A stretch of DNA of 64,000 nucleotides. Origin: a virus. Its lineage: Duplodnaviria > Heunggongvirae > Uroviricota > Caudoviricetes. A program made the translations under genes and the position numbers. Where the stretch lies: positions 1 to 64,000 of IMG/VR virus record IMGVR_UViG_3300022871_000009; one strand, written 5' to 3'. Below, one piece after another: positions 1 through 64,000 of the stretch (position 1 is its first letter; every line of letters starts with the position of its first letter). The notes beneath the pieces are model-generated. The model saw nothing but the letters and a program-made list of their open reading frames with translations, did no database searches and was not told where the DNA came from.

Positions 1-244
1 TGATTTTTTCAGAATGAAAATTACAAGTAGTGCAATCGTGTAAATAAATATTATGTGTGTCTAAACAATCTGCTAAGTATTTTATTGCTTCAATTATTTT
101 ATCTTGGTTCATATTATAATTGGGTTACTAATAAACAATCGCCTACACCTAAAGTCGAAACAGTTAGGATAGAGTTTGCTAGCTAAACTCGTCCTATTGC
201 GTAACAACCCATGCTTGTCCGGGTGCAGGAGACTATCTACTATT

Positions 245-715
245 TTAGTATAAATCTTCACTAAATAAAGTGTTACCCCTATACCCATCTAGGTCAACAG
301 ACTTCCAACTTACTTCATTCATCAACTTACGACCTTCTTCTCTTCCTACAAATCTATTCTTTCCTGTCATAAAACCCTGTTCAATTTCTTTCCAATCTTT
401 TCTATCTGGTCTGCCTGCTCTATTAGCAAAACAATCTCCGTGTCGGTGTCCGCGGATTATCCGCTGACCACTAGGTGTTTCAAATTTTATTGCAGCACAG
501 ATACAAATTTCTTTCTCTTTCTTAAAATAGTCCCAATAACCAAACTTCTTTCCGTACTCTCTCCATTGAGATACACCCATTGGCAACTCCACTCTTTTCT
601 CAACCAAATAACCTATCTGTCTTTCCAAATCAGCTAACAAGAGCCATCGTTCGGCACGGTTTTTAGTGCCGAACTCAGCACCCTTAAGTCTTTCAATTAT
701 ATTTTCTATTTTCAT
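245..715 (-). CDS. hypothetical protein (basic, His/Cys motif RGHRHGDCF)
   Basis: 156-aa ORF. No family recognised by eye. Sits in a minus-strand run of tightly abutting genes. Confidence 0.4.
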   Translation of the reverse strand: MKIENIIERLKGAEFGTKNRAERWLLLADLERQIGYLVEKRVELPMGVSQWREYGKKFGYWDYFKKEKEICICAAIKFETPSGQRIIRGHRHGDCFANRAGRPDRKDWKEIEQGFMTGKNRFVGREEGRKLMNEVSWKSVDLDGYRGNTLFSEDLY

Positions 716-1080
716 ACTCTCTCATGTTTGTTCCACTCTTCACGGCTAATACCGTTGTGGACTCTTTTAACTTTTATATTTATTTTTGCTAGGTCTACAT
801 CACAATCATCAAACGCTAAGTCAACACTATCACTCTTAGATTTAACTCGTATCTGTGCTTCCAGACCAAGCTTCTCAGCCCAAGTCTTCGCCCAATCAAT
901 ACCAGAGCTACTCCAGATAACCATTGTGTGACCTTGTGCTTGAAACCATTTGTACACCTCAATTGTTTCATAGTTTGGTGTGTCTCTGTCGAAACCAGTA
1001 ACAACTGCTGGTACGATTAGAGTATCATCCACATCAAACGCTATTGTCAGTTTTTTCTTGTTCATATTTTTTAGTATCAT
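712..1080 (-). CDS. HAD-superfamily phosphatase-like protein
   Basis: N-terminal FDVDDTL matches HAD motif I (DxDxT). 4-bp overlap with the upstream gene. Confidence 0.55.
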   Translation of the reverse strand: MILKNMNKKKLTIAFDVDDTLIVPAVVTGFDRDTPNYETIEVYKWFQAQGHTMVIWSSSGIDWAKTWAEKLGLEAQIRVKSKSDSVDLAFDDCDVDLAKINIKVKRVHNGISREEWNKHERV

Positions 1081-1585
1081 AACGAGCGTTCTGATATTTT
1101 CTTTGATAAGCTCGATATTTTTCAGTCCTATGATATTTATTAAGACGCTCCTTTACATTTTTCTTTTGATAATATTCTTTTCTATATTTCTTTGCTTCAG
1201 CGGTTGCATTCCTTTTTTTACTATAACATATAGAACACAATCCCATACTAATATGCCTTCTGTCTGACTTCCCACATTCTATGCAAACATCCAATTCATA
1301 AACAGGTGACCACATCATTTTTTTCTTTCTCATACACTCGTCACAAGTTGTAAGACAACCACCATCACCTCGATAAACATTTCCACCAGAACCTTCAGTA
1401 AATTGAACACCACACTTGTGACAGTTATATTTTTGAGCATATCTGGTACGCCCAAGTTCACCAGAATCATGAAGTACTTGGCTCACCCTCTGCCTGCTTA
1501 AACCATATTTGTCAGCAACTACCTGCAAAGTATGCCCAGCGGCATACAACGCACACATGTCTTGATTTCTCTTTTTTAGATTCAT
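1034..1585 (-). CDS. HTH (sigma-70 region-4-like) plus multi-CxxC zinc-ribbon regulatory protein
   Basis: ALYAAGHTLQVVADKYGLSRQRVSQVL resembles a sigma region 4.2 HTH. Four CxxC pairs follow (CHKCG, CDEC, CIECG, CSICY). The likely true start is the ATG at 1585, 1 nt after the Fic stop; the tracked ORF extends to 1654. Confidence 0.5.
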   Translation of the reverse strand: MNLKKRNQDMCALYAAGHTLQVVADKYGLSRQRVSQVLHDSGELGRTRYAQKYNCHKCGVQFTEGSGGNVYRGDGGCLTTCDECMRKKKMMWSPVYELDVCIECGKSDRRHISMGLCSICYSKKRNATAEAKKYRKEYYQKKNVKERLNKYHRTEKYRAYQRKYQNARYDTKKYEQEKTDNSV

Positions 1586-1586
1586 A

Positions 1587-2108
1587 TTAACGAAACCAAT
1601 AATAATAAGCTTTCTGTTGGGGGTGAAACTCTGTTTCATTTTTAGCCCAACCACGAATCACGTCAACAGGTAATCCTACACGTAGTCTCAAAAGGTTATA
1701 AAATATTCTACCAACTCTTCCGTTACCATCCTCAAATGGGTGAATCCTTTCAAACATTATATGATTCGATTTAACCAACTCCTTCAAACCAACAGCCCCT
1801 CGCATGCAAGACAACTTATTAAAATCTTTACAGAAATTAGCCACTTCACATTTGAGTAAATTACTACTGATAAATCTCTTACAATCTCCACCTATCCAAA
1901 CATCACACTCTCGGAACTTCCCAGCAATTCTAGGGTTTATATTTTTCAACAAATAGTTGTGTACTCTCAGAACATCACTAACTTTGATATCTCTCTTTTG
2001 CTTATCAATCCATGTCCATGCCTTCTCGGCGTCTTTCATAGACCTTTCGCTGTATTCACGCTCAATCCAGTTAGATTGCTCAAGAAAGTAGCTTACTTCA
2101 TCTTGCAT
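1587..2108 (-). CDS. Fic/Doc family protein (putative AMPylase)
   Basis: Canonical Fic motif HPFEDGNGRVGR (HxFx[D/E]GNGRxxR). Confidence 0.75.
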   Translation of the reverse strand: MQDEVSYFLEQSNWIEREYSERSMKDAEKAWTWIDKQKRDIKVSDVLRVHNYLLKNINPRIAGKFRECDVWIGGDCKRFISSNLLKCEVANFCKDFNKLSCMRGAVGLKELVKSNHIMFERIHPFEDGNGRVGRIFYNLLRLRVGLPVDVIRGWAKNETEFHPQQKAYYYWFR

Positions 2109-2995
2109 AAACTTTCTTTTAGTATTTTAGTTAACACTTTTTTAAATCTTTTTTTAGGGTTGTACTTCAGAACATAACCAGCTTTTAGAATGTTCGCGAA
2201 CGAATAAGAAATGTCTTCTTTCTGAGCAGGGATTCTATCGAAATTACACCAAATCTTTTTCTTCTCACATATCTTGGTGAAAATCTTTTCCATTTCATCC
2301 AACGTGATTACCTCTGCCCCACCAAGATGGAACACTCTAGCAATCTCTGGACTCTCAGAACTATAATCTGGCATTTTCTTTACCAACGAGCACACACCTT
2401 CCACCAAGTCTCCAACGTAGGTGTAGCCACGAGCTGATTTACCATCCCCATAAAAAGGGATTTCTTTTCCACTATTTATTTTCTCTATCCATTTGTAAAC
2501 TACCATATCTTTTCTACCATTTTCGCCATACACAGAGAATGGTCTTACAATAAACCAATTCAAGTCACTATTCTTCACAAGCATTTCTCCTGTCACCTTT
2601 GTTACTCCATAATTTGAAATTGGATTATACGGAGCACACTCTGCCAACCCTTTTTCGCTGTCACTATTTCCACCCAATACAGATGAACTGCTAAAGAAAA
2701 TAAGATTATCACAACCATGCTTTTCGCAGGCGCTAATCACGTTAGCAGTACCTTCGATGTTTGTGCTGATATATTCACTTGGATATTCGATACTCTTCAA
2801 AACTCCAGCTCTAGCTGCTAAATGGATTACAGCATCGAATTGACCCTCACCCATCACTTTGTCCAAATTGAACTTATCACGAGTGTCATCACCATCAACA
2901 ATATCATAACCGGTAACATCGTAGCCTTGTTTTTTTAATTGTTGGACAAGGCGTGTTCCAATGAAACCATGGTGCCCAGTTACTAATATTTTCAT
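2093..2995 (-). CDS. NAD-dependent sugar epimerase/dehydratase (UDP-glucose 4-epimerase-like)
   Basis: N-terminal Rossmann MKILVTGHHGFIGTRL. Catalytic YxxxK (YGVTK). Length 300 aa. Confidence 0.75.
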   Translation of the reverse strand: MKILVTGHHGFIGTRLVQQLKKQGYDVTGYDIVDGDDTRDKFNLDKVMGEGQFDAVIHLAARAGVLKSIEYPSEYISTNIEGTANVISACEKHGCDNLIFFSSSSVLGGNSDSEKGLAECAPYNPISNYGVTKVTGEMLVKNSDLNWFIVRPFSVYGENGRKDMVVYKWIEKINSGKEIPFYGDGKSARGYTYVGDLVEGVCSLVKKMPDYSSESPEIARVFHLGGAEVITLDEMEKIFTKICEKKKIWCNFDRIPAQKEDISYSFANILKAGYVLKYNPKKRFKKVLTKILKESLCKMK

Positions 2996-2997
2996 AT

Positions 2998-3165
2998 TTA
3001 TTTCTTTAACACATCTTCTAATTTAATACTTTTTCCACAGAACTCACATTTACCAGCACTGATAGTTTTCCCAGTAATAATCTTACTGCAATGTGGACAG
3101 GCAAGACCGCTCCTAGCAGGAGCTTCTTCTGGTTCTTCATACCACTTTTGTTTTGCTTTTGTCAT
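2998..3165 (-). CDS. small zinc-ribbon protein (55 aa), not in the ORF track
   Basis: Manual translation: MTKAKQKWYEEPEEAPARSGLACPHCSKIITGKTISAGKCEFCGKSIKLEDVLKK. Two CxxC pairs. Fills the 170-bp gap between flanking genes exactly (3-4 nt spacers). Confidence 0.4.
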   Translation of the reverse strand: MTKAKQKWYEEPEEAPARSGLACPHCSKIITGKTISAGKCEFCGKSIKLEDVLKK

Positions 3166-3169
3166 ATTG

Positions 3170-3586
3170 TTATATCAGTGTTTGTTGTGGTGAATATTCA
3201 TCCACTTTTAAATATTTCTCTCGTCTACCTTTTTGTAATCTTGACCCATTTTCATCATAGATATCCCACCATTTCTTTTCTAAAAACCTCTGCATTTCAT
3301 ATCCACCATAGCTCCAGTTCCAACCAATTTGTTTGAATAAATTAAACGGAGCTGACCACTTTTCAACATTATCCCCATCGTAAATTTCTACCACGTTACA
3401 ATTAGTTTTTTTCAATTCATCATAAACTTCCAAACTAATTCCGTATGCTTTATACTTTCTTAAAAAATGAATTGAACTACGAACGTATTTTATAAATACG
3501 CCAGTGTCAGTCAAATCTCCTACACTCACGGAACGACGCTTCTTTCCTTTGCCCAGAATGATTCTAAATTGTTTTACTACTTTCAT
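3170..3586 (-). CDS. hypothetical protein, early gene behind a consensus promoter
   Basis: ORF. Likely ATG start at 3586 (MKVVKQ...). The track shows a GTG at 3592. Confidence 0.45.
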   Translation of the reverse strand: MKVVKQFRIILGKGKKRRSVSVGDLTDTGVFIKYVRSSIHFLRKYKAYGISLEVYDELKKTNCNVVEIYDGDNVEKWSAPFNLFKQIGWNWSYGGYEMQRFLEKKWWDIYDENGSRLQKGRREKYLKVDEYSPQQTLI

Positions 3587-3597
3587 AAGCACTTACT

Positions 3598-3626
3598 ATT
3601 ATACCATACTTACTATGACTTGTCAA
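3598..3626 (-). promoter_or_regulatory. sigma70-like promoter (TTGACA-17-TATAAT) with palindromic -35 context
   Basis: Reverse complement reads CACTTGACAAGTcatagtaagtaTGGTATAAT. Same 30-mer architecture as the promoters at 8692 and 12032. Confidence 0.55.
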
Positions 3627-3629
3627 GTG

Positions 3630-3893
3630 TTAGTAAGTATCCAGATTTAATTTAGCAATTCTAGCCGCTATTGAAGCTCTTTTTCTCCAATCAGATTCAT
3701 TCTCCATTTGAACTTGAAGTATGGGGACAATGCCTCCCGCTACGGCTTCCGCTTCCATCCCAGCGGTCCGCGTACCGGAGAAAAGAGGTTTTTCAGACAA
3801 TTTAGCGTTCTCAGTCTCATTCTCAGCAGCCTCTGAGGCCTCCATTTTGGCTCTTTCAGAGGCGATAGGGTCGTAATTGGGCATAGATACCAT
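3630..3893 (-). CDS. hypothetical protein
   Basis: 87-aa ORF, acidic, Ala/Glu-rich. Confidence 0.4.
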   Translation of the reverse strand: MVSMPNYDPIASERAKMEASEAAENETENAKLSEKPLFSGTRTAGMEAEAVAGGIVPILQVQMENESDWRKRASIAARIAKLNLDTY

Positions 3894-3923
3894 TTTTAAA
3901 AATTAAGGTGCTTCTAGGGCATT

Positions 3924-5678
3924 TTAACTAACTATTTTTCCGCCAAATTCTTTTACCACTAATTTAGCTAGTTTGTTGTCTTCTCGAACGCTGTCCATTT
4001 CAGTTCCTCTCATCCATTCGCCAAGCTTCTTGTAGTCCCCAGTTTCTGAATCAAATTCAACTTCAACCATTCCCTCGCCATTTGGATTCCTGGCTTTTGG
4101 GATAAAGAATTTGGTTTTGTATTGTTTATGCTTCTCTTCCTTGCTAACTGACCTGTCTCTCCACAAACTAATCACGTAGTTAGCGTTCTGCACAATTGAA
4201 ATACTGTCTTTGAAACTATCGAGTGTAGGCTTCTTGCCTTCTAGTTTCTTGTAGTGAACAACGAGCAATATTCTCGCCCCTGTCCTACGTTGCAAGGTTC
4301 TAAGTCGAATCATTATTCGCTCAATGTAATCTGCTTTACTTCCGCTCTTTGCAAACAAATCGAAGTAATGCAAATGGTCCACAAGGAACATTCCCACACC
4401 TTGGGAGGCTTGTCTTTCTATCAACTCCTCGAGCAAATCAATGTTCATCATGCTATCAACTTTCGCAAACATGATATTCTCGTTCAGCAATTCGTAGCGT
4501 GCTTCTTCCAGATATCCTTTATAATTTTTATCAGTGATTTCGTTACGACGATATTCGTTCCAGTGATAATTCACAGAAGTTGCTCCCTCGTATTTTTTCT
4601 TAATTTGTCCTAGTTTGAAATACAAAGCCTTAATCCCATAGTCTTCAAGTCGGTCCTCGAGCGCATAGACTGCGCATTTGTTCTTCTTGCTTGCTTTATA
4701 AATTACGTTTGTAGCAAATGTTGTTTTTCCAGTTCCCGACTCTCCACCAATTACCACCAACTCGCCTGGGAAAATCCCGGTAAGCTGTTCGTCCAACCAA
4801 TCATATCCGAAGCTGACAATATCTTCTGACTTTGTGTTTCTTAATTCTTTAATTCCCAAGTCTAGAACAGAACTCATATCGAGAAACTCAACGTTATCAG
4901 CTTCAGCTTTTACATCTGCGTTGCTGATGTCTGGAGAATAATTCTTGTCTTTCGAATCAGCTGTCCTACCACGGAATTCTTTTTTACAAATACTATTAAA
5001 AGTTACTCTGAGTTCACTCTCAGGCAACGGAGGTACGTTTGATAAATTCCACTTCTGAACCGTAGGCCACACCATGGATTCCCACTCCCTAGGATTGATT
5101 GAACGAATCAATTTTCCTATGAACTGGGCTGCGGCGTTATTTCGTCCGCCTGATGAAACTCCACTAGAAACTTCGGCCCAATTCGTTTGAGGTAATTCTG
5201 CAGGCATTGGAACTGGGCTGAGGGAAACACCGAAGAATTCTTTTGGAAAATCAACCATGTCTTCATCGAAAGTTGACCACTCGTAGTGTTCTCCACTTGC
5301 GTGCAACGATGGTGGGGCTACTACATAGCCGCCTTCTCCACGAATATCTGTCAGCTCTTTGATACGAGCTTTGTTCCCAACACCCTCGCAATAATTATAA
5401 TAATAATGCCAACCACCCCCACCAGTTTTGACGATTTTAGTCATTGGCAAACCTTTGGTGTCTCCACCTTTTTCAACGTCAATGACTGTAATCCCAGAAA
5501 TTTTCCCTGTGATTATTCCGATATTTGCATCAGGGAATTTCGTCCACCACGCTTCGACTTCTTCTGCGGTTGCACGACGTTTTTGAAATTCTAACCAAGA
5601 GACCATCGGTAGTTTGTTCTTCCCAACGGGAATTACCGAGTAGCCTTGTGATAAATATTCTAGTGCGTATTTCTTCAT
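3924..5678 (-). CDS. bifunctional primase-polymerase (Prim-Pol N-terminal domain) / DnaB-like helicase
   Basis: N-terminal Prim-Pol-like region (YSVIPV...GGGGWHYYYNY). C-terminal P-loop GESGTGKTTFATNV, then a RecA/DnaB-like helicase fold with Walker B LFLVDHL. Confidence 0.8.
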   Translation of the reverse strand: MKKYALEYLSQGYSVIPVGKNKLPMVSWLEFQKRRATAEEVEAWWTKFPDANIGIITGKISGITVIDVEKGGDTKGLPMTKIVKTGGGGWHYYYNYCEGVGNKARIKELTDIRGEGGYVVAPPSLHASGEHYEWSTFDEDMVDFPKEFFGVSLSPVPMPAELPQTNWAEVSSGVSSGGRNNAAAQFIGKLIRSINPREWESMVWPTVQKWNLSNVPPLPESELRVTFNSICKKEFRGRTADSKDKNYSPDISNADVKAEADNVEFLDMSSVLDLGIKELRNTKSEDIVSFGYDWLDEQLTGIFPGELVVIGGESGTGKTTFATNVIYKASKKNKCAVYALEDRLEDYGIKALYFKLGQIKKKYEGATSVNYHWNEYRRNEITDKNYKGYLEEARYELLNENIMFAKVDSMMNIDLLEELIERQASQGVGMFLVDHLHYFDLFAKSGSKADYIERIMIRLRTLQRRTGARILLVVHYKKLEGKKPTLDSFKDSISIVQNANYVISLWRDRSVSKEEKHKQYKTKFFIPKARNPNGEGMVEVEFDSETGDYKKLGEWMRGTEMDSVREDNKLAKLVVKEFGGKIVS

Positions 5679-5682
5679 ATTT

Positions 5683-6969
5683 TTATAAGTTTACGTATTT
5701 TAGATATCCGCCTTCCTTCATCATGAAGTCGTACATGCTGTAGCGGTGCAGTTGATAGCCATTGCCATTTGCTGTGCGGTTTAGAATCTCTTTGGCATAT
5801 TTTGAAATGGCATTCTGCCATTGCGATTTTGAAATCCCTATTCCCTGCCAGTAGGTCGCTGTTAACTCTGTCGGACCGAGAACGGAAGGGAAAAGCCCCA
5901 AGTCATAAACCGACTGATTCAAGCAGTCAGCCACCTCAAGACGTTTCATTGCTTCGGTGCCAGCAAAATGGTTCCAGTTCTTGATAGCTTCGTTGAGCGT
6001 GAATCCAGTTGCAGATGTTATCTCGCCCCGTTCAGGACTGGCCGTTGTGGAAGCGTTGATTTTATCTCGGGTGGTATTCATGGACCGCTTTTGGTCCGCC
6101 AGGTTTCTTTGGTGCCAAGTAGATACAGCTGACTTCCACTTCTTCATTCGATTCGACCCAATCATCCAATCCTTAGATTCGTAGTGGTGCCAGAAACTGG
6201 TTGCGTCGATTTCTGTGTATTTGCTTTCTTTCAAATATTCTTCAACATCTTCGATTGTGGGTTTGATAAAACCATTTGAGAACTTCTTCCTTTTGGCCCC
6301 ACCCTCCCGCGCGCAAATCCTATTCTCTAAAGAGGGTTCTTTCTTTTGTTTAGTTTCTTTTGTTGTTATCAGGGCTGATAACACCCTGTTATCAGGGCTG
6401 ATAACACCCCCCCCATTTTTGGGTAGTGAGACCGTTTTGAGAGCACCCCTGTTTTCCGCTAAGCTATCATCTTTTTCGCATAAGTGAGACCGTTCTGATA
6501 ACACCCGTGAGACCGTTTTGATAACACCCCCATTTGCTGTTTTTTCATCATTCTCAAAAGTGCTATTCTCTTCATTTTCGCCTAAGGTTAGCGGAAAAGC
6601 GGTATTTTGGGCAGAATTGACTTTCTTCTTCTCTAGAACGACCCATTTTTCACTGTATTTTATGAATTTTAAGCTGTTTATCTTATGATTTTTAGCGTCT
6701 TTTTTCTCACGCACTACTTCTACTATACCCTTAGCTTCTAGTGAACGTAGAACTCTTGGGATGTTTTGGCGCATTATTCCTGTCTGCTCAGACAACTGAG
6801 ATAGGGCTATGTAATCTTCTTTTTTGTCCCAACCATACGTCTTCCTTATTATAGCCAAAACTATTCTAAATTCAACATTAGACAACTTCACCATGCAGAG
6901 GTCGTCTATAATTTCATTGGCTATTCTAGTGTAGCCATTTTCTAATTGTGCACCGTGAGCGTCTGACAT
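5683..6969 (-). CDS. phage replication initiator, lambda O-like N-terminal wHTH domain
   Basis: N-terminus (GYTRIANEIIDDL...VEFRIVLAIIRKTYGWDKKEDYIALSQLSEQTGIMRQNIPRVLRSLEAKGIV) closely matches the replication protein O N-terminal family. DNA iterons lie in the central linker. Confidence 0.8.
   Translation of the reverse strand: MSDAHGAQLENGYTRIANEIIDDLCMVKLSNVEFRIVLAIIRKTYGWDKKEDYIALSQLSEQTGIMRQNIPRVLRSLEAKGIVEVVREKKDAKNHKINSLKFIKYSEKWVVLEKKKVNSAQNTAFPLTLGENEENSTFENDEKTANGGVIKTVSRVLSERSHLCEKDDSLAENRGALKTVSLPKNGGGVISPDNRVLSALITTKETKQKKEPSLENRICAREGGAKRKKFSNGFIKPTIEDVEEYLKESKYTEIDATSFWHHYESKDWMIGSNRMKKWKSAVSTWHQRNLADQKRSMNTTRDKINASTTASPERGEITSATGFTLNEAIKNWNHFAGTEAMKRLEVADCLNQSVYDLGLFPSVLGPTELTATYWQGIGISKSQWQNAISKYAKEILNRTANGNGYQLHRYSMYDFMMKEGGYLKYVNL
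6365..6530. promoter_or_regulatory. candidate replication origin: five iterons with core TGA(T/G)A(A/G)CACCC inside the initiator gene
   Basis: Cores at 6376, 6399, 6438, 6496 and 6519. Two 23-bp tandem copies each contain the palindrome GTTATCAGGGCTGATAAC. Three copies of GTGAGACCGTT(T/C)TGATAACACCC. The arrangement matches ori-lambda lying inside the O gene. Confidence 0.6.
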
Positions 6970-6972
6970 AGT

Positions 6973-7380
6973 TTATTCTTCATTTTTCTCTGAGTTTGGC
7001 ATGAAAGCCTTGTTAAGACAAAATTTGTCTTTGCGCATTTTTATATAATCCATCTTATATAGGTAGTTGATATTTTTGAGCGTTCTGTATCTAGTCATTC
7101 CTGGTCGCTCTTTTAGACCTTTGCTCTTGAGGTCTTTTAATCTAAATTTGCGGGCCTGTTGATACGTCTCAGGAATTGACAAACACACTTTCGTGTCCTG
7201 AAACATGTCAGCAATATGTCTTGTCTGCACACTATGTAGTCTCTCTCTATAATCAATGTAGTCGTATGTTGTTTTTTTCATATTCATAAAATAAAAAATC
7301 CCTTGTAAGTGTCCACGACCCAAATGGTCGCCATGTCTATACAACGCCCAATTGGGAGTGCGCGCTTGAGAAGCGGACAT
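6973..7380 (-). CDS. hypothetical protein
   Basis: 135-aa ORF. Confidence 0.4.
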   Translation of the reverse strand: MSASQARTPNWALYRHGDHLGRGHLQGIFYFMNMKKTTYDYIDYRERLHSVQTRHIADMFQDTKVCLSIPETYQQARKFRLKDLKSKGLKERPGMTRYRTLKNINYLYKMDYIKMRKDKFCLNKAFMPNSEKNEE

Positions 7381-7440
7381 TTACAAGAGATTACATAGAC
7401 ATTTGGAATAAATTGTTAGTTCGTAGTCATTATACCACGA

Positions 7441-7782
7441 TTAATCCTTTTTGTCAAGTTCTTCTTTCTCCTCCTTAGGAGCGGAGCGAAAAGCTTGGTT
7501 GATTTTGTTGTTAGGATTTTTGTATTCGTTCATCACCATTGACTTCAGGCTCCACAAATTTGTAATTAGAGCTCTTGGGTCAACTTTCAACTTGCCTTGC
7601 CAGAATTCATTGACTGATTTAGACAACTCATCTGTTGGCTCAAAATTGAAATATCCAACTGGATTACGCTTCTCCCCTTCTATCTGGTAGTCTACTCTGA
7701 CAATATCAAATTTAAGAGTCACGAGTGTTGTTGCTAGGTAAATGTCCCTAGTAGAAAAAGTAGTCTTTTCCTTATTTTCCAT
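7441..7782 (-). CDS. hypothetical protein
   Basis: 113-aa ORF preceded by a promoter-like motif. Confidence 0.45.
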   Translation of the reverse strand: MENKEKTTFSTRDIYLATTLVTLKFDIVRVDYQIEGEKRNPVGYFNFEPTDELSKSVNEFWQGKLKVDPRALITNLWSLKSMVMNEYKNPNNKINQAFRSAPKEEKEELDKKD

Positions 7783-7815
7783 ATGATTTTATATTATTTT
7801 TTATATTCCGACCCT

Positions 7816-7844
7816 ATTATAGCATAAGTCCCTATTTACTATCA
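7816..7844 (-). promoter_or_regulatory. promoter with conserved extended -10 element AGGACTTATGCTATAAT
   Basis: Reverse complement TGATAG-17-TATAAT. A 16-nt block identical to the sites at 8632, 41388 and 55114. Confidence 0.45.
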
Positions 7845-7983
7845 GATACAAGCAAGACACGAAATAGCAGATGTAGAAGCACCCTGGACGAAAAGGATTT
7901 TGTGTCTTGCTATCATTCGCTTAAAAAAGCGACGCTGTTTGCACCTTTTCTATCTCATCGTATCTTCCTTGTAGCTGGTAGTT

Positions 7984-7999
7984 GTAAAGTACATTCACC
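7984..7999. repeat. 16-bp direct repeat TGTAAAGTACATTCAC, copy 1
   Basis: Exact second copy at 8403..8418. The two copies flank the small gene 8135..8359. Confidence 0.5.
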
Positions 8000-8134
8000 C
8001 AATCTCTATTAACTATGACCATGAAGTCCCAATATAAATTAGGCAATTACAGTCAATAGAGTTAGATGTAATTATACACACCAATTAACAAAATTGGATG
8101 AATATACTCTTAAAGCTCAGGGTCAAAGAATTAA

Positions 8135-8359
8135 TTATTCCTCTAGTGTTCCATCTGGATAAACATCTTCACTGCACACACAATGCCTCCAGAAAGCGTT
8201 AATACAATGACCAAAATCGTCTCTTGCCATATCTTTGACTGCTTTCTCTTGTCTCTCGTTGAGACCTATACCCTCTATTATGGTTAATATTTTTCCCTCT
8301 AAAAACTTGACTTGACCAGATGATTGGTCATAACTTAATAGTTTAGTTTTAACTTTCAT
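8135..8359 (-). CDS. hypothetical protein
   Basis: 74-aa ORF. Confidence 0.4.
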   Translation of the reverse strand: MKVKTKLLSYDQSSGQVKFLEGKILTIIEGIGLNERQEKAVKDMARDDFGHCINAFWRHCVCSEDVYPDGTLEE

Positions 8360-8402
8360 ACTTTACTTGACTTAACTTGACCCTGAATTGTAAAAGAACT
8401 AC

Positions 8403-8418
8403 TGTAAAGTACATTCAC
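8403..8418. repeat. 16-bp direct repeat TGTAAAGTACATTCAC, copy 2
   Basis: Exact match to 7984..7999. Confidence 0.5.
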
Positions 8419-8510
8419 AGACCGCACAATATACAGATAGCAGTCAGCACACCTAGGATACCCCAGGTCCACAGTACTACTCCTAAATTGCCGTCATATC
8501 TCTCTCTCAT
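8415..8510 (-). CDS. possible 31-aa hydrophobic micro-protein
   Basis: Manual translation MRERYDGNLGVVLWTWGILGVLTAICILCGL. About 120 nt downstream of the minus-strand promoter at 8632. No SD sequence. Confidence 0.2.
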   Translation of the reverse strand: MRERYDGNLGVVLWTWGILGVLTAICILCGL

Positions 8511-8631
8511 AATAAATATTATACTGTACCCCTAAAAAGGGGAGTGTAGGTCAACAACTAGTCATAACCGGCTCAGCCTATCTTCCTTTCGTTTTGTCGG
8601 ATACAGACAAATATCTACTATCTTTGACTAC

Positions 8632-8661
8632 ATTATAGCATAAGTCCTACCTAATTGTCAA
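8632..8661 (-). promoter_or_regulatory. promoter TTGACA-18-TATAAT carrying the AGGACTTATGCTATAAT element
   Basis: Reverse complement TTGACAattaggtAGGACTTATGCTATAAT. Divergent from the plus-strand promoter at 8692. Confidence 0.5.
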
Positions 8662-8691
8662 CCTGTTTTTAGACCCTGTGGATAGTAACAC

Positions 8692-8720
8692 TTGACAAGT
8701 TTTCAGTGCTATGGTATAAT
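8692..8720 (+). promoter_or_regulatory. consensus sigma70 promoter (TTGACA-17-TGGTATAAT)
   Basis: CACTTGACAAGTtttcagtgctaTGGTATAAT. Perfect hexamers, extended -10 TG, 17-nt spacer. Confidence 0.6.
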
Positions 8721-8750
8721 GTAGTTAACATTTATTCAAAAGGTCGAATC

Positions 8751-9239
8751 ATGAATAATATACTAATTCAAAAGGAGAAGGTAAAATATAAATATAAATT
8801 TATGAACAATAATACTTTGGTAGTTTCACTACCTAATGGATTGAAAATCTCAGGATTTACATCTGAATCACAAGCAATGAGAGTTGCACGTGGTGCTGAA
8901 TTATCAGAAGGTGTACCTGTAGCTATAAAGGAAAAGAAACTTGGCAGACCTGTAGGAAGTAAGTCAAAAAAGCGTAAGAAATCTTCTAGAGCGTCTTGGT
9001 CCCCAGAAGAAGCAAACTTCATCCTAGACAACCTAGACCAATCAAGCGCTTTCATGAAAAGAACGTTCCTAGCAAATAAACATACAAAAAATGCTATCGC
9101 TGCTCGTTTCTACAACATGAGACAATACATGCTAACTGGTGACGAGGCTTTGTCACGTCAACTAGATTCTTATAGCAGAAGTCGAATTAACGCCCTTAGA
9201 GAAGAAAGTCCATCTGGAGAAAAACTTCCACTGTTCTAA
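8751..9239 (+). CDS. basic DNA-binding protein with AT-hook-like motif (KKLGRPVGSKSKKRKK)
   Basis: The track ORF starts at 8706, but the promoter -10 lies inside that extension. The ATG at 8751 (MNNILIQ...) sits a proper distance from the promoter. Confidence 0.5.
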   Translation: MNNILIQKEKVKYKYKFMNNNTLVVSLPNGLKISGFTSESQAMRVARGAELSEGVPVAIKEKKLGRPVGSKSKKRKKSSRASWSPEEANFILDNLDQSSAFMKRTFLANKHTKNAIAARFYNMRQYMLTGDEALSRQLDSYSRSRINALREESPSGEKLPLF

Positions 9240-9250
9240 ACTAGTTAAGT

Positions 9251-10099
9251 ATGTTTGAACGAAAAAGACCATTGATTAGTATCATACTTCCATGTTGGTT
9301 TACAAAAGAGCAACATGGAAAGTATGGTAAACACGAGACATTCTGGTTTGCTACCAAATGTCTAGAAAGACTCATCGCTGTGACTCCGAAAGACTCCTAC
9401 GAAATAATCATGATTGATAACGGGAGTACTCTTTCAGATGAAGACATTGAGCACGAGGTACAACAACTTATGCTAGGAGCTCCACCTGTGGTTTTCCCGG
9501 CTTATTCTCCCTCAGACTATTGGGCAAAAGCAGATATCCTAATTCGCAATCAACAGAATCTAGGATTTGCACCTGCCTGTAATCAGGGGTTCGCTATCGC
9601 ACGCGGTGAGTACATTTGTTGCCTCAATGACGATATATTAGTTTGGGAAAACTGGGAGACGGCTCTAATCGAGGCATTAGCACTCGAAGTAGAACCTGCA
9701 CCTGGTATTGTTATGCCAGCGCTAATGCGCGAAACGCGTGTAGCCACGGAAGCAATTGAAACCAAAGAAATCGACTTGAAAACTAACGCAAACAAGTTCG
9801 GCCCAGGGGCTGAGTTTGGCTCTCTCTGGTTCTGTAAAAAAGAGCTGTTAGACGAGTTAGTTGTAAAAGACGGCTATGTATTCGATGAGAACTTTAAACT
9901 CGGTATGGGGGAAGATAGAGACCTCTGGGACAGAGTTAGAGTTCTAGGTTACGAGACATATAGAACCCACAACACAAGAGTATTCCACCAAGGCAACATG
10001 ACTATCGGAAAAGTTTCTGATAGAAAAGAATACACCACAAAAAACAGGGAGTACTTAGAGACAAAAAGGAAGGCCCGCGGACAGAGGGAAGAAATTTAA
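9251..10099 (+). CDS. family 2 glycosyltransferase (GT-A fold)
   Basis: N-terminal ISIILPCW...IIMIDNGS pattern plus a DxD-like CLNDD. Confidence 0.7.
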   Translation: MFERKRPLISIILPCWFTKEQHGKYGKHETFWFATKCLERLIAVTPKDSYEIIMIDNGSTLSDEDIEHEVQQLMLGAPPVVFPAYSPSDYWAKADILIRNQQNLGFAPACNQGFAIARGEYICCLNDDILVWENWETALIEALALEVEPAPGIVMPALMRETRVATEAIETKEIDLKTNANKFGPGAEFGSLWFCKKELLDELVVKDGYVFDENFKLGMGEDRDLWDRVRVLGYETYRTHNTRVFHQGNMTIGKVSDRKEYTTKNREYLETKRKARGQREEI

Positions 10100-10110
10100 T
10101 TAGGAAGCTT

Positions 10111-10332
10111 ATGAAAAACAAACTAGTTTCCTTAAATGAATTGGCAACGAAACTGAAGGTCAATAAGTCAACATTGCACTTCTATCAGCGTTCCGGTCTT
10201 ATAAAGCCTATAGAAACTTGCGGTAGAATGCACATCTTTGATGGGGCACCTACCCTAAAGAGGCTTAAGGAAATAATAAAATACAAAAAAGAAGGACTAA
10301 AATTAGAACAAATAAAAAAGAAATTGAAATGA
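10111..10332 (+). CDS. MerR-like HTH protein
   Basis: LNELATKLKVNKSTLHFYQRSGLIKP matches the MerR N-terminal HTH pattern. 73 aa. 4-bp overlap with the SNF2 gene. Confidence 0.45.
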   Translation: MKNKLVSLNELATKLKVNKSTLHFYQRSGLIKPIETCGRMHIFDGAPTLKRLKEIIKYKKEGLKLEQIKKKLK

Positions 10333-12035
10333 TAATATCCAAAAAGCCGACAACTAAATTCAAATACGAATTTGACTTTGACTTTTCTTACGATGTTCTC
10401 ACTATCTGCCGAGCTATCAAAATGAGACACGGCGCTGCCAACATGAATTTCAATGGAGGTAAATGGCGCTTTAATAATCTCGCTATCTTAGACGAACTTA
10501 AAAAAGTTTTTCCATCAATCAAAATTGATGTGTCTATGCATAATGATATGAAGCAATATAGTAGAGACAAAGAAGAGAAGCAAGACAAGATTGAAAGAGC
10601 TCATGAAATTAAAAAAGCTGTTGCTTCTGATTTGGATATTACTGGAATTAAAGGAGAACTCTACCCATATCAAAAACTAGGCGTAGAGTTCTTCATTAAT
10701 AACGGCGGACGTGGTATATTAGCTGATACAATGGGGCTTGGAAAGACTTTACAGACTCTGGCTTATATAGTGCATGCAAAGAAAAAGAAGACTATCGTAA
10801 TTTGCCCAGCGAGTGTTAAATATTCTTGGGAAAGCGAGGTCAAAAAATGGACGAAACTAAAATCAAAAGTTTTGAACAGTAAAGATTTTAGTGAGTTTAA
10901 TACTGAGGTATTTTCAGGGCATGATGTCTTTATCATAAATTACGATTTGATAAGAAAGTTTCTACCGAAACTACTTGCACTGAGGTGGGACTGCATGGTT
11001 TGTGATGAATTTCATTACATTAAAAACTCTGCGGCTCTCAGAACTAAAGCTACTAAGAAACTGGGCGGTCAGATTGAATCAATCTTACTTCTCAGTGGTA
11101 CTCCAATACTGAACAGACCAGTAGAATTGTTTAATGGATTGAACGTGTTAGAACCTACGGTGTGGAATGATTATTATCAGTACACATCAAGGTACTGTGG
11201 AGCTTATCAGGGACACTTTGGCTGGGATGCCCGTGGGGCTACTCACATAGATGAGTTGCAACAAAAAACTTCTCACTATTTCCTAAGAAGAAATAAAGAT
11301 GAAGTTTTGAGTGAGCTTCCTCCAAAAAGATTCATGGATAATCCTGTAGAGTTGGAAGCTGAAGTTCAGTCTAAATATAGATTGGCAGAAACAGCTTTCA
11401 TAAAATATTTACGAGAAGTAAAAAAGAAAAAAATATCAGAAAGTTCTGCTAACGAGCAGGCATACAAATTAGCTAGACTAAATGAACTGCGCCAATTGGC
11501 TTCAGAAGGAAAGGTCTACGCGGCCAAAGAAATCATAGAGAATGTAATTGATAATGGAGAAAAGATATTGGTTTTCTCAGCTTTCAACAAACCACTAGAG
11601 GACCTCAAAGAATACTTCGGAGATTCTGCTATAATTCTCACCGGCAAAACAAGTAGTGAAGACCGCAGAGATATCATAGAAAAATTTCAGAAAGATAAAA
11701 AAACTAAAATATTCTTAGGAGGAATCAAAAGCGCTGGTGTTGGAATAACATTAACTGCCGCTTCTAGTGTGTTGTTTGTTGACTACAGTTGGGTCCCTGC
11801 TGACCATGCTCAAGCTGTAGACAGGGCTCATAGGATTGGTCAAAAAGCTGACAGTATCTCTGTATACCAATTGTACTCAAAGGACACTATAGATGAGTAC
11901 ATGATGGAAACTATCAAACGTAAAGAGAAGATATTCAACCAACTTATTAACGGTGTTGGCAGCGAAGAAAAACAAACTAAACTGAGCATGGTCGGAGACG
12001 TAATAAAAAGTTTCGAACAGAAGTTATGCACTTGA
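10329..12035 (+). CDS. SNF2-family DNA-dependent ATPase/helicase
   Basis: Motif I ILADTMGLGKTLQ. Motif II DEFHYIKN. C-terminal helicase motifs (GGIKSAGVGITLT, VDRAHRIGQ). Confidence 0.85.
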   Translation: MIISKKPTTKFKYEFDFDFSYDVLTICRAIKMRHGAANMNFNGGKWRFNNLAILDELKKVFPSIKIDVSMHNDMKQYSRDKEEKQDKIERAHEIKKAVASDLDITGIKGELYPYQKLGVEFFINNGGRGILADTMGLGKTLQTLAYIVHAKKKKTIVICPASVKYSWESEVKKWTKLKSKVLNSKDFSEFNTEVFSGHDVFIINYDLIRKFLPKLLALRWDCMVCDEFHYIKNSAALRTKATKKLGGQIESILLLSGTPILNRPVELFNGLNVLEPTVWNDYYQYTSRYCGAYQGHFGWDARGATHIDELQQKTSHYFLRRNKDEVLSELPPKRFMDNPVELEAEVQSKYRLAETAFIKYLREVKKKKISESSANEQAYKLARLNELRQLASEGKVYAAKEIIENVIDNGEKILVFSAFNKPLEDLKEYFGDSAIILTGKTSSEDRRDIIEKFQKDKKTKIFLGGIKSAGVGITLTAASSVLFVDYSWVPADHAQAVDRAHRIGQKADSISVYQLYSKDTIDEYMMETIKRKEKIFNQLINGVGSEEKQTKLSMVGDVIKSFEQKLCT

Positions 12036-12060
12036 CAAGTTTAGAGTAATATGGTATAAT
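12032..12060 (+). promoter_or_regulatory. consensus sigma70 promoter (TTGACA-17-TGGTATAAT)
   Basis: CACTTGACAAGTttagagtaataTGGTATAAT, followed by AAAAGGTCGA as at 8737. Confidence 0.6.
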
Positions 12061-12116
12061 AGTTACATAACAAAAAGGTCGACATATAATTAATAACAGA
12101 AATAACCAAAGAAATT

Positions 12117-12737
12117 ATGTCAATATTTTCAGACGAAAATAAAGTATCTGGAAGCTGGGCTTCCTTTAAAGTAGTAGGAGACAAAGTAGAAGGTACACTT
12201 ATAGACAAGCGAACCACTTTCAATAAATTGAGTGGAAAAGACCAAATAATCTACGAGTTGAAAGACTCAGAGGATAATATAATCCTCGTTGGTGGTAAAC
12301 CTGCCGTAGATGCACAAATGAAACACGTTAGGTTAGGTCAGATTGTAGGATTTGAGTTCACAGAAGAACGTAAAGCTACAGTACCTGGTCATAGCCCTAC
12401 CAAGATTATCCAAATATTCGCCAACGTTAAAGTTGTAGACGAAGAATGGTTAGCAGTTCAAGAAGCTGCAAAAGAACTTGGTGGAACTGTCACTCAATCT
12501 CCTGCAGATGGTTCAGAGGAACCAAGTTACGAACCTGTAGAAGATAAAGTTGAAGAACCTGAAGTACCTGATTTTTCAGAAGGTGCCTCACAAGCAGAAG
12601 AAATTAATACTCTCGCAAAAGCTAAATTAGGTGCCGAAACTGATGCTGACGTACAAGCAAAAGTAATGGAGAGCACTAAACTTGCCTTTATCGAAGATAA
12701 TTATACTGCGATTCTAGAAGCTCTTAAAAAATTGTAA
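12117..12737 (+). CDS. hypothetical acidic protein, probably a highly expressed early protein
   Basis: 206 aa. The C-terminal half is very acidic (EEPSYEPVEDKVEEPEVPDFSEGASQAEE). Directly downstream of a consensus promoter. Confidence 0.5.
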   Translation: MSIFSDENKVSGSWASFKVVGDKVEGTLIDKRTTFNKLSGKDQIIYELKDSEDNIILVGGKPAVDAQMKHVRLGQIVGFEFTEERKATVPGHSPTKIIQIFANVKVVDEEWLAVQEAAKELGGTVTQSPADGSEEPSYEPVEDKVEEPEVPDFSEGASQAEEINTLAKAKLGAETDADVQAKVMESTKLAFIEDNYTAILEALKKL

Positions 12738-12738
12738 A

Positions 12739-12768
12739 CCCAAACTCAAACGACTTGTCGTTTGGGTA
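12739..12768 (+). terminator. stem-loop after the 12117..12737 gene
   Basis: CCCAAACtcAAACGACttGTCGTTTGGG inverted repeat. No clear U-tract. Confidence 0.35.
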
Positions 12769-13206
12769 GTGTCGCCCTGCCTAAGGTGGTTCCCCCTCCT
12801 TTCTGCCTGGGTAATCAGGCGATACTACTTAAACTATAATTTACTGAGTGTTGGGTTGGCTGAATAAACTCTTCGATAGGGAGTTAAAGCACAGCGAAAG
12901 TGGCATAGGAGTCATCATTAGCTGATTAGCAAGACAATTACAATTATGTAAAATGTACTATCGCGAAGAGCCTGTAAATAAACTGAATCAGGCCAGTTTC
13001 TACAAAAACACATTTTTGCTTCCTCCTAGGTTGGGTGAAGGTGTGAGGGACTGTTGGGCAAGTTCTGACTGCGTTGTCGGAAGCCCAGGTGAGCAGGGTA
13101 GGCCCTGTGTAGCCTAAATAAATAAAAGCTGAATAACGACTTGCTATGCAGGAAACCATAATCCTGTACCAAGCACTTAGTAAATTATATCTAGAAATAT
13201 TAAAGT

Positions 13207-13713
13207 ATGCCTACCGGTATCTACAAACGTAAATCATGTACATCCACAACAAAAATTAAAATAGGGAACGCCAACATAGGAAAAAAGAATGGTGTATATA
13301 AGCATGGCATGGTAAAAACAAAATTTTATAGGCATTGGAGAATAATGAAAAGTAGATGTTCTGATAAAAATAGACCGTCCTATTACAATAAGGTATCTGT
13401 TTGCAAAGAATGGACCGATTTTCTAAAATTTAAAGAAGATACACATAAATCATATATTAACCATGTAAAAATGTTTGGAGAGGCTAACACAACTCTAGAC
13501 AGAATTGATGGAAACGAAAACTATCACAAAGACAACTGTAGGTGGGCAACAAAAGAGTTGCAGGCTAATAACAGAAAAAATACGTTATTCTTTAAATTAG
13601 ATGATAAAAAATATACTATAAGAGATTTATCTAAATTAACTGGAATAACTTATAAAAATTTATTTAACAGATTGGTCGTTCACAAATGGCTAATTAGTAA
13701 AGCAATTAAATAA
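13207..13713 (+). CDS. free-standing HNH homing endonuclease (HNH_3/NUMOD-like)
   Basis: TLDRIDGNENYHKDNCRWATKELQANN matches the HNH_3 signature. Basic N-terminal region. Confidence 0.65.
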   Translation: MPTGIYKRKSCTSTTKIKIGNANIGKKNGVYKHGMVKTKFYRHWRIMKSRCSDKNRPSYYNKVSVCKEWTDFLKFKEDTHKSYINHVKMFGEANTTLDRIDGNENYHKDNCRWATKELQANNRKNTLFFKLDDKKYTIRDLSKLTGITYKNLFNRLVVHKWLISKAIK

Positions 13714-13714
13714 T

Positions 13715-14749
13715 ATGATGGGCGTAATCGGGGATATGCATTTACGTGAAAAACTTGGATATGCTGATTATCTACCTGATAAGCGTATCCCAGAAAAAGA
13801 AGCTGTTCTGAAATTTATCAGAAAGAAGTTTGAGAAATGCGATTCAATAGTATTTGTAGGTGACCAGCTTAACAGCAGGAACAACATATCAGAAGTAATT
13901 AGAGGATTCGTGCAGTTTGTAGAAACGTTCAATGATAAGAAAGTTTACATACTTGCAGGTAATCATGAGAAAAAAGGAGACGGTAAAAGTGCCATAGATT
14001 TCATGCGGGAGATAGACAAACCCAACTGGACGATAATCACAGACGATATACTCGTCACAGATATGAATGGTATAAAAGGAGCGTTCTGTCCATACTTCTA
14101 TAAGACAGAACTAGAAGTTGATACAAATGAAAAAGGTGCTAAAAAATTAATGAAAAAACTGGAAGCGGCTGGTGAAGCAGATATAATATTCCACCACCAC
14201 GCTGTGACTGACACTACTACAGAGGGAGGTACTCCGACCAGTATATTTGATGAGATAGTCCTATCTAGAAAAGCTCTTGAAAAGAAATACAAACTAGTAG
14301 TTGGAGGTCATGTACACAAACCTCAGATAGTAGATAAAACTATTGTAACTGGAAGTGTGTTTACACATGACGCTGGAGAGGTAGAGAAATCAATCTACAT
14401 AATTGATGAGAAGACATTGAAGGTAGAAACTATCAACTTACCTGTGAGACCTATATATAAGTTGGTTGACCCAACTGAAGAAGAGATAGGTAAACTGAGT
14501 GACAATGGAATAGCTAAAGTAGAACTAAAGAAAAAGTTGAATGCTAATAAGTTGATGGCTCTAAAAGAATTACTAGAAAAGAAACTGGATGCCTACGTTC
14601 TTCTAGAGAACTATGAAAAAGAAAGAAAGAAAGTTCATTTCGAAGAAGGCATGTTAGACTTCAGCATAGAGAACTTGCTGATAGAATACGCAAAACAAAA
14701 TAAAATCCCTAAAGGGAAGTTATTAACAGCATGGGAAACCATTAAGTAG
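13715..14749 (+). CDS. sbcD: SbcD/Mre11-like metallophosphoesterase nuclease
   Basis: Calcineurin-like motifs GDMHL, VFVGDQLN, LAGNHE and GGHVHKPQ in canonical order. Confidence 0.75.
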   Translation: MMGVIGDMHLREKLGYADYLPDKRIPEKEAVLKFIRKKFEKCDSIVFVGDQLNSRNNISEVIRGFVQFVETFNDKKVYILAGNHEKKGDGKSAIDFMREIDKPNWTIITDDILVTDMNGIKGAFCPYFYKTELEVDTNEKGAKKLMKKLEAAGEADIIFHHHAVTDTTTEGGTPTSIFDEIVLSRKALEKKYKLVVGGHVHKPQIVDKTIVTGSVFTHDAGEVEKSIYIIDEKTLKVETINLPVRPIYKLVDPTEEEIGKLSDNGIAKVELKKKLNANKLMALKELLEKKLDAYVLLENYEKERKKVHFEEGMLDFSIENLLIEYAKQNKIPKGKLLTAWETIK

Positions 14750-14755
14750 AACTGT

Positions 14756-14920
14756 ATGGCTAGAAAGATATACAACAAAATAATGTCTCTGAAAGCACTT
14801 CCATGTGCTCTTGGTTTGCACAGGTGGGTAAAACTTTCTATCCCAAAAGTTGGACAGAATAGCAGAGTGCATAAAGGTCGATGTACACATATCTGCTCAA
14901 AATGTTATAAATTAAAATAA
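14756..14920 (+). CDS. possible 54-aa Cys-rich small protein, not in the ORF track
   Basis: Manual translation MARKIYNKIMSLKALPCALGLHRWVKLSIPKVGQNSRVHKGRCTHICSKCYKLK. Fills the gap between the sbcD-like gene and the SPFH gene. Confidence 0.3.
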   Translation: MARKIYNKIMSLKALPCALGLHRWVKLSIPKVGQNSRVHKGRCTHICSKCYKLK

Positions 14921-14928
14921 AATAAAAT

Positions 14929-16278
14929 ATGTATATATTAATTGGACTAGGTGTAGTCTTTGTACTAGTAGTACTATTCTTGGCCACCTACAAAGTAGTT
15001 GACCCAAATGAGGCTCACATCGTAGTTAAGTTCGGTAGTGGTAGGAAGCTATATGCTCCTAAATCACAAGATGCAGAAGGTAAAGAAATACCTTCTAAAA
15101 CAAGTTACTTCTTTATCCCAAGATTGATGACAAGGGAAATTCTTCCTTTGACTAATGTGAAGATGAACATTCCAGAGATTCATTTGAATGATATCGAAGT
15201 TGCCCCTTTCGTGTGTGATGTAATTGCATGGATTCACGTTGATAATCCTATCATCGCCGCAGAAAGATTAAACGTTAATCATCCAGAAGGAACCTTCGGC
15301 TCATTAGGCGAGGACCTTAAAGGTATCGTACACGCTGTAGCTCGTGAGGTTGCTATGAGACAAGAGATTCTACAAATCTTACGTGATAGAAAAACCTTTT
15401 CAGAATCAGTTAGTAAAGCTGTAGACGGGGTTCTAAAATCATGGGGTGTAGAGTTAATTAACTTGGAAGTTATCGACATCAAAGATGATGCTTCAAAAAC
15501 TTCTAGAGTTATCGCTGATTACGAAAGTATCAGAAAAGTAAAAGTTAACACAGAAGCTCGTAAAGAGAATTCTGGACGTGATAGAGAAGCTGTAGTAGTA
15601 GAACAAGAGAATAGAGAGGCTGCTGAAATCGCTACTGCTGAAGCTGAAGAGAACTTAAGAAAAAGACAAATTAGTAAAGATAAAGAAATTGGTATTTCTG
15701 AACAGCAACAAGCAACAGAGGTTGCTAGAGCTGCTGAAATTGCCAATGAACAACGAGTTTCTGCAGAGAAGACTTTGCAAGTTGGTTTAGCTGCAGTTAC
15801 AAAGGAAGCTACCATTGAGGAAGCCCTTGGTCAAGGTGAAGCAGTTAAAATTAAAGGTGAAAAAGAAGCAGAAGTTATTACTCTAACAGGTAAAGCTCAA
15901 GGTAGTGCTATCGAGGCGAAAGGTCTTGCTGATGCCGTATCCAAAGATAAGATGGCAGAAGCTATGAAGAAATTTAATGATGCTGCTACGAACATTGAGA
16001 AGATTAATGCTTGGAAAACAGTTGAAATGTCTAAATATAGTGCTCTCGGTGATGCATTGTCTAAAGCTGATTTGAAGCTTGTTTCATCAGGTAAAGGTGG
16101 TAACCTATTTGGATTCCCTCTAAACGCTGAAACTGGTGCTGACCTTGGACAAATGTCAGAAGCTATGGGTGGAGGAAATAATCCAATCCAAGGAATTGGT
16201 GACTCTATCAAGAGTGTACTAAATAACCTTGTGGGTTCTAATAAAGAAGCTCCTAAAGGCCAACAGGATAACTCATAG
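14929..16278 (+). CDS. SPFH/band-7 (flotillin-like) membrane protein
   Basis: N-terminal TM helix (ILIGLGVVFVLVVLFLA). SPFH-like core. Long Glu/Ala-rich coiled-coil C-terminal half typical of flotillins. Confidence 0.7.
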   Translation: MYILIGLGVVFVLVVLFLATYKVVDPNEAHIVVKFGSGRKLYAPKSQDAEGKEIPSKTSYFFIPRLMTREILPLTNVKMNIPEIHLNDIEVAPFVCDVIAWIHVDNPIIAAERLNVNHPEGTFGSLGEDLKGIVHAVAREVAMRQEILQILRDRKTFSESVSKAVDGVLKSWGVELINLEVIDIKDDASKTSRVIADYESIRKVKVNTEARKENSGRDREAVVVEQENREAAEIATAEAEENLRKRQISKDKEIGISEQQQATEVARAAEIANEQRVSAEKTLQVGLAAVTKEATIEEALGQGEAVKIKGEKEAEVITLTGKAQGSAIEAKGLADAVSKDKMAEAMKKFNDAATNIEKINAWKTVEMSKYSALGDALSKADLKLVSSGKGGNLFGFPLNAETGADLGQMSEAMGGGNNPIQGIGDSIKSVLNNLVGSNKEAPKGQQDNS

Positions 16279-16283
16279 AGCCT

Positions 16284-16586
16284 ATGAAAGTATTCGCAAT
16301 AAAATATTCTTTCAAGAACAAAGATGGAAATAACATGTGGGGAATGAGAATGAATGTGGCCAATGGCCTCGAGGAACTTATTTCAACCACAGAAAAAAAT
16401 CTAGAAGAAGAAGAAGATGCTATTAAAGGCAGTTTTGAACTTGATATGCATTTATCGATGAAAATGGCTAAACTTTTCGATGAAATTAAGCGTTGTTCTA
16501 AAGAAGAGAATATAGAGAAAGAAACAGTCAGTGAAATTACTGCTGACCTCAAAAACTTTGACAACTTGATTACAGATAAATATTAA
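16284..16586 (+). CDS. hypothetical protein
   Basis: 100-aa acidic ORF. Confidence 0.4.
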   Translation: MKVFAIKYSFKNKDGNNMWGMRMNVANGLEELISTTEKNLEEEEDAIKGSFELDMHLSMKMAKLFDEIKRCSKEENIEKETVSEITADLKNFDNLITDKY

Positions 16587-16590
16587 CCCT

Positions 16591-17139
16591 ATGATAGTAC
16601 TCGGATTAGACTTGTCGTTAGTTGGCACGGGTTGTGTCGTGCTTGATGACGGAAAAATGAAGACATCAAGATTAATAACAAGTAAACCGAGTGGAAAGAA
16701 TCCTAAAAAAGAGTTAGAGAGGCTCCTGGGCATATGCAAACAGATTAGCATTATAGTGGATATGCATGACCCAAAGCTAGTCTGTATCGAAGGCATCGCA
16801 TTTATGTCTCGAAATTCAGGAGCTCTCTCTCAGCTCTCAGGGTTAAATTATCTTGTAAGAAGACTCTTACATGTCAGAGGAATAGACTTCGTTATTGCAG
16901 CCCCAACAGTACTCAAGAAGTTCGTAACAGGAAAAGGAAATTCTCCAAAAGAATTCATGCTCCTAGAAACATACAAAAGATACGGTGTCTCATTCAACGA
17001 CAACAACCTCTGCGACGCCTACGGGCTAGCGAGGATTGCCGAAGCGACACTAGACGACAACCTAAAACTAACAAAATTCCAAGCGGAAACATTAATTAAC
17101 GTAAAAAACGCATATGAAGAAAGTAAAACCTGCAGCTAA
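16591..17139 (+). CDS. ruvC: RuvC-like Holliday junction resolvase
   Basis: N-terminal MIVLGLDLSLVGTGCVVLDD matches the RuvC motif (hGhDPGxxxTG) with a catalytic Asp. Length 182 aa. Confidence 0.7.
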   Translation: MIVLGLDLSLVGTGCVVLDDGKMKTSRLITSKPSGKNPKKELERLLGICKQISIIVDMHDPKLVCIEGIAFMSRNSGALSQLSGLNYLVRRLLHVRGIDFVIAAPTVLKKFVTGKGNSPKEFMLLETYKRYGVSFNDNNLCDAYGLARIAEATLDDNLKLTKFQAETLINVKNAYEESKTCS

Positions 17140-17416
17140 ACCAATGAAGAGAGTTGCAAAAAAGATTACAAAAAAGAAAGTTGCTAAAAAAGATGATGGA
17201 ATAGCATTGCTTACTAAATGGCAAGTAGATGTTGTCACTAAGTGTTTTATGGACAAAACTGCAAAAGCCATATACAAATTTAGTAAAGACACTAGCATGC
17301 CTAAAGAAATGATGCAGAAGATGCTAGAAGACGCTCCAAACGCTGCTGAACATATCGTAGAAGATATCAACACAGCAATAGCATGGGAAATTGCTAAAAA
17401 AGAAATTTTAAAATAA
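17114..17416 (+). CDS. hypothetical Lys-rich protein
   Basis: 100-aa ORF with a basic N-terminus. Confidence 0.4.
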   Translation: MKKVKPAAKPMKRVAKKITKKKVAKKDDGIALLTKWQVDVVTKCFMDKTAKAIYKFSKDTSMPKEMMQKMLEDAPNAAEHIVEDINTAIAWEIAKKEILK

Positions 17417-17420
17417 ACCT

Positions 17421-17756
17421 ATGACTGAAAAGACACCAGAAACTCCAACAGAAGCCCCAAAAGAAGCAGTAAAACAACAAGAGCTACAGGTGCACAAAAC
17501 CATCGTTCCGATGTTGTGTCCTCATTGTAGCAAAGAAATCATGGTTGCTTCTAGGTCTTATCTACCTATTGTAGAATGGGTGCTAAGACAAGAAGACTTG
17601 GATAAAGCAAAAAGCACTGTTATAGAAGAGGTGCAAAGCTCAAAACTAACTGACGAAGAGAAGAAAGAAGTAATTGAATGGTTGAGCAAAGAAGACTTTT
17701 CATTCGGTCCAGCAGAAATGGAAATGATACTTGAGAGAGTATTAAATAAGAAATAG
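17421..17756 (+). CDS. hypothetical protein with a CPHC motif
   Basis: 111-aa ORF. Confidence 0.4.
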   Translation: MTEKTPETPTEAPKEAVKQQELQVHKTIVPMLCPHCSKEIMVASRSYLPIVEWVLRQEDLDKAKSTVIEEVQSSKLTDEEKKEVIEWLSKEDFSFGPAEMEMILERVLNKK

Positions 17757-17760
17757 ACTT

Positions 17761-18591
17761 ATGAAAATATTAATCTTTGGTGCAGGATGGATAGGCAAAC
17801 TCTGTAAAGAATACTGGGGCGATGAAGCCATACTTATAGATGAGTTTATCAAAAGTCCAGGACAAGCTGGGCACTTTATAGAAAAACATAAACCAGACGC
17901 AGTGCTTAACGCTGCAGGTATAGTAGGTAAACCTAATGTAGATTGGTGTGAAGACCATCAATTCGAAACATTTGAAGGCAACACTCAGTTACCGTTATTG
18001 ATTGCAAACGCTTGCCGCAAATATGGTGTCTATATGTTACATATTGGCACTGGTTGTATCTATTACGGATACAAAGATGGAGGCTGGCTTCCAGAAGACT
18101 ATGCTAACCCTGTCGCTGTATACACTCGTACAAAATACGCCGCTGACTTAGTTCTAGCAACTCTACCTAACGTAGGTATAGCTCGTATCAGAATGCCAAT
18201 CCACTCTGTTCCTAGTCGAGCAAACTTGATTGACAAATTAGCTTCGTATCCAAAAGTTGTAGATGTAGAAAATAGCGCTACAGTTGTAGAAGACATGCAA
18301 ATGGCATTCTATAAATTGATGGAACAGAAGGTTGAGGGTATCTTCCATGTAGTGAACCCAGGTTCTATCACACACAAGGAAATCCTCAAGCTATATGAAG
18401 AACATGTAGATGAAAATCATACTAACGAATGGATTACTGCACAAGAGCTTACAGACTTAGGTCTAGCTTCAAAAACTAGGTCTAACAATGTTCTAAATAC
18501 AGAAAGTTTAGAAGAGCTCGGTATTGAAATGCGACCTATAAGAGTTGCTGTTGCAGACGCCATGGAAAAATATAGCAAACTTAAAAAATAA
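17761..18591 (+). CDS. NAD(P)-dependent sugar-nucleotide reductase/epimerase (RmlD-like)
   Basis: Rossmann MKILIFGAGWIGK. YxxxK (YTRTKYAAD). Adjacent to rmlB/rmlA. Confidence 0.55.
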   Translation: MKILIFGAGWIGKLCKEYWGDEAILIDEFIKSPGQAGHFIEKHKPDAVLNAAGIVGKPNVDWCEDHQFETFEGNTQLPLLIANACRKYGVYMLHIGTGCIYYGYKDGGWLPEDYANPVAVYTRTKYAADLVLATLPNVGIARIRMPIHSVPSRANLIDKLASYPKVVDVENSATVVEDMQMAFYKLMEQKVEGIFHVVNPGSITHKEILKLYEEHVDENHTNEWITAQELTDLGLASKTRSNNVLNTESLEELGIEMRPIRVAVADAMEKYSKLKK

Positions 18592-18596
18592 CAGCT

Positions 18597-19556
18597 ATGA
18601 AACTATTAGTAACTGGAGGGGCAGGCTTTATAGGGTCAAACTTTATCCATTACTGGATGGAGCGACACCCAGCCGATGAAATATTAAATGTAGATAAACT
18701 AACTTACGCTGGTAATTTAGACAATCTCAAAGGTGTAGACAAATTAGATAATTACACTTTTGTACAAATGGACATCTGTGACCCAAAAATGGAAAATTCA
18801 ATAAAATGGTGTGACATAGTAGTGCACTTCGCTGCTGAAACACACGTTGATAATTCCTTAGAGTCAGCAGATGCATTCATCAAAACCAACGTGAATGGAA
18901 CTTACAACATTCTAAAATACGTACAAAAATACGATAAAAGAATGCACCATATTTCTACGGATGAAGTGTTTGGCTCGCTGCCTCTGGGAACTGATGAGAA
19001 ATTTAGCGAAAATACTCCATACTCTCCTAGAAATCCTTACTCAGTTACAAAAGCTGCCGCTGATTACATGGTTAGATGTTTCCATGATACGTATGGAACA
19101 AAGATAACCATCAGCAACTGCTCTAACAACTACGGACCACGTCAGCATATAGAGAAAATGATTCCTAAAGCTATCACCAACATCTTACAAGGAAAGACAG
19201 TCCCAGTATATGGTACAGGAGAAAACGTAAGAGATTGGTTGCATGTTACAGAACATTGCCGTGCTGTAGAAGCAATAATTTACAGAGGTAGAATAGGAGA
19301 GACTTATTGTGTTGGTGGTATGGATGAGGGTATAAGCAATTTGCAGTTGGTAGAAACAATGGCTGATATGCTACAACTCGATTCAAAGGATTGTATAAAA
19401 TTTGTAAAAGACAGGGCGGGACATGACCTGAAATATGCTGTTAACTGGAATAAAATTAACGGAGAACTGGGCTGGTCCCCAACATTAGACTTTGAAACTA
19501 ATTTAGCAGACACTATTCAGTGGTATAGAGAAAACCGTTGGTGGTGGAATGAATAA
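18597..19556 (+). CDS. rmlB: dTDP-glucose 4,6-dehydratase
   Basis: MKLLVTGGAGFIGSNF...DKLTYAGNL...YSVTKAAAD. Typical RfbB sequence and length. Confidence 0.85.
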   Translation: MKLLVTGGAGFIGSNFIHYWMERHPADEILNVDKLTYAGNLDNLKGVDKLDNYTFVQMDICDPKMENSIKWCDIVVHFAAETHVDNSLESADAFIKTNVNGTYNILKYVQKYDKRMHHISTDEVFGSLPLGTDEKFSENTPYSPRNPYSVTKAAADYMVRCFHDTYGTKITISNCSNNYGPRQHIEKMIPKAITNILQGKTVPVYGTGENVRDWLHVTEHCRAVEAIIYRGRIGETYCVGGMDEGISNLQLVETMADMLQLDSKDCIKFVKDRAGHDLKYAVNWNKINGELGWSPTLDFETNLADTIQWYRENRWWWNE

Positions 19557-20313
19557 AATTATGTCAAAAGCAAAAATAAAACAATGTAAAGGTATAATTT
19601 TAGCAGGTGGTTACGGCACGAGACTAAAGCCAATGACCTCTGTTACAAATAAACATCTTCTACCTGTGTACAATAAGCCGATGATTTATTACCCAATAGA
19701 CACATTGGTTTCCGCAGGGATTAAAGATATCATGATTTTGACTGGTAGTGAGCATGCGGGAGACTTCATCAACTTACTTGGAGACGGTTCAGACTTCGGA
19801 GCAAGTTTTACCTACCGACCGCAACAAGGTGCTGGTGGAATTGCTCACGCATTGGGCCTGTGTCGTGATTTTGCAGGAGATAGCCCAATTGCTGTAATCC
19901 TAGGAGATAACATCTTTGAAGATAATATCAAATCTAGAGTTCTAGCATTTGAAAGTGATTACTCAAAAGCGTCAATCTTTCTTAAGAAAGTAATGGACCC
20001 AGAGAGATTCGGTGTTGCAGAAATAGAAGGAGATAGAGTCACTACTATTATAGAAAAACCCGAGAATCCTAAATCTAACTTCGCTGTCACTGGATTGTAT
20101 TTCTACAATAACGCAGTTTGGAATATTATAGATAGTCTAAGTCCATCAGAACGTGGTGAATACGAGATAACTGATGTAAATAGTTGGTACGTAAACAACG
20201 GTCTCATGAATCATGAGATACTAGAAGGATATTGGTCAGACGCTGGAACTCCAGATAGTTTGTACCGCTCTTCTAAATACGCCTACGAAAAAGAATATAA
20301 AAGTAAAGAATAA
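19549..20313 (+). CDS. rmlA: glucose-1-phosphate thymidylyltransferase (short form)
   Basis: GIILAGGYGTRLKPMTSVTNKHLLPVYNKPMIYYPI matches the canonical RmlA N-terminus. Confidence 0.85.
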   Translation: MNKIMSKAKIKQCKGIILAGGYGTRLKPMTSVTNKHLLPVYNKPMIYYPIDTLVSAGIKDIMILTGSEHAGDFINLLGDGSDFGASFTYRPQQGAGGIAHALGLCRDFAGDSPIAVILGDNIFEDNIKSRVLAFESDYSKASIFLKKVMDPERFGVAEIEGDRVTTIIEKPENPKSNFAVTGLYFYNNAVWNIIDSLSPSERGEYEITDVNSWYVNNGLMNHEILEGYWSDAGTPDSLYRSSKYAYEKEYKSKE

Positions 20314-20315
20314 TT

Positions 20316-22427
20316 ATGTTGGCACTCAAGGAACTACAACTTAAGAATTTTCTAAGTCATAGCGACACGAAAATTGAATTCAAACCTAACCAGAAGATGC
20401 TTATTGATGGCAAATCTGGGGCAGGTAAATCTTCAATTGTGGAGGCTATCGTTTGGGTGCTATACGGAAAAGGAAGAACTGACAATAGGTCCTTGGTAAG
20501 ACAAGGAGAAAAGTCAGGTAAAGTAGTTTTGGTGCTGAGCACGACGGAAACTGGCGAAGTTTTGAAGATAGAGAGGGAAGCAACGCTTACAGGTAAGAAC
20601 ACCCTCAAAGTCTCTAAACAGACCAAGAAGGGCAATTTCTTGCCAGTTAAGGTAAATGGTTTACGTGCATTACAAGAGCATTTAGAGACAGAGATTTTAA
20701 ACTCTTCGTATCTGTTGTTCATCAACTCTATCGTTTATCCTCAAGATAGTATAGACAGTTTTGTAAAACAAACAGCGGTCAAAAGGAAAGAGATTATACT
20801 CGAGATTGCTAATGCTCAGAATTATGATGAGTACTATGACAAAGCAAAGGAAGCTCTCGCCAAGACAATCTCTGATACTGATAAGAACGATGCACTGATT
20901 CTAAATCTACAATCTCTGATAAAAGGAGATAAACTAGAGACAACAAAAACTGACGAACTTGAAAAAGACTATGCTACAAAAAGTGCAGCGTTAGAAGTTC
21001 AAAAGAAATCTCTAGAGGAATTATCTACAGCGCTATCATCTACACTTGAAAAAAGAAACAAAGCTAACGAAGTAAAGAGCAAAATTGCAGATGCAACTAC
21101 TAACAAGAAGATTCTAGAAAGTCAGATAGAAGAGGCAAACACCTCTTTGATTGGCTTACTAACAAGAGATTTATCTGAAGAAAAAAAAGAGCTAGAGAAA
21201 CTCCCTGGGGTAAGAAAAGATTTTGATAAAATTGAACAAACAGAAGAAGCAATGAGGAAATGGGATGAAGGACTCATCAAGTTGATGAACCTCAAACCAA
21301 TAGACTTCAACTTCGATACTGATATCAACTATCTGAATGAGCAGTTGATTTCTGCGCTAAAGGTAGATAAGTTTGTTTGTCCAGAGACCAAGAAGGAATG
21401 TCCATACATGAATAAAGACAAGAACGACCATATTGAACGTTTGAAAGATAAACTGAAAAGCAAAACAGAACAAAAAACGGCATACTTGGTAGAAGAGGAA
21501 AAGTACGTTAAACAAGTTGAGACATTAGGAATCAAACCTGAAGTAGATATAGCTTCAAAAAACTTTACTACTCGTGAGTTAAAGAAACTAGAGCTACTTG
21601 AGAATGAGATAAAGAAAACAGAAGAAACAATGGAAGAGCGTAAGAAAGATTATACTGACGTGATTACACAAAATAACATTACTATTAAAAAAGTAGATGC
21701 TGATATAGAAGAGTTGAGTGGCGGATTACCAAATACGGATGTTCTAGATACCGAAATTAATACATACATCGCGAAGCAGATGAAGCTACAAGTATCTGTC
21801 AATGACTTATCTGTCGTTACATCTGATATCAAATACAAACTATCAACAGCCCAAGGGGCAGCTAAAAGAATAGAGAAGAATGAGGCGTCAGTTACTAAAC
21901 TGAAAGAAGAAAATGTTAAATTATTAGATGAAGGAGAAGGATTCAAGTTGTTAAAAGGTGCCTTCAGTCAGAATGGAGTAAAGGCAATTGTGATAGATTA
22001 TATCATCCCTCGTCTAGAAGAGAAGATAAACAACATTTTGGAGCGCCTATCCAGCTTCAGGATACGCCTAGAGACGCAAAAATCAAGCGTTAAGGGCGAT
22101 TCCACCATAGAAGGTCTCTTTATCACCATTTTCAACGAACAAGGCTTAGAATTCAATTTCGACAATTATTCAGGTGGAGAAAGACTTAAGATAATTGTAG
22201 CCATATCAGAGGCTCTGGCAGAGATTCAGAAGATTGGATTCAGAGTTCTAGATGAATTGTTTATTGGCCTTGATGAAGAGTCAACTGAGAAGTTTGTAGA
22301 AGTGATGGCCACTCTACAAGAAAGATTCGACCAAATGCTCTGTATCTCACATCTACGTAATATCAAAGATACGTTTGATGAGAAAATAGAGATTGTTAAA
22401 AATAATGGAATATCTAAAATTGCGTAA
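20316..22427 (+). CDS. sbcC: SbcC/Rad50-like ATPase
   Basis: Walker A GKSGAGKSS. Long coiled coil with a CPETKKECPY zinc-hook-like CxxC. Signature YSGGERLK. Walker B VLDELFIGLDEE. H-loop ISHL. Confidence 0.8.
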   Translation: MLALKELQLKNFLSHSDTKIEFKPNQKMLIDGKSGAGKSSIVEAIVWVLYGKGRTDNRSLVRQGEKSGKVVLVLSTTETGEVLKIEREATLTGKNTLKVSKQTKKGNFLPVKVNGLRALQEHLETEILNSSYLLFINSIVYPQDSIDSFVKQTAVKRKEIILEIANAQNYDEYYDKAKEALAKTISDTDKNDALILNLQSLIKGDKLETTKTDELEKDYATKSAALEVQKKSLEELSTALSSTLEKRNKANEVKSKIADATTNKKILESQIEEANTSLIGLLTRDLSEEKKELEKLPGVRKDFDKIEQTEEAMRKWDEGLIKLMNLKPIDFNFDTDINYLNEQLISALKVDKFVCPETKKECPYMNKDKNDHIERLKDKLKSKTEQKTAYLVEEEKYVKQVETLGIKPEVDIASKNFTTRELKKLELLENEIKKTEETMEERKKDYTDVITQNNITIKKVDADIEELSGGLPNTDVLDTEINTYIAKQMKLQVSVNDLSVVTSDIKYKLSTAQGAAKRIEKNEASVTKLKEENVKLLDEGEGFKLLKGAFSQNGVKAIVIDYIIPRLEEKINNILERLSSFRIRLETQKSSVKGDSTIEGLFITIFNEQGLEFNFDNYSGGERLKIIVAISEALAEIQKIGFRVLDELFIGLDEESTEKFVEVMATLQERFDQMLCISHLRNIKDTFDEKIEIVKNNGISKIA

Positions 22428-22428
22428 T

Positions 22429-23109
22429 ATGACAAAAGAAACAATATTAAACATAATCAGAACTAACGTAGTCCGTGGTGGTGTAGAGCAACTAATAGAA
22501 TTCTTAGAGACTTCTGATTTCTTTACCGCTCCTGCTTCTACACAGTTCCATGGTTCAACAGAAGGTGGGTTAGCAGAACATTCCTTGGCAGTATATGGTA
22601 TCCTAAAAGATAAAAATCAAGCCTTCTCACTTGGATACTCTGAAGAAACGATTGCTATTACAGGATTGCTACATGATATCTGTAAGGTCAACTTCTACAA
22701 GAAAAAAGAATTCGAATCAGCTTCTGAGCCTCAACTAAGATATCTAAAATCTTTATCTGGTACAGACTTCGCTGGTCAAAAACTAAGCAAAGGAACAGCG
22801 TCGAAATTGATAGAGCAATACAAAGGAACTAAAGCTGGTGAGATTAAAAACCTGAATGCTCCAGAGTGGATAGTAGATGACCAATTACCTATCGGTCATG
22901 GAGAAAAATCAATATTCGTTATAGAGAAGTATATCCACCTGACTGATGACGAAGCTATGGCCATAAGATGGCACATGATTTCATTCGACCCAGGCATCCA
23001 CTTTAATTATCCATCAGGTTTTCCTTTCAGACAAGCATGCGAGAAATGTAAGTTGGTGGCAGCTATCGCGACATCTGATTATGAATCTGATAAACTACTT
23101 GATAAATAA
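22429..23109 (+). CDS. HD-domain phosphohydrolase
   Basis: H...HD motif (HSLAVYG...LLHDICK). Start taken at the ATG 2 nt after the sbcC stop; the track ORF starts at 22393. Confidence 0.6.
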   Translation: MTKETILNIIRTNVVRGGVEQLIEFLETSDFFTAPASTQFHGSTEGGLAEHSLAVYGILKDKNQAFSLGYSEETIAITGLLHDICKVNFYKKKEFESASEPQLRYLKSLSGTDFAGQKLSKGTASKLIEQYKGTKAGEIKNLNAPEWIVDDQLPIGHGEKSIFVIEKYIHLTDDEAMAIRWHMISFDPGIHFNYPSGFPFRQACEKCKLVAAIATSDYESDKLLDK

Positions 23110-23113
23110 CTCT

Positions 23114-23581
23114 ATGGTCAAGAAAAACAATAAAATGAAATTACATATCAATGCGAAATTACCATTGCAACTACACATCTTTACTGTTCGACCTAAGAGT
23201 TTCTTGGATGCGACAATGCCAGAGAGGATGGAAATGGCTCTAGCATATAAAATTGAGGGAGCATATGCAAGCATGGAAGGTAATTACGGGCCTAGAATGG
23301 ATATGTACAACTTCAAACATCACGGTGGTATAGATATAGATAACATTCTAAAAGCACTTGATGGAATCCCTATATCTGGAAGCAAGAAAGTAGTACAGCC
23401 TAAAATGACTATAAAGATTGTGGACGACAACCCTACGGAAAAACGAAGCGAGAATATAGACAGCTACTTGTTCAACCTGAAGTATGTGAAAGACAAGTTT
23501 TCTAAGATTCTGACAGATACTGACAAAAAATCTCTAGACAGAATAATTAATAAGGTTGGTAAACACCTTGCTAAAAAATAA
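23114..23581 (+). CDS. hypothetical protein
   Basis: ORF. Start placed at the first ATG after the upstream stop. Confidence 0.4.
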   Translation: MVKKNNKMKLHINAKLPLQLHIFTVRPKSFLDATMPERMEMALAYKIEGAYASMEGNYGPRMDMYNFKHHGGIDIDNILKALDGIPISGSKKVVQPKMTIKIVDDNPTEKRSENIDSYLFNLKYVKDKFSKILTDTDKKSLDRIINKVGKHLAKK

Positions 23582-23585
23582 CCCT

Positions 23586-23792
23586 ATGAAACTTACAGAA
23601 GAACAATTACGAGAAGAGTTCGTAGCAAAAGCAGAGAAGTTTAAAGAAGACATGATTGCTAGATTTGATGTCGGAAGAAAGAAATACAACAACGATATCG
23701 ATGAAATTGACTACGACAAAGAGATAAAAGAAGAAGAGTTAGACGTAGCTATTTATCGAATAATGCAAGAAATTAGTCAACAAAATAACTAG
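23586..23792 (+). CDS. hypothetical protein
   Basis: ORF. Start at the MKLTEEQL ATG after the upstream stop. Confidence 0.4.
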   Translation: MKLTEEQLREEFVAKAEKFKEDMIARFDVGRKKYNNDIDEIDYDKEIKEEELDVAIYRIMQEISQQNN

Positions 23793-23793
23793 T

Positions 23794-24111
23794 ATGGAAC
23801 AACAAATAATATTAGAACGGTGGGATAAACTGAGTGATGAACAAAAATTCACTTACGTTACAGCCGTATTTAAGGAAATTAAGACTAAAGAAGACTACAA
23901 AGGTTTCGAATGGTTAGAAGGTAAAGAGCCTAATATTGGTCAAATAATGGAATTTTTAGGAAAAGATTTACTAGAAGTACAGAACGTTGGACTTATTAAT
24001 AAATGGATTGTTGGTCTACACATTGGAGGAGGAGATATAAAAGATTTTACTAACGTAGAACCAGTATATGCTCTCTGGGAAGCAGCGGAGTATAAATTAA
24101 ATAATCTATAG
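23794..24111 (+). CDS. hypothetical protein
   Basis: 105-aa ORF. Confidence 0.4.
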   Translation: MEQQIILERWDKLSDEQKFTYVTAVFKEIKTKEDYKGFEWLEGKEPNIGQIMEFLGKDLLEVQNVGLINKWIVGLHIGGGDIKDFTNVEPVYALWEAAEYKLNNL

Positions 24112-24112
24112 T

Positions 24113-24505
24113 ATGGAATTTTTAGGAGCTCTAATAATGTTAACACTACTTTTTATACCGGTAGGAGAGGCCCCGCCAGCAGGACCTGTGTTGCATGAGG
24201 AGATATTCCCAATTGAAATCAGCCTTGAAGTTGTACGTGAAGAAATTATCAAACAAGCTACCGAAGTAAGCTTCGATGTTAATTTAGCATTGTTATTAGC
24301 AGATTGCGAAAGTGATTTCGTTTACAATGTTAAGAACAAATACTCATCTGCAAAAGGTGTCTACCAATTCACTGACCCAACGTGGAAATGGATTAAAGCA
24401 GAAGGTCATCAGTATGACTATCAGGAGAATATCAAACAATTTTTAAAGTATTATCCAAAGTATCCTGGGTGGTGGAAAGAGTGTAATATAATTTTAGACA
24501 TATAA
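24113..24505 (+). CDS. small membrane-anchored lytic transglycosylase-like protein
   Basis: N-terminal TM helix. LLLADCESDF...AKGVYQFTDPTW resembles the SLT catalytic Glu-Ser and GLMQ/TW motifs. Confidence 0.45.
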   Translation: MEFLGALIMLTLLFIPVGEAPPAGPVLHEEIFPIEISLEVVREEIIKQATEVSFDVNLALLLADCESDFVYNVKNKYSSAKGVYQFTDPTWKWIKAEGHQYDYQENIKQFLKYYPKYPGWWKECNIILDI

Positions 24506-24580
24506 CTACGAAAAACAAACATGAGATTGACCACTTAGACGCTATTTATATTTACGATAAAAAATCTTAATTTAAAAAAT

Positions 24581-24946
24581 ATGACTGACTACAAAAAACT
24601 ATACGATGATTTCATAACAACGTATACCACTGGTCAAACTAGTGGAGAAGAGACTGGAGCTATGGTAGCTATGATGGCACAATGCTATTGTGAAGCCAAC
24701 ATCGAACTTGGCAGAAGCGATAGAATATTCGCAAAAGCCTACGCGATTATAGTTGATTCTATTGACGAAGCTAGCGGGAAACCGATGAGCGTTTCAAAAG
24801 CTGATGTCTTAGCCAAAGCAACAGAAGAATATTCTATTTATAGTACATCGAAAGTTCATTTACAAAATATCGAACAATGTATTAATGCACTGAAATCTTT
24901 ACAAAAAGGAATTCTAAACGAATACTCACACGTCAGCAGTATCTAA
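24581..24946 (+). CDS. hypothetical protein
   Basis: 121-aa ORF. Confidence 0.4.
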   Translation: MTDYKKLYDDFITTYTTGQTSGEETGAMVAMMAQCYCEANIELGRSDRIFAKAYAIIVDSIDEASGKPMSVSKADVLAKATEEYSIYSTSKVHLQNIEQCINALKSLQKGILNEYSHVSSI

Positions 24947-24969
24947 ATCACGCCCAAAAGCCCACACTT

Positions 24970-25221
24970 TTGGTGTTTATGGTAAACAAAAAAATTTGTC
25001 CAGTTTGTTGTGAGGAATTTGAACCGAAGGTGTCCCACCAGACATACTGCCATCGCAAGTGTTTCAAAAAAGCTTACAACAAAAATTTCAAAGTTAGCGA
25101 TAAGCCTCATTATTGCTGCCCTTGTTGTGGTGCTAAAGTTAAACTAGATTTTTTCCCAAAAAGGAATATAAAAAGATGGTTAGATTTTGAATGCCCCTCA
25201 TGTGGAAATGGAAAGAAATAA
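24970..25221 (+). CDS. zinc-ribbon protein (four CxxC pairs)
   Basis: CPVCC, CHRKC, CCPCCG and CPSCG motifs. Confidence 0.45.
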   Translation: MVFMVNKKICPVCCEEFEPKVSHQTYCHRKCFKKAYNKNFKVSDKPHYCCPCCGAKVKLDFFPKRNIKRWLDFECPSCGNGKK

Positions 25222-25223
25222 AA

Positions 25224-25249
25224 AAGAAGAATATTATTCTTCTTTTTTT
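25224..25249. terminator. bidirectional rho-independent terminator between convergent genes
   Basis: AAGAAGAATA/TATTCTTCTT stem flanked by A-run and T-run. Overlaps the last codons (KKEE) of the minus-strand 1798-aa gene. Confidence 0.5.
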
Positions 25250-28200
25250 GATGAAAGTCCAGCAGTCATAGCCCCTAGAGTTCCCAATAACATGGTATAG
25301 AGAGGTGTTTTTCCAGAGTACCATTTTTTATCTGCACCTTGTCTCATGTTGTTTTTTACATCTTGTATAAACATGTAACTGGCTTTCTTTGCAAGTATCC
25401 TTGCTTCTTCCTTTGTTACGTCTTTTTGAGTTAGCGCTTCTAAGAACCATGTTAGTGAATTGAATTGTACTTCCTCAAGCTCTCTAGAAGTTTTCACAAA
25501 AGCAGAGTCTCCAGTGGACTCTCCAATTTCAGCACGAATAACCATATCATTTGTGTTCTCCCATGACTGTCTATCTTCAAGCCACTTTCTTTCTATTTTT
25601 TCGGAAACCCAATCAGGCAAAAATTCTTTTTTACCTGTCTCATCCCATCTATCTATAGCAGCTTTATCACTTCCTGAAAGTTTCTTGTATTCTACACCAA
25701 GTTTTTCTAACTCCGTTTTATTCTGTGGACCTGCAGTAAATTTACGAACAGCTTCATACATGTCGAACTGCTCAATTTTACTTTGTGCTTGTTTTTCAGT
25801 CATCTTGATATTTCTTCTCTTTGCATCTTTCAACATATCAGAGACCTGTTTTTCTTTGGCTGTAAACCCACCTCTTGCATATGTCCCAACCTGAATTCTA
25901 GCATTAGGATATGTTTCTTTTATACTTTTAACAAAGTTCTTCAAAACTTTAGGCAATTTATCAAATCTCTCTAGATTTACTAGTTGGCTAAGTTGAGAAA
26001 ATTCTTTAGTTACTGAAATATCATCCTTATGAAGAGTCCCGAGGGGTTTATCTATTTCAATATGTCTCCATGTTTCTTTTTTCCCACCTCTATCTAACCA
26101 TTTGTACCAGTCACTTATCGAATCTTTGATTCCCTTGAAGAACTCACTACCCATATCTTCTCCTTTGTAAAGTTGTCTACCAGAAGCAATGACTTCTTTT
26201 ATTTCAGCAGCTTGTTTATCAGGACTAACAGACTTTTTGATATTTTTTATCAACAACTCATTTTCATTGATTATATCATTTAATGTATAGTCACTTTTTT
26301 TCTTTCCGCCATATTTAGTTCTGAAATTTTTAGCAACATCGCTCTTACTGTTCGCTGTCTCTACTTTTTTACCAAGTTCTGATAACTGCTTATATAACAG
26401 GTTCTCTCTTTTCTCATTTATTCTAAGCATTTCTGTTGGAATAGCAGACTTGTTGGAGCTACCGGCTGGTTTTACAAATACAGTCATTCTTTCATCTGTT
26501 TTCCTAAATTCTACCTTATACTTTTTCTTCTGTTGTTCTGGTAACCAATTATCACCTAATCCTCCAGAGTACTCAAGGTCAGTCATTTCGAATGGTTTAA
26601 GGTACTCTTTCTGCTCTTGTAAATGGTTTTTTAATTGTTTTCTAAGTGTCTCTCTCTCAGCAAAATCAAGAATTGCTTTCTCAGTCTTATTCCCGGGAAT
26701 ATAGCGTGTTGTCACTGGAATGTCATCAACATTTTTGTTCATTATCTCAATTAACCTTTCATACTTCTGCTCAGTACTCGCCTTATTTTTTCCACCGAAC
26801 AATGTGTCCTCTGCCTTTACAAGCTTTTCTTTAATTAGTGAAAACTTGTTGTTGTATTCTTGCTTAGCTTTTTCTTTGGTCAATGTAGGAAGCTTTTCCC
26901 AATTTTGAGTTTTTTCTTCAAAAGCTTTTTTGAATTTCTTTCCAGCTGATTCTTCAGGAACTGCTATATCAACAGGATTTTTATCCTTAGTTTTGTTAAA
27001 TTTTTCAAATCTTTCTTTAGAAGATGTGATGGCTTTTTTTGCAATACTTCTAGATTCTTCTCCAGTTGCTTTTGTCTTTAAATTAAAAGCAGATTTCGGT
27101 CTTTTTTTCCAATCAACAATTCTTTCTGAAAATATATGGTCCATTGTCCCATCTTCTTTTCTTATTAACAACTTTCCACCTTGAGCCTCTTGGTTGCTTA
27201 AAATAGCTACTTCCTCATCAGATATCACTTTTTCTTTTTTTCTATCTACTTTGCCAGGGACGTACCCAAGAACTTCTCCAGAGGTTTCTGATATCGTTCC
27301 TTTTGAATCTAAACTCTTATGTCTAAGAGTAATAGTTTCTCCTGTTTTAAATGTCCCTTTCTTAGCCAACTCATCCACAAATACAGTTTCGTATCTTTTG
27401 GTTTTAAAGTTCAAACCTCTCTCTGGATTAACTATTCTTTCCGATAACAAACTAAAGTCATTCGTTTGATATTGTTTCTGTGCTTCTTTTAGAGATACCA
27501 CAGATACAATTGATTTCTTTCCATCTTTTTCAACTTGATATTTTGTTGCTATGTCTTCACCAGTTTTAAATCTAGAGGACTTTGTGGTTTCTCCATTATT
27601 TTTGTGGAAAACTACATATTGGTCTTTTCCTGTTTTATCTCCGTTTTGTGTTAATTTAGGAATTACATCACTCTTGTATTCATTCTTTATTTCTCTACCA
27701 GACGCTATAGCCTTTTTTGCAGTCTCTTTCGCTTCAACCTTCTTCTCTAATGCTTTTTTTGGTGTCACAAAACGCTCTTTAGCACCAACTATAGCTTTTT
27801 TCGCCGTCTCCTTGGCCTTCTTCTCAACCACCTTGGCTGTTTCTTTAACTGCATCCATCTTCTTTGAGAATCGTTCCTTGAATGGAATATCTTGCATAGG
27901 AAGTTGTGGTTGCTCTGGTTGTATATTTTGTGCTATCTCTCCTGTAGCCTGTCTTGTTGGTCGTCCTTGTAATTCAGCATCGTTAAACAAATACATGTTA
28001 TCTAATTTTGCTCTTTCTTCAGCAGGTAATTTTCTTAAATAACCATCTCTTTTCATTATCAAAGTATAATATCCGTCACCATTGCTATTTAGAACTCCCT
28101 CTCTTTTTAATTTTGTTATTGTATTTACGACATCTTTAATTCTAATATTTTTAGCGTTTTTGAGCATAGTTGTAGCTGTGGCTTCATTCATGTAAGACCC

Positions 28201-30630
28201 AAAAAGATTAGTCAACTTTTCATTTGCTAAACGAGGATTATCTACTAATAGTGTCTCTCTAAATTCTCTAAGGAAAGCATTGAAGAGTGCTTTACCATCC
28301 CCTTCTAGTTCGTTTGTAGGTGCAGATGGAAGACCATCTTTACCTGTATATACCTCTCTGTCAGTAGGAAGATTTTCCATGGCCGCTTTAACTTTACTTT
28401 TTTTAGTTGTAGCGTATTTTTCATTTAAGGTCTTTGCCATCTTCCAACTTTCTGCACTTGTCTGAAGCATTACGTACGGCTCAGGAGTAAATGGTCCGTC
28501 TGTTCTTATTGTTGTAATCCTAGCAGGCAAAACTTCATAACCGCTCTCTTTCATGGCGTTTACAACTGCCTCATTGTTAAATTTAGGTTCTAGTGGGGGC
28601 ATGTTCTCCAGCTTTGGATTTTTTTTGTGGTAGTTATTCATCTTCACAATTCCTTCTTCTGTAGGCCACATCCCTAATTGATATATTTCACCTTCTTTTG
28701 TCCCAAACCATTGTATATTTTTTTCGTTATACTTATTATTTTTTTGTCTATTCAGTGATAACGGTCCTCTTACTTTTTTATTTATAGCTTTGACAAACTC
28801 TGGTTCGTTTCTTATTAATCCAAAAATCATGTCACCCGATTGGCCACCAGCATTTTTATAGGCAATAATATCTTTCGCTGTAGCCGGGTTTGTATGAGAT
28901 GCCACACCTGTATTTAGTATTGTTCCAGTCGGTTCACCTTTATATTCCCCTACACTAGAAGGTTCACGTTTAAATGCGTTGAATCCTTTGGTAAAATTAG
29001 CAGCATTACTTGGTATAGCTTGGAGCTCTGCTTCTGTTAGTTTATTTGTCCTTTGAAATATAGATTTTAAGTCTTTGAATTCTTCAAGTAGTTTTTCTTC
29101 TTTTCCTAAACCACCTTTATAAAGTTGTCTGCCAGAAATAATAACTTTTCCTATCTCAGTTGCTTGTTCAGTTGGACCGACATTATTTCTGATAGTTTTT
29201 ATTAAAGCCTGATTTTCGTTTACTATATCGTCTAGTGTAGGTTTAATCTTCGATGTTATACCATATTTATGTCTAAAATTTCTAGCTATGTTGTTAGTAG
29301 CTTCTTCCATTCTTTCTGTATATTTAACACGACCAATACCATGCATGCCTACCATAAATGCAGTATTAGTAAGCGCTTCCATTGGTGTTGCACCTTCCAA
29401 TGAGGATAAAATCCACGCACCAATTGCTAAGTCAGTATATCCTTTCAAGCTTTGCCCTGGCAAAGAAAGCATCCCACCCCAAGCAGCGTCTTTAAAAAAT
29501 CTTTGAACTCTAGCTTCAAAACCTTTTTCTTCTTGTTTAGAAAGTTGACCCATTGTAGTGAACACACCTGTGTTTGCAAGTGCTTTCAAAGCAGTATTCC
29601 TCTCTAGGGTTATTCCTCCAGCTTTAAACAATTCTCCTGTTTGCCCTAATTTTTTTAACCAAGCTGGTGCTCTTTTAGCTGTCTGCAATAATTCAGGAGT
29701 TGTCTTACCTGCAGTTGCCATCTTCCTAAGTCCCAAAAATGTTTTAGCTCCTTTAACTCCTTTTTCAAATCCTAAAGTGGCCTTGGCAGCTTTTCCAAGC
29801 AATCCATAACCTAAGACAAAAGAGGCAAGAGAGCCAACGACTTCCCCACCAACTCTGGCTAGGCCAGCTCTTTTTGCTTCTTCATCCGTCTTATAAGCTT
29901 CTTTATGGCCTTCAGCAGGTATATACCCTAGACTTATTCCAGATGCAACGCCTTGCGCTGCTTCACCAACCACACCCTTAGGACCTTCTTTGAATGATTT
30001 CCACCATTCTTTTATTCCTACTTTTTGTGGTTTTAGCCACTCGGAGGCTTTATTTTCCGCAGTAGCCAAATCAGTTTGACCTTTTTCATCTAGATATATG
30101 TCATCTACATTTCTGTCTTCCCAGTTAAGTTGCATTACACGTGCCTCATTTATTGTAATTTTATCGTTATAATATAAAGCTTGTGCTACAGCACCGACTT
30201 TAGTTTTTATTGCATGGTCAGCTTTTTTCAATACTACTTTGTTTTCGTTGCTATCTTCTCCCCCAGCCCACAAAGGTACAGTATGGTCTACTTCGTAGTT
30301 CCAACTTGGTAAACCACCTCTTAACATCGCAGTATTTGCTGGATTATCTTCTCGCCACTCTTTTATCAAATTTTGAGATTTACCTTTTTCAGTAACGAAT
30401 TTTCCACCTGACAGAGGTTTAACTTCAATATCTTCTATCGGTACTTCTTTTTGCATGGACCTTATATCCAAATTAAAAGGATTCTTCTGTGCATCTGCTT
30501 CTGTACCCAAAGACCCAGCGGATGAATTGCCGCTAGGCTGTGTATCAAAACCATACCTAGTCTTGATTTCTTGGAAATCAGTATTTAATCTACCGAGGAT
30601 TTCTGATAAATCTGGTTGTTTAAATTCCAT
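25234..30630 (-). CDS. 1798-aa Lys-rich virion-associated protein (tape-measure/ejection-protein candidate) with HNH-like motif and internal duplication
   Basis: HNH-like VDHTVPLWAGGEDSNENKVVLKKADH near the N-terminus. About 60-aa duplicated segment (DDIVNENQALIKTIRNN...GRQLYKGG versus NDIINENELLIKNIKKS...GRQLYKGE). Sits in the structural gene block. Confidence 0.5.
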   Translation of the reverse strand: MEFKQPDLSEILGRLNTDFQEIKTRYGFDTQPSGNSSAGSLGTEADAQKNPFNLDIRSMQKEVPIEDIEVKPLSGGKFVTEKGKSQNLIKEWREDNPANTAMLRGGLPSWNYEVDHTVPLWAGGEDSNENKVVLKKADHAIKTKVGAVAQALYYNDKITINEARVMQLNWEDRNVDDIYLDEKGQTDLATAENKASEWLKPQKVGIKEWWKSFKEGPKGVVGEAAQGVASGISLGYIPAEGHKEAYKTDEEAKRAGLARVGGEVVGSLASFVLGYGLLGKAAKATLGFEKGVKGAKTFLGLRKMATAGKTTPELLQTAKRAPAWLKKLGQTGELFKAGGITLERNTALKALANTGVFTTMGQLSKQEEKGFEARVQRFFKDAAWGGMLSLPGQSLKGYTDLAIGAWILSSLEGATPMEALTNTAFMVGMHGIGRVKYTERMEEATNNIARNFRHKYGITSKIKPTLDDIVNENQALIKTIRNNVGPTEQATEIGKVIISGRQLYKGGLGKEEKLLEEFKDLKSIFQRTNKLTEAELQAIPSNAANFTKGFNAFKREPSSVGEYKGEPTGTILNTGVASHTNPATAKDIIAYKNAGGQSGDMIFGLIRNEPEFVKAINKKVRGPLSLNRQKNNKYNEKNIQWFGTKEGEIYQLGMWPTEEGIVKMNNYHKKNPKLENMPPLEPKFNNEAVVNAMKESGYEVLPARITTIRTDGPFTPEPYVMLQTSAESWKMAKTLNEKYATTKKSKVKAAMENLPTDREVYTGKDGLPSAPTNELEGDGKALFNAFLREFRETLLVDNPRLANEKLTNLFGSYMNEATATTMLKNAKNIRIKDVVNTITKLKREGVLNSNGDGYYTLIMKRDGYLRKLPAEERAKLDNMYLFNDAELQGRPTRQATGEIAQNIQPEQPQLPMQDIPFKERFSKKMDAVKETAKVVEKKAKETAKKAIVGAKERFVTPKKALEKKVEAKETAKKAIASGREIKNEYKSDVIPKLTQNGDKTGKDQYVVFHKNNGETTKSSRFKTGEDIATKYQVEKDGKKSIVSVVSLKEAQKQYQTNDFSLLSERIVNPERGLNFKTKRYETVFVDELAKKGTFKTGETITLRHKSLDSKGTISETSGEVLGYVPGKVDRKKEKVISDEEVAILSNQEAQGGKLLIRKEDGTMDHIFSERIVDWKKRPKSAFNLKTKATGEESRSIAKKAITSSKERFEKFNKTKDKNPVDIAVPEESAGKKFKKAFEEKTQNWEKLPTLTKEKAKQEYNNKFSLIKEKLVKAEDTLFGGKNKASTEQKYERLIEIMNKNVDDIPVTTRYIPGNKTEKAILDFAERETLRKQLKNHLQEQKEYLKPFEMTDLEYSGGLGDNWLPEQQKKKYKVEFRKTDERMTVFVKPAGSSNKSAIPTEMLRINEKRENLLYKQLSELGKKVETANSKSDVAKNFRTKYGGKKKSDYTLNDIINENELLIKNIKKSVSPDKQAAEIKEVIASGRQLYKGEDMGSEFFKGIKDSISDWYKWLDRGGKKETWRHIEIDKPLGTLHKDDISVTKEFSQLSQLVNLERFDKLPKVLKNFVKSIKETYPNARIQVGTYARGGFTAKEKQVSDMLKDAKRRNIKMTEKQAQSKIEQFDMYEAVRKFTAGPQNKTELEKLGVEYKKLSGSDKAAIDRWDETGKKEFLPDWVSEKIERKWLEDRQSWENTNDMVIRAEIGESTGDSAFVKTSRELEEVQFNSLTWFLEALTQKDVTKEEARILAKKASYMFIQDVKNNMRQGADKKWYSGKTPLYTMLLGTLGAMTAGLSSKKEE

Positions 30631-30634
30631 AATT

Positions 30635-32986
30635 TTATAAGCTTAACATGCTGTTCGCTATATTTGATGAAAGAGAATTTAGTAAATCGTTGTCACTTAG
30701 GGCAAGTAGGTTGGTGAATGTATTTTTAGGTTCTGTGCCATCTGCTACTTGGGAAACGTGAAAATCAAACAATGGGTATGCCCAATCCCCTAGTTCTCCT
30801 TTGTAACTATCCATAAATGACTGTTTGTCAGAGCTTGTTTTAGCTTTCCCCCAACCAGTACCTGATAAATTCTTCATAGCGTCTCTCAATTTACTAACTT
30901 TGTTCTCCATTCCTGCAAAATACTCTTTCATACCGCCAGTAATAGCTCCTCCTACAATAGAGCTGAAGTTTGACCAATCTCTGTCCAATTCCGCAAATGA
31001 CACCTCGTCTTTTTCCTCTATAGCAGTTGTCAAATAATCTCTGTAAACTTTTGTATACTTTCCAAGTTCGTCAACAAAGTTTCCCGTGCTAGCTTTTTCT
31101 TGAATATTTTTTGCACTGATACTATTAAACTTAAATTTGACATCCTCTCTTGGAAGACTGTACGCATCTGCTCTATTAGCAACTACATATGGGTCATATG
31201 ACTCGAAGTACATAGTGCCGTCCTCATTTTCTGTGACACCTAGTATGCTTTTAGTCATTTCGTTAAAACTAATAGTTTTGTAATCTGTTTTTACCCCAGA
31301 CAACTCTGCCGTTAGGGCGTAGTTTTTAAGTGTATTAGCGACTTGGGTTGCTTCAGCGTTAGCTACTTCGTATTCCCATCTTATATCATCTCTCGCTGCT
31401 TCTGTCTTTCCTTCTACGTTTGTATACATCTCTCCTAGCATATTACGAAGATTCTGATACGACTCAGCTGTAATCGCGGATTCGTCTTGGTACAAAGCTT
31501 CAGCTTTTTGATAAGAAGATTCATATAGATTTTGAGCAGCTTGCATTTGGTCATTATAATAACTGACTGAGGTATTAGCGAAATCGATGTAATTCTGTGT
31601 TTGACGTCCCTTGAGCATTGTTAGGTAAGTAGTGTAGTTGCCCATTCTTTTTGCAATGTGAGGATTAGACAAATCCATACTAACTGCGAGGTCTTTTGCT
31701 TGTTCAAGCATCCCATCAATTTTACCTAGGTACTCATCTTTACCTCTAATGTATGATTTGACATCTTTTTCTAATGTTAAACCTTGATTTTGTAAACTAG
31801 TCAACCTTGCCAATTGGGTATCTAGTTGGAAAGCAGTTTTTGTTTCGTCTCTCAATTGTTTTAGCTGGTCTGATAACAATCCAGAAGTAGGCATTGAGTC
31901 TATTACTTCCTGTGGAAGATTGAGATTTTTAAGTATCTCTTTATTACCTAACGCCATGGTTATCCATGTTTCAGCTCCTAACCCTAGTGTTACTGCATCA
32001 TAAATATCTGCAACTCTTGTCCTAGTTGCAGAGTCAAGACCATTAAACCAGGCTGCCCTCTCATTAACGTCCATGTTGTTTATAGCATCGTAGTTGGCGC
32101 TCTCGATTTGTAATTGTTGTTCAGGAGTAAGCTCTTCAGGATTTTCAATTGCATCTTCAACAAACATTTCTCCTGTCTCTGGGTCAGCTACTATTATAGC
32201 AGGTTTGTTCGATACTTCTGCTTCAGGTGAATCACTTGGCATTAACTTCCCTAACCATCTAGTCAGAGGTGTATCCATTGTTGGCATGTTCATCTTCTCA
32301 ATTTCAAATTTAGGTCTATCCTCACTAAATGCCGCATCCCAAAGATTTCTTTTTGTTTGATTGTTGGTTCTGATAGCTTCTACTCCTACGTCCAATAAGG
32401 CTTTTGCATCCCCGCCAATTTCTTCCCTGACTAAAGAGGGAATCTTTGACATATTATTAAGGGCTTTTGCTGTCCAGTTATATGCATCACCTGCCCTCGA
32501 GGTATTGTTTATTTGAGGCACCATGCCCATTAGGCTAAAAGCACTCTTTACAGGGGCACCGGGGATTAATGACGTTTCGGGGGAACCAACGAGGTGGTCG
32601 ATAGTTTTTATAAATTTAGTTTGCTTAGGCGGGATTGGCGCTGTAACATCAGGAGCCACTGACGTGGGGGCTGGTTGTGGAGCATTCTCTATTCTAGGTC
32701 CAGCTGCAGCAGGAGCTGCAGATTGGGATGGAGTCATAAAACTGTTAAATGGCGAAGAAGCTTGAGAGCTATAACCAGGTCCACCCATACCATCAGGAAT
32801 TCCAGAATTTCTTTGGTTCGTCATCAATATAGACCTAAGTACGGATTTCGCCTTGGTCCTTTTAGTACTACCGATAGGCGCTTTCCAAGCTTCGGATAAT
32901 ACATTTGAGAGTTTTTTATTCCCCATCAAAGTTTTTAAAGCTGTAGATTTTGCCGTATTCAATTGTTTATTTGCATCTGGAATCAT
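30635..32986 (-). CDS. hypothetical virion protein (783 aa) with Pro/Ala-rich C-terminal region
   Basis: ORF in the structural block. Confidence 0.45.
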   Translation of the reverse strand: MIPDANKQLNTAKSTALKTLMGNKKLSNVLSEAWKAPIGSTKRTKAKSVLRSILMTNQRNSGIPDGMGGPGYSSQASSPFNSFMTPSQSAAPAAAGPRIENAPQPAPTSVAPDVTAPIPPKQTKFIKTIDHLVGSPETSLIPGAPVKSAFSLMGMVPQINNTSRAGDAYNWTAKALNNMSKIPSLVREEIGGDAKALLDVGVEAIRTNNQTKRNLWDAAFSEDRPKFEIEKMNMPTMDTPLTRWLGKLMPSDSPEAEVSNKPAIIVADPETGEMFVEDAIENPEELTPEQQLQIESANYDAINNMDVNERAAWFNGLDSATRTRVADIYDAVTLGLGAETWITMALGNKEILKNLNLPQEVIDSMPTSGLLSDQLKQLRDETKTAFQLDTQLARLTSLQNQGLTLEKDVKSYIRGKDEYLGKIDGMLEQAKDLAVSMDLSNPHIAKRMGNYTTYLTMLKGRQTQNYIDFANTSVSYYNDQMQAAQNLYESSYQKAEALYQDESAITAESYQNLRNMLGEMYTNVEGKTEAARDDIRWEYEVANAEATQVANTLKNYALTAELSGVKTDYKTISFNEMTKSILGVTENEDGTMYFESYDPYVVANRADAYSLPREDVKFKFNSISAKNIQEKASTGNFVDELGKYTKVYRDYLTTAIEEKDEVSFAELDRDWSNFSSIVGGAITGGMKEYFAGMENKVSKLRDAMKNLSGTGWGKAKTSSDKQSFMDSYKGELGDWAYPLFDFHVSQVADGTEPKNTFTNLLALSDNDLLNSLSSNIANSMLSL

Positions 32987-32992
32987 ATTTAT

Positions 32993-33637
32993 TTAGTTTA
33001 AAAATCTAGTAGGATTAATATATTTATTGTACATATCTACCACTCTGTAATCTAAGTGACTTCCAGTTCCTCCACTATTACTATAAGTAGACCCGGTATT
33101 TCCCATTGTACCATAAAGCTGTCCTCTCTTAAGAGTATCTCCAGCTTTAACGTAAGCTTGGTTGAGATGGCTATACCTGTGTAGATTCCCATCTGCATCT
33201 TTTACTAAAACATAATTGCCATATCCTTTATCTCCCTGTTTTTTTCCTGACATAATTCCAGTTACTGTACCTCCGACTGTGGAGTAAAGAGGTGTTCCTA
33301 TCTTGTTTCCAATATCAATACCAGGGTGAACTTTTTCAAACTTAGTTGAACCTTCATAAGGCACAGAAACAGTACCTACGTTAGGGACGGATGACCCATA
33401 TTTTAGAGCTACCTGCTTAGAAAGTCCCCCATATTTACTTGTATCAAAAGCTTTAGGAGAAATCCTCGATTGAGGCATTCCAGTAGGTGCTGCTTGTGGT
33501 TGTTGCTGTGGTTTCTGTTTAGGCAAAGATTGTCCAATCCTAATAGCAGCCGCAGCCATTGGCTGTATAGCTCCGCTCAGATTATTGTAAGATGTTTTTT
33601 GCGATAGTGCCATATTTTTATTATTATAAGTAGCCAA
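32993..33637 (-). CDS. M23-family peptidase (peptidoglycan endopeptidase)
   Basis: HPGIDIG (HxxxD) ... GNTGSTYSNSGGTGSHLDY (HxH) M23 signature. Confidence 0.75.
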   Translation of the reverse strand: MATYNNKNMALSQKTSYNNLSGAIQPMAAAAIRIGQSLPKQKPQQQPQAAPTGMPQSRISPKAFDTSKYGGLSKQVALKYGSSVPNVGTVSVPYEGSTKFEKVHPGIDIGNKIGTPLYSTVGGTVTGIMSGKKQGDKGYGNYVLVKDADGNLHRYSHLNQAYVKAGDTLKRGQLYGTMGNTGSTYSNSGGTGSHLDYRVVDMYNKYINPTRFLN

Positions 33638-35837
33638 TCTTAGAGCCTTCTGGCGCAGCGCCTAAGCTCTTGTATTTTCTCTTGGTTGTTAAATAATCAA
33701 CTTGACTTTGAGGAACCACTCTTTTTCTTCCATCTCTTTCTAAAAGAGAATAATTGGAAGTGTTAGTTGGTACTTTTGTATTTTTAGTTACTGGTATTTC
33801 TGGGGTCTTTTGATTTTCAAGTGAATTCATAGTAGGCATTTTATAAGTTTGTCCAGCGTTTATCTGGTCTGGATTCTTTATAGTTGCAGCATTAGCTTTT
33901 TGTATCGCGTCTACTGTCGTTCCATATTTTCTTGCTAAAGCTGATAAAGTATCTCCTGATTGAACCTTATAATCAGAATAAGAAGGAGTTTCTGATTGTG
34001 ATTGAGATTGTTGTTGAGATTGTGAATCTTGAGTTCCTATTTCATTCGGAGACTTGTACCCTTGAGGTGCATCTTGGTAAATAGTTTCTTCAAATGTCTC
34101 AACAGGTGTTTCAGTGGTTGTGTCACCAGGTGTATCTCCATATATAGACCCTTCTGGGATATGACTAGAAAGACCATCAATCTTTGTAAAAGCTGCTCCA
34201 GCTTTCTCTGCCTCTCTTGCTTTTTGTGCCATGAGCATTTGTTGTTGATAGCCTGTTTTCTCTGTTGAGTAGTCGAATTTTTTAGCATACATGGTCTTAT
34301 ATATCTGGCTTCTATAATTACCAGATTCATCAAGCATCGTGTCATGTACTAATTTTATCTCTTCATCAGACATATCTGGGTAGAGTTGTTTTAGATTGTC
34401 TATATTATAAAATTGCTTAGTTTCATCACTAGGAATAAGTCCCCAATCTTTAGCAGTTTGTGGGTCTTTACTAATAAAATCTTGTATTTCTTCAGGTGTT
34501 CCAGCAGTCAACAAGTGATTTCTGTGTGCTGATTGCTCTTCATCTAACTTAGTTTCACGCAATATTTCATTACTACTTCTTACATCAGAAAGATAATTAT
34601 CCATGGCTTTGTTAAATAAACCACTTTGGCCAACTCCACGTTGCCCAAAAGAAGACGTCATTTCTTGGAACTGACCCCAAGCGCTTTTAGCATCAGCAGA
34701 TAACCTTAGACCATAAGTTTTTTCTAGGTCTTTTCTAAATGTATCCCATTGATTTTGTGCCAAAGCAGCATCTTGTTCAGTTTGGGATTCAGCTTGTTGC
34801 ATCATGATGTCATACCATGCTGCTTGTATCTTTTCTGCCTCTTCTTTAAATTCTGGAGAAGTCCAATCAACAGGTTCAACTAGAGTCTTAAAAGCTTCAG
34901 CAGGAATTTGAAAAAGGGGATTATTAAATAATTCACTATCAAATCCAGCAAGGTCCATAGGAGGCATTAGATTAGCGTCAGCACGAGATTTTTGACCATC
35001 AGTAGTTTTAGCCCATTGTTCGGCTGGGGCTGTTTCATGAATACCCTTAATATCATTATAAACAGCATTGCCCTGGTTAGACAATTCTACTGCTTTTATG
35101 TCTCTATATACATCAGCTAAATTGTACCCTCCATATGTCATTGCATTTACGTATTTTGCAAGTTGGCCATCATCCATCACAGTTTCATTAAAAGTTTCTT
35201 GAGATATAGCTCCACTATTTTTTAAATCTGTTAATTTAAAACTTATCAAACTTGCTGCCAACTTCTCGTACGATGAGTCTTTTTTTGTCTGTCCATATAA
35301 ACCTACAAGTCCACTTAAATTAGATTTCGTTTGTGGCTCTTTTAGAGCAGTTCCGTCTGACCTTACTTGATATTCAGGTCCTAGCCATAGACCTTCAAAA
35401 ACATCCTGATGAGCATCCCTAACTGTTGTCTCAAGCTCATTTATATTATCAGTGACATCTTTCGGGTTTAGATTAAAATAATTTGCTACAGCTTCTATAG
35501 ATTCAAATGGACGATATTCTTTGTTCCCTTGGTCAAATACCCAAAGAGTTCCACTATTATCATCAGTGAAATCTATGATTGCCAAGTTAGCCCCTCTAAA
35601 CTCAAATCGGTACATACTTGGGTCAAATGGTGCAGGGACTTCTGTAGATTCGATAGTTTTCCCATCTTTGTCAGTTTCAGGTTCTGCTGACATAGCTACT
35701 TTCTCTCCAGGTTGTATCATACCTGGATTAGCTTGATATTGGGGATTCAATGCTAACAACTGAGACACTGTTATGCCATTTGCTTTCGCAATTTTCCACA
35801 AAGAGTCGCCTTGTTGTACTGTATATTCTGTAGGCAT
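33624..35837 (-). CDS. protein with N- and C-terminal LysM domains
   Basis: YTVQQGDSLWKIAKANGITVSQLLALNP and YKVQSGDTLSALARKYGTTVDAIQKAN match the LysM consensus. Confidence 0.7.
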   Translation of the reverse strand: MPTEYTVQQGDSLWKIAKANGITVSQLLALNPQYQANPGMIQPGEKVAMSAEPETDKDGKTIESTEVPAPFDPSMYRFEFRGANLAIIDFTDDNSGTLWVFDQGNKEYRPFESIEAVANYFNLNPKDVTDNINELETTVRDAHQDVFEGLWLGPEYQVRSDGTALKEPQTKSNLSGLVGLYGQTKKDSSYEKLAASLISFKLTDLKNSGAISQETFNETVMDDGQLAKYVNAMTYGGYNLADVYRDIKAVELSNQGNAVYNDIKGIHETAPAEQWAKTTDGQKSRADANLMPPMDLAGFDSELFNNPLFQIPAEAFKTLVEPVDWTSPEFKEEAEKIQAAWYDIMMQQAESQTEQDAALAQNQWDTFRKDLEKTYGLRLSADAKSAWGQFQEMTSSFGQRGVGQSGLFNKAMDNYLSDVRSSNEILRETKLDEEQSAHRNHLLTAGTPEEIQDFISKDPQTAKDWGLIPSDETKQFYNIDNLKQLYPDMSDEEIKLVHDTMLDESGNYRSQIYKTMYAKKFDYSTEKTGYQQQMLMAQKAREAEKAGAAFTKIDGLSSHIPEGSIYGDTPGDTTTETPVETFEETIYQDAPQGYKSPNEIGTQDSQSQQQSQSQSETPSYSDYKVQSGDTLSALARKYGTTVDAIQKANAATIKNPDQINAGQTYKMPTMNSLENQKTPEIPVTKNTKVPTNTSNYSLLERDGRKRVVPQSQVDYLTTKRKYKSLGAAPEGSKIGYL

Positions 35838-35839
35838 AT

Positions 35840-36259
35840 TTAATTTTTATTAGTTTTTAATATTTTAATTTCAGTAACTAGTCCATCTATCTGCTGCTGC
35901 ATATCATTGCACCTGTTAGCAAACAAGAGATAAAGGTCTTGTTTACTTTCGTACATTCCTATCATCTGTCCTTCTCTGATTTCTTTCGGTTTGAGTCCAA
36001 GTGTTGGTAATTCTTTCGGTGGAGTAACTCTTTTTCTGTCAACTAATTCTGCTTCTGGCATATCGTCTAAAGGGTCAAAAGTTTCAGGGTCAAAGTCTTC
36101 AGTTGTTTTAGGATTCATCATTCCATCTATGAATGAGTCATAAGCTACCTTCCTTTCTTGGAGGGGTTTATCTTTATCTGCAAAAACTTTTTCTAAATTT
36201 TCTGAATCTTGTCTCATATTATAATACTCCTGATAAATCAAATTGACCTTTCCATCCAT
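35840..36259 (-). CDS. hypothetical protein
   Basis: 139-aa ORF. Confidence 0.4.
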   Translation of the reverse strand: MDGKVNLIYQEYYNMRQDSENLEKVFADKDKPLQERKVAYDSFIDGMMNPKTTEDFDPETFDPLDDMPEAELVDRKRVTPPKELPTLGLKPKEIREGQMIGMYESKQDLYLLFANRCNDMQQQIDGLVTEIKILKTNKN

Positions 36260-38216
36260 TTATATAGCCCCTGAATCCTTTTGTAGAACCATCATAATAA
36301 AGTATCTGACCGCTGGATGATGGATTATATGTGTAACCAGTCTGTAAATAAACTTTTTGTACGTAGATTGAGTCCCAATAATACGATGATGAACCTAAAT
36401 CGTAAATGCTACTAGAAGACGGTCTAAAATCTTGATGACTCTCTACATAACCTTGATATCTGTCATACAAATCATCCACATAAATTCTACTAGCACTTAC
36501 TCCATACCAATATTTAGAGGTAGTTCCTAAATTGTATGTCCCTGAAGATGAAGGGAATAAATCATCATGTAGATTTATATACCCCAAACCGTCCTCGTCA
36601 TACAAATCTTTGACATAAAGTGTCTTAGTATGTGCGTAATATATATATCCATAGTCGAAATATGTTGAAGTAAATCCATTTCCCAAATAGACTGTTCCAG
36701 AACCAGGATATAATGATTGTACGTTTGAACCTCCCAAGTATGCCCATGTAGCCGAACCATCTGAGCTATATTTTAAAAATTGACTACTAGAACCTCCAGA
36801 AGGTACGTGCTTATAACCGGAACTAGTCAAATGACTTATTGTACCACTAGTGGTAATTGTTCCGCCTGTGATAGCTCCTGACGTGGCTACAGAGGTTACT
36901 GAGCCGCTTCCTACCGGAGAGCCATTATACCAGAGTGCTCCACCGTTATCATATGCATAACCAGTTCCACCCAAATAAAGTCTTGACCAATATTGCGTAT
37001 TATTTCCTAAATATTTTCCTGTAGCATTCGGTCTTAAATTATTAAAAGATACAATATCAGAACTTGCTCCAGCGATGAATTTTATGTCGCCACCAGTAGT
37101 ATCCGCGTGATAGGTACTAAGCGTTAAATCACCAACATCAACTACAACTAAAGCATCAAAACTTGTTCCGACAGTGTATCCAGTTCCCGCCGAACTCATT
37201 GCAATTAAGTTTATATCAGCAACAGATGTTTGTAGAGAACTTGCGTATGACACTCCAGCCACAGCCTCTAACCCCTGAAATACGCCAACGATAGCATTAG
37301 CAGCATTGTAGATTGTTATCTTATTGCTTGCCATTACTACACGTTGTCCTGACGATGCTGTTTGAACCGTACCACCTGTAATGGTAGTACTTGTGACAGT
37401 AGAAGCAGAAATTGCCCCAGCAAATGTAGCATTTCCATTAGTAGCATCAATAGAGAATGTAACTGACCCAGCATTCGCCCCGACAATTCCTTTTCTGTAA
37501 ACCACCACACCAGAACCTCCTGTCACTGCACCAGTAGAGGTATTCCATGCTATGCTTCCAGCTTTAACTGCTCCAGCGTAATTTGTTGTACCAAAGTTGA
37601 AATCAGATAAAATCTTTTTTGAGCTAGTGTCTAATCTTACATTAATTAAATCAGTAATTAGTATTGCGCTAGCGTTTATAGCATCAGCCAAAGCTTGGCC
37701 GCTTCTGCCGTGAATATGAACAGATGAAAACGCAGCGTCGCCGCTCTTCAAAATGTAAGCATCTGCATTAGCATGGTCGGAGGCCCAGTCTGAAACTGTA
37801 CAACCCCACCATGTGTCACCGGTTACTGCTACATGGAAGCTATCAGAAGTTGTATCTGCATCTGGGATATTTATAGCACTCGCTTGAATTGTGCCTTCAA
37901 TTACAGCATTACTAGCATAGAAATCTCTACATTCGATATATCCACTGAGCCCATCTATCAGGAAGCCACGTGCCTTTGGTTGATAATTCTTTGATTTAAT
38001 CCAAGAACCTATCCATAGATTTTCGAAACTCTCACCCTCTAATGCACTACTCGCTATCTGACTTGGGTCTGATACAGCTAAATTCTGAGCAGCCAAAGCG
38101 CCCTCAAGGTTTAAATTGGGGTCAGCTTCTCCTGGAAGTATAGATTCAGACCTCTCAAGTGAGTTGTCATAAGGGCTATCTATACCTGTGTAGTTGTAAT
38201 CATTTGCTGTCCCCAT
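36219..38216 (-). CDS. tail-fibre-like protein
   Basis: Gly/Ser/Thr/Ala-rich, beta-rich composition. C-terminal repeated DLYD...PSSS..Y.LG..S.YW modules. Confidence 0.45.
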   Translation of the reverse strand: MGTANDYNYTGIDSPYDNSLERSESILPGEADPNLNLEGALAAQNLAVSDPSQIASSALEGESFENLWIGSWIKSKNYQPKARGFLIDGLSGYIECRDFYASNAVIEGTIQASAINIPDADTTSDSFHVAVTGDTWWGCTVSDWASDHANADAYILKSGDAAFSSVHIHGRSGQALADAINASAILITDLINVRLDTSSKKILSDFNFGTTNYAGAVKAGSIAWNTSTGAVTGGSGVVVYRKGIVGANAGSVTFSIDATNGNATFAGAISASTVTSTTITGGTVQTASSGQRVVMASNKITIYNAANAIVGVFQGLEAVAGVSYASSLQTSVADINLIAMSSAGTGYTVGTSFDALVVVDVGDLTLSTYHADTTGGDIKFIAGASSDIVSFNNLRPNATGKYLGNNTQYWSRLYLGGTGYAYDNGGALWYNGSPVGSGSVTSVATSGAITGGTITTSGTISHLTSSGYKHVPSGGSSSQFLKYSSDGSATWAYLGGSNVQSLYPGSGTVYLGNGFTSTYFDYGYIYYAHTKTLYVKDLYDEDGLGYINLHDDLFPSSSGTYNLGTTSKYWYGVSASRIYVDDLYDRYQGYVESHQDFRPSSSSIYDLGSSSYYWDSIYVQKVYLQTGYTYNPSSSGQILYYDGSTKGFRGYINGWKGQFDLSGVL

Positions 38217-38218
38217 AA

Positions 38219-39973
38219 TTATACTTGATTTTCTGTTTCAGAAGTCTCCTCGTAAACAACTGCCATACGGGAGATTTTACATTTCTTCTTAGTGAAATCT
38301 CTTATACTTATTTTTATCCGTCTACATCTTGGTGGTTGAGCTTGTTCAGAATCTTTGCTTGTAACTTTGAGTATTGCACATCCTTTATTAATGTTTCCTT
38401 TTATCTGATAAAAGGGTTCATTGTCTAGAGAAACAAAACACTCCATTCCACTTCCTCGTTCAACTTCTACAATTATGCTATGCACACGAGAGAAGTTCTC
38501 AAAATTTTGTGCTAATGTTAAGTTTTCTGTATCTATTCTGAAAGGAATCTCTTCACCACTGTCTTGTTCTGTATTGAATAATTCATAAATATTGTATTTT
38601 GAATCTTTAGAAGCGTATTCTAACCTATCTGGATTATCATCAGCAATGTAAGTAGCGAATATCGTAGCATCAATTTCTGTGTGTACATACCAATTCTCTT
38701 GGCGCATGTTGTATTCTAGACATACATCAGAAAGTGTTTTATCTATTGAGCCGTCGGGGTTGTATAGAGTCACATCTCCAATAGCGAAGAACACGCTCTC
38801 TCCTTTTTTACCTGCGGCGGCCGCCTCTAAGCCTGCTATGGTAGCTCCATCAATATACTTTTGTACTTTAGCTGACATTAATTTAGGAACACTACCATTT
38901 GTAGCGAATATACCCGTGTAATGAAGGAACCAAAGTCCCCCGAGTGTTTTGACAAAGCCGAAGTCAGACACACACCCTATACCTAGGTCTAAATTCTGTA
39001 AATTGTAATCATTCCATATGGCGAGGTTATTCTTATTCGCGATAACCATCATGTTCCCTATATTTGTGAGCATCTTGATGCTATCATTCTGATTTCCAGT
39101 TAGATAAAAAGTGTCGTATTCTTTTACAGGAGCTCCACTAGGAGAGTTGTTTACCCATCTGAATATCTTTTTCCCTATAAAAGTATTATTTACCCACAAC
39201 TCATCTGCACTTAAAATTGCGCTACTAGTAGCGCTGACAGTAATTGTGTTTTCTGTCTTGGCTGTTATAGTAAGCGTTTCAATCAGGCTCCCGCCCCTAT
39301 ACACCTGCAAAGTATCAGTTGAGTGTATATAAGTTGTATCAGTCACTTCTATACTTGTCACTCCTGCAACATGGTCTCCGCTCACTAAAGCCACAACGCC
39401 AAGCGGTGTGGACGATTGTTGTATACCATTCTTTTTTCTTGTTGAGCTAATATAGATATCAGCAATATATAATCTATCTTTATAAAAATTTACTTTATAT
39501 CCTTTAGGACTGTTATATAGATGTCCAGCCGCAATTGTTGAGGTGACAACAGTAGTTCCGTCAGATTCTATGTATCTATTAGCATCATTTCCATTTACAA
39601 TAAAACAGTTCTCCTCTGCAAATGTGTGGGATGTGTTGGCTGCTGTCAAGCCAGTTCCCCCAGTACCTAAGATTGTCCATGCTCCTGTAGCTCCAGCGTA
39701 ATAAATCGATACCACAGCTCCAACAGTACTACAACGATAAAAACCATTATTAGTGGAATTCTCGAAATAAAACAATCCGTAATTAGCCGTAGCGGCTATT
39801 TCACTCCCTAATCTTCTTGTGCCACCACGCTTCTCTATGGTACCTATCTCTTCTGACCTAGCATTCTCTATATACTTTAATTCATTTTTCTTCCCAATAT
39901 TAGAACCGACAAGAGAGTTAACTCCGTCAAAATACGAGATTTCCATTCTTTTCATTGAGCTTTTAGTAGCCAT
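38219..39973 (-). CDS. hypothetical structural protein (584 aa)
   Basis: ORF in the structural block. Confidence 0.4.
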   Translation of the reverse strand: MATKSSMKRMEISYFDGVNSLVGSNIGKKNELKYIENARSEEIGTIEKRGGTRRLGSEIAATANYGLFYFENSTNNGFYRCSTVGAVVSIYYAGATGAWTILGTGGTGLTAANTSHTFAEENCFIVNGNDANRYIESDGTTVVTSTIAAGHLYNSPKGYKVNFYKDRLYIADIYISSTRKKNGIQQSSTPLGVVALVSGDHVAGVTSIEVTDTTYIHSTDTLQVYRGGSLIETLTITAKTENTITVSATSSAILSADELWVNNTFIGKKIFRWVNNSPSGAPVKEYDTFYLTGNQNDSIKMLTNIGNMMVIANKNNLAIWNDYNLQNLDLGIGCVSDFGFVKTLGGLWFLHYTGIFATNGSVPKLMSAKVQKYIDGATIAGLEAAAAGKKGESVFFAIGDVTLYNPDGSIDKTLSDVCLEYNMRQENWYVHTEIDATIFATYIADDNPDRLEYASKDSKYNIYELFNTEQDSGEEIPFRIDTENLTLAQNFENFSRVHSIIVEVERGSGMECFVSLDNEPFYQIKGNINKGCAILKVTSKDSEQAQPPRCRRIKISIRDFTKKKCKISRMAVVYEETSETENQV

Positions 39974-39974
39974 A

Positions 39975-41366
39975 CTAGATTATTATACTTTCTGATGGTG
40001 TCCAGGAATCTAAATTACTGTTTCTTTTGATTGATGTAGTTTTCATGCGTCCAATTGCCATGTTGAATGACTCAAGTGACATTGCAGCATCGTTTCTACC
40101 TAATTTCGGAGCAGCTCTAAACATCATGTAATCGACAAGGCAAAAATGATTGTTCTCTGGCAAATCAATAGTATCGTACATTGAAGTCAGTTCGGCCCCT
40201 TTTTGTATGTATCTGATTGTATAAGTACTGGTTGCTGTCGGGGTAGGTGTGAAGCCAATATAGGCTCCTCTTAGATAGTATTTTATTGTATTGGCTGAAT
40301 CTTCATCATAAGCAGAAACTCCACTTAATTTTATAGCAGATAAAGAGACTTTATCTCCAGAATCTACTATGGAGAGCAAATCAGAGAAACTGTCTGGAAG
40401 TGCGTATTCCTTTGTTCCACTAATAATTGACAGGTCATATTCGTCAGAACCAGTATATTCTCTATTTACTAGATTTAATTCGTTTCTTGCTATCGCATAT
40501 GCTTCACTTAGCCAAGCAAAAGCATCCTCATTGGTGACAAGTTTAAGCTGTTTGTTGTTTAATAAACTGAAAAAATTCTCGATTATAGAGGATGCGGAGT
40601 TAGAATCGAAACCACCATACGGAATAGCATTTGAATTCTGCGAGGAAGACTCTGTATAAGAATTATAAAATGTAAACCAGCCAAAACCAGTTGAATTATC
40701 TGCGTCTCTGACAGATGTCAGAAATAACGATGTATCAATATCTAGATAATTTGTAAGTACATTTATATATCCAGTGCCTATTGTCTTATCACTTTCTACT
40801 ACACCAGACCCATTATCTATCTCAAAATATTTTTCTCTTACTGTTGTAACTACATAAGACCCCTTATTATTATCATCAAAATTTTCGCCATTTATTACTA
40901 TGGTATAACCATCTTGTACGTATTTATCTATTTCAGGGTTTGTACCGGTATCATCATATGTGTACCTCATTAGTGAGCCAGAAGGGTTTGTTATGTCGAA
41001 TTGTGTAGTCTCGTCTCCTAAAACAACTGTATCTCTAACTGGGTCGGTAGATGAGAAAGTTGCTGTAGTTGTGTGGAAAAACCTTACTTGGTCGTAATGT
41101 ATAATTGTGACTTTTGTACTTTCACTATGAGGGAAGCTAGTCGCGATATTTATAGTTAAAGTGTCAGAAGCACGTGTTATAGCTGTGACTCTTCTTATTT
41201 CTGCGTAAGCAGAGCCAAATTCACCTATTAAAATAAAGTCATTTGGTCTATATTCCTCGCTATTTGTAACAACCAAAGAAGTTTCACCTGATTGGTAATT
41301 AGCACTCAAATGAGAATATTTAGCATTTTGAGTTAGATTTCGATTATCTGCTGTCAATGTAGGCAT
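39975..41366 (-). CDS. hypothetical structural protein (463 aa)
   Basis: ORF preceded by the conserved promoter element. Confidence 0.4.
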   Translation of the reverse strand: MPTLTADNRNLTQNAKYSHLSANYQSGETSLVVTNSEEYRPNDFILIGEFGSAYAEIRRVTAITRASDTLTINIATSFPHSESTKVTIIHYDQVRFFHTTTATFSSTDPVRDTVVLGDETTQFDITNPSGSLMRYTYDDTGTNPEIDKYVQDGYTIVINGENFDDNNKGSYVVTTVREKYFEIDNGSGVVESDKTIGTGYINVLTNYLDIDTSLFLTSVRDADNSTGFGWFTFYNSYTESSSQNSNAIPYGGFDSNSASSIIENFFSLLNNKQLKLVTNEDAFAWLSEAYAIARNELNLVNREYTGSDEYDLSIISGTKEYALPDSFSDLLSIVDSGDKVSLSAIKLSGVSAYDEDSANTIKYYLRGAYIGFTPTPTATSTYTIRYIQKGAELTSMYDTIDLPENNHFCLVDYMMFRAAPKLGRNDAAMSLESFNMAIGRMKTTSIKRNSNLDSWTPSESIII

Positions 41367-41387
41367 ATTTTTCCTTTAATTATTTAT

Positions 41388-41417
41388 ATTATAGCATAAG
41401 TCCTCTTCTTTCTATCA
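41388..41417 (-). promoter_or_regulatory. promoter TGATAG-18-TATAAT with the AGGACTTATGCTATAAT element
   Basis: Reverse complement TGATAGaaagaagAGGACTTATGCTATAAT, 22 nt upstream of the 463-aa gene. Overlaps the stop region of the giant gene. Confidence 0.45.
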
Positions 41418-44400
41418 CTAAAATCCATAGTATCCTCCTCCAAAGACTCCTTGTGTGGATATTCCTCCACGTCTTCCTAGTGTTTCTAAACCACCAGTTA
41501 TCTCCATGTCTTCTATATAGAAACTTATTGTCGATGTGCTGGAACTGGTAGAACTAGATGTACTTGATGAAGTTGATGAACTAGTAGAACTTGAGGTGCT
41601 TGAAGAAGTCGAGCTAGTTGAGCTAGATGTACTTGAACTTGTAGAGCTAGATGTGGATGAACTTGTAGAGCTAGATGTGGATGAACTTGTAGATGACGTA
41701 CTAGAAGATGTACTAGAGCTTGTAGAACTAGAGGTAGAGCTAGATGTGGATGAACTTGTAGAACTAGAGGTAGAGCTAGATGTGGATGAACTTGTAGAAC
41801 TGGAAGTAGAGCTAGATGTGGATGAACTTGTACTGGATGACGTACTAGAAGATGTTGAGCTAGATGTTGAACTTGATGTAGAACTAGAAGTTGATGAGCT
41901 TGTGCTAGAAGAAGTACTAGACGATGTTGAGCTAGATGTCGAACTAGAAGTACTAGATGATGTGCTAGAGCTAGTAGAACTGGATGTACTAGATGATGTA
42001 GATGAAGTACTAGAACTAGTAGAACTAGAAGTACTCAAACTTGTAGAACTAGATGTTGAGGAAGTGCTTGAACTAGTAGAGCTAGAAGTAGAAGAACTAG
42101 TACTAGAGGTAGAACTAGAAGTGCTTGAACTAGTAGAGCTAGAAGTAGAAGAAGTAGAACTGGATGTGGAACTAGAAGTAGAAGAGCTTGTAGAACTTGT
42201 ACTAGATGATGTACTAGAGCTAGTAGAGCTAGAAGTAGAAGAGCTTGTAGAACTTGATGTACTAGAAGAAGTACTAGAGCTAGTAGAGCTAGAAGTAGAA
42301 GAGCTTGTAGAACTTGATGTACTAGAACTGGTAGAGGAGCTAGTAGAGCTTGATGTACTAGAACTAGTAGAGCTTGATGTACTAGAACTAGTAGAGCTTG
42401 ATGTTGATGATGATGTACTAGAACTAGTACTAGAACTAGTTGACGATGATGTTGAAGAACTAGTAGAACTTGATGTGCTAGAACTAGTGGAACTTGACGT
42501 GCTAGAACTAGTGCTAGAGCTAGTTGATGATGATGTAGATGATGAAGTACTACTAGACGTGCTTGAACTAGTAGAACTAGTAGAACTCGATGTACTTGAA
42601 GTTGACGAACTAGTAGAACTAGAAGTAGATGAACTAGTAGAACTAGAAGTAGATGAAGTTGTTGTTTCCGCTAACCTTCTCTTGTAATTCCCCCATGTTA
42701 AATCTCCTACATTACCATCAGGAATAAAACTGTCTTTAACTGTAGAACTGAATCCAGAATGCTGATAGACGTTACACCCAACGGGAATAAATATTGAGTA
42801 ATTAGTAGAATAAAAATCATTTTTGTCTAAAGTGAGGCCACCAGGCAAGGTAGAAGGAGTATTAAATGTGTCTGCTATTGTAGAAGTATAACCAGAGTGT
42901 CTATATACTTTATCCGACCCTCCGTCGATACTGAATAAGCGAGCAACATTTACTGTAAAACCTTTTGGCGAGCTGCTAGGAGAAGAAAAACTATCACTGA
43001 CTGTAGATGAAAAACCATTGTGAACGTATATTTTGTCAGTACCATTATCTATACTATAGAAATTTGTATAATCAATAGTTACACCTTGAGGACTGTCACT
43101 AGGCGAAGAAAAACTGCTAAGTATAGTAGAAGTGAAACCAGAATGTCTGTATATAACATCGGAAGAACTATCTCCACTATAGACATCTCCCAAGAATGTA
43201 AGGCCATATGGAGATGTACTTGGACTACTGAAACTATCAATTACAGTGGAAGAGAACCCAGAATATTTATAAATTTTGTCATCAGAATACTGAACGCCCA
43301 TCAAATTCTCGTATAGTGTGGTTGTTGTAGAAGTACTAGAAGAAGTAGAACTAGAAGTACTAGACGAAGTAGATGATGTACTAGAACTGGTAGAACTAGA
43401 TGTTGATGAGGTTGTCTCAAACCTAGCGTCACCGCCCCAGGCGATACCACCTAAGTTCCCAGTTGGCTGAGCAAAACTATCTAAAATTGTAGAAGTAAAT
43501 CTGTTATATTTGACAAAATCAGACACTGAACTTCCATAGGTATCATTTGCATCTCGTGCAACGCTAGAACGGACAGTAGCAAATGAATCAGAAATTGTTG
43601 AAGTAAAACCTGAATGGCGATATATTCCATATTCAACAGAAAGAGTAGCTCCACCTGAATACAGTCTATAAAGATTACTCTCTAATCCAGAAGGATATGG
43701 TATTATTGTTCCGAAACTATCTAAAATTGTAGAAGTAAATCCTGAATGTTTATAAATTTTAGCTGTATTTTTATCTACACTATATAAATCACCAGGTTCA
43801 GTCATAGTTAATTTTACATACCGAGTCGATGGCGAAGAGAAACTATCAATCATTGTAGTAGAAAAACCAGAGTGTTTATAAATTATATTTAATCCAGCAT
43901 CCCCACTGTACATTAATTTATCTTTCCAAGAAAGTCCAGCAGGTATGTTTGCTGATGGCACCGTAAAACTATCTAAAATAGTAGAACTAAAACCAGAATA
44001 TCTAAAAAATAAATCACCATAAACATGCACTGAATAAAAGTCGTCATTCAATAGTGTTGTACTAGAGGAAGTAGAACTAGATGTGGAACTAGTAGAAGAA
44101 CTAGTAGAGCTAGAAGTAGAAGAACTTGTCGAACTCGATGTTGATGATGAAGTAGACGAAGATGTAGATGATGTTGAGCTAGAAGTACTAGAAGAAGTCG
44201 AACTAGTTGAGCTAGATGTTGAAGAACTAGTAGAACTTGTGGTAGTTATTGCTAATCTTTTTACATAGTTCTCCCAGGCAAGACCAAAATTATTTGTTGC
44301 TGTTCTGAACACATCTAAAATTGTAGAACTAAATCCTGAATGTTTATATGCTTTTCTGTAACTAGCACTTCGTGGGTTAAAAATAGTGCTGTAAAAGTCT

Positions 44401-47400
44401 ATACTATCAGTTGTAAACCCACCAGGCCGTGTCCCTGGAGCAGCGAAACTATCTGATATCGTTGATGTGAATCCTGAATGTCTATACATTCTATCACTAC
44501 CGTCAATCAGACTAAACAACCTATACTTATTTACCGCTATATCTCTAGGATTGATAGCTTCAGCCGCAAAACTATCAGAAATTGTTGAAGAAAAACCGCT
44601 GTGGATGTAAATTTTTTCAGTGGTCAAGTCAGTGCTATACATCCTGTCTCTATCCGCTTCTAAGCCGTATGTTTCACTAGCAGCAGCAGCAAAATTATCA
44701 AGTAGTGTAGAACTAAATCCTGAAAAGTGATAAATAAGGTTGGTATTGTAGTTAGTACTATATAAATCTTTATTAAATGCTACACCTAACGAGCCAATTG
44801 CACTAACACCCCCTAAGCTCTCTAAAATAGTAGAACTAAATCCTGAATATTTGTAGATAATAGAAGGGGATATCGCTATCAAATTATCATCATACAATAT
44901 AGAGGTTGAACTTGATGTAGATGAACTTGTAGAACTTGATGTTGATGAGGTTGAAGAACTTGTGCTTGAACTTGTAGAACTTGATGTTGATGAAGTACTA
45001 GAACTTGTTGAACTAGAGGTTGAGCTAGATGTGCTAGAAGATGTACTAGAAGAAGTAGAACTAGAAGTACTAGAAGTACTAGAACTAGTAGAACTAGAAG
45101 TACTAGAACTTGTTGAACTAGAAGTTGATGATGAAGTTGATGAACTAGTAGAACTAGTAGAACTTGATGTACTAGAAGAAGTAGAAGAACTAGTTGAAGA
45201 AGTACTAGAAGAAGTAGAACTTGATGTACTAGAAGAAGTACTAGAAGTAGAAGAACTAGTTGAAGAAGTAGAAGTTGAACTAGATGTACTTGATGTACTA
45301 GAAGAAGTTGAGCTTGAAGTAGATGAGCTCGTTGAAGAAGTACTAGAACTTGTAGAACTAGATGTTGATGAACTTGTTGAAGATGTACTAGAACTTGTTG
45401 AACTAGAAGTACTAGAAGTGCTAGACGAAGTTGATGAACTTGTAGAACTAGAAGTAGATGAACTTGTAGAACTAGAAGTAGATGATGAAGTACTCGATGA
45501 GGTACTAGAACTTGTTGAACTAGAAGTACTAGAAGAAGTTGAACTAGATGTTGATGAACTTGTAGAACTAGAAGTAGATGAACTTGTAGAACTAGAAGTA
45601 GATGAACTTGTAGAACTAGAAGTACTTGAAGAAGTACTGGAAGTAGACGAACTAGTCGAACTAGATGTAGAAGATGAAGTTGAACTAGAAGTTGACGAAC
45701 TTGTTGAACTAGAAGTAGAAGAACTGGTAGAAGAAGTACTAGAACTTGTGCTTGAACTTGTAGAACTAGAAGTGCTTGAACTTGTAGAACTAGAAGTGCT
45801 TGAACTTGTTGAACTAGAAGTTGAACTTGTACTTGATGACGTACTAGAAGACGTACTAGAACTTGTAGAGCTAGATGTGCTTGATGACGTACTAGAGCTA
45901 GTTGAACTAGATGTAGAACTAGAAGTTGATGAGCTCGTGCTAGAAGAAGTAGAACTAGAAGTAGATGAACTTGTAGAACTAGTAGAACTAGAAGTAGATG
46001 AGCTCGTGCTTGATGATGTACTAGAAGACGTACTAGAACTTGTTGAACTAGATGTTGAAGAACTTGTACTTGATGATGTAGATGAACTAGTACTAGAAGA
46101 AGTAGAACTTGATGTAGAAGAACTTGTAGAAGATGTTGTGCTAATTTCTCTACTCCAAATATTATCCCATTCTACTCCTAATAGATATTCAGGTGTACCA
46201 TCGAATGAATCCATTATAGTAGTACTAAATCCTGCGTGTTTATAGGAATAGGCACTATTACCATCTGTAGTATATATGTGATACCCATCAAATGTTAAAC
46301 CAGCAATATCTGGAGTGACAGCTGCCATGCTATTTAAGACAGTAGAACTAAAACCAGAATGTTTATATACTTTTTCTGTTGCATCGTCAGCGGAATAAAT
46401 ATTTTTTCCGTCTAATGTTATATCTAACGAACCACTACTAGGAGTTGAGAAACTGTTTAAAATTGTAGAACTAAAACCAGAATGCCTATATAAGACATCG
46501 CTGTCTATATCTCCAGAATAAATTCTATCGTCTCCCCAAGTTAACCCCCACGGTTTAATTGAAGGAGAAGAAAAACTATCTGAAACAGTTGAACTAAAAC
46601 CAGAATGTTTAAATATTCTATTAAGACCGACATCAGATGTATAGGAATCTTCTCCATCAGAAGTAACGCCAAAACCATACGAAGATGGGGAACTAAAACT
46701 ATCAGTAATTGTGGATGAAAAACCTGAATATTTGAATACCTCTGTGTTCCAGTAGTATCCTATTCCAATATAATTATTTGTTTCTAATCTTCCACCATAA
46801 TCCATGTAGTCGATGCCAGAACCTTGGTTGGCTACACCTGTAAAGCTATCCAAAACAGTAGATGTAAATCCAGAATGTTTGTAGAATTCGTCAGGAGATT
46901 GCTCAGCGGTAATAAAATGTTGGCCAGTGTAAGTAAGTCCTGTACGTGAGCCAACTGCTGCGAAACTCTCTAAGATTGTTGATGTAAATCCAGAATGTTT
47001 GTAAACTTTATCTATGCCTGTATCTGTACTATATAAGTCAGTTGCATCGTAGGTTAAATCGTATGGGTTCAAATTTGGACTAGAAAAACTATCACTAATC
47101 GTAGATGAGTAACCGCTGTGTTTATAAATTTGGTCTGATACACCGTCTGTGCTATATAATGTATCTTTTTGAACTGTCAAACCTCTAGGGTCAGCAGATG
47201 GTGATGCAAAACTATCTAAAATTGTAGATGTAAATCCAGAATGTTGATATATATATCCTGCCAAATCTCCTGACAAAATATATTTGCTATCCCATGTTAC
47301 ACCACGAGGAGCAGTACTTGGAGTTGAAAAACTATCTACTACTGTAGAACTGAATCCTGAATATTTGTATACCTTACTACTAATAGCGTTATCATCAATC

Positions 47401-50400
47401 TCTATTAATTCGTCGAATATAATTGTGGTAGAGGAACTAGTTGAACTAGAAGTAGAAGAACTAGTTGAAGATGTGCTTGATGATGTGCTAGAACTTGTAG
47501 AGCTAGATGTTGAACTTGATGTACTAGAACTAGTTGAACTTGAAGTACTAGAAGTACTAGATGATGTACTAGAAGAAGTACTAGAAGTAGAAGAACTAGT
47601 AGAACTAGAAGTACTAGATGATGTAGAGGATGTACTAGAACTAGTTGAACTAGAAGTAGAAGAACTAGTAGAACTTGTACTAGACGATGTACTAGAAGTT
47701 GAAGTAGAGGAACTAGTTGAACTAGTAGAACTAGAAGTTGATGAACTAGTAGAACTGGAAGTACTAGATGTACTTGATGATGTAGAACTAGATGTACTTG
47801 ATGAAGTTGATGAGCTAGTAGAACTAGATGTACTAGAAGATGTACTCGAACTAGTAGAGCTAGAAGTAGATGATGTTGATGAACTAGTAGAACTAGATGT
47901 AGATGATGATGTACTAGAACTTGTAGAACTTGATGTGCTGGATGTAGTTTCAGCTGTTCTTGACCAATAATCTTCCCATGTAATGCCACGGCTATCGGTC
48001 CCAATTGCCGATGTATCTATTGTGTCTATAATTGTAGAAGAAAAACCTCTGTGCTTATTAACACCGTAGTCTTTTGTATTATAAAGATTTTTTCCATCCC
48101 ATGTGATACCGACCCCAGTGGCACCCTCAAAACTATCTACAACAGTAGAACTAAATCCAGAGTATTTGAAAATAGCTGCATCAGGAAGATTCTGAGCATA
48201 TATATTTGCTCCATCCATTGTTATATCTGCAGGTAAGAATTGTGTAAATGAATCTAGAATAGTAGAACTAAACCCAGAATGTCTGTATATTTTATCCCAA
48301 TAATCAGAACTATAAATTCTTTCATCTCCGTAAACAACACCCCAAACTGACTTAGGCATGCCGAAACTATCTAAAATAGTAGAGCTAAATCCAGAATGGT
48401 GATATATGTCACGTGTAGAATAATTAGCACTATAAATATCAAAGCCATCGTACGAAAGTCCTGAAGGACTAGTAGAAGGAGAGCCGAATGAATCTAACAC
48501 TGTTGATGAGAATCCACTAAATTTATATATCTTATCAGTATCATCGTTAGTCATCATTAAATTTTCGATGCCGAGTCTCTTTCCTATACTTTCATATTCT
48601 ATACCTGTAGGTGTAGTTGAAGGAGTACTAAAACTACTCACAATTGTTGATGTAAATCCTGAATGTTTGTACATTTTTCCTGGAGGACCACTTGCATAAA
48701 TATCTCCTTCTTTCAAAGTAATGCCGACTGATGGGAAGTTAGCCAGATTGGTAAAACTACCCAATATAGTTGATGTGAATCCTGAATGTTTGTAGACTGT
48801 TTCTGTAAAGTAATCTGAACTATACGTATCATCCCCATCTTGTGTGATACCAGTAGGTGCATTTGAAGGGCTGTTGAAGCTGTCAGAGATAGTAGTAGAG
48901 AACCCAGAATGCTGGTAAAGTTTTCCAGCAGTATAATCTACACTATAAATATTTACTGTATCATGTGTTAATCCTCTTGGGGCAATTGATGGGCTGCTAA
49001 AACTATCTAAGATAACCGAACTAAACCCAGAATGTTTATACATTTTTGTGACTAACATGTCCATGTCAGAATCAGAACTGTAAGCATTTACGCCGTCCCA
49101 AGTTACGCCCTCTGGCACAGGAGAAGGACTGCTAAAACTGTCAGAAATTGTGGAAGAGAATCCTACATGTCTGTAAAGTTTTCCGCTAATAGAATCTGCA
49201 CTCAAGAAGTTATCAAACAAAATTGTTGTCGAACTGGAAGTTGATGAGCTTGTGCTAGAAGAAGTCGAACTAGAAGTTGAAGAGCTTGTAGAACTAGAAG
49301 TAGAGGAAGTAGTAGAAGAACTTGTTGAGCTAGAAGTAGAGGAGCTAGTTGAACTAGAGGTAGAGGAGCTAGTCGAACTAGTTGAACTAGATGTACTAGA
49401 AGAAGTGCTAGAGCTTGTTGAGCTAGAGGTACTAGAAGAAGTAGAACTTGTAGAACTAGAAGTTGATGAACTTGTGCTAGAACTAGTAGAACTAGAAGTA
49501 CTTGTTGTAGTTGTTGTGCCTACTCTAGATGAGTAATGACCCCAAGTGATGTCAAAATCATAATCGCTAGGAATGAAACTATCTAATATTGTAGATGAAA
49601 AACCAGAGTGTTTATAATCCAATCTAGATTCACTAACCCATGGTAAAGCATTAGTAGAATAAATATATTTTCCATCGTATGCCAATCCACGAGGCATTGA
49701 AGACGGAGATGCGAAGCTACTTTGGATTGTAGAAGTAAATCCAGAATGTTGATAAATTTTATCAGAAGCAGTATCTGTACTAAATAATCTATATTTATTA
49801 GAAGTAAGTCCATTCGGAGCGCTTGATGGACTGCTAAAACTGTCTGCAATTGTGGAACTAAACCCTAAATGTTGGTATATCTTATCTGAAACATAATCAC
49901 TACTAAATAAAGCAGTATCATTTATAGTTACACCACCCAGATATCCACTTGGAGAACTAAAACTATCTAGAATTGTTGTTGAAAAACCAGAGTGTTTGTA
50001 CACTGCGTCATTAGTACTTACAAAATCACCAGCTGTATAAAGATACGTTTTGTCTTTAGTAACTCCAGTTGTATATAGAGCAGCTGCAAAACTATCTTTC
50101 ACTGTAGAAGAAAATCCAGAATATTTATAAACATTATGGACATCTCCAGTATTTAGTCCAATCGAAATTAAATCGTCTAATAGAGAAGTGGAACTAGATG
50201 TACTAGAAGAAGTTGAACTAGATGTACTAGAACTGGTAGAAGATGATGTGGATGAACTAGTAGAGCTAGTACTTGAACTAGTAGAGCTAGTAGAAGATGA
50301 AGTACTAGAAGAAGTTGAACTAGAAGTACTAGAAGTAGTAGTTGTAGAATAAAATGAAACTCTTTTATTATAGTTATCCCAAGTAAATCCATAAATAGAA

Positions 50401-52412
50401 GGATTAAAGTAAAATGATAATGAATCTAATATAGTTGTACTAAATCCTGCGTGTTTATACGCATATCGTGTTACTGCATCACTAGAATAAAAATTATTTT
50501 TATTAGTTGTTAGTGCTGTTGTATAATTAGCAGGGGGTTTAAGATAATCTTTAAGTGTTGATGAAAAACCAGAATGTTTATATATTTTGTCAGACACATT
50601 ATCAGTACTATATAAATTATAATAATCTAATGTAACATCTTTTAAATTTATGCTAGGAGATGAAAAACTATTTAAAACTGTGGATGAAAAACCAGAATAA
50701 TGATATATTCTTCCACGGTCAGGTGCACAAAAAAGTGCACCGTTTATTGCTAAACCTCTCACAACACGAGTATTAGAACCAGAGAAACTATCCAGTACAG
50801 TTGTACTAAATCCAGAATGTTTGTAAATTTGGTGACTAATTCCAGTTTCTCTAGAATATAAATAATTTAAATCTTTAGTAACTCCGTTAGATGATGATTC
50901 TACAGTAGGAGGAATTATAGATTCAATAACTGTAGTAGAAAAACCACTAAACTTATAAATTAATTTATCAGAACACGCAGCAATCAAATTATCTAGAAAT
51001 AATGATGTACTTGAACTAGTGGAGCTAGACGTTGACGAACTTGTTGAACTTGTAGAAGAACTAGTAGAACTCGTAGAACTAGATGTACTAGAACTTGTTG
51101 AAGAACTAGAAGTAGATAAGCTAGTCGAACTAGAAGTGGATGAACTAGTCGAACTAGAAGTGGATGAACTAGTAGAACTAGAAGTTGAGGAACTAGTAGA
51201 ACTCGATGTTGAGGAACTAGTAGAACTTGATGTAGAACTTGATGTACTAGAAGAAGTCGAACTAGAAGTAGACGAGCTAGTAGAACTAGTAGAGCTTGAT
51301 GTTGAGGAGCTAGTAGAACTTGAAGTGCTAGAAGATGTACTAGAACTAGTAGAGCTAGAAGTTGAAGACGACGTACTCGATGTTGAAGAACTAGTAGAAC
51401 TAGATGTTGAAGAGCTAGTAGAACTTGATGTTGAAGAGCTAGTAGAACTTGATGTTGAAGAGCTAGTAGAACTTGATGTAGAAGATGATGTACTTGAAGA
51501 AGTCGAACTAGAAGTAGAAGAACTAGTTGACGATGTACTGGAAGAAGTCGAACTAGAAGTAGATGAGCTAGTTGACGATGTACTCGAAGAAGTCGAACTA
51601 GATGTACTAGAGCTAGTAGAACTAGTAGAAGAACTAGTAGATGATGAAGTAGAAGATGTGGTATATCTAGCTGCAGCATCCTGCCATGAGGCTGCTGTAG
51701 AATAGGTTGATGAGTCAAAACTATCTAAAATTGTGGATGAAAATCCTGCATGTTTATAAACATCTCCAGGTGTAAAGTCAGAACTAAAAATATTAGTTCC
51801 ATCACCAGACATATCACCAATGTTGTCACCTGGTGAAGAGAAACTATCGGTAATTGTAGTAGAGAATCCAGAATGTTTAAATAATGAATCAGGAGTATTA
51901 CCATCTGCGCTATAAAAAATTCCAGATACATATGTAAAGCCCTCTGGTCTAGTAGAAGGGCCAGTAAAACTATCTAACACCGTAGAACTGAATCCATCAT
52001 GTTTATATATTTTACTAAGAGACACATCTGTACTATAAGTATTAGTCCCATCATCTGTGACAGCATACGTTTCTGTGCCTGGAGCTGAAAAGCTGTCGCT
52101 AATTGTAGTAGAAAATCCTGAATGTTTATAGACTCTTTCCGAATTCGCATCTGCAGACAAAACACCAGTAGTTGAATATTCAACTCCAAAAGGAAAAGTA
52201 CTTGGAGTAGAAAAACTATCTATTATTGTAGAACTGAATCCAGAATACTTATAAATTTGTTGGAGTGAGTATTCAGAAGTAATTGTATTATTACTATCTC
52301 CAGCAGCTTTAGACACCTCTTCATTATCAACAAAAAGATTACCTTTAATTGCTTCAAGGTAATCTTCGTCTGATAACTCGTCTGAATTTTTATGGTCGAG
52401 GTGGTCCGTCAT
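41418..52412 (-). CDS. giant 3664-aa modular fibre protein
   Basis: About 50 copies of a 38-42-aa repeat around (I/V)YKHSGFSSTILDSF...P.G(L/V)T.DG.N.YS.D. They fall into blocks of 5,5,5,10,10,5,5,5. Each block is capped by a (L/I)TW(D/E).Y..R motif and followed by an (SSST)n tract of about 30 to over 300 residues. One continuous ORF. Confidence 0.7.
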   Translation of the reverse strand: MTDHLDHKNSDELSDEDYLEAIKGNLFVDNEEVSKAAGDSNNTITSEYSLQQIYKYSGFSSTIIDSFSTPSTFPFGVEYSTTGVLSADANSERVYKHSGFSTTISDSFSAPGTETYAVTDDGTNTYSTDVSLSKIYKHDGFSSTVLDSFTGPSTRPEGFTYVSGIFYSADGNTPDSLFKHSGFSTTITDSFSSPGDNIGDMSGDGTNIFSSDFTPGDVYKHAGFSSTILDSFDSSTYSTAASWQDAAARYTTSSTSSSTSSSTSSTSSSTSSSTSSSTSSTSSSTSSSTSSSTSSTSSSTSSSTSSSTSSSTSSSTSSSTSSSTSSSTSSSTSSSTSSSTSSSTSSTSSSTSSSTSSSTSSSTSSSTSSSTSSSTSSTSSSTSSSTSSSTSSSTSSSTSSSTSSSTSSSTSSSTSSSTSSSTSSSTSSSTSLSTSSSSTSSSTSSSTSSTSSSTSSTSSSTSSSTSSSTSLFLDNLIAACSDKLIYKFSGFSTTVIESIIPPTVESSSNGVTKDLNYLYSRETGISHQIYKHSGFSTTVLDSFSGSNTRVVRGLAINGALFCAPDRGRIYHYSGFSSTVLNSFSSPSINLKDVTLDYYNLYSTDNVSDKIYKHSGFSSTLKDYLKPPANYTTALTTNKNNFYSSDAVTRYAYKHAGFSTTILDSLSFYFNPSIYGFTWDNYNKRVSFYSTTTTSSTSSSTSSSTSSSTSSTSSSTSSTSSSTSSSTSSSTSSSTSSSTSSSTSLLDDLISIGLNTGDVHNVYKYSGFSSTVKDSFAAALYTTGVTKDKTYLYTAGDFVSTNDAVYKHSGFSTTILDSFSSPSGYLGGVTINDTALFSSDYVSDKIYQHLGFSSTIADSFSSPSSAPNGLTSNKYRLFSTDTASDKIYQHSGFTSTIQSSFASPSSMPRGLAYDGKYIYSTNALPWVSESRLDYKHSGFSSTILDSFIPSDYDFDITWGHYSSRVGTTTTTSTSSSTSSSTSSSTSSSTSSTSSSTSSSTSSSTSSSTSSSTSSTSSSTSSSTSSSTSSSTSSSTTSSTSSSTSSSTSSSTSSSTSSSTSSSTTILFDNFLSADSISGKLYRHVGFSSTISDSFSSPSPVPEGVTWDGVNAYSSDSDMDMLVTKMYKHSGFSSVILDSFSSPSIAPRGLTHDTVNIYSVDYTAGKLYQHSGFSTTISDSFNSPSNAPTGITQDGDDTYSSDYFTETVYKHSGFTSTILGSFTNLANFPSVGITLKEGDIYASGPPGKMYKHSGFTSTIVSSFSTPSTTPTGIEYESIGKRLGIENLMMTNDDTDKIYKFSGFSSTVLDSFGSPSTSPSGLSYDGFDIYSANYSTRDIYHHSGFSSTILDSFGMPKSVWGVVYGDERIYSSDYWDKIYRHSGFSSTILDSFTQFLPADITMDGANIYAQNLPDAAIFKYSGFSSTVVDSFEGATGVGITWDGKNLYNTKDYGVNKHRGFSSTIIDTIDTSAIGTDSRGITWEDYWSRTAETTSSTSSSTSSSTSSSTSSSTSSSTSSTSSSTSSSTSSSTSSSTSSSTSSSTSSSTSSSTSSTSSSTSSSTSSSTSSTSSSTSTSSTSSSTSSTSSSTSSSTSSSTSSTSSSTSSSTSSSTSSTSSSTSSSTSSTSSSTSSSTSSSTSSSTSSSTSSSTSSTSSSTSSSTSSSTTIIFDELIEIDDNAISSKVYKYSGFSSTVVDSFSTPSTAPRGVTWDSKYILSGDLAGYIYQHSGFTSTILDSFASPSADPRGLTVQKDTLYSTDGVSDQIYKHSGYSSTISDSFSSPNLNPYDLTYDATDLYSTDTGIDKVYKHSGFTSTILESFAAVGSRTGLTYTGQHFITAEQSPDEFYKHSGFTSTVLDSFTGVANQGSGIDYMDYGGRLETNNYIGIGYYWNTEVFKYSGFSSTITDSFSSPSSYGFGVTSDGEDSYTSDVGLNRIFKHSGFSSTVSDSFSSPSIKPWGLTWGDDRIYSGDIDSDVLYRHSGFSSTILNSFSTPSSGSLDITLDGKNIYSADDATEKVYKHSGFSSTVLNSMAAVTPDIAGLTFDGYHIYTTDGNSAYSYKHAGFSTTIMDSFDGTPEYLLGVEWDNIWSREISTTSSTSSSTSSSTSSSTSSSTSSSTSSSTSSSTSSSTSSSTSSSTSSSTSSSTSSTSSSTSSSTSSSTSSSTSSSTSSSTSSSTSSSTSSSTSSSTSSSTSSSTSSTSSSTSSSTSSSTSSSTSSSTSSSTSSSTSSTSSSTSSSTSSSTSSSTSSSTSSSTSSSTSSTSSSTSSSTSSSTSSSTSSSTSSSTSSSTSSSTSSSTSSSTSSSTSSSTSSSTSSSTSSSTSSSTSSSTSSSTSSTSSSTSSSTSSTSSSTSSSTSSSTSSTSSSTSSSTSSSTSSTSSSTSTSSTSSSTSSTSSSTSSSTSSSTSSTSSSTSSSTSSSTSSTSSSTSSSTSSSTSSSTSSSTSSSTSSTSSSTSSSTSSSTSSSTSSSTSSSTSSTSSSTSSSTSSSTSSTSSSTSSSTSSSTSILYDDNLIAISPSIIYKYSGFSSTILESLGGVSAIGSLGVAFNKDLYSTNYNTNLIYHFSGFSSTLLDNFAAAASETYGLEADRDRMYSTDLTTEKIYIHSGFSSTISDSFAAEAINPRDIAVNKYRLFSLIDGSDRMYRHSGFTSTISDSFAAPGTRPGGFTTDSIDFYSTIFNPRSASYRKAYKHSGFSSTILDVFRTATNNFGLAWENYVKRLAITTTSSTSSSTSSSTSSTSSSTSSSTSSTSSSTSSSTSSSTSSSTSSSTSSSTSSTSSSTSSSTTLLNDDFYSVHVYGDLFFRYSGFSSTILDSFTVPSANIPAGLSWKDKLMYSGDAGLNIIYKHSGFSTTMIDSFSSPSTRYVKLTMTEPGDLYSVDKNTAKIYKHSGFTSTILDSFGTIIPYPSGLESNLYRLYSGGATLSVEYGIYRHSGFTSTISDSFATVRSSVARDANDTYGSSVSDFVKYNRFTSTILDSFAQPTGNLGGIAWGGDARFETTSSTSSSTSSSTSSTSSSTSSSTSSSTSTTTTLYENLMGVQYSDDKIYKYSGFSSTVIDSFSSPSTSPYGLTFLGDVYSGDSSSDVIYRHSGFTSTILSSFSSPSDSPQGVTIDYTNFYSIDNGTDKIYVHNGFSSTVSDSFSSPSSSPKGFTVNVARLFSIDGGSDKVYRHSGYTSTIADTFNTPSTLPGGLTLDKNDFYSTNYSIFIPVGCNVYQHSGFSSTVKDSFIPDGNVGDLTWGNYKRRLAETTTSSTSSSTSSSTSSSTSSSTSSTSSSTSSTSSSTSSSTSSSTSSSTSSSTSSSTSSSTSSSTSSSTSSSTSSSTSSSTSSSTSSSTSSSTSSSTSSSTSSSTSSSTSSSTSSSTSSSTSSSTSSSTSSSTSSSTSSSTSSSTSSSTSSSTSSSTSSTSSSTSSSTSSSTSSTSSSTSSSTSSSTSSTSSSTSSSTSSSTSSTSSSTSLSTSSSTSSSTSSTSSSTSSSTSSSTSSSTSSSTSSSTSSSTSSSTSSSTSSSTSSSTSSSTSSSTSSSTSSSTSSSTSSSTSSSTSSSTSSSTSSSTSSSTSSSTSSSTSSSTSSTSSSTSSSTSSSTSSSTSSSTSSSTSSTSSSTSSSTSSSTSSSTSSSTSSSTSTISFYIEDMEITGGLETLGRRGGISTQGVFGGGYYGF
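41521..42660. repeat. (AGT/AGA/ACT)n low-complexity DNA encoding the C-terminal (SSST)n tract (approximate bounds)
   Basis: Imperfect triplet repeats. Produces a spurious antisense E/L/V-rich ORF at 41536..42687. Confidence 0.7.
44890..46150. repeat. (SSST)n-encoding triplet-repeat tract (approximate)
   Basis: Same repeat class. Spurious antisense ORF 44962..46245. Confidence 0.7.
47425..47950. repeat. (SSST)n-encoding triplet-repeat tract (approximate)
   Basis: Same repeat class. Spurious ORFs 47284..47970 (+) and 47405..48004 (-). Confidence 0.7.
50990..51660. repeat. (SSST)n-encoding triplet-repeat tract (approximate)
   Basis: Same repeat class. Spurious ORFs 51019..51705 and 50993..51718. 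Shorter tracts lie near 43320-43430, 44070-44260, 49225-49510 and 50190-50340. Confidence 0.7.
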
Positions 52413-53802
52413 AACTTGGACGCTGTGACGTTACCTTCAGTAGAAGGTCGTTCACGCTTTTAATGTCCAAGGTTTTCATATGTTTACAAAGTAAACCGAA
52501 ATGAGTATATAGTTTGTATCCCAATTTCTGGGCTTGTTGTGAAAATACAAAATCTTCTGAATATTCGACAGTTCCGTTAGAATGGTAGGTAAAGTAAAAT
52601 GGTCTATCCATCTTCTCTAAAACCTCTCTCTTAATCATAAACATTCCACCTGTGACTACATCAGTCTCTTCGACTCCAGAACCGTAATACGGCCTGTATT
52701 TGCCCTCTGAGTCGTATCTGTGAGCCACTGGTATAGGTGCCATAAGCCCATCATCATCAACTTTCGTCGTTAGACAGGTTGGGGCCACTACGTCCTTATC
52801 AGCTTTGATAAGTTCTCTCAGTGTCTCTAAAGGAGGAATAATATCATTATCAATCATCACAAGATAATCAAAATAATCTTCTAGAAAGCTTTTTACAATA
52901 AAGTTCCGGGCATTATCCAATGGAAACATGTGTGACGCAGGGAATATCTTAACGACAAACTCTGGGTCGTGTGTCCATTGAATCAGCCTCATGGCCAGTT
53001 CAATATGTAATTTACCATCTGCTGTAGGTAGGCCTATGAAAATCCTAGGCTTTTCGCCTAGCTCATCTTTCCACTTAGCACGGTGTTTATTATATTGGCC
53101 AACAGCATACTTCTTAGAGTAGTCGACATCGTGGTCGAACAATTCTCTAAAAGCAGCTGAACCATAATGATACATGAACGAGCTTCGCACGGCTCCAATT
53201 TTGTAACCAAGCTTTTTCACTCTAAGACATATATCATTGTCATCGCCACCACCAGTACCAAATCTCTCGTCTAAGATGTGTCCTTCTCCCAAACCGAATT
53301 CTTTATTATGAGAAACCAGTTTATCAACTACTTCTCTTGTCATTGGGACACACACACCTTTTACCTCAGGAGCCTCTTCTATGCCGCCGAGATGAGAGTA
53401 TTCAATACTTTGTTTACTATCGGCCTCGCCTATTAGCGGTGCCAATATACCGTACTCTGGATTTTTCTTAAACGCTTCAACGATTTTCTCTATCCAACCT
53501 GGAACGCAGACAACGTCTGAATTCAAAAGAACTACATATTCACTATCGGGGGATACTTTAGCAAAACCTGCATTTATGGCACCGGTGTAACCCTTAGCTT
53601 CTTCATGATAGACTGACGCTGCAAAGGTATACTTTGATAACATCTCTTTCATCTCATCATCTTTTCCGTCTTGGACAATGATGAGCTCTAAGTTTGGGGT
53701 GTAACCGAATACGCTTTCAATCGCTACTCTGGTCAAATCAGGTCTAAACCTGACTGGCATTATTATTGAAACCCTCGGAAATGAATTTAAAATTTCCTTC
53801 AT
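52390..53802 (-). CDS. tandem two-domain glycosyltransferase (two GT-A/GT2-like halves)
   Basis: N-terminal half SIIMPVRFRPDLTRVAIESV...IIVQDG (GT2). Second half IFIGLPTADGKLH...VMIDNDIIPP. Immediately upstream of the giant fibre gene, with overlapping stop and start. Confidence 0.6.
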   Translation of the reverse strand: MKEILNSFPRVSIIMPVRFRPDLTRVAIESVFGYTPNLELIIVQDGKDDEMKEMLSKYTFAASVYHEEAKGYTGAINAGFAKVSPDSEYVVLLNSDVVCVPGWIEKIVEAFKKNPEYGILAPLIGEADSKQSIEYSHLGGIEEAPEVKGVCVPMTREVVDKLVSHNKEFGLGEGHILDERFGTGGGDDNDICLRVKKLGYKIGAVRSSFMYHYGSAAFRELFDHDVDYSKKYAVGQYNKHRAKWKDELGEKPRIFIGLPTADGKLHIELAMRLIQWTHDPEFVVKIFPASHMFPLDNARNFIVKSFLEDYFDYLVMIDNDIIPPLETLRELIKADKDVVAPTCLTTKVDDDGLMAPIPVAHRYDSEGKYRPYYGSGVEETDVVTGGMFMIKREVLEKMDRPFYFTYHSNGTVEYSEDFVFSQQAQKLGYKLYTHFGLLCKHMKTLDIKSVNDLLLKVTSQRPSYDGPPRP

Positions 53803-54274
53803 ATGCTTTTATTTCATTTATTTCATATAGGACATCATCATAGATATGTGAATTAACAATGATGTCTTGATTATACTCGCCAATCTGCCGAAGAGGCTGA
53901 ATTCGTGATTGGTGAGCCACATACCAAAAACCCATATCCCTTAATATCGGATATGTGCTTGCGGTAATTTGAAACCCAGGTGCTCTAAACCCGAATTTGT
54001 TAGGTAGGAGTGACGATAGTCTGCCATAAGATTCTTTTATTAATTCTTCGCGATTATCTCGCTCACATTCAGGTGGGTCGTCGTGCAACCAACCATGAAT
54101 TCCTACCTCTACCCAGTCTTTATTTTTAACTAGCCAGTTCTCAATCAATGAGTCCACTTCTCCAGCTATAGGAAAGACTGTAACTTTAAAATCTGGACGA
54201 ACTATTTTAAACTCCTCCAGTTTGTACAAATTACTAATGTATCTCTTTGATATATCATCAACAGTGAAATACAT
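53744..54274 (-). CDS. hypothetical protein (possible carbohydrate deacetylase-like)
   Basis: 176-aa ORF. Weak by-eye resemblance only (GIHGWLHDD). Confidence 0.3.
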   Translation of the reverse strand: MYFTVDDISKRYISNLYKLEEFKIVRPDFKVTVFPIAGEVDSLIENWLVKNKDWVEVGIHGWLHDDPPECERDNREELIKESYGRLSSLLPNKFGFRAPGFQITASTYPILRDMGFWYVAHQSRIQPLRQIGEYNQDIIVNSHIYDDVLYEINEIKAYEGNFKFISEGFNNNASQV

Positions 54275-54280
54275 AACTAG

Positions 54281-54730
54281 TTAGGCTTGTTTTGCTTGTC
54301 TTTTTACTTTAGCTTCAGAAATTCTGTCTGAGAATCTCTTGTTGTAACTGACACCCTTTACATCTTTAGATGGGTCAATAGCGTCAAGTTCATCAGTTGT
54401 GAATTCAAGACCTAGTTGACTTTTTATAGTCAAACGTTTAATCTTTGCTTCGTCAGTGATTTGTTCTGATAACTCTTCGTTATCATTTGAAAACGCGATA
54501 GCTTCTATTTCTGACATATCAGAAACTCTATCTTTGTCGCCAAGTATAGTTTTCCAATCGACACCGTCTCTTATTTCTAGTAACAAATCTGTTGATTTGA
54601 TACCTTCTGCAGATTCTTCTTCTGCATACAAGTGGTCTGTAATAAAAGGTTCTAGGCTACTATATCCAGAAGGATATTTCATGCCGCCTTCACCATGGGG
54701 TAGGCTTATCTTGATGTAGTTCATACACAA
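54281..54730 (-). CDS. hypothetical protein
   Basis: 149-aa ORF. Confidence 0.4.
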   Translation of the reverse strand: MCMNYIKISLPHGEGGMKYPSGYSSLEPFITDHLYAEEESAEGIKSTDLLLEIRDGVDWKTILGDKDRVSDMSEIEAIAFSNDNEELSEQITDEAKIKRLTIKSQLGLEFTTDELDAIDPSKDVKGVSYNKRFSDRISEAKVKRQAKQA

Positions 54731-54747
54731 ATTAAATTAAATGAATA

Positions 54748-55071
54748 TTATTTTTTGTCTTTTTCTTCATCTTTCTCTTCTTCATCTAGTATAAGTAGAA
54801 TTTTTCCAGCTACGAGTGGACCGTAAGCTTTATCAGTCTCTACCATCTTTTTTACTTTTTTAATGTCTGCTTTGTCTATGTCTACTACTTCTTCTGTATA
54901 AAAGCGTTGAGCTAAAACGTAAATTTTGACTTTCTCCATTTCGTAACCGCTTTGTCTTGGTGCTAAAAGGATATTAGCCATAGCCATACCCACAGTTAGG
55001 ACTTCTCCGTCTGGGGATTTTAGTGCTTCTCCCTTGAAACTTGTTATCTCCTCGTTTGTTCTAATCTTCAT
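54748..55071 (-). CDS. hypothetical protein
   Basis: 107-aa ORF downstream of the conserved promoter element. Confidence 0.4.
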   Translation of the reverse strand: MKIRTNEEITSFKGEALKSPDGEVLTVGMAMANILLAPRQSGYEMEKVKIYVLAQRFYTEEVVDIDKADIKKVKKMVETDKAYGPLVAGKILLILDEEEKDEEKDKK

Positions 55072-55113
55072 ATATTTTGAGATTAAGTTAATAAAATTTT
55101 TTAATCTAGTGAT

Positions 55114-55145
55114 ATTATAGCATAAGTCCTTATCTTCTCGTCTAC
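55114..55145 (-). promoter_or_regulatory. promoter-like site with the AGGACTTATGCTATAAT element
   Basis: Reverse complement ...gagaagatAAGGACTTATGCTATAAT. -35 is weak. Confidence 0.4.
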
Positions 55146-55537
55146 ATTTTTTCCCTAAGCATGGTAGAAGATATGTCTTTTGTGTAAGGGAGGTAAATTA
55201 CAGGCGGGCCCAAGCCTTCACCAGTGTAGTTACCCTTCCAGTCATCTCCGACAAATAACACGTCTGCATCGTATTTATCAATAGCATCTGTCTTGCTGAA
55301 GTCGCGAGACTGGATATCTATTCCATCTATAACATTTATAGTCTCTAGGTGTGCTCGTCTAGTATGAAAATCTAACGGAGGCTCATATCCTTTGTGAGCA
55401 CGAATGTACTCATCGCTAGACATACAAACAATCAACTTCTCACAATACCTCTTTGCTTCTATGAATAGGTTGATATGTCCGTAGTGTAGCGGAGAGAAAG
55501 CTCCGAAAGTTAGTCCAACTTTATATTTTGCATGCAT
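55142..55537 (-). CDS. cytidylyltransferase-family nucleotidyltransferase (glycerol-3-phosphate/choline-phosphate cytidylyltransferase-like)
   Basis: GAFSPLHYGH (HxGH motif). Fits the short approximately 130-aa CTP_transf_like proteins. Probable start at MHAKYKVG; the track ORF extends to 55594. Confidence 0.6.
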   Translation of the reverse strand: MHAKYKVGLTFGAFSPLHYGHINLFIEAKRYCEKLIVCMSSDEYIRAHKGYEPPLDFHTRRAHLETINVIDGIDIQSRDFSKTDAIDKYDADVLFVGDDWKGNYTGEGLGPPVIYLPYTKDISSTMLREKM

Positions 55538-56924
55538 AATATTGACTTGTACAAGCCCTGCGAGACCAGGCCATAGGCCCATAAATAGGCTCACTCCACG
55601 TTTTTCCGTAGTTAGACTCTAGATATTCGTCCACAGGGTTAGGAATTAAGTACCCTTTTCCATCATATTTTATCATTTTTGCATTTTCGAACCACTCTTT
55701 TGGATGTTTTGCACAGAACTTCTGCCGCTTTCTACCCTTGAGAATGTTCATTGTGGCGTCATCTTCATCATAATAGATGGGGTCTAGGTCATTTCTTACC
55801 CCATATTTCTTGAAACTTAGAGTCCTAACGTAGGTTTCTGGGCTTTCATACCCATCTTTTTTCTTTACTCTAGGTATATCCTTTTTTATCTTTATATCAG
55901 TAAAGCCAGCTTTTGCGAACACATTCACATCAATTTTGTGCGTATCTCTAGCATCTATGATGAAATCATTATCCCAGTCATATTTCAGAATGTCTCCGTC
56001 TCTCACTATGCCTAGGCATGTCCCGAAAGCTAAAAAGTGTTTTACCCCCATTTTGTCTAGCAAATCGCTAGTTTCCCTGAGTGCTTTCTTGGCATTCTCA
56101 CGACCAACAGGCACACGCTTGTCTCCTCCACGAAGGTAGTCCTCTACAGTCATATCAGGCTCGCGCCTGAACGTGTCTCTTACTTCTTGTGGGTGCATCT
56201 CAGTAACTGGCTTAGGTAGACGCCAAAGAGCCTCGGAGTTGCGTGAGTTTCCCTTCCAATGGTCATTTCGCCAGTTTCGTTTTTCTATAGTAAGACTACA
56301 CAAATGTGTCAATGTTCTTGTGTCACCCATTCTGTCCTGTTTTGTAAGAGGATGGTAATTGCAAGCAGTTCTATAAGGAATAGCAGTTAACTCAGTAAAA
56401 AACTTAAAAATACGGGTATGCCCTGTCATGCTTTTATTGTGGATTGTCATCATATCACCGAAGACATCTACAGGTTTCATTGTTAAAGCTTTTTTTGTCT
56501 TATCAGCCCAAAACTTCTCAAGTAACTCAGGTAAGTGGTCATTAAATATCTCGTCAGAATCAGGCCAAATCAACATATCTACTTTCTCTCCACCTTTTTC
56601 AACGTCCCTCATATACTGGAATACTGTCTCTCTTATTGGCCCCTGCAGGGGTTTAAACCTGTGGAAAAGACCTCTGCGTGAAGATTCCTGCTCTGGAGTT
56701 GCTCTGGGCAACCCCGAATGAGCTATTCTGATTCTATCTGGATATCTGTCCTTATATTCCTGAACAATCTTCATTGTAGTTTCGTCTTCGTTATCTATCA
56801 TAAGCAATACCCAATCACACCATTTTAATAAGTTCGGGATTGAGTGATGTAAAATACCACCACATCTAGCGACAAGGGTAGCTCCCACGATATTTATATC
56901 TTGTAAAAAATCTCTATGCTTCAT
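55521..56924 (-). CDS. fusion protein: GT-A-like glycosyltransferase N-terminal domain plus LicD-family phosphotransferase C-terminal domain
   Basis: C-terminal FLAFGTCLGIVRDGDILKYDWDNDFII matches the LicD nucleotidyltransferase-fold motif (GTxLGxxRxxxxIPWDDDxD). The N-terminal region resembles a GT2 fold. Confidence 0.55.
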   Translation of the reverse strand: MKHRDFLQDINIVGATLVARCGGILHHSIPNLLKWCDWVLLMIDNEDETTMKIVQEYKDRYPDRIRIAHSGLPRATPEQESSRRGLFHRFKPLQGPIRETVFQYMRDVEKGGEKVDMLIWPDSDEIFNDHLPELLEKFWADKTKKALTMKPVDVFGDMMTIHNKSMTGHTRIFKFFTELTAIPYRTACNYHPLTKQDRMGDTRTLTHLCSLTIEKRNWRNDHWKGNSRNSEALWRLPKPVTEMHPQEVRDTFRREPDMTVEDYLRGGDKRVPVGRENAKKALRETSDLLDKMGVKHFLAFGTCLGIVRDGDILKYDWDNDFIIDARDTHKIDVNVFAKAGFTDIKIKKDIPRVKKKDGYESPETYVRTLSFKKYGVRNDLDPIYYDEDDATMNILKGRKRQKFCAKHPKEWFENAKMIKYDGKGYLIPNPVDEYLESNYGKTWSEPIYGPMAWSRRACTSQYYACKI

Positions 56925-57481
56925 GTTATTGTTTTTAATTTAGTCTCGTGATGACATTCCATACATAATGTTTTTCCGTTGTTTAGATTCCATAATTCAT
57001 TACACTGCAAAGCATCTTCAATTGAGTTAATATTGTTATCTATTATAATATCTATAAACCTTTTGATATGATGTGCTTCCAAATTACCTCCATGTTTTTC
57101 ACACTCAACACATGTGTAATTATCTCTCCTAAATACCTTATTTCTCCACTCAAAATATTTTGGGATATTTCTTATAGCTTTAGTCAACTTAGTTTTTCCT
57201 CCTCTCCAATTTGGGTGTTTTTCTCTAGCATGCTGCCCCTTTTTAAAATGAGTTCTGCCAGTATTTAATTGAGCATGCCCTCTCTGGAATCCCTCAACTT
57301 TCTTGTGTTTTCTTTTACTATTAGCTGAACCTATTCTTTCTTTATGTATTTTAGATAATTTTCTATTTCTGATACTCCTGTAAAAACAATTGCGACTACA
57401 ATACTTAGCTTGCTTTCTAGAAGATGGATAAAAACTAAATTTTTTACCGCATATCCTACATTTTACCTGTTCTTTTTTCAT
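56921..57481 (-). CDS. free-standing HNH endonuclease with zinc fingers
   Basis: CVECEKHGGNLEAHHIKRF...NLNNGKTLCMECHHETK HNH signature plus N-terminal CxxC pairs. Confidence 0.6.
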   Translation of the reverse strand: MKKEQVKCRICGKKFSFYPSSRKQAKYCSRNCFYRSIRNRKLSKIHKERIGSANSKRKHKKVEGFQRGHAQLNTGRTHFKKGQHAREKHPNWRGGKTKLTKAIRNIPKYFEWRNKVFRRDNYTCVECEKHGGNLEAHHIKRFIDIIIDNNINSIEDALQCNELWNLNNGKTLCMECHHETKLKTIT

Positions 57482-57489
57482 GCAAATTA

Positions 57490-58686
57490 CTAATATCGTT
57501 TATGATGGAAAATAAAAGTAGGTTTATTAGTACAAATAAAATTTTCTGTTCCCTCCCCATCGAAAATCTTGTGCATGAAATCGAAGTCGTACGTGACTTG
57601 TCTAGTATCCTGAAAATATCCATATTTAATGAAGTGGTCTTTTCTGTACAACAAACAACCTAAATCTATTCCCTGTCTACCGAAATGAGTTTGTTTTATC
57701 CGATTGTAAGTAGACTCTGGCTTCTTACCAATCAGTCTCATCCAGCAATAAGGAATTTTACCAGTAGTCATTTCAGCTTCTACCATTGATTGTAAATGCT
57801 CTGGAGTCCATTCGTTATCATCATCTAAGAAAACAATACGGTCATATTTAGCTATCATCGCACCAATATTTCTGGAGTATAGGCCAAATCTACCACGTGT
57901 TTCTTCTACGTCTACAAAAGATACGTCTATTCCTTGTTCAAGAAGATAATCCTTACCTAACCGATACCATTCGCGTATTTCTTTTTGTCCATCATTTACA
58001 ATTATCCATTCAAAATCTTCAAATGATTGTCTCATAATAGAAGCTACAACCGCCCCCATGTTTTCAGCCCTAAAAGCGGCTGTGACGATAGATACTTTTA
58101 TGTTTTGCTTGATAGGTACGAACTTGAGCATAGACTGTCTAAAACAGCCGTTTTTGCCCACCAGGGTGACGTTCCAGCCAGTTGCTAGCTCTTTTATCTC
58201 GTCTATTATATAACTGAATCTTTTTGTCTCGCTATCTTCAGTAGGGTTGTTTTTTGAATCACCCATAGAGATAGAAGCATAAAACTTCCCATCAGCATTC
58301 ATTACAGGAAGGAGATTATCCAAACACTCCTTAATTTTATCTTTTACTAAGTGTGTGAATACAGACTTTGCAATTACGTAATCAAATTTTCTTTCTTTAA
58401 ATGAAGAAAAATCGAAGTTATCTGTATGAACTAGGTTAGGTCTGTTTCTACGCTGGTTTTTATCCATTTCCTTCTCTACACCAGCATCAAGTAGCCACTG
58501 GTGCTTTTCAACACCGTGATAGTTCCCTGGGTCAAGATAATCTATAAAGTGAACTCCCGCCCTTAGAGACCCGCAACCGATATCCAAAAACTTATGATAA
58601 GGTTGCAAACCTTCCTCCTTGAGAAAATCTATTTGTTTCTTGCCAGCTTCCTCCCAGTTGCCGCCAACGTATTTTCTGTGGTCCAT
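57490..58686 (-). CDS. bifunctional class I SAM methyltransferase (N-terminal) / GT2 glycosyltransferase (C-terminal)
   Basis: FLDIGCGSLRAG matches SAM motif I. C-terminal VSIVTAAFRAENMGAVVASIMRQSFEDFEWIIVNDG matches the GT2 start. Confidence 0.6.
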   Translation of the reverse strand: MDHRKYVGGNWEEAGKKQIDFLKEEGLQPYHKFLDIGCGSLRAGVHFIDYLDPGNYHGVEKHQWLLDAGVEKEMDKNQRRNRPNLVHTDNFDFSSFKERKFDYVIAKSVFTHLVKDKIKECLDNLLPVMNADGKFYASISMGDSKNNPTEDSETKRFSYIIDEIKELATGWNVTLVGKNGCFRQSMLKFVPIKQNIKVSIVTAAFRAENMGAVVASIMRQSFEDFEWIIVNDGQKEIREWYRLGKDYLLEQGIDVSFVDVEETRGRFGLYSRNIGAMIAKYDRIVFLDDDNEWTPEHLQSMVEAEMTTGKIPYCWMRLIGKKPESTYNRIKQTHFGRQGIDLGCLLYRKDHFIKYGYFQDTRQVTYDFDFMHKIFDGEGTENFICTNKPTFIFHHKRY

Positions 58687-58687
58687 A

Positions 58688-59278
58688 TTATTTTCCTTCA
58701 GCTATACCTTCATGGCCATAACGGATTAGGTCATCTTTGTAGTATGGCTTATGAATTTTATAAATTATTCCTAGACCTGATTTTGATAGTGGCAAAGCAG
58801 ACTTTGGATAGTCAACTTCATCCCAAAAGAATCGTACTACGCCTTTATGAGGCCAAAGTACATCATGCATGAGGATTATTCCACCTTCCTTCACAAAAGG
58901 CTCAAAACGTTCATAATCGGCCTTCACGCCTTCGTAAGAGTGGTCTCCATCTATAAGTAGTACATCTATTTCCTTGTCCCATGGCAGAGTTTTAGAATCT
59001 CCTTGCATAAACTCCCAATGCTTCTTTAGCTCTGGGTCTTTCACAACTCCAGTACAATCCTCGATATCCATGCTATACAACTTAAGATTCTTATGTCCTC
59101 TGTCGTGTATACCATGTAGGAAGGCCAATGTGCTTGTACCCCATCTTGTTCCAATTTCTAAAATTGTACGCGCACCTTTTTTATAGTCAGTAGCGACTGA
59201 GTAAAGTAGTGGTACGAATCCTCCCATATTAGCTCCCTTACGTTTTACGTCGTTTAACTCTTGTGGGTAGTTTTCCAT
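58688..59278 (-). CDS. class I SAM-dependent methyltransferase (O-methyltransferase/Methyltransf_24-like)
   Basis: ILEIGTRWGTSTLAF...LIDGDHSYEGVKAD pattern. Confidence 0.55.
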   Translation of the reverse strand: MENYPQELNDVKRKGANMGGFVPLLYSVATDYKKGARTILEIGTRWGTSTLAFLHGIHDRGHKNLKLYSMDIEDCTGVVKDPELKKHWEFMQGDSKTLPWDKEIDVLLIDGDHSYEGVKADYERFEPFVKEGGIILMHDVLWPHKGVVRFFWDEVDYPKSALPLSKSGLGIIYKIHKPYYKDDLIRYGHEGIAEGK

Positions 59279-59289
59279 ATTTTATCTTT

Positions 59290-60030
59290 TTATTTAAAAA
59301 TTCTCTCACCATCCAATGGCTTATTAGTCATTAAATCTATTTGTGGGTATGGTTTTTCTTCCAATGCTTGACCACGTCTCCATGTCCCAGTTCCATGTTT
59401 TTCTGTCTTTATTTTATATCCCTTATCTTTACCATAGCCTAAATGGTTACACCACAAATCTGATGCCCATCCAGCTTCTTTCCCAATTTTGCGTATTAAA
59501 GATGTGAAACCAAACTCTTCATAGTGCTTCTTGCCAAAACCACCAGCTTCCAGTATGTCATCTAATCTCTGGATTCTGAAATAACTAGCTAATCCTTTTC
59601 TAGCTGGTGTTATATCAGAATCGAGCCAATTCATATTAGGTATTCTTTGTATTCTACAACTTATACCACCATATTCTGGATATTTTTTCATTAAAAAAAT
59701 CAACTGGTCAACAACATCTGGTTTTAAAGATGGGATGATAATATCGTCAAAGGTCGTTATGAAATATTCAGATTTTACATATTTTAAACCCTCATCCCAT
59801 GCGACAGAGATGCCTCTGTACCCTTTCCCATTATTATTTAGTAGAGTACTTACAACTTTTTTTTCAACCATCTCTTCCAAAAATTCAAATGTTCCATCAC
59901 TTGATAAATCGTCAGTTACTATAAGGTTAACTCTACTAAAAGGTATAATTCTTTTTGTTAGTTCTTCTATACATTTTTTTGTAAACTCCAACCTATTACA
60001 CGTCATTAATATAATATCTATTTTATTCAT
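59290..60030 (-). CDS. family 2 glycosyltransferase
   Basis: IDIILMTCNRLEFTKKCIE...IVTDDLSSDGT. Confidence 0.65.
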   Translation of the reverse strand: MNKIDIILMTCNRLEFTKKCIEELTKRIIPFSRVNLIVTDDLSSDGTFEFLEEMVEKKVVSTLLNNNGKGYRGISVAWDEGLKYVKSEYFITTFDDIIIPSLKPDVVDQLIFLMKKYPEYGGISCRIQRIPNMNWLDSDITPARKGLASYFRIQRLDDILEAGGFGKKHYEEFGFTSLIRKIGKEAGWASDLWCNHLGYGKDKGYKIKTEKHGTGTWRRGQALEEKPYPQIDLMTNKPLDGERIFK

Positions 60031-60034
60031 ATAA

Positions 60035-61348
60035 TTATCTTTTTTTAGCTACGATTAAAGCGACAAATTTACTAGGATTATTTTTCTCAACGTGGCAAGA
60101 ACGTATAACTCTCATGCCGAGCAGTCTCCTAAGCATTAGGTTAAGTGTATTCAGCCCAAGGTTAGCCTTGTGCCCGTTGTATATTATGTACTTGGGTTTT
60201 ATTTCTCCATCAGGGACTGCGATAGCTAGTACCCCCCCTGGTTTTAAAACTCTTTTCCATTCTGCTATTGCAGCCACAGTATCTGGTAAATGTTCCAACA
60301 AATGTGAACTAACAATGAAATCAAGTTCGTTATCTTTAAACATCCACAAATCTGTACAATCTCCTACAATATCTACGTTATCATGAGGATATACATCCAT
60401 ACCCATGGCATTTTCGTGGCATTTCATAAAACCACAGCCTAAGTCCAACCCTTTCCCTGTTTCACAGTATTTTGATAGTTCAATCTGCTCGGCAATCAAT
60501 CTTTTTCTAGCATTACCAGCTCTATCATCTCTGCCCCAATAATCGTAATATGCTTGCCTCCTCTTATGTTCCTCACTGTCTCTTACTGTGTTTATTTTAA
60601 GAGGAATATTAGTCCTCTTGTCTATTTCTGGATATGGTTGCTCTTTGTTTTGAAATACACGTTCTTCAGCATAAGTATGATAATCAGTAAACCCAGTTTT
60701 GAACCCCTTATTATCTACAAAACCGATATGAGACGCATAGACCTTAGTAGCCATTCCAACTTTTTTTCCAGTCTTCTTAACTTTATCTGAAAAAGTATGA
60801 GACTCCCAATGAGGTCTATTTGAAAAACCGATATGTTCCAGCATGTCTCTACCAGTTATTCTAAAAACAGCAGGACATGCTGTGTCAGAAGGAATTATTT
60901 TAGAAAATTCATCGATATCTCTCCTTCTTGTTCTTTCTATTCTCATAGAGACAGCGCCATAATCTACGTTATCCTCCAATAGATGAATCATTCCTTCCAG
61001 CCAACATGGTCTCAAATCTGGCGGCAACAAATCATCTTGAGTTTGAACTACCAGGTCGCTTATTTTCCCTTTTAACTTACTATTAGCATAATTATATAAA
61101 AATTTGTAACCTGCAGCTTGGCCACCATTATCCTCTGCAACAACAAAATCATACACATACCCCCAACTTTTAGCCTGTTTTAGATATCTTGTAGTGTCAT
61201 TATCATTTTTATTATTATTGACAATCCACAATCTAAACGGATAACGTGTTCTTTCGTATATATGTTTTACTGTTCTTTTAAGTAAATGAAGTCTGTTATA
61301 TGTTACCAAAAAAATATCTACAAAGTCTTTGTTTTCTATTTTTTCCAT
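60035..61348 (-). CDS. bifunctional GT2 glycosyltransferase (N-terminal) / class I SAM methyltransferase (C-terminal)
   Basis: N-terminal VDIFLVTYNRLHLLKRTV matches GT2. C-terminal GLDLGCGFMKCHENAMGMDV...LKPGGVLAIAVP matches SAM MTase motifs I and post-I. Confidence 0.6.
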   Translation of the reverse strand: MEKIENKDFVDIFLVTYNRLHLLKRTVKHIYERTRYPFRLWIVNNNKNDNDTTRYLKQAKSWGYVYDFVVAEDNGGQAAGYKFLYNYANSKLKGKISDLVVQTQDDLLPPDLRPCWLEGMIHLLEDNVDYGAVSMRIERTRRRDIDEFSKIIPSDTACPAVFRITGRDMLEHIGFSNRPHWESHTFSDKVKKTGKKVGMATKVYASHIGFVDNKGFKTGFTDYHTYAEERVFQNKEQPYPEIDKRTNIPLKINTVRDSEEHKRRQAYYDYWGRDDRAGNARKRLIAEQIELSKYCETGKGLDLGCGFMKCHENAMGMDVYPHDNVDIVGDCTDLWMFKDNELDFIVSSHLLEHLPDTVAAIAEWKRVLKPGGVLAIAVPDGEIKPKYIIYNGHKANLGLNTLNLMLRRLLGMRVIRSCHVEKNNPSKFVALIVAKKR

Positions 61349-61349
61349 A

Positions 61350-61976
61350 TTATAATATTTTATCTTTTTTTCTGTAATTATCTAACGCTTCTAAAGGTCT
61401 CAAATTATCTAGAGACCAACAGGACTCAAACTCATCATCATCTACTGAGGAATAATTAAATTTAGAGTCAGGAATTATGTGGTCAATATTCCACTCCCCC
61501 CTATTAAATCCATAATTATCCCAAGACATCCATGATTCAAATTTTGATTCTAAATTTTTAATAAGGTCATCTATGGTATAAGGCAGAATATCAAAAGTAG
61601 GCACCCCTTTTTTAGACAATAATCTTTTTTTAAGTCTATTTCTAACCAACCAAGATACCGTATATCTAAGCTTAAAATGTGGATTATTCTTATTTCTATG
61701 ATAATATCTTCTCCTACTCTCTTTTATTCCTCCCTTGTAATTCATCTTGTCCCTACAAACTAATGAACAATAATTATGTTTATTCTCTCTCAACTTAGAT
61801 GGTATACGTAACAATTCTTCGCCGCAGGAATCACATTGAACCTTTTGCACTTTAACCTGTGCTCTATGCTTGCATTTCCTTGAACAATATTTTCTTTTTT
61901 TTAATAATGACCTTTGAACATAAAAACTTTTTCCACAAAAAATACAGACCTTATTTGCTCCAGCACGATTATTCAT
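61350..61976 (-). CDS. free-standing HNH-like endonuclease with zinc fingers
   Basis: CIFCGKSF...CSRKC...CDSCGEE...CSLVC zinc knuckles. NIDHIIPDSKF HNH-like core. Confidence 0.5.
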   Translation of the reverse strand: MNNRAGANKVCIFCGKSFYVQRSLLKKRKYCSRKCKHRAQVKVQKVQCDSCGEELLRIPSKLRENKHNYCSLVCRDKMNYKGGIKESRRRYYHRNKNNPHFKLRYTVSWLVRNRLKKRLLSKKGVPTFDILPYTIDDLIKNLESKFESWMSWDNYGFNRGEWNIDHIIPDSKFNYSSVDDDEFESCWSLDNLRPLEALDNYRKKDKIL

Positions 61977-63402
61977 AGAGCACAGGTGCTAACATTTTAT
62001 GATATATAGCATCGAAACTGTGGGTGCTCCAAACCTTTCTGAATTGTTTGTCAGGTTTATTTGATTCTAACTGTCCGATAATAATCTTAGCCAATCTATC
62101 GAAGGCCTGAGGGTCTCGCTCTGCGTAGTGCATGCTCTTCAAAGAAGTGAAAGGGTGCTTGAGCACAGCATTAGTATCTACGAAATCAAACAAACAAGGT
62201 AAATCTTCGTTAATAACTAGTAAGTTTTTAGCCATAGAAGCTTCCAGCAATACATTGCTACACACCTCCGCTATGGTAGGGAATACAAACAAGTTAGATA
62301 TTTGCATTAATTGTGCTACGACTTTATTTGGAACCTCAGTAAGAGTATCGTAGCCGTCATCACTGAGCAAGCTAGTAAACACAAAATCAGTCTCATCAAG
62401 ACCGTGCACTTCTCTAGCAAATTTTAATTTATCTTCAATTTCGTCTACTCTTCGTCTGCCGTTTGAATTGCAGACAATTAGAGCGACATTCTTGCCCTGT
62501 CTCTTAAGAGCTCCGAATGTAGCTATTACAGAATTTAGACCTTTGGCATCCATTCTTGTGGTACAGATAGGATATGTCTGGATGACATCTTTCTCCCACA
62601 ATCTCATCTTGTCGCTGACCATCCTAGTCGTAGGATGCCAATCAAACATTAGTGATGGGTCTTTCTCGTTAAAAATCACACGCACATCGCTATCTCTTAC
62701 TCCGATGTTTCTAGCAAAACCACCAACATCTGCATAGTTCATATAGACATACTTTGTGTTGTCCATTCTGAAATCAATCGGTCTGCCCACTCCAGAACGG
62801 GCCCAGTGTAGCCATTTAATAGGAACTCCACATTCTCTTATAGCTTCTCGGTATGTTATACAATCGTCTATATAAAAATCATGAGTTATAGCGATATCGA
62901 AATCATTTGTAAGCGCACTCCTGAGCATATCAATCATCCTAGTCTTTGCATCCTCATCAACTATACCCTTCTCACGCTTGAATTTAGGTACCACAGGGCG
63001 CATTTCACACCCAATGTCTAATGTACTGCCTTCTTGTGTAAAAAAAACAACCTCGTGCCCATAATGCTGTAACATCTTGATTTGATTCTTTACAGCACGC
63101 CCAGGAGAATAGCTATCAGGGCATCTGTTAAAATGCGTAATTATAGCTATCTTCAGAGGTTTCTCATTTTCAAGAGCCTCAGGCGCTTTAGTTATTGGCA
63201 CAGGTTGTTCTGGTTTTATTCCAAGTGACCTGACAGCATGGTCTAGTGAAGGGATTATATCGTCTCTAGGGAATTCTTCTTGTACTGCATAGTGAGCCAA
63301 GTTATTCTCCTCTTTACTAGGGTCTTTGATTGTAGCAGTTATAAAATAACTGCCAGAGTTCTTTGCTGCCTGGATTATACTGTCTATGTTGCTATTATTC
63401 AT
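61969..63402 (-). CDS. hypothetical protein, possible glycosyltransferase (GT-B-like)
   Basis: 477-aa ORF at the end of the GT island. No firm motif. Confidence 0.3.
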   Translation of the reverse strand: MNNSNIDSIIQAAKNSGSYFITATIKDPSKEENNLAHYAVQEEFPRDDIIPSLDHAVRSLGIKPEQPVPITKAPEALENEKPLKIAIITHFNRCPDSYSPGRAVKNQIKMLQHYGHEVVFFTQEGSTLDIGCEMRPVVPKFKREKGIVDEDAKTRMIDMLRSALTNDFDIAITHDFYIDDCITYREAIRECGVPIKWLHWARSGVGRPIDFRMDNTKYVYMNYADVGGFARNIGVRDSDVRVIFNEKDPSLMFDWHPTTRMVSDKMRLWEKDVIQTYPICTTRMDAKGLNSVIATFGALKRQGKNVALIVCNSNGRRRVDEIEDKLKFAREVHGLDETDFVFTSLLSDDGYDTLTEVPNKVVAQLMQISNLFVFPTIAEVCSNVLLEASMAKNLLVINEDLPCLFDFVDTNAVLKHPFTSLKSMHYAERDPQAFDRLAKIIIGQLESNKPDKQFRKVWSTHSFDAIYHKMLAPVLYE

Positions 63403-63465
63403 ATTTCATTTTATTTACTCTTTTTCCTTCTGTATTATACCTCAAAAAACGTGTTTTGTCAAGTT

Positions 63466-63735
63466 CTATTTTTTCTTTTTGATAAGAGAAAGGAACGGTC
63501 CGACTCTCTTAAGTATAACTTCGTATGTACCTACGGCACTAAACACAGTTGCTGCAAATATCTTCAATGCATCTACTGAAATAGGGTAAACTTGTTGTAG
63601 TAGTGTGTAACCGAGTGCTATCACGAATAAACCTAGGTAGATACTCTTAAATGTAGCTTCTGAACCGAACTTTATAGACAATTTTTTGTACCCTTCCATT
63701 AGGATAGAAAGAATTATACCAAGTAGTATTTCCAT
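63466..63735 (-). CDS. holin-like small membrane protein
   Basis: 89 aa. 2-3 predicted TM helices. KKKK C-terminus. Adjacent to a PG-binding-domain gene. Confidence 0.4.
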   Translation of the reverse strand: MEILLGIILSILMEGYKKLSIKFGSEATFKSIYLGLFVIALGYTLLQQVYPISVDALKIFAATVFSAVGTYEVILKRVGPFLSLIKKKK

Positions 63736-63740
63736 ATGCT

Positions 63741-64000
63741 CTAGTTATTGAATAAATCGTTTAATTTTTTACGAGTAGTCCTCCCAACAAAACCAGTACC
63801 ATGAGAGAGATTCCACGGATGTAGTATCTCTTTGGAGTAAGCTTCTTGGAATAGATTGACAGATTTCATAGTTATCCCGCCATAATATCCTGTACAAACG
63901 ATATTTGATGGGAAAAATTTGAGGTATTTTAGACAGCACTGTAACATCCTGACATCTTCGTTCCTAGCTCCTACTTTCAAATCTTTGCTGAATTTATACT
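63741..64000 (-). CDS. endolysin C-terminal fragment (PG_binding_1-like peptidoglycan-binding domain); gene continues past the window end
   Basis: VRMLQCCLKYLKFF...GYYGGITMKSVNLFQEAY resembles a PG-binding domain. The reading frame stays open upstream to position 64000, so the N-terminal catalytic part lies outside the window. Confidence 0.45.
   Translation of the reverse strand, partial: YKFSKDLKVGARNEDVRMLQCCLKYLKFFPSNIVCTGYYGGITMKSVNLFQEAYSKEILHPWNLSHGTGFVGRTTRKKLNDLFNN

Follow-up and report, generated by a model that had tools for sequence, protein, structure and literature searches.

A giant Ser/Thr-linked propeller protein encoded beside a glycosyltransferase island in an uncultivated SU10-like phage is probably a very long, sugar-coated fibre

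What does an 11-kb reading frame in the structural operon of an uncultivated phage encode, and why does it lie beside so many sugar-modifying genes? Within the window (the whole stretch of viral DNA analysed here, 64,000 nucleotides), positions 41418..52412 of the minus strand form a single uninterrupted ORF of 10,995 nt with an ATG start, specifying a protein of 3,664 residues, 374 kDa before modification, with a pI of 4.7. Simple arithmetic, allowing at least 3 stops per 64 codons, puts the chance of 3,664 open codons at about 1e-76. A first-pass annotation had described one continuous 11-kb ORF and named frameshifts or assembly collapse of the repeats as what would undo it; the ORF is continuous as described, and neither fault was found. 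The full-length frame is open in three independent metagenome assemblies from different samples (3,664, 3,636 and 3,604 residues), and in seven further partial loci it stays open up to the end of the available sequence. Among the three full assemblies the domain order is identical and the propellers described below are near-identical; differences in length fall in the long linkers only, all of them in frame, and the real differences amount to 4-5 substitutions. A first count of 25 non-synonymous changes against 1 synonymous, which would have resembled DGR-like hypervariation, proved to be a register shift from a 2-codon indel, and that idea was rejected.

An assembly or repeat-collapse artefact, or a false fusion of several genes, could draw on two observations: several contigs end inside linker 1 or later, and the long linkers vary in length among assemblies. 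The single frame of 3,604-3,664 codons recovered from different samples and the in-frame character of the length changes argue against it, as does the DNA itself. No exact DNA repeat longer than 56 nt was found in the ORF, the tandem repeats share merely 60-98% identity at the DNA level, and the linkers use all 6 Ser and 4 Thr codons in genome-like proportions. We regard an artefact as having a negligible chance of being correct; the giant ORF is a real gene.

The protein is built from 50 repeats, 49 of which are captured by a regular expression and one of which is a degenerate copy. Their modal length is 41 residues (22 of 50), and they follow the consensus YKHSGFSSTILDSFSSPSTNPRGLTWDGYNLYSTDYGSDKI, with G and T each kept in 49 of the 50 copies and F in 48. 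The repeats fall into eight blocks outside the Ser/Thr (S/T) tracts, holding 5, 5, 5, 10, 10, 5, 5 and 5 copies; as both 10-repeat blocks comprise two 5-repeat units, the total is ten units. Each unit opens with a hydrophobic strand (LFLDNLI, LLDDLIS, ILFDNFL and similar) and closes with G(I/L)(T/E)W(D/E)xYxxR. Eight S/T tracts (220, 55, 98, 175, 414, 64, 33 and 379 residues) separate the blocks, the last following the final block. Together they make up 1,438 residues, or 39% of the protein, among which just two residues, both Leu, are neither Ser nor Thr, and because runs of S are mostly three long the pattern is (SSST)n. No other ORF in the 64 kb carries an S/T run of at least 7. The parts of the protein, from N- to C-terminus, are as follows.

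52296..52412, minus strand: N-terminal acidic leader, residues 1-39 (MTDHLDHKNSDELSDEDYLEAIKGNLF...), whose first 23 nt coincide with the end of the upstream glycosyltransferase gene
51663..52295, minus strand: propeller unit U1, residues 40-250, 5 repeats
51003..51662, minus strand: S/T linker 1, residues 251-470, 220 residues (220, 212 or 204 by assembly)
50349..51002, minus strand: propeller unit U2, residues 471-688
50184..50348, minus strand: S/T linker 2, residues 689-743, 55 residues (constant across assemblies)
49518..50183, minus strand: propeller unit U3, residues 744-965
49224..49517, minus strand: S/T linker 3, residues 966-1063, 98 residues (constant across assemblies)
47949..49223, minus strand: double block B4, residues 1064-1488, units U4a and U4b abutting with no S/T linker between them
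47424..47948, minus strand: S/T linker 4, residues 1489-1663, 175 residues (constant across assemblies)
46143..47423, minus strand: double block B5, residues 1664-2090, units U5a and U5b
44901..46142, minus strand: S/T linker 5, residues 2091-2504, 414 residues (414, 399 or 361 by assembly)
44247..44900, minus strand: propeller unit U6, residues 2505-2722
44055..44246, minus strand: S/T linker 6, residues 2723-2786, 64 residues
43416..44054, minus strand: propeller unit U7, residues 2787-2999, the most degenerate unit
43317..43415, minus strand: S/T linker 7, residues 3000-3032, 33 residues
42666..43316, minus strand: propeller unit U8, residues 3033-3249, the unit taken for modelling
41529..42665, minus strand: S/T linker 8, residues 3250-3628, 379 residues (379, 351 or 344 by assembly)
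41421..41528, minus strand: C-terminal tail of 36 residues, ISFYIEDMEITGGLETLGRRGGISTQGVFGGGYYGF, identical across assemblies and ending ...GGGYYGF

A sequence scan of the giant protein found no signal peptide, transmembrane segment or LPXTG motif; the N-terminus is acidic, and the maximum 19-residue hydropathy, 1.42, lies within a propeller. The invariant C-terminal tail may be a virion anchor, although the tails of two positional orthologues (P0005 and P0011) are dissimilar to it.

AlphaFold2 modelling of unit U8 predicts a five-bladed propeller of 20 strands (5 x 4; pLDDT 95.6, pTM 0.91), whose ring is closed by the N-terminal strand together with three C-terminal strands. Block B5 is modelled as two 20-strand halves joined at a low-confidence hinge (block residues 212-215), with a pLDDT of 89.4 and a pTM of 0.64. 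A single ten-bladed ring for each 10-repeat block was considered and rejected, as closure strands are present in each half, the midpoint is a low-confidence hinge and the pTM is lower. The giant protein is therefore predicted to carry ten five-bladed propellers. The earlier reading of roughly 50 repeats in blocks of these sizes, each ending in a terminal cap and followed by an S/T linker of about 30 to over 300 residues, agrees with the layout given above (linkers of 33-414 residues), and its expectation that a 5-repeat block forms a five-bladed propeller is borne out by the model; its count of eight or more propellers becomes ten once the 10-repeat blocks are divided.

The same annotation anticipated an NHL or tachylectin-type fold. 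The first part found support in sequence: a family profile searched against PDB sequences matched the NHL domain of PknD (1RWI, E 8.4e-11) and the Pizza6 designs (E 4e-11). By structure, the best fold match is the five-bladed glutaminyl cyclase, not tachylectin, at 10-12% identity in the structural alignment; membership of the cyclase family (PF05096) found no support from a Pfam match or from the profile search of PDB sequences. Other near folds are GH43 glycosidases and SMP30-type lactonases, with identities to enzyme structures of 5-19%. An hmmscan of the whole giant protein against Pfam-A (E <= 10) returned no propeller or enzyme family. Among the BFVD matches are uncharacterised phage proteins and one annotated as 'baseplate wedge subunit', and a PHROGs search with the propeller blocks and neighbouring genes was informative solely for the adaptor and a LysM protein. 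The family itself numbers 560 cluster representatives at E <= 1e-30 and has no Pfam model. NHL-repeat (PknD 1RWI, TRIM2/TRIM71, PF01436) and YWTD (LRP6, LDLR) propellers are among the closest known systems. The blades share the repeats of about 40-45 residues and the four antiparallel strands of the NHL type, but each closed unit has five blades and not six; moreover, the curated NHL model PF01436 fails to detect the giant protein, whose repeat motif YKHSGFSSTILDSF is its own. We place the propellers in a divergent, uncurated NHL-type family, for which neither a curated family nor a solved structure points to a ligand.

A phage precedent for such a fold is the receptor-binding protein Gp45 of Staphylococcus phage phi11, whose five-bladed propeller, likewise closest to glutaminyl cyclase, has been proposed as a GlcNAc-binding platform (PMC4901313). 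The described fold of Gp45 and its closure by an N-terminal strand match the U8 model, but there is no direct structural or sequence match to it. Gp45 also has a trimeric coiled-coil stem and a C-terminal tower, whereas no helices are predicted in the modelled units of the giant protein, which outside its propellers consists of S/T tracts and short termini.

A SU10-type capsid gene is followed by an island of 13 genes for soluble proteins, most of them sugar-modifying, then by the giant gene and a SU10-type adaptor; the first-pass placement of the ORF immediately after a glycosyltransferase island and immediately before tail/baseplate-like genes is correct, the genes that follow being those for the head-tail adaptor and tail. 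The features concerned are these.

54281..63402, minus strand: remaining co-directional island of eleven genes with soluble products
53744..54274, minus strand: polysaccharide-deacetylase-like protein of 176 residues, with homologues preceding the glycosyltransferase gene at several further propeller loci
52390..53802, minus strand: two-domain GT-A glycosyltransferase of 470 residues, the N-terminal half GT2 and the C-terminal half (residues ~250-460) A197/Anp1-like, with the DxD motif MIDNDI
39975..41366, minus strand: head-tail adaptor (SU10_adaptor, PF24175), separated from the end of the giant ORF by 51 nt
17761..20313, plus strand: dTDP-6-deoxyhexose pathway genes RmlD-like, RmlB (421 bits, above the curated cut-off) and RmlA-like

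The eleven-gene segment encodes a cytidylyltransferase resembling glycerol-3-phosphate cytidylyltransferase, a LicD-like phosphotransferase, a Methyltransf_24 protein, three more GT2 proteins (two with methyltransferase fusions) and five proteins that match no family. Neighbouring genes in the island are spaced by -74 to +70 nt. All 13 island proteins lack a transmembrane segment, a feature more in keeping with the glycosylation of proteins in the cytoplasm than with polysaccharide work at a membrane. The phage Rml genes could supply sugar donors to the island. In the A197-like GT-A domain the IDxD aspartates are invariant in 19 homologues; its profile, searched against solved sequences, is closest to STIV A197 (E 2.5e-5), with Mnn9 at E 3.5e-3, and its members match the Pfam Anp1 or GT2 models. 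Beyond the adaptor, the tail genes for products of 584, 665 and 783 residues found no match among PDB sequences, and no tRNA genes occur in the window.

Related loci were sought in IMG/VR with an alignment of the ten internal propeller units. Of 25 informative viral loci, 18 have an A197-like GT-A domain encoded no more than 300 nt upstream of the propeller gene; the domain is often fused to a second GT2 domain or a deacetylase-like domain. A197-like glycosyltransferases are paired with related propeller genes across viral contigs, a finding that is new here; the sampled loci come from related phages, so that shared gene order is partly inherited rather than independently selected. Two divergent phages (L016 and L018) have the same order of a sugar-gene island followed by a T/S-linker propeller protein: L018 also places a SU10-type adaptor after the propeller gene, and L016 encodes a full-length orthologue of the 470-residue glycosyltransferase (28% identity, E 2e-46). 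The largest sugar-gene sets, of 6 to 13 or more genes, occur solely beside linker-bearing proteins (the window, L016 and L018), in what is a small sample. Elsewhere, in P0080 and P0012, the propeller genes lie in tail modules after the tape-measure gene, and P0080 has a 116-residue S/T linker yet no glycosyltransferase within its 13-kb contig. Where a glycosyltransferase gene adjoins a propeller gene, the propeller protein mostly lacks any S/T tract. The adaptor found no match by tblastn against 50,697 GenBank phages, indicating that there is no cultured relative, and RmlB reached at most 56% identity against 185,579 species genomes, with matches spread over many phyla that point to no host. 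The source is an uncultivated SU10-like short-tailed phage, seen in metagenomes only.

We lean, at somewhat better than even, towards reading the giant protein as an O-glycosylated, beads-on-a-string adhesin on the virion surface, with its glycosylation and location suggested by gene context. The giant gene, the 13 soluble proteins and the adaptor gene are co-transcribed as one tightly packed operon. The adjacent A197-like GT-A would start Ser/Thr O-glycosylation in the host cytoplasm, and the other GT2 proteins, the methyltransferases, the LicD/cytidylyltransferase pair and the deacetylase-like protein would extend and modify the glycan, using donors that may include a dTDP-6-deoxyhexose from the phage RmlA/B/D-like enzymes. 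Glycans would turn the spacers into stiff, protease-resistant, mucin-like rods; if each residue spans 0.25-0.35 nm, the contour length is estimated at about 0.35-0.5 micrometre. The protein would be anchored to the virion near the capsid or adaptor by one end, the C-terminal tail being the likeliest, and the ten propellers would serve as low-affinity, high-avidity carbohydrate-binding beads that enlarge the capture radius for host envelope or polymer matrices. The conservation of the glycosyltransferase-propeller neighbourhood strengthens the link to glycosylation. A bolder version, which we hold tentatively as somewhat short of even, is that the lineage carries a self-contained mucin-type glycoprotein system in which the 1,438 Ser/Thr residues are O-glycosylated in the cytoplasm with a methylated, phospho-polyol-bearing 6-deoxyhexose, yielding a half-micrometre 'phage mucin' with ten lectin beads. 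Its conserved cassette would be the deacetylase-like protein, the A197-like GT-A and an NHL-like five-bladed propeller protein, expanded here to the 13-gene island, the phage Rml genes and the 3,664-residue fibre.

Since the glycosyltransferase is paired with linker-less propellers as well, the conserved acceptor might lie in the propeller, or the enzyme might do something else. The A197-like enzyme's conserved target would then be the propeller (for example Ser/Thr of the invariant SGFSST or SSPS loops), or the enzyme would build a ligand that the propeller holds, leaving the S/T tracts as secondary acceptors or spacers. We consider this unlikely but deserving of real weight: it accommodates the preponderance of pairings at tract-free proteins and the nearly invariant Ser/Thr-rich motif in every blade, but less readily the confinement of the biggest sugar-gene sets, in the small sample available, to linker-bearing proteins, and several of the conserved Ser lie inside predicted strands and may be structural. 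Phage glycosyltransferases are also known to modify DNA and host serotype (PMC12619734), and the LicD and glycerol-3-phosphate-cytidylyltransferase-like genes recall teichoic-acid chemistry. It is conceivable, if rather improbable, that the S/T tracts are unmodified, disordered entropic spacers and that the island acts on host envelope or teichoic-acid-like polymers or on phage DNA, for seroconversion, superinfection exclusion or DNA hypermodification. Bactoprenol-linked envelope modification normally requires membrane proteins (Gtr systems), and the island encodes no protein with a membrane segment. The island also sits in the capsid-adaptor interval of the structural operon and not in a replication module, its adjacency to propeller genes is kept across divergent phages, and a non-exhaustive scan of window ORFs found no hydroxymethylase- or thymidylate-synthase-like gene.

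The function of the propellers and the whereabouts of the protein can be questioned in the same way. With glutaminyl cyclase, GH43 glycosidases and SMP30-type lactonases as the nearest folds, and with phage propeller depolymerases such as endosialidases on record (PMC4901313), the propellers might be tethered glycosidase-, lactonase- or cyclase-like depolymerases that digest capsule or matrix instead of binding modules. The low identity to enzyme structures and the lack of any enzyme-family match in Pfam leave this just a slight chance, as does the identical repetition of the conserved residues in all five blades of all ten units, which would suit structural or multivalent-binding repeats and not a single asymmetric active site. 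Slimmer still is the chance that the protein is not part of the virion but acts inside the cell or after release by lysis, as a decoy, matrix binder or scaffold; nothing positive favours it beyond the fact that virion association is read from gene position only, and it sits poorly with the position of the gene, in a co-directional late operon after the capsid gene and before the adaptor gene, and with relatives located in tail modules.

How does the O-glycosylated adhesin that we favour compare with known systems? The first-pass annotation likened it to the serine-rich-repeat adhesins (SRRPs), an analogy that holds for the long Ser-rich tracts and for the dedicated glycosyltransferase genes adjoining. 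The tracts of the giant protein are pure (SSST)n, unlike the dipeptide repeats that form the SRRP motif, and it has ten binding modules and belongs to a phage structural operon, where SRRPs have one such module. At the giant locus there is no aSec signal peptide, LPXTG motif, SecA2/SecY2 or GtfA/GtfB (GT-B) gene. In SRRPs such as Fap1, GspB and SraP of Gram-positive bacteria the very long Ser-rich tracts likewise flank folded binding modules (PMC6973325, PMC7948813), and glycosylation is intracellular and precedes export (PMC7948813). The giant protein is not an SRRP member, and the comparison is one of analogy only.

Closer to phage biology, mycobacteriophage virions are O-glycosylated by phage-encoded enzymes (Freeman et al. 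2023, Cell Host Microbe 31:1216, as relayed in PMC12619734). There too phage glycosyltransferase genes lie within or next to structural genes, but the modified sites, in the account relayed by PMC12619734, are short C-terminal segments of capsid and tail-tube subunits, whereas here a dedicated giant fibre, carrying 1,438 S/T residues, is the presumed acceptor and comes with a far larger set of genes. The minimal viral GT-A glycosyltransferase STIV A197 (PDB 2C0N), proposed to glycosylate the STIV capsid protein (PMC10551542), resembles the propeller-paired domain in being viral, about 200 residues long and furnished with a DxD motif; A197 belongs to a virus of archaea and is only distantly similar to that domain. 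In SU10, the slot between capsid and adaptor that the giant gene occupies belongs to gp10; this protein is predicted to have an Ig-like fold, similar to a minor capsid protein and to a head-fibre domain, and went unseen in the SU10 head reconstruction (PMC9509320).

If the tracts are glycosylated, phage virion glycosylation would extend from a few capsid or tail-tube residues to a dedicated glycoprotein of mucin scale, and the mucin reading, if true, would make this the first bacterial virus with a mucin-like glycoprotein and would add a new way of adsorbing at long range. T4 Hoc, phi29 gp8.5, the phiCbK head filament and SU10 gp10 offer a parallel, in that their proposed role is a weak, multivalent first contact with surfaces, and a similar one would apply here; those proteins consist of Ig-like or helical modules of tens to hundreds of residues, without propeller arrays or S/T spacers. 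The earlier statement that this architecture is undescribed in phages needs narrowing, given that the phi11 propeller is known and that many uncultivated phages encode shorter or longer relatives built on this propeller, some of them carrying S/T or T/S linkers; even so, the giant protein probably forms a very long, sticky fibre coated in sugars, a type that has yet to be described in phages. Much of the 64-kb window is devoted to this one fibre (11 kb of giant gene, 11 kb of island and the separate sugar genes). The A197-like glycosyltransferase and its propeller partner form a compact enzyme/substrate pair for the study of cytoplasmic protein O-glycosylation and possibly a tool for glyco-engineering, and the propeller family appears to be a common phage fibre or tail module in environmental viromes.

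The giant protein has no exact match on record in the protein collection searched, because gene callers miss the gene and call antisense 'shadow' ORFs rich in E, L, V and D in its place; for the same reason, protein databases systematically lack proteins of this type.

The giant protein is encoded by one uninterrupted frame of 11 kb:

41418..52412, minus strand: giant ORF, a single frame of 3,664 codons from ATG

By arithmetic, at a rate of at least three stops per 64 codons, the chance of a frame this long staying open is about 1e-76. Parsing of the translation revealed 50 repeats, most commonly 41 aa long, with the consensus YKHSGFSSTILDSFSSPSTNPRGLTWDGYNLYSTDYGSDKI, the G, T and F of which are each kept in 48-49 of the 50 copies. 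These repeats are grouped in eight blocks of 5, 5, 5, 10, 10, 5, 5 and 5, each five-repeat unit starting with a hydrophobic strand (LFLDNLI-like) and finishing with G(I/L)TW(D/E)xYxxR. Eight tracts of 220, 55, 98, 175, 414, 64, 33 and 379 residues follow the blocks, 1,436 of their 1,438 residues being Ser or Thr, chiefly as SSST, and the C-terminus is a non-repetitive tail of 36 residues. The 374-kDa product is acidic and lacks a signal peptide; among the ORFs of the 64 kb, it alone has an S/T run of at least seven. The continuous ORF, the approximately 50 repeats in this block order, the caps and the (SSST)n linkers had all been described in a first-pass annotation, and every element proved correct.

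Although the repeats match no family in Pfam or PHROG, one 10-repeat block used as a query retrieved 141 metagenomic relatives, most of which are 230-740 aa long and contain one or two units, often N-terminally; all relatives with a source name are annotated 'hypothetical protein'. An AlphaFold2 model of the last five-repeat unit (U8, aa 3033-3249), computed from an alignment of the ten internal units and homologues, has a mean pLDDT of 95.6, a pTM of 0.91 and 20 strands that form five four-stranded blades, as had been anticipated for a five-repeat block. The sequence indicates that the last blade would be completed by the N-terminal strand, and we regard the propeller fold as near certain. 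The model of the second double block (B5, aa 1664-2090) resolves into two sets of 20 strands around a low-confidence midpoint hinge (pLDDT 89.4, pTM 0.64); because each of its halves has its own closure motifs, the giant protein is predicted to comprise ten five-bladed propellers, two for each 10-repeat block, where eight or more had been proposed.

Foldseek comparisons returned TM-scores of 0.5-0.65 at best, and the propeller therefore has no close structural twin. The profile of the family hits the sensor domain of M. tuberculosis PknD, an NHL domain (E 8e-11), along with the PknD-derived Pizza designs, which argues for the repeat being a divergent blade of NHL type within a ring of five. 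The first-pass comparison with NHL-type blades stands as a profile relationship, but curated models class the repeat as neither a canonical NHL domain nor glutaminyl cyclase. An exhaustive profile search put the family at 7,035 cluster representatives for a threshold of E <= 1e-3, of which 560 reach E <= 1e-30. Relatives with many units include P0121 (2,124 aa), P0123 (1,694 aa) and P0125 (1,992 aa, with S/T linkers). One metagenomic contig, L020, carries three consecutive propeller ORFs of 947, 542 and 1,995 aa (391-10827, plus strand) that contain numerous S/T tracts, none longer than 153 aa.

The giant ORF as such is near certain, and we give an assembly artefact almost no chance. Its linker DNA, which is no simple microsatellite, draws on every Ser codon (six) and every Thr codon (four) at frequencies similar to those in the window's other genes; at the DNA level, tandem repeats within the ORF are 60-98% identical, and the longest exact repeat detected is 56 nt. 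Exact look-ups of neighboring proteins showed that independent assemblies of the same phage exist from numerous metagenomes (JGI 3300025736 and 3300005935, the ENA ERZ273... series and Logan SRR7529183). The ORF is complete on two further contigs (3,636 and 3,604 aa) and open to the contig ends in seven partial loci. Splitting by frameshifts or collapse of the repeats, raised as a concern in the first reading, is contradicted by the open frame in three full assemblies and by the diverse linker codons. Length differs between assemblies in the three longest linkers only, and always in frame:

51003..51662, minus strand: linker 1, 220/212/204 aa across assemblies
44901..46142, minus strand: linker 5, 414/399/361 aa across assemblies
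41529..42665, minus strand: linker 8, 379/351/344 aa across assemblies

These differences reflect either genuine population polymorphism or assembler behavior; the five shorter linkers and the domain order are constant. Between assemblies, the propeller blocks differ by just 4-5 substitutions and one in-frame indel of two codons, which lies in the last blade of the second unit, U2 (window 50412..50417 region, aa 665-666). The U2 block is 218 aa long in the window and in ERZ27315921 versus 216 aa in L001, L002 and ERZ27315525. An excess of non-synonymous change between strains was considered and rejected, since an apparent cluster of 24 amino-acid changes in U2 arises because the indel shifts the register.

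The window is tailed-phage DNA, with replication-type genes for a replication protein O, a Prim-Pol/DnaB helicase, an SNF2 helicase and SbcCD-like proteins. Among the early/replication genes lies that of a 449-aa SPFH/Band 7 domain protein (14929..16278, plus strand), which is unusual for a phage. A tblastn search with the adaptor against 50,697 GenBank phages identified no cultured relative. In line with its first-pass placement between a glycosyltransferase island and tail/baseplate-like genes, the giant gene has an island of 13 genes upstream and adaptor and tail genes downstream, the SU10-type head-tail adaptor gene beginning after 51 nt and genes for a LysM protein, an M23 peptidase and large proteins without known function lying beyond:

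39975..41366, minus strand: SU10-type adaptor, the SU10-type match restricted to residues 259-445
32993..35837, minus strand: LysM protein (737 aa, LysM at both ends) and M23 peptidase (214 aa), tail module
25234..30630, minus strand: 1,798-aa ORF at the end of the tail module, with one sub-threshold Pfam hit and no significant Pfam or PHROG match

For the LysM protein and the peptidase, a role in entry as virion-associated binders or hydrolases of peptidoglycan is probable. Neighbors of 783, 665 and 584 aa have no Pfam match and no likeness to solved structures, and yielded among them one weak PHROG match of unknown function. The extra N-terminal region of the adaptor (~258 residues), of which aa 29-107 are shared with the adaptor of contig L018 (30% identity), could be a fibre docking domain. 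On related contigs, an SU10-type major capsid protein gene is seen beyond the window edge, ~9 kb upstream of the island. In SU10, the gp10 gene lies between those for the capsid (gp9) and adaptor (gp11), and gp10, whose predicted Ig-like fold is akin to a minor capsid protein and to a head-fibre domain, is unseen in the head reconstruction (PMC9509320). Here this slot is taken by the giant gene.

The island (52390..63402, minus strand) is co-directional with the giant gene and has intergenic gaps of -74 to +70 nt. It encodes four GT2 enzymes (two as methyltransferase fusions), together with a Methyltransf_24 protein, a LicD-like phosphotransferase, a cytidylyltransferase resembling glycerol-3-phosphate cytidylyltransferase, a polysaccharide-deacetylase-like protein and five products without a family match. 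The last gene, for a 470-aa two-domain glycosyltransferase, overlaps the giant gene start by 23 nt. No membrane segments were found in the 13 island proteins, and the glyco-enzymes adjoining the giant gene are all soluble. Further sugar genes lie outside the island, and no RmlC was identified among the window ORFs scanned:

17761..20313, plus strand: RmlD-like, RmlB (421 bits versus a curated cut-off of 365) and RmlA-like genes
2093..2995, minus strand, and 9251..10099, plus strand: a further SDR epimerase/dehydratase and a fifth GT2

The chief new evidence suggesting a link to glycosylation is a conserved gene neighborhood, present in the window and in loci L016, L018, L019 and L021-L046:

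52390..54274, minus strand: cassette of deacetylase-like protein, A197/Anp1-like GT-A enzyme and propeller

Scanning of IMG/VR with the ten internal units recovered 28 loci, 25 of them with upstream sequence. In 18 of these 25, a domain like A197, the STIV glycosyltransferase, is encoded no more than 300 nt ahead of a propeller gene, a count that ignores kinship among the related phages sampled; of two more loci, one has it 1.6 kb upstream and the other directly next to the array's downstream end. The IDxD aspartates of the domain are invariant, and among solved proteins its sequence profile comes nearest to A197 (E 2.5e-5) and yeast Mnn9. PMC10551542 describes A197 as a minimal, essential GT-A enzyme of viral origin that 'possibly glycosylates' the capsid protein of STIV. 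Homologues of the C-terminal half of the 470-aa glycosyltransferase (aa ~250-460) occur as stand-alone proteins of ~200 aa, as fusions to an N-terminal GT2 domain or as deacetylase-like fusions, and a deacetylase-like gene frequently precedes the glycosyltransferase gene. Two divergent phages show the same layout as the window. In L016 (ENA ERZ27252253), which has a full-length orthologue of the 470-aa enzyme (28% identity, E 2e-46), eleven sugar-modification genes lead to P0005, a two-propeller protein with a T-rich linker. The gene after it (11692-14583, plus strand) codes for a propeller followed by a (TTTSTS)n linker of ~260-290 aa, an unknown domain of 370 aa and a T/S tract running off the contig. 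In L018 (JGI 3300025018), six sugar genes are followed by P0011 (two propellers, 46-aa T/S linker) and then an SU10-type adaptor. The cassette occurs in SU10-like phages and in L019, a phage with a tape-measure gene, and the pairing therefore extends beyond one morphotype.

On balance, we lean towards the giant protein, which is encoded in a late co-directional operon, being a virion-surface, O-glycosylated propeller fibre; its association with the virion is likely and its glycosylation rather probable. The A197-like enzyme would O-glycosylate the protein in the cytoplasm, and the remaining island enzymes would elaborate the glycan from donors that include a phage-made dTDP-6-deoxyhexose. The S/T tracts would then stretch out into mucin-like rods that resist proteases, ~0.35-0.5 micrometre in contour length. 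One terminus would fix the protein to the particle, the invariant C-terminal 36 residues being favored. In P0080 and similar relatives the propeller is N-terminal, and their C-terminal region, which gives the impression of a tail-protein domain, would be the virion-bound part. The phage phiCbK makes first contact through a head filament. Precedents for head-first or filament-mediated first contact are HFTV1 and RcGTA, alongside which phiCbK is cited (PMC9973310).

A variant of this explanation takes the propeller itself, rather than the linkers, as the conserved acceptor. The pairing with the glycosyltransferase holds irrespective of S/T tracts in the propeller protein, as this variant would have it, but it is next to linker-bearing proteins that the sets of sugar genes are largest (6 to 13 or more), albeit in a small sample, and we consider the variant doubtful. 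That the island instead acts on host glycans or DNA and leaves the linkers bare is unlikely, being weakened by the absence of membrane segments, by the position of the island inside a structural operon and by the conserved adjacency to propeller genes. Propellers serving as tethered enzymes would be expected neither from their five-fold symmetric conservation nor from their lack of any enzyme-family signal, making this an improbable role, and a location of the giant protein outside the virion is very improbable.

Each single ingredient of the proposed O-glycosylated fibre has precedent. Phage phi11 has a five-bladed propeller receptor-binding protein (PMC4901313), and the giant gene is no size record, because genes of the short-tailed Microbacterium cluster EK phages exceed 13 kb and encode >4,400 aa (PMC7302621). 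Mycobacteriophage virions are glycosylated by phage enzymes (Freeman et al. 2023, as summarized in PMC12619734), and bacterial SRRPs are Ser-rich glycosylated adhesins (PMC6973325, PMC7948813). The giant protein was rejected as an SRRP: whereas SRRPs have a signal peptide, LPXTG, aSec and GtfA/B, it lacks all of them. We class it as a phage surface fibre or adhesin with putative virion glycosylation. A bolder reading, somewhat less likely than not, would make it a 'phage mucin'. The literature searched on related terms yielded no account of a protein or cassette of this type; the earlier claim that the architecture is undescribed for a phage holds to that extent, but uncultivated relatives (P0125, L016, L020) also bear S/T linkers. 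New are the combination and scale of a ten-propeller array on eight S/T spacers, a dedicated 11-kb sugar island, and a cassette pairing glycosyltransferase with propeller that is conserved in numerous uncultivated phages.

By exact look-up, the giant protein is not on record in a collection of 15 billion proteins, because gene callers took antisense ORFs instead. Public calls on contigs of the same phage list antisense ORFs of 383, 427 and 228 aa, not the giant gene. Such shadow ORFs lie within the S/T-linker DNA, consist almost solely of E, L, V and D, and recur in L001-L004, L008 and L009:

41536..42687, plus strand: antisense shadow ORF
44962..46245, plus strand: antisense shadow ORF
47284..47970, plus strand: antisense shadow ORF
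51019..51705, plus strand: antisense shadow ORF

Similar proteins are probably under-counted in general.

Follow-up and report, generated by a model that had tools for sequence, protein, structure and literature searches.

The 64,000-nucleotide stretch of viral DNA analyzed here, hereafter called the window, carries a giant gene whose product alternates beta-propeller modules with spacers made almost exclusively of serine and threonine. The three longest of these spacers, T1, T5, and T8, vary in length among public assemblies of the same phage. We consider it probable (roughly 0.7) that this is a propeller fiber gene with spacers written in alternating codons, and that duplications of 24 to 60 nt in the three longest tracts change spacer length in frame by slippage or short-homology recombination. 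The original prediction for this DNA had anticipated in-frame changes in linker length, and the assemblies do show such changes in these three tracts. The protein is unusual, but the repeat instability itself is of an ordinary kind. The gene would offer a case from nature in which a phage structural gene changes fastest in the in-frame length of its spacers, not in its sequence.

Anatomy and setting of the giant gene

The list of open reading frames and the accompanying translation reveal a minus-strand ORF that runs for 10,995 nt without a stop codon (Table 1). It encodes ten five-bladed beta-propeller modules, in which 48 blade motifs were counted, eight (SSST)n linkers, and a Gly-rich C-terminal tail of 36 aa. 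The translated protein begins with an acidic N-terminus (MTDHLDHKNSDELSDEDYLEAIKG) that has no signal peptide, and it ends in GGGYYGF without an LPXTG motif. An AlphaFold model of a single module (pLDDT 93, pTM 0.91, 20 strands) has four-stranded blades arranged in a ring and matches propeller folds in the PDB, with glutaminyl cyclases as the best five-bladed structures (TM 0.64–0.67, rmsd 2.7 Å). Fold searches with the module return generic propellers that carry no pointer to function, a sequence search of the PDB yields a marginal propeller match and nothing else, and no Pfam family matches the module. Pairwise identity among the ten modules is 38–53%, so any module duplication must be ancient.

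Relatives of this region are sparse. Module homologues occur in metagenomes, but IMG/VR scans returned no relative of the module, and a similar scan with the neighboring adaptor protein as query returned a single remote relative (26% identity). Megablast searches with both flanks against GenBank phages gave no match. No tRNA gene was found in a search of the entire window, and within the giant gene promoter-like sites show no excess while terminator-like sites are marginally above the level in shuffled sequences. Directly downstream lies the SU10-type adaptor gene, which assigns the giant gene to the block of virion structural genes, and a homologue of the giant gene sits within a tail gene block. 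From this setting we infer that the gene encodes a beads-on-a-string fiber located on the virion.

In most public assemblies, gene callers missed the 11-kb gene and annotated antisense ORFs within the tracts instead (383, 427, 228, and 228 aa; ELVELD-type). Although this choice by the callers could be taken to mean that the plus-strand ORFs are the real genes and that the giant ORF is fortuitous, we give that interpretation almost no credence. The plus-strand ORFs occur only within the tracts and are the expected stop-free complement of TCN, AGY, and ACN codons. In contrast, the giant ORF has the uninterrupted length noted above, unites ten modules with homologues in databases and a propeller fold predicted with confidence, and remains open in all variants. 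Because gene callers miss a gene of this size, such giant fibers are probably under-counted.

The linkers sum to 1438 aa, or 39% of the protein, and range individually from 33 to 414 aa. They contain 1039 Ser, 397 Thr, and 2 Leu residues, such that 1436 of the 1438 positions are Ser or Thr; glycine is absent from every linker tract, and there are no Gly-X-Y triplet repeats. Of the 374 runs of Ser, 303 have a length of exactly three, which gives the protein a period of SSST. The (SSST)n linkers had been predicted to lie at 41521–51660, and this span corresponds to the outer limits of the eight tracts in the single ORF. Low-complexity DNA, likewise predicted, is found in every tract (99 to 1242 nt apiece) and is C-poor on the plus strand.

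Table 1. Positions of the giant gene, its linkers, the repeat and indel sites within them, and the adjoining genes (window coordinates)
Feature	Position	Strand	Details
Giant ORF	41418..52412	(-)	3664 aa
Linker T1	51003..51662	(-)	220 aa; length-polymorphic
Linker T2	50184..50348	(-)	55 aa; constant length in 11 assemblies
Linker T3	49224..49517	(-)	98 aa; identical in 11 assemblies
Linker T4	47424..47948	(-)	175 aa; identical in 12 assemblies; no perfect tandem duplication
Linker T5	44901..46142	(-)	414 aa; length-polymorphic
Linker T6	44055..44246	(-)	64 aa; identical in 11 assemblies
Linker T7	43317..43415	(-)	33 aa; constant length; one SNP in one assembly
Linker T8	41529..42665	(-)	379 aa; length-polymorphic
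T1 repeat island	51403..51479	(-)	perfect 24-nt unit, 3.2 copies; other assemblies have 1 or 2 units fewer
T5 indel site	45748..45809	(-)	24 nt; 38 nt of flanking repeat homology
T5 indel site	45297..45336	(-)	39 nt; almost no flanking homology
T5 indel site	45043..45221	(-)	159 nt; 20 nt of homology
T5 indel site	44922..44993	(-)	45 nt; 27 nt of homology
T8 indel site	42607..42657	(-)	24 nt; 27 nt of homology
T8 indel site	42340..42404	(-)	24 nt; 41 nt of homology
T8 60-nt unit, two copies	42211..42327	(-)	copies identical in the window
T8 indel site	42061..42153	(-)	57 nt; 36 nt of homology
T8 indel site	41634..41693	(-)	24 nt; 36 nt of homology
Glycosyltransferase family 2 gene	52390..53802	(-)	Pfam PF00535, E 2e-25; PHROG glycosyltransferase families
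Upstream co-oriented cluster	53744..63402	(-)	more GT2 domains, several methyltransferase domains, a cytidylyltransferase-like gene
SU10-type adaptor protein gene	39975..41366	(-)	directly downstream of the giant ORF; Pfam PF24175, E 2e-16

Codon order and DNA repetition in the linkers

The tracts had been described as arrays of near-identical AGT, AGA, ACT, and AGC triplets on the coding strand, and this description is contradicted by the codons actually used. The tracts are encoded on the minus strand, and AGA is the complement of TCT rather than a codon in use. All six Ser codons (TCT 390, AGT 288, TCA 204, AGC 86, TCG 36, TCC 35) and all four Thr codons (ACT 197, ACA 166, ACC 20, ACG 14) are present in proportions like those outside the tracts, and they are mixed such that identical neighbors are half as frequent as chance would produce.

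Specifically, 14% of adjacent same-residue codon pairs are identical compared to 27% expected (lag 1 frequency 0.141 versus 0.272, z -8), and the frequency falls under expectation in eight of eight tracts. A deficit is again seen at lag 4 (0.238 versus 0.303, z -5.5), and an excess appears at lag 8 (0.379 versus 0.302, z +6.4). The other genes of the window lack this avoidance, with 30% same-codon pairs, whereas the Ser/Thr linker of an unrelated phage exhibits it (12 of 51 pairs versus 22 expected). Neighboring SSST units share 49% nucleotide identity compared to 59% in synonymous shuffles. Because neighboring units resemble one another less than expected by chance, recent expansion of the tracts through slippage of 12-nt SSST units was rejected. 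Perfect triplet runs reach at most 3.7 copies, and units of 6 and 9 nt at most 2.8 copies. The DNA of a protein repeat can thus be much less regular than the repeat itself, and the codon order here opposes slippage, which is a caution for predictions of hypermutable loci made from translated sequence or from low-complexity masks.

Repeats of greater length are present. T1, T4, T5, and T8 contain 8 to 10 times as many exact repeats of 20 nt or longer as shuffled sequences do. Within the tracts, the copies of such repeats are always offset by a multiple of 3, and indels driven by this homology therefore stay in frame automatically. Perfect tandem duplications (period of 12–120 nt, at least two copies) occur only in T1, T5, and T8, where they cover 27%, 17%, and 25% of the tract, respectively. 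The five invariant tracts have none (0% coverage), and the longest duplications repeat every 24, 36, or 60 nt. The longest exact repeat is 57 nt, with none of 58 nt or more within the giant gene or between the gene and the remainder of the window, and the sequences common to different tracts extend to no more than 39 nt.

These features suggest how length variation may arise. Strong selection at the protein level would hold spacer composition, given the two exceptions among 1438 residues, while synonymous sites look randomized. Alternating codons remove the 3-nt and 12-nt periodicity and limit exact repeats to 57 nt, and blocks of two to five units (24–60 nt) could still duplicate locally, in the three longest tracts only. 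Replication slippage or short-homology recombination at the duplicated blocks would then cause the gain or loss of 8 to 53 codons, and as a result, co-circulating and otherwise identical genomes would carry fibers of 3601–3664 aa. Spacer length would shift by a few percent, leaving the number of binding modules and the on/off state of the gene unaffected.

Length alleles among assemblies of the same phage

The same phage was found in 13 other assemblies that are informative for at least one tract (ERZ27315525, ERZ27315921, ERZ27316532, ERZ27315937, ERZ27315840, ERZ27315886, ERZ27315667, ERZ27316076, ERZ27315773, SRR7529183, and three JGI samples). A protein scan and an exact 38-mer scan of the JGI metagenome contig collection found nothing, and thus all population data derive from exact-protein look-ups of metagenome assemblies. 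Outside the tracts, these assemblies are 99.9–100% identical to the window, and module DNA differs by 0–4 mismatches in 6.7 kb. Several loci have no mismatch over 11–21 kb, which means that the tract indels are their only differences.

Three alleles were observed for T1 (660, 636, and 612 nt), five for T5 (1242, 1218, 1203, 1197, and 1083 nt), and five for T8 (1137, 1113, 1089, 1053, and 1032 nt), while the five shorter tracts are constant in length. The variation maps to 11 indel sites of 24 (five sites), 39, 45, 48, 57, 60, and 159 nt, and a direct repeat of 20–57 nt flanks 10 of them. Polymorphic sites coincide with the top-ranked repeat of T1 and with four of the top five repeats of T8. 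The expectation that related genomes would differ by multiples of 3 or 12 nt stands in its first part, since every indel is a multiple of 3, and fails in its second, since 39, 45, 57, and 159 nt are not multiples of 12. Contigs L011 and L022, from another sample, stop at the 39-nt indel site of T5.

It might be argued that tract lengths are in fact fixed, and that the shorter alleles reflect collapse of low-complexity DNA by short-read assemblers. The evidence for polymorphism comes throughout from short-read metagenome assemblies compared as contigs, and six contigs end inside T1 or T5 (breaks at six loci), indicating that assemblers do struggle in these tracts. Furthermore, the variant alleles are all shorter than that of the window, which fits a deletion bias but is also the direction that repeat collapse would give. 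The majority of junctions lie inside direct repeats, and two SNP backbones carry identical indels, which could reflect recurrent mutation, recombination, or a recurrent artefact.

Nevertheless, we regard an assembly artefact as quite unlikely for several reasons. First, no 58-mer recurs in the gene, so that an assembly graph built at k of at least 59 has only one way through it, and the names of the ENA contigs indicate a final k of 141. Second, the 39-nt deletion in T5 offers no homology on which reads could collapse. Third, T4, which has 525 nt and repeats of up to 32 nt, is constant in all 12 assemblies that cover it. Fourth, identical alleles turn up in both ENA and JGI assemblies, from samples independent of one another. 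Finally, one T8 allele cannot be built from the reads of another. The two copies of the 60-nt unit differ by six synonymous changes in seven assemblies, are identical in the window, and are reduced to a single copy in two assemblies. This series indicates homogenization of the unit followed by its deletion, and in the proposed scheme the unit would have been homogenized against its neighbor.

The same observations bear on the identity of the mutational process. Although it is a somewhat doubtful proposition, exchange between co-infecting or replicating genomes, in the form of unequal homologous recombination or gene conversion, may produce the indels instead of polymerase slippage. For example, the neighboring copy appears to have overwritten the 60-nt unit without changing its length, and all four combinations of the T8 24-nt indel with the six-SNP cluster exist. 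Both alleles of the 24-nt indel at 42340..42404 also occur on both SNP backbones. In addition, 159 nt is a long distance for slippage, and the phage carries genes for an SbcCD-like nuclease and a helicase. However, 5 of the 11 events involve a single 24-nt unit in a short perfect array, which is a classic slippage pattern, and homologies of 20–57 nt are short for RecA-type exchange. Slippage and unequal recombination give the same, indistinguishable end products, and therefore the recombination proposal is a refinement of our favored explanation, which includes both routes, rather than a true alternative to it.

The giant ORF is intact in the three complete variant assemblies, and the resulting proteins, together with that of the window, are 3601, 3604, 3636, and 3664 aa in length with an unchanged C-terminus. 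It had further been proposed that recombination between tracts would delete or duplicate whole propeller modules, but the number and order of propellers are constant in all assemblies. Given this lack of variants, the 39-nt limit on exact matches between tracts, and the divergence of the modules (38–53% identity), modules are not seen to be gained or lost over this span of time. Ongoing module shuffling was also considered and ruled out, because there is neither a variant nor long identity between tracts or between modules. Thus, population-level variation of the fiber extends to spacer length, as read from short-read assemblies, and not to the number of binding modules.

One possibility is that the tracts are kept mutable as an adaptive device, much like a contingency locus, through which the population varies fiber reach and module number. 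Several length alleles do coexist among near-clonal genomes, and an in-frame repeat deletion can alter viral host range, as in the collagen-like ORF 8 of Guarani virophage (PMC7242381). Nonetheless, we consider this very unlikely. The codon order disfavors short-period repeats, the opposite of preserving them, the variation amounts to no more than 63 of 3664 aa, module number is fixed, and there is no on/off outcome. Moreover, exact matches between tracts do not exceed 39 nt, and with modules as diverged as described above, any module duplication would be ancient.

Putative glycosylation and comparison with known repeat systems

The giant gene stands between a glycosyltransferase (GT) cluster and the SU10-type adaptor gene. 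Its start overlaps by 23 nt the end of a glycosyltransferase family 2 gene, whose product is a candidate enzyme for glycosylating the linkers. The larger co-oriented cluster upstream was annotated from precomputed Pfam matches on identical genes in loci L012–L016 plus PHROG matches, and it also includes epimerases. In a distant phage (L027), a glycosyltransferase and methyltransferase (GT/MT) cluster likewise adjoins a homologous gene for propellers with Ser/Thr linkers. The gene neighborhood in both phages suggests that the linkers are O-glycosylated by the adjacent cluster.

We speculate, as an unlikely extension of this idea, that codon alternation is an evolved anti-slippage encoding that permits more than 4 kb of near-homopolymeric spacer. 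The 24–60-nt islands that escape it might then tune the length of an O-glycosylated, mucin-like fiber built by the adjacent GT/MT cluster. If so, a wild phage population would vary rapidly, and be open to selection, in the length of its spacers and consequently in how far the ten lectin-like propellers extend.

Among known systems, the best analogue is found in surface proteins of bacteria and fungi that are polymorphic for in-frame variable-number tandem repeats (VNTRs). The tracts contain tandem units divisible by 3, vary in length among the short-read assemblies, and keep the reading frame. The bacterial serine-rich repeat surface proteins (SRRPs) Fap1, GspB, and PsrP are related examples. 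As in these proteins, long Ser-rich coding repeats form a stalk between or under binding domains, close strains differ by whole repeat blocks without loss of frame, and glycosyltransferase genes adjoin. The predicted analogy to SRRPs therefore holds at the level of in-frame repeat-number polymorphism beside glycosyltransferase genes. In contrast to SRRPs, this is a phage gene with an SSST motif rather than S-x dipeptides, and it has eight tracts and ten propellers instead of two serine-rich regions flanking one binding region. Furthermore, the giant protein has neither of the signal peptide and LPXTG features, and SecA2 and Y2 are not among the annotated genes, although glycosyltransferases are adjacent.

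The comparison with contingency loci that the original prediction also drew is not borne out. Contingency loci of Haemophilus, Neisseria, and Campylobacter are perfect arrays of 1–8-nt units in which a change in unit number shifts the reading frame or promoter spacing to switch expression on or off. Although the phage gene resembles them in encoding a putative surface structure and in undergoing repeat-mediated mutation far faster than point substitution, it lacks both a perfect array of short units and a unit that shifts the frame, its codon order suppresses the 3-nt and 12-nt periodicities, and all changes leave the ORF intact and in frame. Mucin PTS-domain VNTRs such as that of MUC1 are polymorphic Ser/Thr-rich repeats that form densely O-glycosylated, extended spacers. 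The phage tracts share the Ser/Thr richness and the polymorphism in repeat number, but they contain no proline, belong to a prokaryotic virus, and are linked to glycosylation through gene neighborhood only.

The collagen-like repeats in fiber or antireceptor genes of phages and virophages are low-complexity coding repeats that lie between domains in proteins of host recognition (PMC5601072). In Guarani virophage, loss of 81 nt in frame from repeats of this type altered the host range (PMC7242381). Again, low-complexity coding repeats separate protein domains, and those of the collagen-like type have been suggested to be hot spots of recombination. The collagen-like repeats form a triple helix, whereas the tracts described here are Ser/Thr spacers of up to 1.2 kb.

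Finally, a mycobacteriophage genome note interprets two glycosyltransferase genes as glycosylating virion proteins (PMC11256854), and in that case also phage glycosyltransferase genes lie beside structural genes. The putative targets differ, being the internal linkers of a giant fiber here rather than capsid or tail-tube ends, and the cluster of the present phage is much larger, with methyltransferases, a cytidylyltransferase, and epimerases. The conserved link between propeller proteins with Ser/Thr linkers and large GT/MT clusters is a testable lead on virion glycosylation beyond mycobacteriophages.

The giant gene and its modules

A single minus-strand ORF of 3664 codons encloses the span 41521-51660, according to the ORF list and translation, and its product alternates between two sequence types, non-repetitive segments and near-pure Ser/Thr tracts (T1 to T8). 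An approximately 42-residue motif centred on Y-K-H-S-G-F-S-S-T-I-L-D-S-F occurs 48 times across the nine non-repetitive segments, with the copies arranged in groups of five. AlphaFold modelling of a single five-motif segment produced a confident all-beta structure of 20 strands (pLDDT 93, pTM 0.91), and a fold search revealed its resemblance to beta-propellers, the top five-bladed matches being glutaminyl cyclases (TM 0.64-0.67). Given the motifs in fives and this propeller-like model, the protein is a string of ten five-bladed propellers (P1 to P10) followed by a Gly-rich tail of 36 residues. No Pfam family covers the propeller module, and more than 100 metagenome homologues are 25-54% identical to it, some of them trailed by S/T linkers. 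The tail is non-repetitive, rich in Gly and aromatic residues, ends in …GGISTQGVFGGGYYGF and is unchanged across all variants; it could be a candidate anchoring or assembly element.

Features of the giant gene and its surroundings (window coordinates)
Feature	Position	Strand	Remark
Giant gene	41418-52412	-
T1	51003-51662	-	220 aa
T2	50184-50348	-	55 aa
T3	49224-49517	-	98 aa
T4	47424-47948	-	175 aa
T5	44901-46142	-	414 aa
T6	44055-44246	-	64 aa
T7	43317-43415	-	33 aa
T8	41529-42665	-	379 aa
C-terminal tail	41418-41528	-
Double-propeller segments P4-P5, P6-P7	within 46143-49223	-
Antisense ORFs in S/T tracts	41536-42687, 44962-46245, 47284-47970, 51019-51705	+	public gene calls
6-nt deletion	~50418-50423	-	propeller 2, 75 nt upstream of T2
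Ends of L011 and L022	45287-45298
Family-2 glycosyltransferase (GT2)	52390-53802	-	upstream, overlaps giant-gene start; Pfam E 2e-25
GT2/methyltransferase (Methyltransf_11/12/23/24/25)/cytidylyltransferase-like cluster	52390-63402	-	~11 kb, directly upstream of giant gene
Large structural-block ORFs	25234-30630, 30635-32986	-	1798 and 783 aa
Nucleotide-sugar epimerase/dehydratase-like genes (PHROG 540)	2093-2995 (-), 17761-18591 (+), 18597-19556 (+)		scattered among replication genes

Codon order in the Ser/Thr tracts

The eight tracts total 1438 residues, or 39% of the protein (Ser 1039, Thr 397, Leu 2), and 303 of their 374 Ser runs have a length of exactly three, which gives the peptide an SSST period. 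The original prediction was right that these tracts exist, but its description of their encoding, as near-identical triplet arrays with AGA on the coding strand, is incorrect, and informatively so. Coding is on the minus strand, and AGA just represents the complement of a TCT codon. All six Ser codons (TCT 390, AGT 288, TCA 204, AGC 86, TCG 36, TCC 35) and all four Thr codons (ACT 197, ACA 166, ACC 20, ACG 14) occur, in proportions that match the non-tract regions, and no perfect triplet run exceeds 3.7 copies.

The order of synonymous codons in the tracts is non-random and opposes repetition. Adjacent same-residue pairs use the same codon in 14% of cases versus 27% expected (lag 1, z -8), and the corresponding values are 24% versus 30% one SSST unit on (lag 4, z -5.5) and 38% versus 30% two units on (lag 8, z +6.4). 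Nucleotide identity between adjacent SSST units is 49%, compared to 59 ± 1% in synonymous shuffles. The lag-1 depletion is present in all eight tracts and absent from the propeller parts and the window's other genes (30% observed versus 26% expected). Synonymous sites appear randomised or alternated, whereas the peptide retains its SSST period and departs from Ser or Thr at just 2 of 1438 positions; by this contrast, peptide composition is probably under strong purifying selection.

A 116-residue S/T linker (residues 213-328) also occurs in P0080, an unrelated siphovirus-type tail protein encoded at 8001-10220 of L026, a contig of a distant phage. There, identical adjacent codons make up 12 of 51 pairs versus 22 expected, an approximately two-fold avoidance, and codon alternation may be general among phage S/T linkers.

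At a higher order, the DNA does contain genuine duplications. In T1, T4, T5 and T8, exact repeats of 20 nt or more are 8-10 times as frequent as in shuffles, and all exact repeats are offset by a multiple of three. Perfect tandem duplications with periods of 12-120 nt and two or more full copies cover 27% of T1, 17% of T5 and 25% of T8, and none of T2, T3, T4, T6 or T7; the periods of the longest are 24, 36 and 60 nt.

Tract length among assemblies of the same phage

No usable relative was found among GenBank phages, IMG/VR or the JGI contig collection. Exact-sequence look-ups with three window proteins (the adaptor, the glycosyltransferase encoded upstream and the T4 antisense ORF) yielded 24 contig loci (L002-L025) from 14 sample accessions, 13 of which inform at least one tract. 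Several loci have 0 mismatches across 11-21 kb, and the nine non-tract segments of the giant gene (6.7 kb) are complete, in unchanged order and carry 0-4 mismatches; judged by this near-identity, these loci and the window are the same phage. A 6-nt in-frame deletion separates two SNP backbones, being carried by JGI 3300005935, JGI 3300025736, ERZ27315525, ERZ27316532 and ERZ27315773, and lacking in the window backbone. In most of these public assemblies, gene calling misses the 11-kb minus-strand gene and instead places stop-free antisense ORFs (ELVELD-type, 212-427 aa) within the S/T tracts, with propellers at times called as separate small genes. The lengths of these antisense ORFs first betrayed the tract-length differences.

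Tract lengths (nt) between unique anchors, per assembly
Assembly	T1	T5	T8
Window	660	1242	1137
ERZ27315921	660	1242	1053
ERZ27315525	636	1197	1032
ERZ27316532	636	1083	1137
ERZ27315840	636	1218	1113
ERZ27315937		1218	1113
ERZ27315886	612	1242	1113
JGI 3300023257		1203	1137
JGI 3300005935 and 3300025736		1242	1137
ERZ27315667	660		1053
ERZ27316076			1089
ERZ27316221	636
ERZ27315773	612

The predicted in-frame length variation is borne out in T1, T5 and T8, where 11 indel sites (24 nt at five sites, and 39, 45, 48, 57, 60 and 159 nt), all multiples of three, account for the alleles. T2, T3, T4, T6 and T7 exhibit no length difference among 11-12 covering assemblies. In each of the three complete variants the ORF remains intact (3601, 3604 and 3636 aa), and lengths range over at most 63 of 3664 residues. 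Direct-repeat identity of 20-57 nt flanks 10 of the 11 sites, with essentially none at the other. The polymorphic sites coincide with the highest-ranking repeats, among them the best one in T1 and four of the top five in T8, and perfect tandem duplications are present in 3/3 variable tracts and 0/5 invariant tracts, with no exception.

These alleles are read from assembled contigs, which is the main caveat: the shorter alleles might reflect repeat collapse during assembly, given that all variants fall short of the window allele in length and that six contigs terminate inside T1 or T5. However, the longest exact repeat in the giant gene is at most 57 nt, with no 58-mer recurring within the window on either strand, and the ENA contigs are labelled k141, which leaves their graph without ambiguity to collapse. 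Moreover, one deletion lacks homology, the T8 copy-conversion allele is impossible to assemble from the reads of the other allele, and T4 is invariant despite its 525 nt and repeats of up to 32 nt. We put the probability that the tract-length polymorphism is real at roughly 80%. L011 and L022, both from sample ERZ27315667, end within ~10 nt of one another, where the 39-nt T5 indel of a different sample has its edge, as would be expected if both T5 alleles coexist in ERZ27315667.

A 60-nt unit of T8 differs from its neighbour by six synonymous changes in seven assemblies, is identical to it in the window and is left as a single copy in two assemblies, a series that indicates homogenisation and then deletion. 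A 24-nt indel of T8 and the six-SNP cluster occur in all four combinations, and several indels are shared by both SNP backbones. This means that either recurrent mutation or recombination has taken place.

The original prediction is supported in part, for in-frame length polymorphism and not for module turnover or contingency-type switching. Module number is constant in all assemblies, P1 to P10 are mutually 38-53% identical, and exact sequence in common is at most 39 nt between different tracts and 23 nt between modules. Only one sign of block duplication is seen, and it is old: identity is 50% between P4 and P6 and likewise between P5 and P7, and this kinship points to a putative ancient duplication of a two-propeller block plus linker. 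By the strict definition, nothing at the giant gene resembles a contingency locus.

In-frame coding VNTRs are known in SRRPs, fungal adhesins and mucins, and the giant gene behaves like these; the variation mechanism is of a known kind. On class tests, assignment of the gene as an SRRP, a collagen-like linker or a contingency locus was in each case rejected. A viral parallel is provided by the collagen-like repeats of phage antireceptors (PMC5601072) and of virophage ORF 8, in which an 81-nt in-frame repeat deletion altered host range (PMC7242381). The aspects worth pursuing are the architecture of the protein, the codon order that opposes repeats and the conserved neighbourhood of putative glycosylation genes.

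Gene neighbourhood and likely function

The giant gene is part of a co-oriented gene block. Beyond the glycosyltransferase gene that overlaps its start lie ~10 kb more of GT2, methyltransferase and cytidylyltransferase-like genes, and downstream are an SU10-type adaptor gene (Pfam), large unannotated proteins, and LysM/lysozyme and M23 peptidase proteins. In L027, a contig of another distant phage, a homologous propeller-plus-S/T-linker gene is directly downstream of a GT2/methyltransferase/epimerase cluster (L027 1-9831). The similar clusters upstream of both genes suggest that a conserved glycosylation module accompanies such proteins. L026 has a homologue too, located after the tape-measure gene in a tail block. 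From gene neighbourhood, we infer that the giant gene probably encodes a virion fibre whose S/T spacers would be O-glycosylated.

PHROG matches were absent for the two large structural-block ORFs. With three epimerase/dehydratase-like genes, the sugar-metabolism complement is unusually large for a phage.

Follow-up and report, generated by a model that had tools for sequence, protein, structure and literature searches.

Closest described systems

The serine-rich-repeat adhesins of Gram-positive bacteria are O-glycosylated in the cytoplasm by soluble GtfA/GtfB and accessory glycosyltransferases, with an aSec locus. FKRP adds a CDP-derived polyol-phosphate to the O-glycan on the mucin-like domain of α-dystroglycan, and TagD/TarD is the enzyme that produces CDP-glycerol. 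The LicD-family enzyme CpsC provides a precedent for use of CDP-glycerol, which it receives from a TagD-type enzyme (PMC11666461). Sets of glycosyltransferases and methyltransferases acting on virion proteins also have viral precedents (PMC9614988, PMC11600133, PMC10117803). Virions of Che8/Corndog-type mycobacteriophages are glycosylated by glycosyltransferases and O-methyltransferases (Freeman 2023, as cited in PMC12619734 and PMC11600133), chlorovirus PBCV-1 encodes A064R (GT-GT-methyltransferase) and the methyltransferase A061L (PMC9614988), and virus-encoded glycosylation clusters are associated with the fibrils of Megavirinae (PMC10117803).

The locus described here belongs to an uncultivated bacteriophage of ~100 kb that is known from metagenomes alone, and of which a 64,000-nucleotide window was analyzed. 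It encodes an island of glycan-modifying enzymes beside a giant Ser/Thr-rich protein. A sequence-only reading of the window had called such a system highly unusual for a virus; this is overstated, because virion glycosylation is documented in mycobacteriophages, chloroviruses and Megavirinae. The elements that seem undescribed are the mucin-like substrate and the occurrence of a LicD/cytidylyltransferase pair in a phage.

The mycobacteriophage system shares with the island phage-encoded tandem glycosyltransferases and an O-methyltransferase, proposed or shown to act on the phage's own structural proteins, and its C-terminal glycosylation sites recall the C-terminal Ser/Thr tail of a small protein in relatives of our phage. 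In contrast to the 3–4 enzyme genes there, the island has 8–9, and it adds a LicD phosphotransferase, a cytidylyltransferase and glycosyltransferase–methyltransferase fusions. There, capsid and tail-tube proteins are modified at their short C-termini; here the acceptors would be hundreds of (SSST)n residues in fibre-like proteins. The island proteins have no match among 50,697 phage records and no detectable sequence relation to the mycobacteriophage system.

The chlorovirus and Megavirinae systems likewise combine soluble viral glycosyltransferases fused to sugar O-methyltransferases with a stand-alone methyltransferase and virus-encoded synthesis of 6-deoxyhexose nucleotide sugars; their glycans decorate capsids or surface fibrils, and cluster content differs by clade. 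These are, however, giant viruses of eukaryotes, in PBCV-1 it is the major capsid protein that carries the N-linked glycans, and PMC9614988 nowhere mentions LicD, phosphocholine or glycerol phosphate.

The serine-rich-repeat adhesin loci resemble this one in encoding a very long Ser-rich repeat protein beside a soluble glycosyltransferase cluster, in which initiation falls to a GT-B enzyme and extension to GT-A enzymes, as we propose for this phage. The phage differs in lacking SecA2/SecY2 or any membrane protein and in its SSST rather than SASESAST-type repeat, and its product would leave by phage lysis within the virion. Sequence searches of the PDB gave no match to GtfA/B structures.

Organization of the island

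The island (52390–63402) comprises 13 minus-strand ORFs in succession, each at least 100 aa long, not the 11 genes counted earlier; the earlier list omitted two HNH endonucleases, two small ORFs of no assigned family and a NodB-type deacetylase-like gene. Coding sequence makes up 98.9% of the island, leaving 118 non-coding bases and a widest gap of 70 nt. The final island ORF (52390–53802) shares 23 nt with the start of the minus-strand ORF for the giant 3664-aa protein (41418–52412). An SU10-type adaptor gene (39975–41366, minus strand; PF24175, E = 1.9e-16; phrog_399 structural protein) comes after the giant ORF and marks a virion (neck/tail) gene module, which places the giant ORF in that module. 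The island, the giant gene and the adaptor gene thus form one tight same-strand array inside the structural module. This gene spacing by itself suggests that the island may be co-transcribed with the fibre gene, as the sequence-only reading had it; promoter and terminator scans gave signal at or below chance.

The position of the array bears on the possibility that the phage protects its DNA from restriction by base hypermodification with these glycosyltransferases and methyltransferases. DNA glucosylation is the best-known role of phage glycosyltransferases (PMC9614988; Pyle 2024 as cited in PMC12619734), and a further GT2 gene (9251–10099) adjoins a helicase gene. The island, however, lies in the structural array, far from the replication genes at 2–24 kb, and a non-exhaustive scan of the window ORFs found no hydroxymethylase or thymidylate-synthase-like gene. 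LicD and TagD-like enzymes are without a known role on DNA, and the Ser/Thr linkage would be left unexplained, making base modification a very improbable function.

Glycosyltransferases and methyltransferases

All domains named in the sequence-only reading pass a profile (Pfam) or fold test. The first and most conserved island gene (61969–63402, minus strand, like all island genes) encodes a probable GT-B (GT4-like) glycosyltransferase. Its own Pfam score is weak (Glyco_trans_1_4 and Glycos_transf_1, E = 1e-3, below cut-off) and it has no match among PDB sequences, but it matches phrog_2170 glycosyltransferase (E = 4e-8) and has at least 198 homologue clusters, many with PF00534/PF13692/PF13439. 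Homologues at 52–68% identity bear PF00534/PF13692, and an E-x7-E motif (E379-x7-E387) is invariant, which supports what had been listed as a possible GT-B. By analogy with GtfA/B, this enzyme is a candidate initiating protein O-glycosyltransferase.

Two fusions carry GT2 and methyltransferase domains in opposite order. The ORF at 60035–61348 contains an N-terminal GT2 domain (PF00535, E = 1.2e-7, residues 12–137) and a C-terminal class I SAM methyltransferase (PF08241, E = 9e-13, residues 320–376), and is conserved among relatives. In the ORF at 57490–58686 the methyltransferase comes first (PF08242, E = 2e-10, residues 34–135) and is followed by GT2 (PF00535, E = 3e-12, residues 200–317). 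Between them lie a stand-alone GT2 (59290–60030; PF00535, E = 4.9e-10) and a stand-alone SAM methyltransferase (58688–59278; Methyltransf_24, PF13578, E = 2.9e-19) with weak similarity to O-methyltransferases and rhamnosyl O-methyltransferases (PF01596, PF04989), kept in relatives at 59–74% identity. The tandem two-domain glycosyltransferase at 52390–53802 consists of GT2 (PF00535, E = 2e-25, residues 12–125) and a second GT-A domain (Anp1, E = 8e-7, residues 297–352; Glyco_trans_2_3, residues 382–431); its homologues in relatives are weak (23–28%).

LicD fusion, cytidylyltransferase and sugar-nucleotide genes

The GT/LicD fusion is encoded at 55521–56924. Its GT-A domain spans residues ~1–265 with a PD-x-DE motif (invariant P121-D122-x-D124-E125), and its LicD phosphotransferase domain spans residues ~275–467 with a DWDxD motif (invariant D316-W317-D318-x-D320). 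The LicD domain matches PF04991 at 26.4 bits (cut-off 22.6) and an NCBIfam LicD-type Mf1 entry (E = 2.7e-14). In Foldseek searches with the AF2 model (pLDDT 91.4), FKRP is the top structural match (E = 4e-12), and the N-terminal half matches the GT-A enzymes SpsA, TarP, SunS and heparosan synthase (1e-6 to 1e-5). The C-terminal domain shares the LicD nucleotidyltransferase fold and DxD motif with FKRP/fukutin and LicD/CpsC; unlike them, it is fused to a GT-A domain in a phage setting.

The adjoining gene (55142–55594) encodes a small TagD/TarD-like cytidylyltransferase with the HYGH motif (PF01467, E = 8e-15); a later ATG start is possible and would give 131 aa. It aligns over its full length with PDB entries 2b7l and 1coz (E ~1e-17), and its best NCBIfam match is TIGR01518 at 79 bits, below the 165-bit cut-off. 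Among relatives, the LicD domain and the cytidylyltransferase are gained or lost as a pair, the latter occurring only where LicD occurs. We propose that it makes a CDP-alcohol donor for the LicD domain. The earlier expectation of a LicD-linked phospho-group fits this co-variation. Because the cytidylyltransferase is closest to TagD/TarD, a predicted glycerol-phosphate-type group is favoured over phosphocholine.

Outside the island, three plus-strand genes that had been described as rml-like are confirmed: an RmlD-like reductase (17761–18591; Pfam; NCBIfam rmlD, 80 bits, below 224), a dTDP-glucose 4,6-dehydratase (18597–19556; Pfam; TIGR01181, 421 bits, above the cut-off of 365) and an RmlA-like thymidylyltransferase (19549–20313; Pfam; NCBIfam rmlA, 250 bits, below 361). 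Family searches of the phage ORFs found no RmlC. The set is a possible source of dTDP-6-deoxyhexose, with L-rhamnose in particular unsupported because RmlC is missing. Since the cytidylyltransferase, RmlA-like and RmlD-like proteins also score below NCBIfam equivalog cut-offs, the donors named here are putative.

The giant Ser/Thr protein

The proposed substrate is encoded by a single uninterrupted ORF. Segmentation divides the protein into ten five-bladed β-propellers, eight intervening (SSST)n tracts and a 35-aa C-terminal tail. The propeller module model (pLDDT 89) has 20 strands and its Foldseek matches are propellers; stand-alone homologues of the module exist. No signal peptide was found in the protein, and its gene position suggests that it is a virion component. 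The tracts are 35–416 aa each, sum to 1455 aa (~40% of the protein) and are >95% Ser/Thr. Synonymous Ser/Thr codons are mixed in the tract DNA and the DNA repeats are only 68–90% matched, so that what selection maintains is the protein composition of the tracts.

Many proteins have Ser/Thr-rich linkers that are unglycosylated, and the tracts might be plain flexible linkers of this kind, bare or glycosylated by the host, with the island making a free or otherwise targeted glycoconjugate. Capsid or tail proteins could then be modified at other sites, as in mycobacteriophages, where, according to PMC12619734, capsid and tail-tube proteins are targeted at their C-termini. The part of the island next to the giant gene (the tandem GT2, the deacetylase-like gene and the two unknowns) is also its least conserved. 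We consider this explanation unlikely: the length, composition and share of the tracts in the 3664-aa protein far exceed those of ordinary linkers, and the comparison below speaks against independence of tracts and island.

Comparison with related phages

Homologous islands are found on many metagenomic contigs, several of 70–110 kb, and the island enzymes of tract-bearing relatives are 30–68% identical. Island content varies among relatives, as cluster content does in the giant-virus systems: L007 and L008 additionally have DegT aminotransferases. Among distinct island-bearing contigs with at least 9.5 kb of sequence, 18 of 20 have an ORF with a Ser/Thr tract (at least 40 aa with at least 90% Ser+Thr) on the island strand within 10 kb, as against none of six distinct island-free loci, all viewed at ±10 kb (Fisher p ~1e-4, uncorrected for the relatedness of these phages, which are phylogenetically non-independent). 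The tract carriers are mutually non-homologous and include propellers, Laminin_G_3 domains, unknown large domains and a conserved ~200-aa protein. The tract itself, rather than any single protein, is therefore what stays linked to the island. The ~200-aa protein is encoded immediately upstream of the GT-B gene in 7 of 7 IMG/VR loci and carries its tract as a C-terminal tail; it resembles the mycobacteriophage C-terminal targets and fits glycosylation of the tracts.

Loci anchored on the adaptor give the same picture. The adaptor position is kept in L007, L029 and L052, and these loci, like this phage, have island and tracts. L053/54, L055 and L057, whose adaptors are 35–40% identical, have neither within 10 kb upstream. 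GT-B and LicD-fusion scans of IMG/VR found no match on the contigs of these last loci, although divergent homologues can escape pattern-based scans, as did a LicN homologue on the contig of L052/L064.

These patterns also bear on whether the island makes or modifies a host envelope glycopolymer (teichoic acid, LPS/O-antigen or capsule) during infection, for superinfection exclusion, receptor masking or easier release, its adjacency to Ser/Thr genes reflecting a shared surface-interaction module. By Pfam and NCBIfam names, GT2, LicD, TagD-like, NodB-like and rml genes are the standard wall glycopolymer toolkit, some GT-B homologues are annotated as 'glycosyltransferase involved in cell wall biosynthesis', and the structural matches TarP and TarS work on wall teichoic acid. 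No island protein has a membrane-like segment, however, nor does the giant protein; the 64-kb window has no Wzx/Wzy-like multi-span ORF, and no flippase, polymerase or polyprenyl-phosphate transferase was found. The island is part of the late structural array rather than grouped with early genes, its linkage to tracts survives a change of carrier protein, and adaptor relatives lack both. A survey of 185,579 species genomes found the GT-B family nearly absent, on one 3.2-kb contig only, so it was not recently captured from a host pathway. An envelope target is unlikely.

Proposed glycosylation pathway

With moderate confidence, we favour O-glycosylation of the Ser/Thr stalks by soluble enzymes that the phage itself encodes; the glycan would also be O-methylated and probably capped with a glycerol-phosphate-type group. 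Glycosylation of the tracts by the island, as suggested earlier, is supported by their co-occurrence and co-absence across relatives; the sugars and the LicD donor are putative. Because relatives nearly always keep island and tracts together, it is probable that island-bearing phages use enzymes of their own to make mucin-like glycoprotein fibres.

In the scheme that we infer, from target, sugars and donor to step order and virion attachment, a cytoplasmic protein O-glycosylation system would modify virion-module proteins at their long (SSST)n tracts; here that protein would be a single beads-on-a-string giant of ten β-propellers. The RmlA-like, RmlB and RmlD-like enzymes (17.7–20.3 kb), possibly with an SDR (2093–2995), would supply a dTDP-6-deoxyhexose donor, and the in-island TagD-like cytidylyltransferase a CDP-alcohol, most likely CDP-glycerol. 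A soluble glycosyltransferase would attach the first sugar to Ser/Thr hydroxyls; given the role of GtfA/B in serine-rich-repeat adhesins, the conserved GT-B is the best candidate. Five to six GT-A domains would lengthen the glycan, with O-methylation by three methyltransferase domains. The LicD domain would then use the CDP donor to cap the glycan with a phospho-alcohol, in the manner of FKRP on the α-dystroglycan O-mannosyl glycan. The resulting stalks would be stiff, hydrated and protease-resistant, displaying binding domains on the virion: propellers in this phage and ConA-like lectin domains in relatives.

Other island ORFs

The HNH endonuclease gene at 61350–61976 (phrog_1271, E = 4.5e-12) is sporadic among relatives and is a mobile-element-type insert outside the enzyme pathway. 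A second HNH endonuclease is encoded at 56921–57481 (phrog_8446, E = 1e-10; phrog_589, E = 1e-9). Two small ORFs of no assigned family, at 54748–55071 (107 aa; no significant match in family searches) and 54281–54730 (149 aa, TTG start; no match in family searches), have homologues in L013 and L019 only. The ORF at 53744–54274 encodes a short (176 aa) NodB-type polysaccharide deacetylase-like protein that is not conserved across relatives. It matches PF01522 at 23.3 bits (E = 6.8e-5; cut-off 23.1), and on direct reading its translation contains FTVDD, HGWLH and FRAPGF, similar to NodB motifs 1–3.

Genomic setting of the island

The glycan-decoration island occupies positions 52390–63402 of the window, where every long ORF lies on the minus strand. 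The 13 ORFs are separated by gaps or overlaps of at most 70 nt and leave 118 bases non-coding. The ORF for the giant Ser/Thr protein (41418–52412, 3664 codons) overlaps the last island gene by 23 nt, with no break in the array, and minus-strand genes go on past it as far as 25234. Directly downstream lies an SU10-type adaptor gene (39975–41366; PF24175, E 2e-16), followed further along by a LysM/transglycosylase protein and an M23 peptidase, both typical of virion-associated lysins. Replication genes (a primase-helicase, a replication initiator and an SNF2-type helicase) occupy the 2–24 kb region. The adaptor and lysin neighbours and the separate replication region place the island inside the structural gene array of a tailed-phage genome. 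Promoter and terminator scans gave signals at or below shuffled expectation and are therefore uninformative on operon structure.

At its distal end, the array closes with two very large minus-strand proteins of 1798 aa (25234–30630) and 783 aa (30635–32986), neither of which matches a PHROG; the 783-aa protein and several neighbouring structural proteins also lack a Pfam match. No head genes were identified within the sequence examined, and the window contains no tRNAs. Neither the island DNA nor the adaptor protein has a match among 50,697 deposited phage records. The same sequence is found on at least 23 metagenomic contigs, the longest of 98 kb. One of these (L002, positions 2075–3184) carries, just beyond window position 64000, a 369-aa lysin-like gene with papain-like cysteine protease and peptidoglycan-binding domains, two ORFs upstream of the GT-B gene with an 89-aa ORF between.

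Enzyme domains of the island

The domain assignments of the sequence-only reading were borne out in profile and fold checks, the possible GT-B less firmly than the others. Its count of 11 genes is corrected to 13; it had overlooked two HNH endonucleases, two small unknown ORFs (54281–54730 and 54748–55071) and a NodB-type deacetylase-like gene (53744–54274) that barely clears its profile cut-off. GT2 domains recur throughout the island, all scoring above the PF00535 gathering threshold of 23.3 bits. They occur in a methyltransferase-then-GT2 fusion (57490–58686, minus strand; 47.1 bits), a stand-alone GT2 (59290–60030, minus; 40.0 bits) and a GT2-then-methyltransferase fusion (60035–61348, minus; 32.3 bits). 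The tandem GT2 (52390–53802, minus) combines a GT2 domain (89.9 bits, E 2e-25) with a second GT-A domain (Anp1, E 8e-7), and a stand-alone methyltransferase (58688–59278, minus) belongs to Methyltransf_24 (E 3e-19).

The probable GT-B protein (61969–63402) has a PF00534 score of its own of 18.7 bits (E 1e-3), below the gathering threshold of 26.4. Its family comprises at least 198 clusters at 49–68% identity, many of which carry PF00534, PF13692 or PF13439, including members 52–68% identical to it, and E379-x7-E387 is invariant among the homologues. Searches of the PDB by sequence and by profile gave no match. The family is plentiful in metagenomes, with many clusters on 80–105-kb contigs. Among 185,579 species genomes it has a single match, on a contig binned to Cloacimonadota (L066, CAZOCS010000201.1). 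This contig is 3.2 kb long, too short to be trusted as an indication that Cloacimonadota are the host.

The two HNH endonuclease genes (61350–61976 and 56921–57481, both minus) are interspersed among the glycosylation genes and have homologues in only some related islands. This sporadic distribution is as expected for mobile homing-type inserts.

The LicD fusion and its cytidylyltransferase

The LicD fusion protein (55521–56924) scores 26.4 bits over its whole length against PF04991, above the cut-off of 22.6, and most of its homologues carry a precomputed PF04991 assignment. The profile matches are fragmentary, covering residues 382–440 in Pfam and 277–326 in the NCBIfam model Mf1; we therefore aligned 17 homologues and modelled the structure. 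The motif F300-G301…D316-W317-D318-x-D320 is invariant across the alignment and contains the acidic DxD expected of the family, and a PD-x-DE motif in the N-terminal half is likewise invariant. In the AF2 model (pLDDT 91.4), the best PDB match to the C-terminal half is FKRP (E 4e-12), a LicD-family ribitol-phosphate transferase. The N-terminal half is assigned to GT-A by fold only (SpsA, TarP, SunS).

The adjoining cytidylyltransferase (55142–55594) contains the HYGH motif and matches PF01467 with 55.7 bits against a cut-off of 21 (E 8e-15). Its best NCBIfam match is TIGR01518 (TagD/TarD), at 79 bits and thus below the equivalog cut-off of 165. The motifs HYGH and YTKDISST correspond to the HxGH and RTxGISTT-type motifs of TagD/TarD, and residues 28–149 align with PDB entries 2b7l (E 1.6e-17) and 1coz (E 5e-17), a similarity to TagD/TarD that is full-length. 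By these profile scores the protein is a member of the cytidylyltransferase superfamily and not a certified TagD.

Wherever a related locus contains the LicD domain and reaches far enough downstream, a cytidylyltransferase gene adjoins that domain. Loci with the GT-A domain alone mostly lack this gene, the exceptions being L064 (38% identity) and L033 (a weaker match). This strict co-occurrence indirectly supports a predicted role for the LicD domain as a phospho-alcohol transferase with a CDP donor. Bacterial phosphocholine normally needs LicC, a member of another fold family. CpsC of Actinobacillus pleuropneumoniae is a LicD-family enzyme that uses CDP-glycerol supplied by a TagD-type enzyme (PMC11666461). 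Because of this precedent and the TagD/TarD-like alignment, our best guess is that the added group would be of the glycerol-phosphate type.

Structure of the giant Ser/Thr protein

The giant protein is composed of ten modules of ~210 aa, each containing five repeats of ~41 aa (YKHSGFSSTILDSF…). Eight tracts of more than 95% Ser/Thr lie between the modules; they span 35–416 aa and total 1455 aa, or ~40% of the protein, which closes with a 35-aa tail. Modelling from the ten internal copies indicates that the module is a five-bladed β-propeller (pLDDT 89) resembling the archaeal S-layer YVTN propeller, BtuG surface lipoproteins, NHL domains and glutaminyl cyclases. There are no matches to the modules in Pfam, and homologues of the module stand alone on other metagenomic contigs. 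The protein has no signal peptide and no membrane segment.

The tract codons are synonymously mixed and the DNA repeats are only 68–90% matched, so tract composition is under selection at the protein level. The possibility that the tracts are a DNA microsatellite or an antisense gene was ruled out by the mixed codons, the uninterrupted sense ORF of 3664 codons and the confident propellers with homologues. Tract 1 (~51000–51665) is 206, 214 or 222 aa long depending on the sample (the window compared with L001, L002, L004 and L006). These lengths differ in 8-aa steps, and the remaining visible tracts are identical between samples; the variation could be a real polymorphism or a repeat assembly effect.

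On contigs of identical sequence (L001–L003, 14.5–21.4 kb), public gene calls give antisense ‘LELVLEVEELV’-like ORFs instead of the giant ORF. The calling of such antisense artefacts in place of Ser/Thr ORFs is an annotation blind spot, and databases probably under-report Ser/Thr proteins like this one in general.

Linkage of enzymes and Ser/Thr tracts in related loci

Related loci were gathered through homologues of the LicD fusion (30–66% identity), with seven further IMG/VR loci obtained through GT-B, and compared in a blastp presence/absence matrix. They share a core in fixed order: GT-B, GT2-methyltransferase, GT2, Methyltransf_24, methyltransferase-GT2 and the GT-A domain of the LicD fusion. 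Conservation across relatives is limited for the tandem GT2, the deacetylase-like gene and both unknown ORFs. DegT/DnrJ/EryC1 aminotransferases and extra methyltransferases are present in L007 (6.2–8.1 kb) and L008 (4.4–7.1 kb) and absent from the window island; their gene content suggests clade-specific glycans, which may include amino-deoxy sugars.

We counted as a Ser/Thr tract any stretch of 40 aa or more in which Ser and Thr make up 90% or more of the residues. Of 20 distinct island-bearing contigs offering at least 9.5 kb of sequence, 18 have tracts on the island strand no more than 10 kb away; of the two that lack them, one stops at the LicD gene. Tracts are missing from all six distinct island-free loci (Fisher p ~1e-4, a value that overstates independence because the loci are related). 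A helicase-anchored IMG/VR scan, meant as a base-rate control, yielded three loci, so this control set is small. The sequence-only interpretation is supported in part: the comparative data strengthen its domain logic and the link that it drew between the enzymes and the Ser/Thr protein, while the chemistry and the target we continue to infer. We consider it unlikely, given this linkage, that the tracts are plain linkers and the island acts on other targets.

The tract carriers are mutually non-homologous. The window phage has propellers, the carriers in L007, L019 and L039 have Laminin_G_3 (ConA-like lectin) domains, and those in L014, L027, L029 and L052 have other repeat or large unknown domains. 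In each of the seven IMG/VR loci (L059–L065, ~7.2–9.6 kb), and also in L011, L012, L027 and L042, a gene 1–2.5 kb upstream of GT-B encodes a conserved ~200-aa protein (…NAAYFFISGTSFYTR…EIRWRIDRVEFW…) with a C-terminal tract of 79–190 aa. This protein has no Pfam match and is absent from the window phage; it may decorate the capsid and carry glycans on its tail. The 369-aa papain-like gene upstream of the island was considered as its counterpart and rejected on comparison.

Unrelated carriers share a similar short tail after the last tract, (I/F)(I/Y)xED(W/M)x(P/I)…G…YG(S/F), seen in the giant protein (41418–41525) and in the tract proteins of L007, L029, L039 and L052. This conserved pattern may represent a virion-anchoring peptide. 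In an adaptor-anchored comparison, tracts and island occur together in the window, L007, L029 and L052; L052 and the GT-B locus L064 are parts of the same 101-kb contig. In the more distant adaptor relatives L053/54, L055 and L057, the 10 kb upstream contain neither, and their 75–101-kb contigs were unmatched in pattern-based IMG/VR scans for the LicD fusion or GT-B, which are imperfect.

A proposed role in virion glycosylation

No island protein contains a membrane-like segment, and the window contains no candidate flippase, polymerase or lipid-carrier transferase. These features, the near-absence of the GT-B family from species genomes and the tract linkage lead us to favour soluble O-glycosylation. 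Phage-encoded enzymes would O-glycosylate the Ser/Thr stalks, and the glycans would then be O-methylated and given a phospho-alcohol cap. The product would be mucin-like fibres showing binding domains. We regard this scheme, in which genomic linkage is what ties the phage genes to virion glycosylation, as somewhat more probable than the other readings combined. The enzyme families would also fit modification of the host envelope, a role that we consider improbable because the location of the island, the solubility of its products and the tract linkage do not fit it.

An extended form of the scheme is that the GT-A/LicD fusion is supplied by the TagD-like enzyme and acts as a two-activity polymerase, extending the O-glycosylated stalks with teichoic-acid-like poly(glycosyl-glycerol-phosphate) chains. 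This is a speculative proposal that we think has a small chance of being right. If true, a large and widespread clade of uncultivated ~100-kb phages would bear proteoglycan-like, anionic, methylated brushes, all phage-made, a virion surface chemistry new for phages with interchangeable binding domains on the stalks.

A further GT2 (9251–10099, plus strand; E 1e-12) is encoded apart from the island, with the SNF2-type helicase gene immediately downstream of it. It could act in another glycosylation step or in DNA modification, possibly as part of a hypermodification system; as an account of the island, hypermodification is the poorest fit of the alternatives and very improbable.

The proposed soluble O-glycosylation of Ser/Thr stalks has functional parallels. 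Serine-rich-repeat (aSec) loci of Gram-positive bacteria encode a GtfA/GtfB pair and SecA2/SecY2 beside a Ser-rich substrate. The phage island would work in a similar way, but it has no SecA2/SecY2 export and no membrane proteins, and PDB sequence and profile searches detected no similarity of GT-B to GtfA/GtfB. The predicted LicD step resembles that of FKRP on the mucin-like domain of α-dystroglycan. Mycobacteriophage virion glycosylation likewise pairs glycosyltransferases with an O-methyltransferase (PMC11600133; PMC12619734, citing Freeman 2023). Chlorovirus A064R is a GT-GT-methyltransferase fusion and A061L a stand-alone methyltransferase, both acting on a rhamnose-containing capsid glycan (PMC9614988), and the island too has glycosyltransferase-methyltransferase fusions and a stand-alone methyltransferase. 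The fibril glycosylation clusters of Megavirinae are functionally alike (PMC10117803). At the sequence level, the island is a member of none of these four kinds of system. The earlier description of such a system as highly unusual for a virus was overstated, since virus-encoded virion glycosylation is known in mycobacteriophages, chloroviruses and Megavirinae. No phage with this combination of enzymes is described in the literature searched, an incomplete collection.

If the proposal is correct, the autonomous production of mucin-like virion glycoproteins would extend beyond giant eukaryotic viruses and a few actinophages to further phages, and phages would carry a phospho-alcohol modification of the sort that elsewhere characterises teichoic acids and dystroglycan. 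Judging by the number of GT-B clusters in metagenomes, such a system would be frequent in nature and unseen in culture; it appears to be widespread and unrecognised by annotation pipelines. Such decoration would bear on phage adhesion, environmental persistence and shielding from immunity or proteases, and enzymes paired with a simple repetitive acceptor are attractive for glyco-engineering.

Sugar-nucleotide genes

The rml genes (17761–20313) include a dTDP-glucose 4,6-dehydratase (RmlB) that exceeds its equivalog cut-off; RmlA-like and RmlD-like are best matches that fall below theirs. No RmlC was detected among the ORFs scanned, leaving the four-enzyme RmlABCD set incomplete, and searches gave no support for RmlC in either of the small ORFs that precede the rml genes. 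The product is possibly a dTDP-6-deoxyhexose other than L-rhamnose, or the phage may borrow a host RmlC. A second SDR-type nucleotide-sugar epimerase/reductase (2093–2995, minus; phrog_540, E 6e-61) might stand in for the missing RmlC/RmlD steps. A gene for a Fic/DOC-domain protein (1587–2108, minus; E 5e-12) overlaps the end of this SDR gene. The plus-strand neighbours of the rml genes (13715–14749, 14929–16278, 16591–17139 and 20316–22427) encode a metallophosphatase and an SMC/AAA_23 protein that form an SbcCD-like pair, an SPFH/Band 7 protein and a RuvC-like resolvase.
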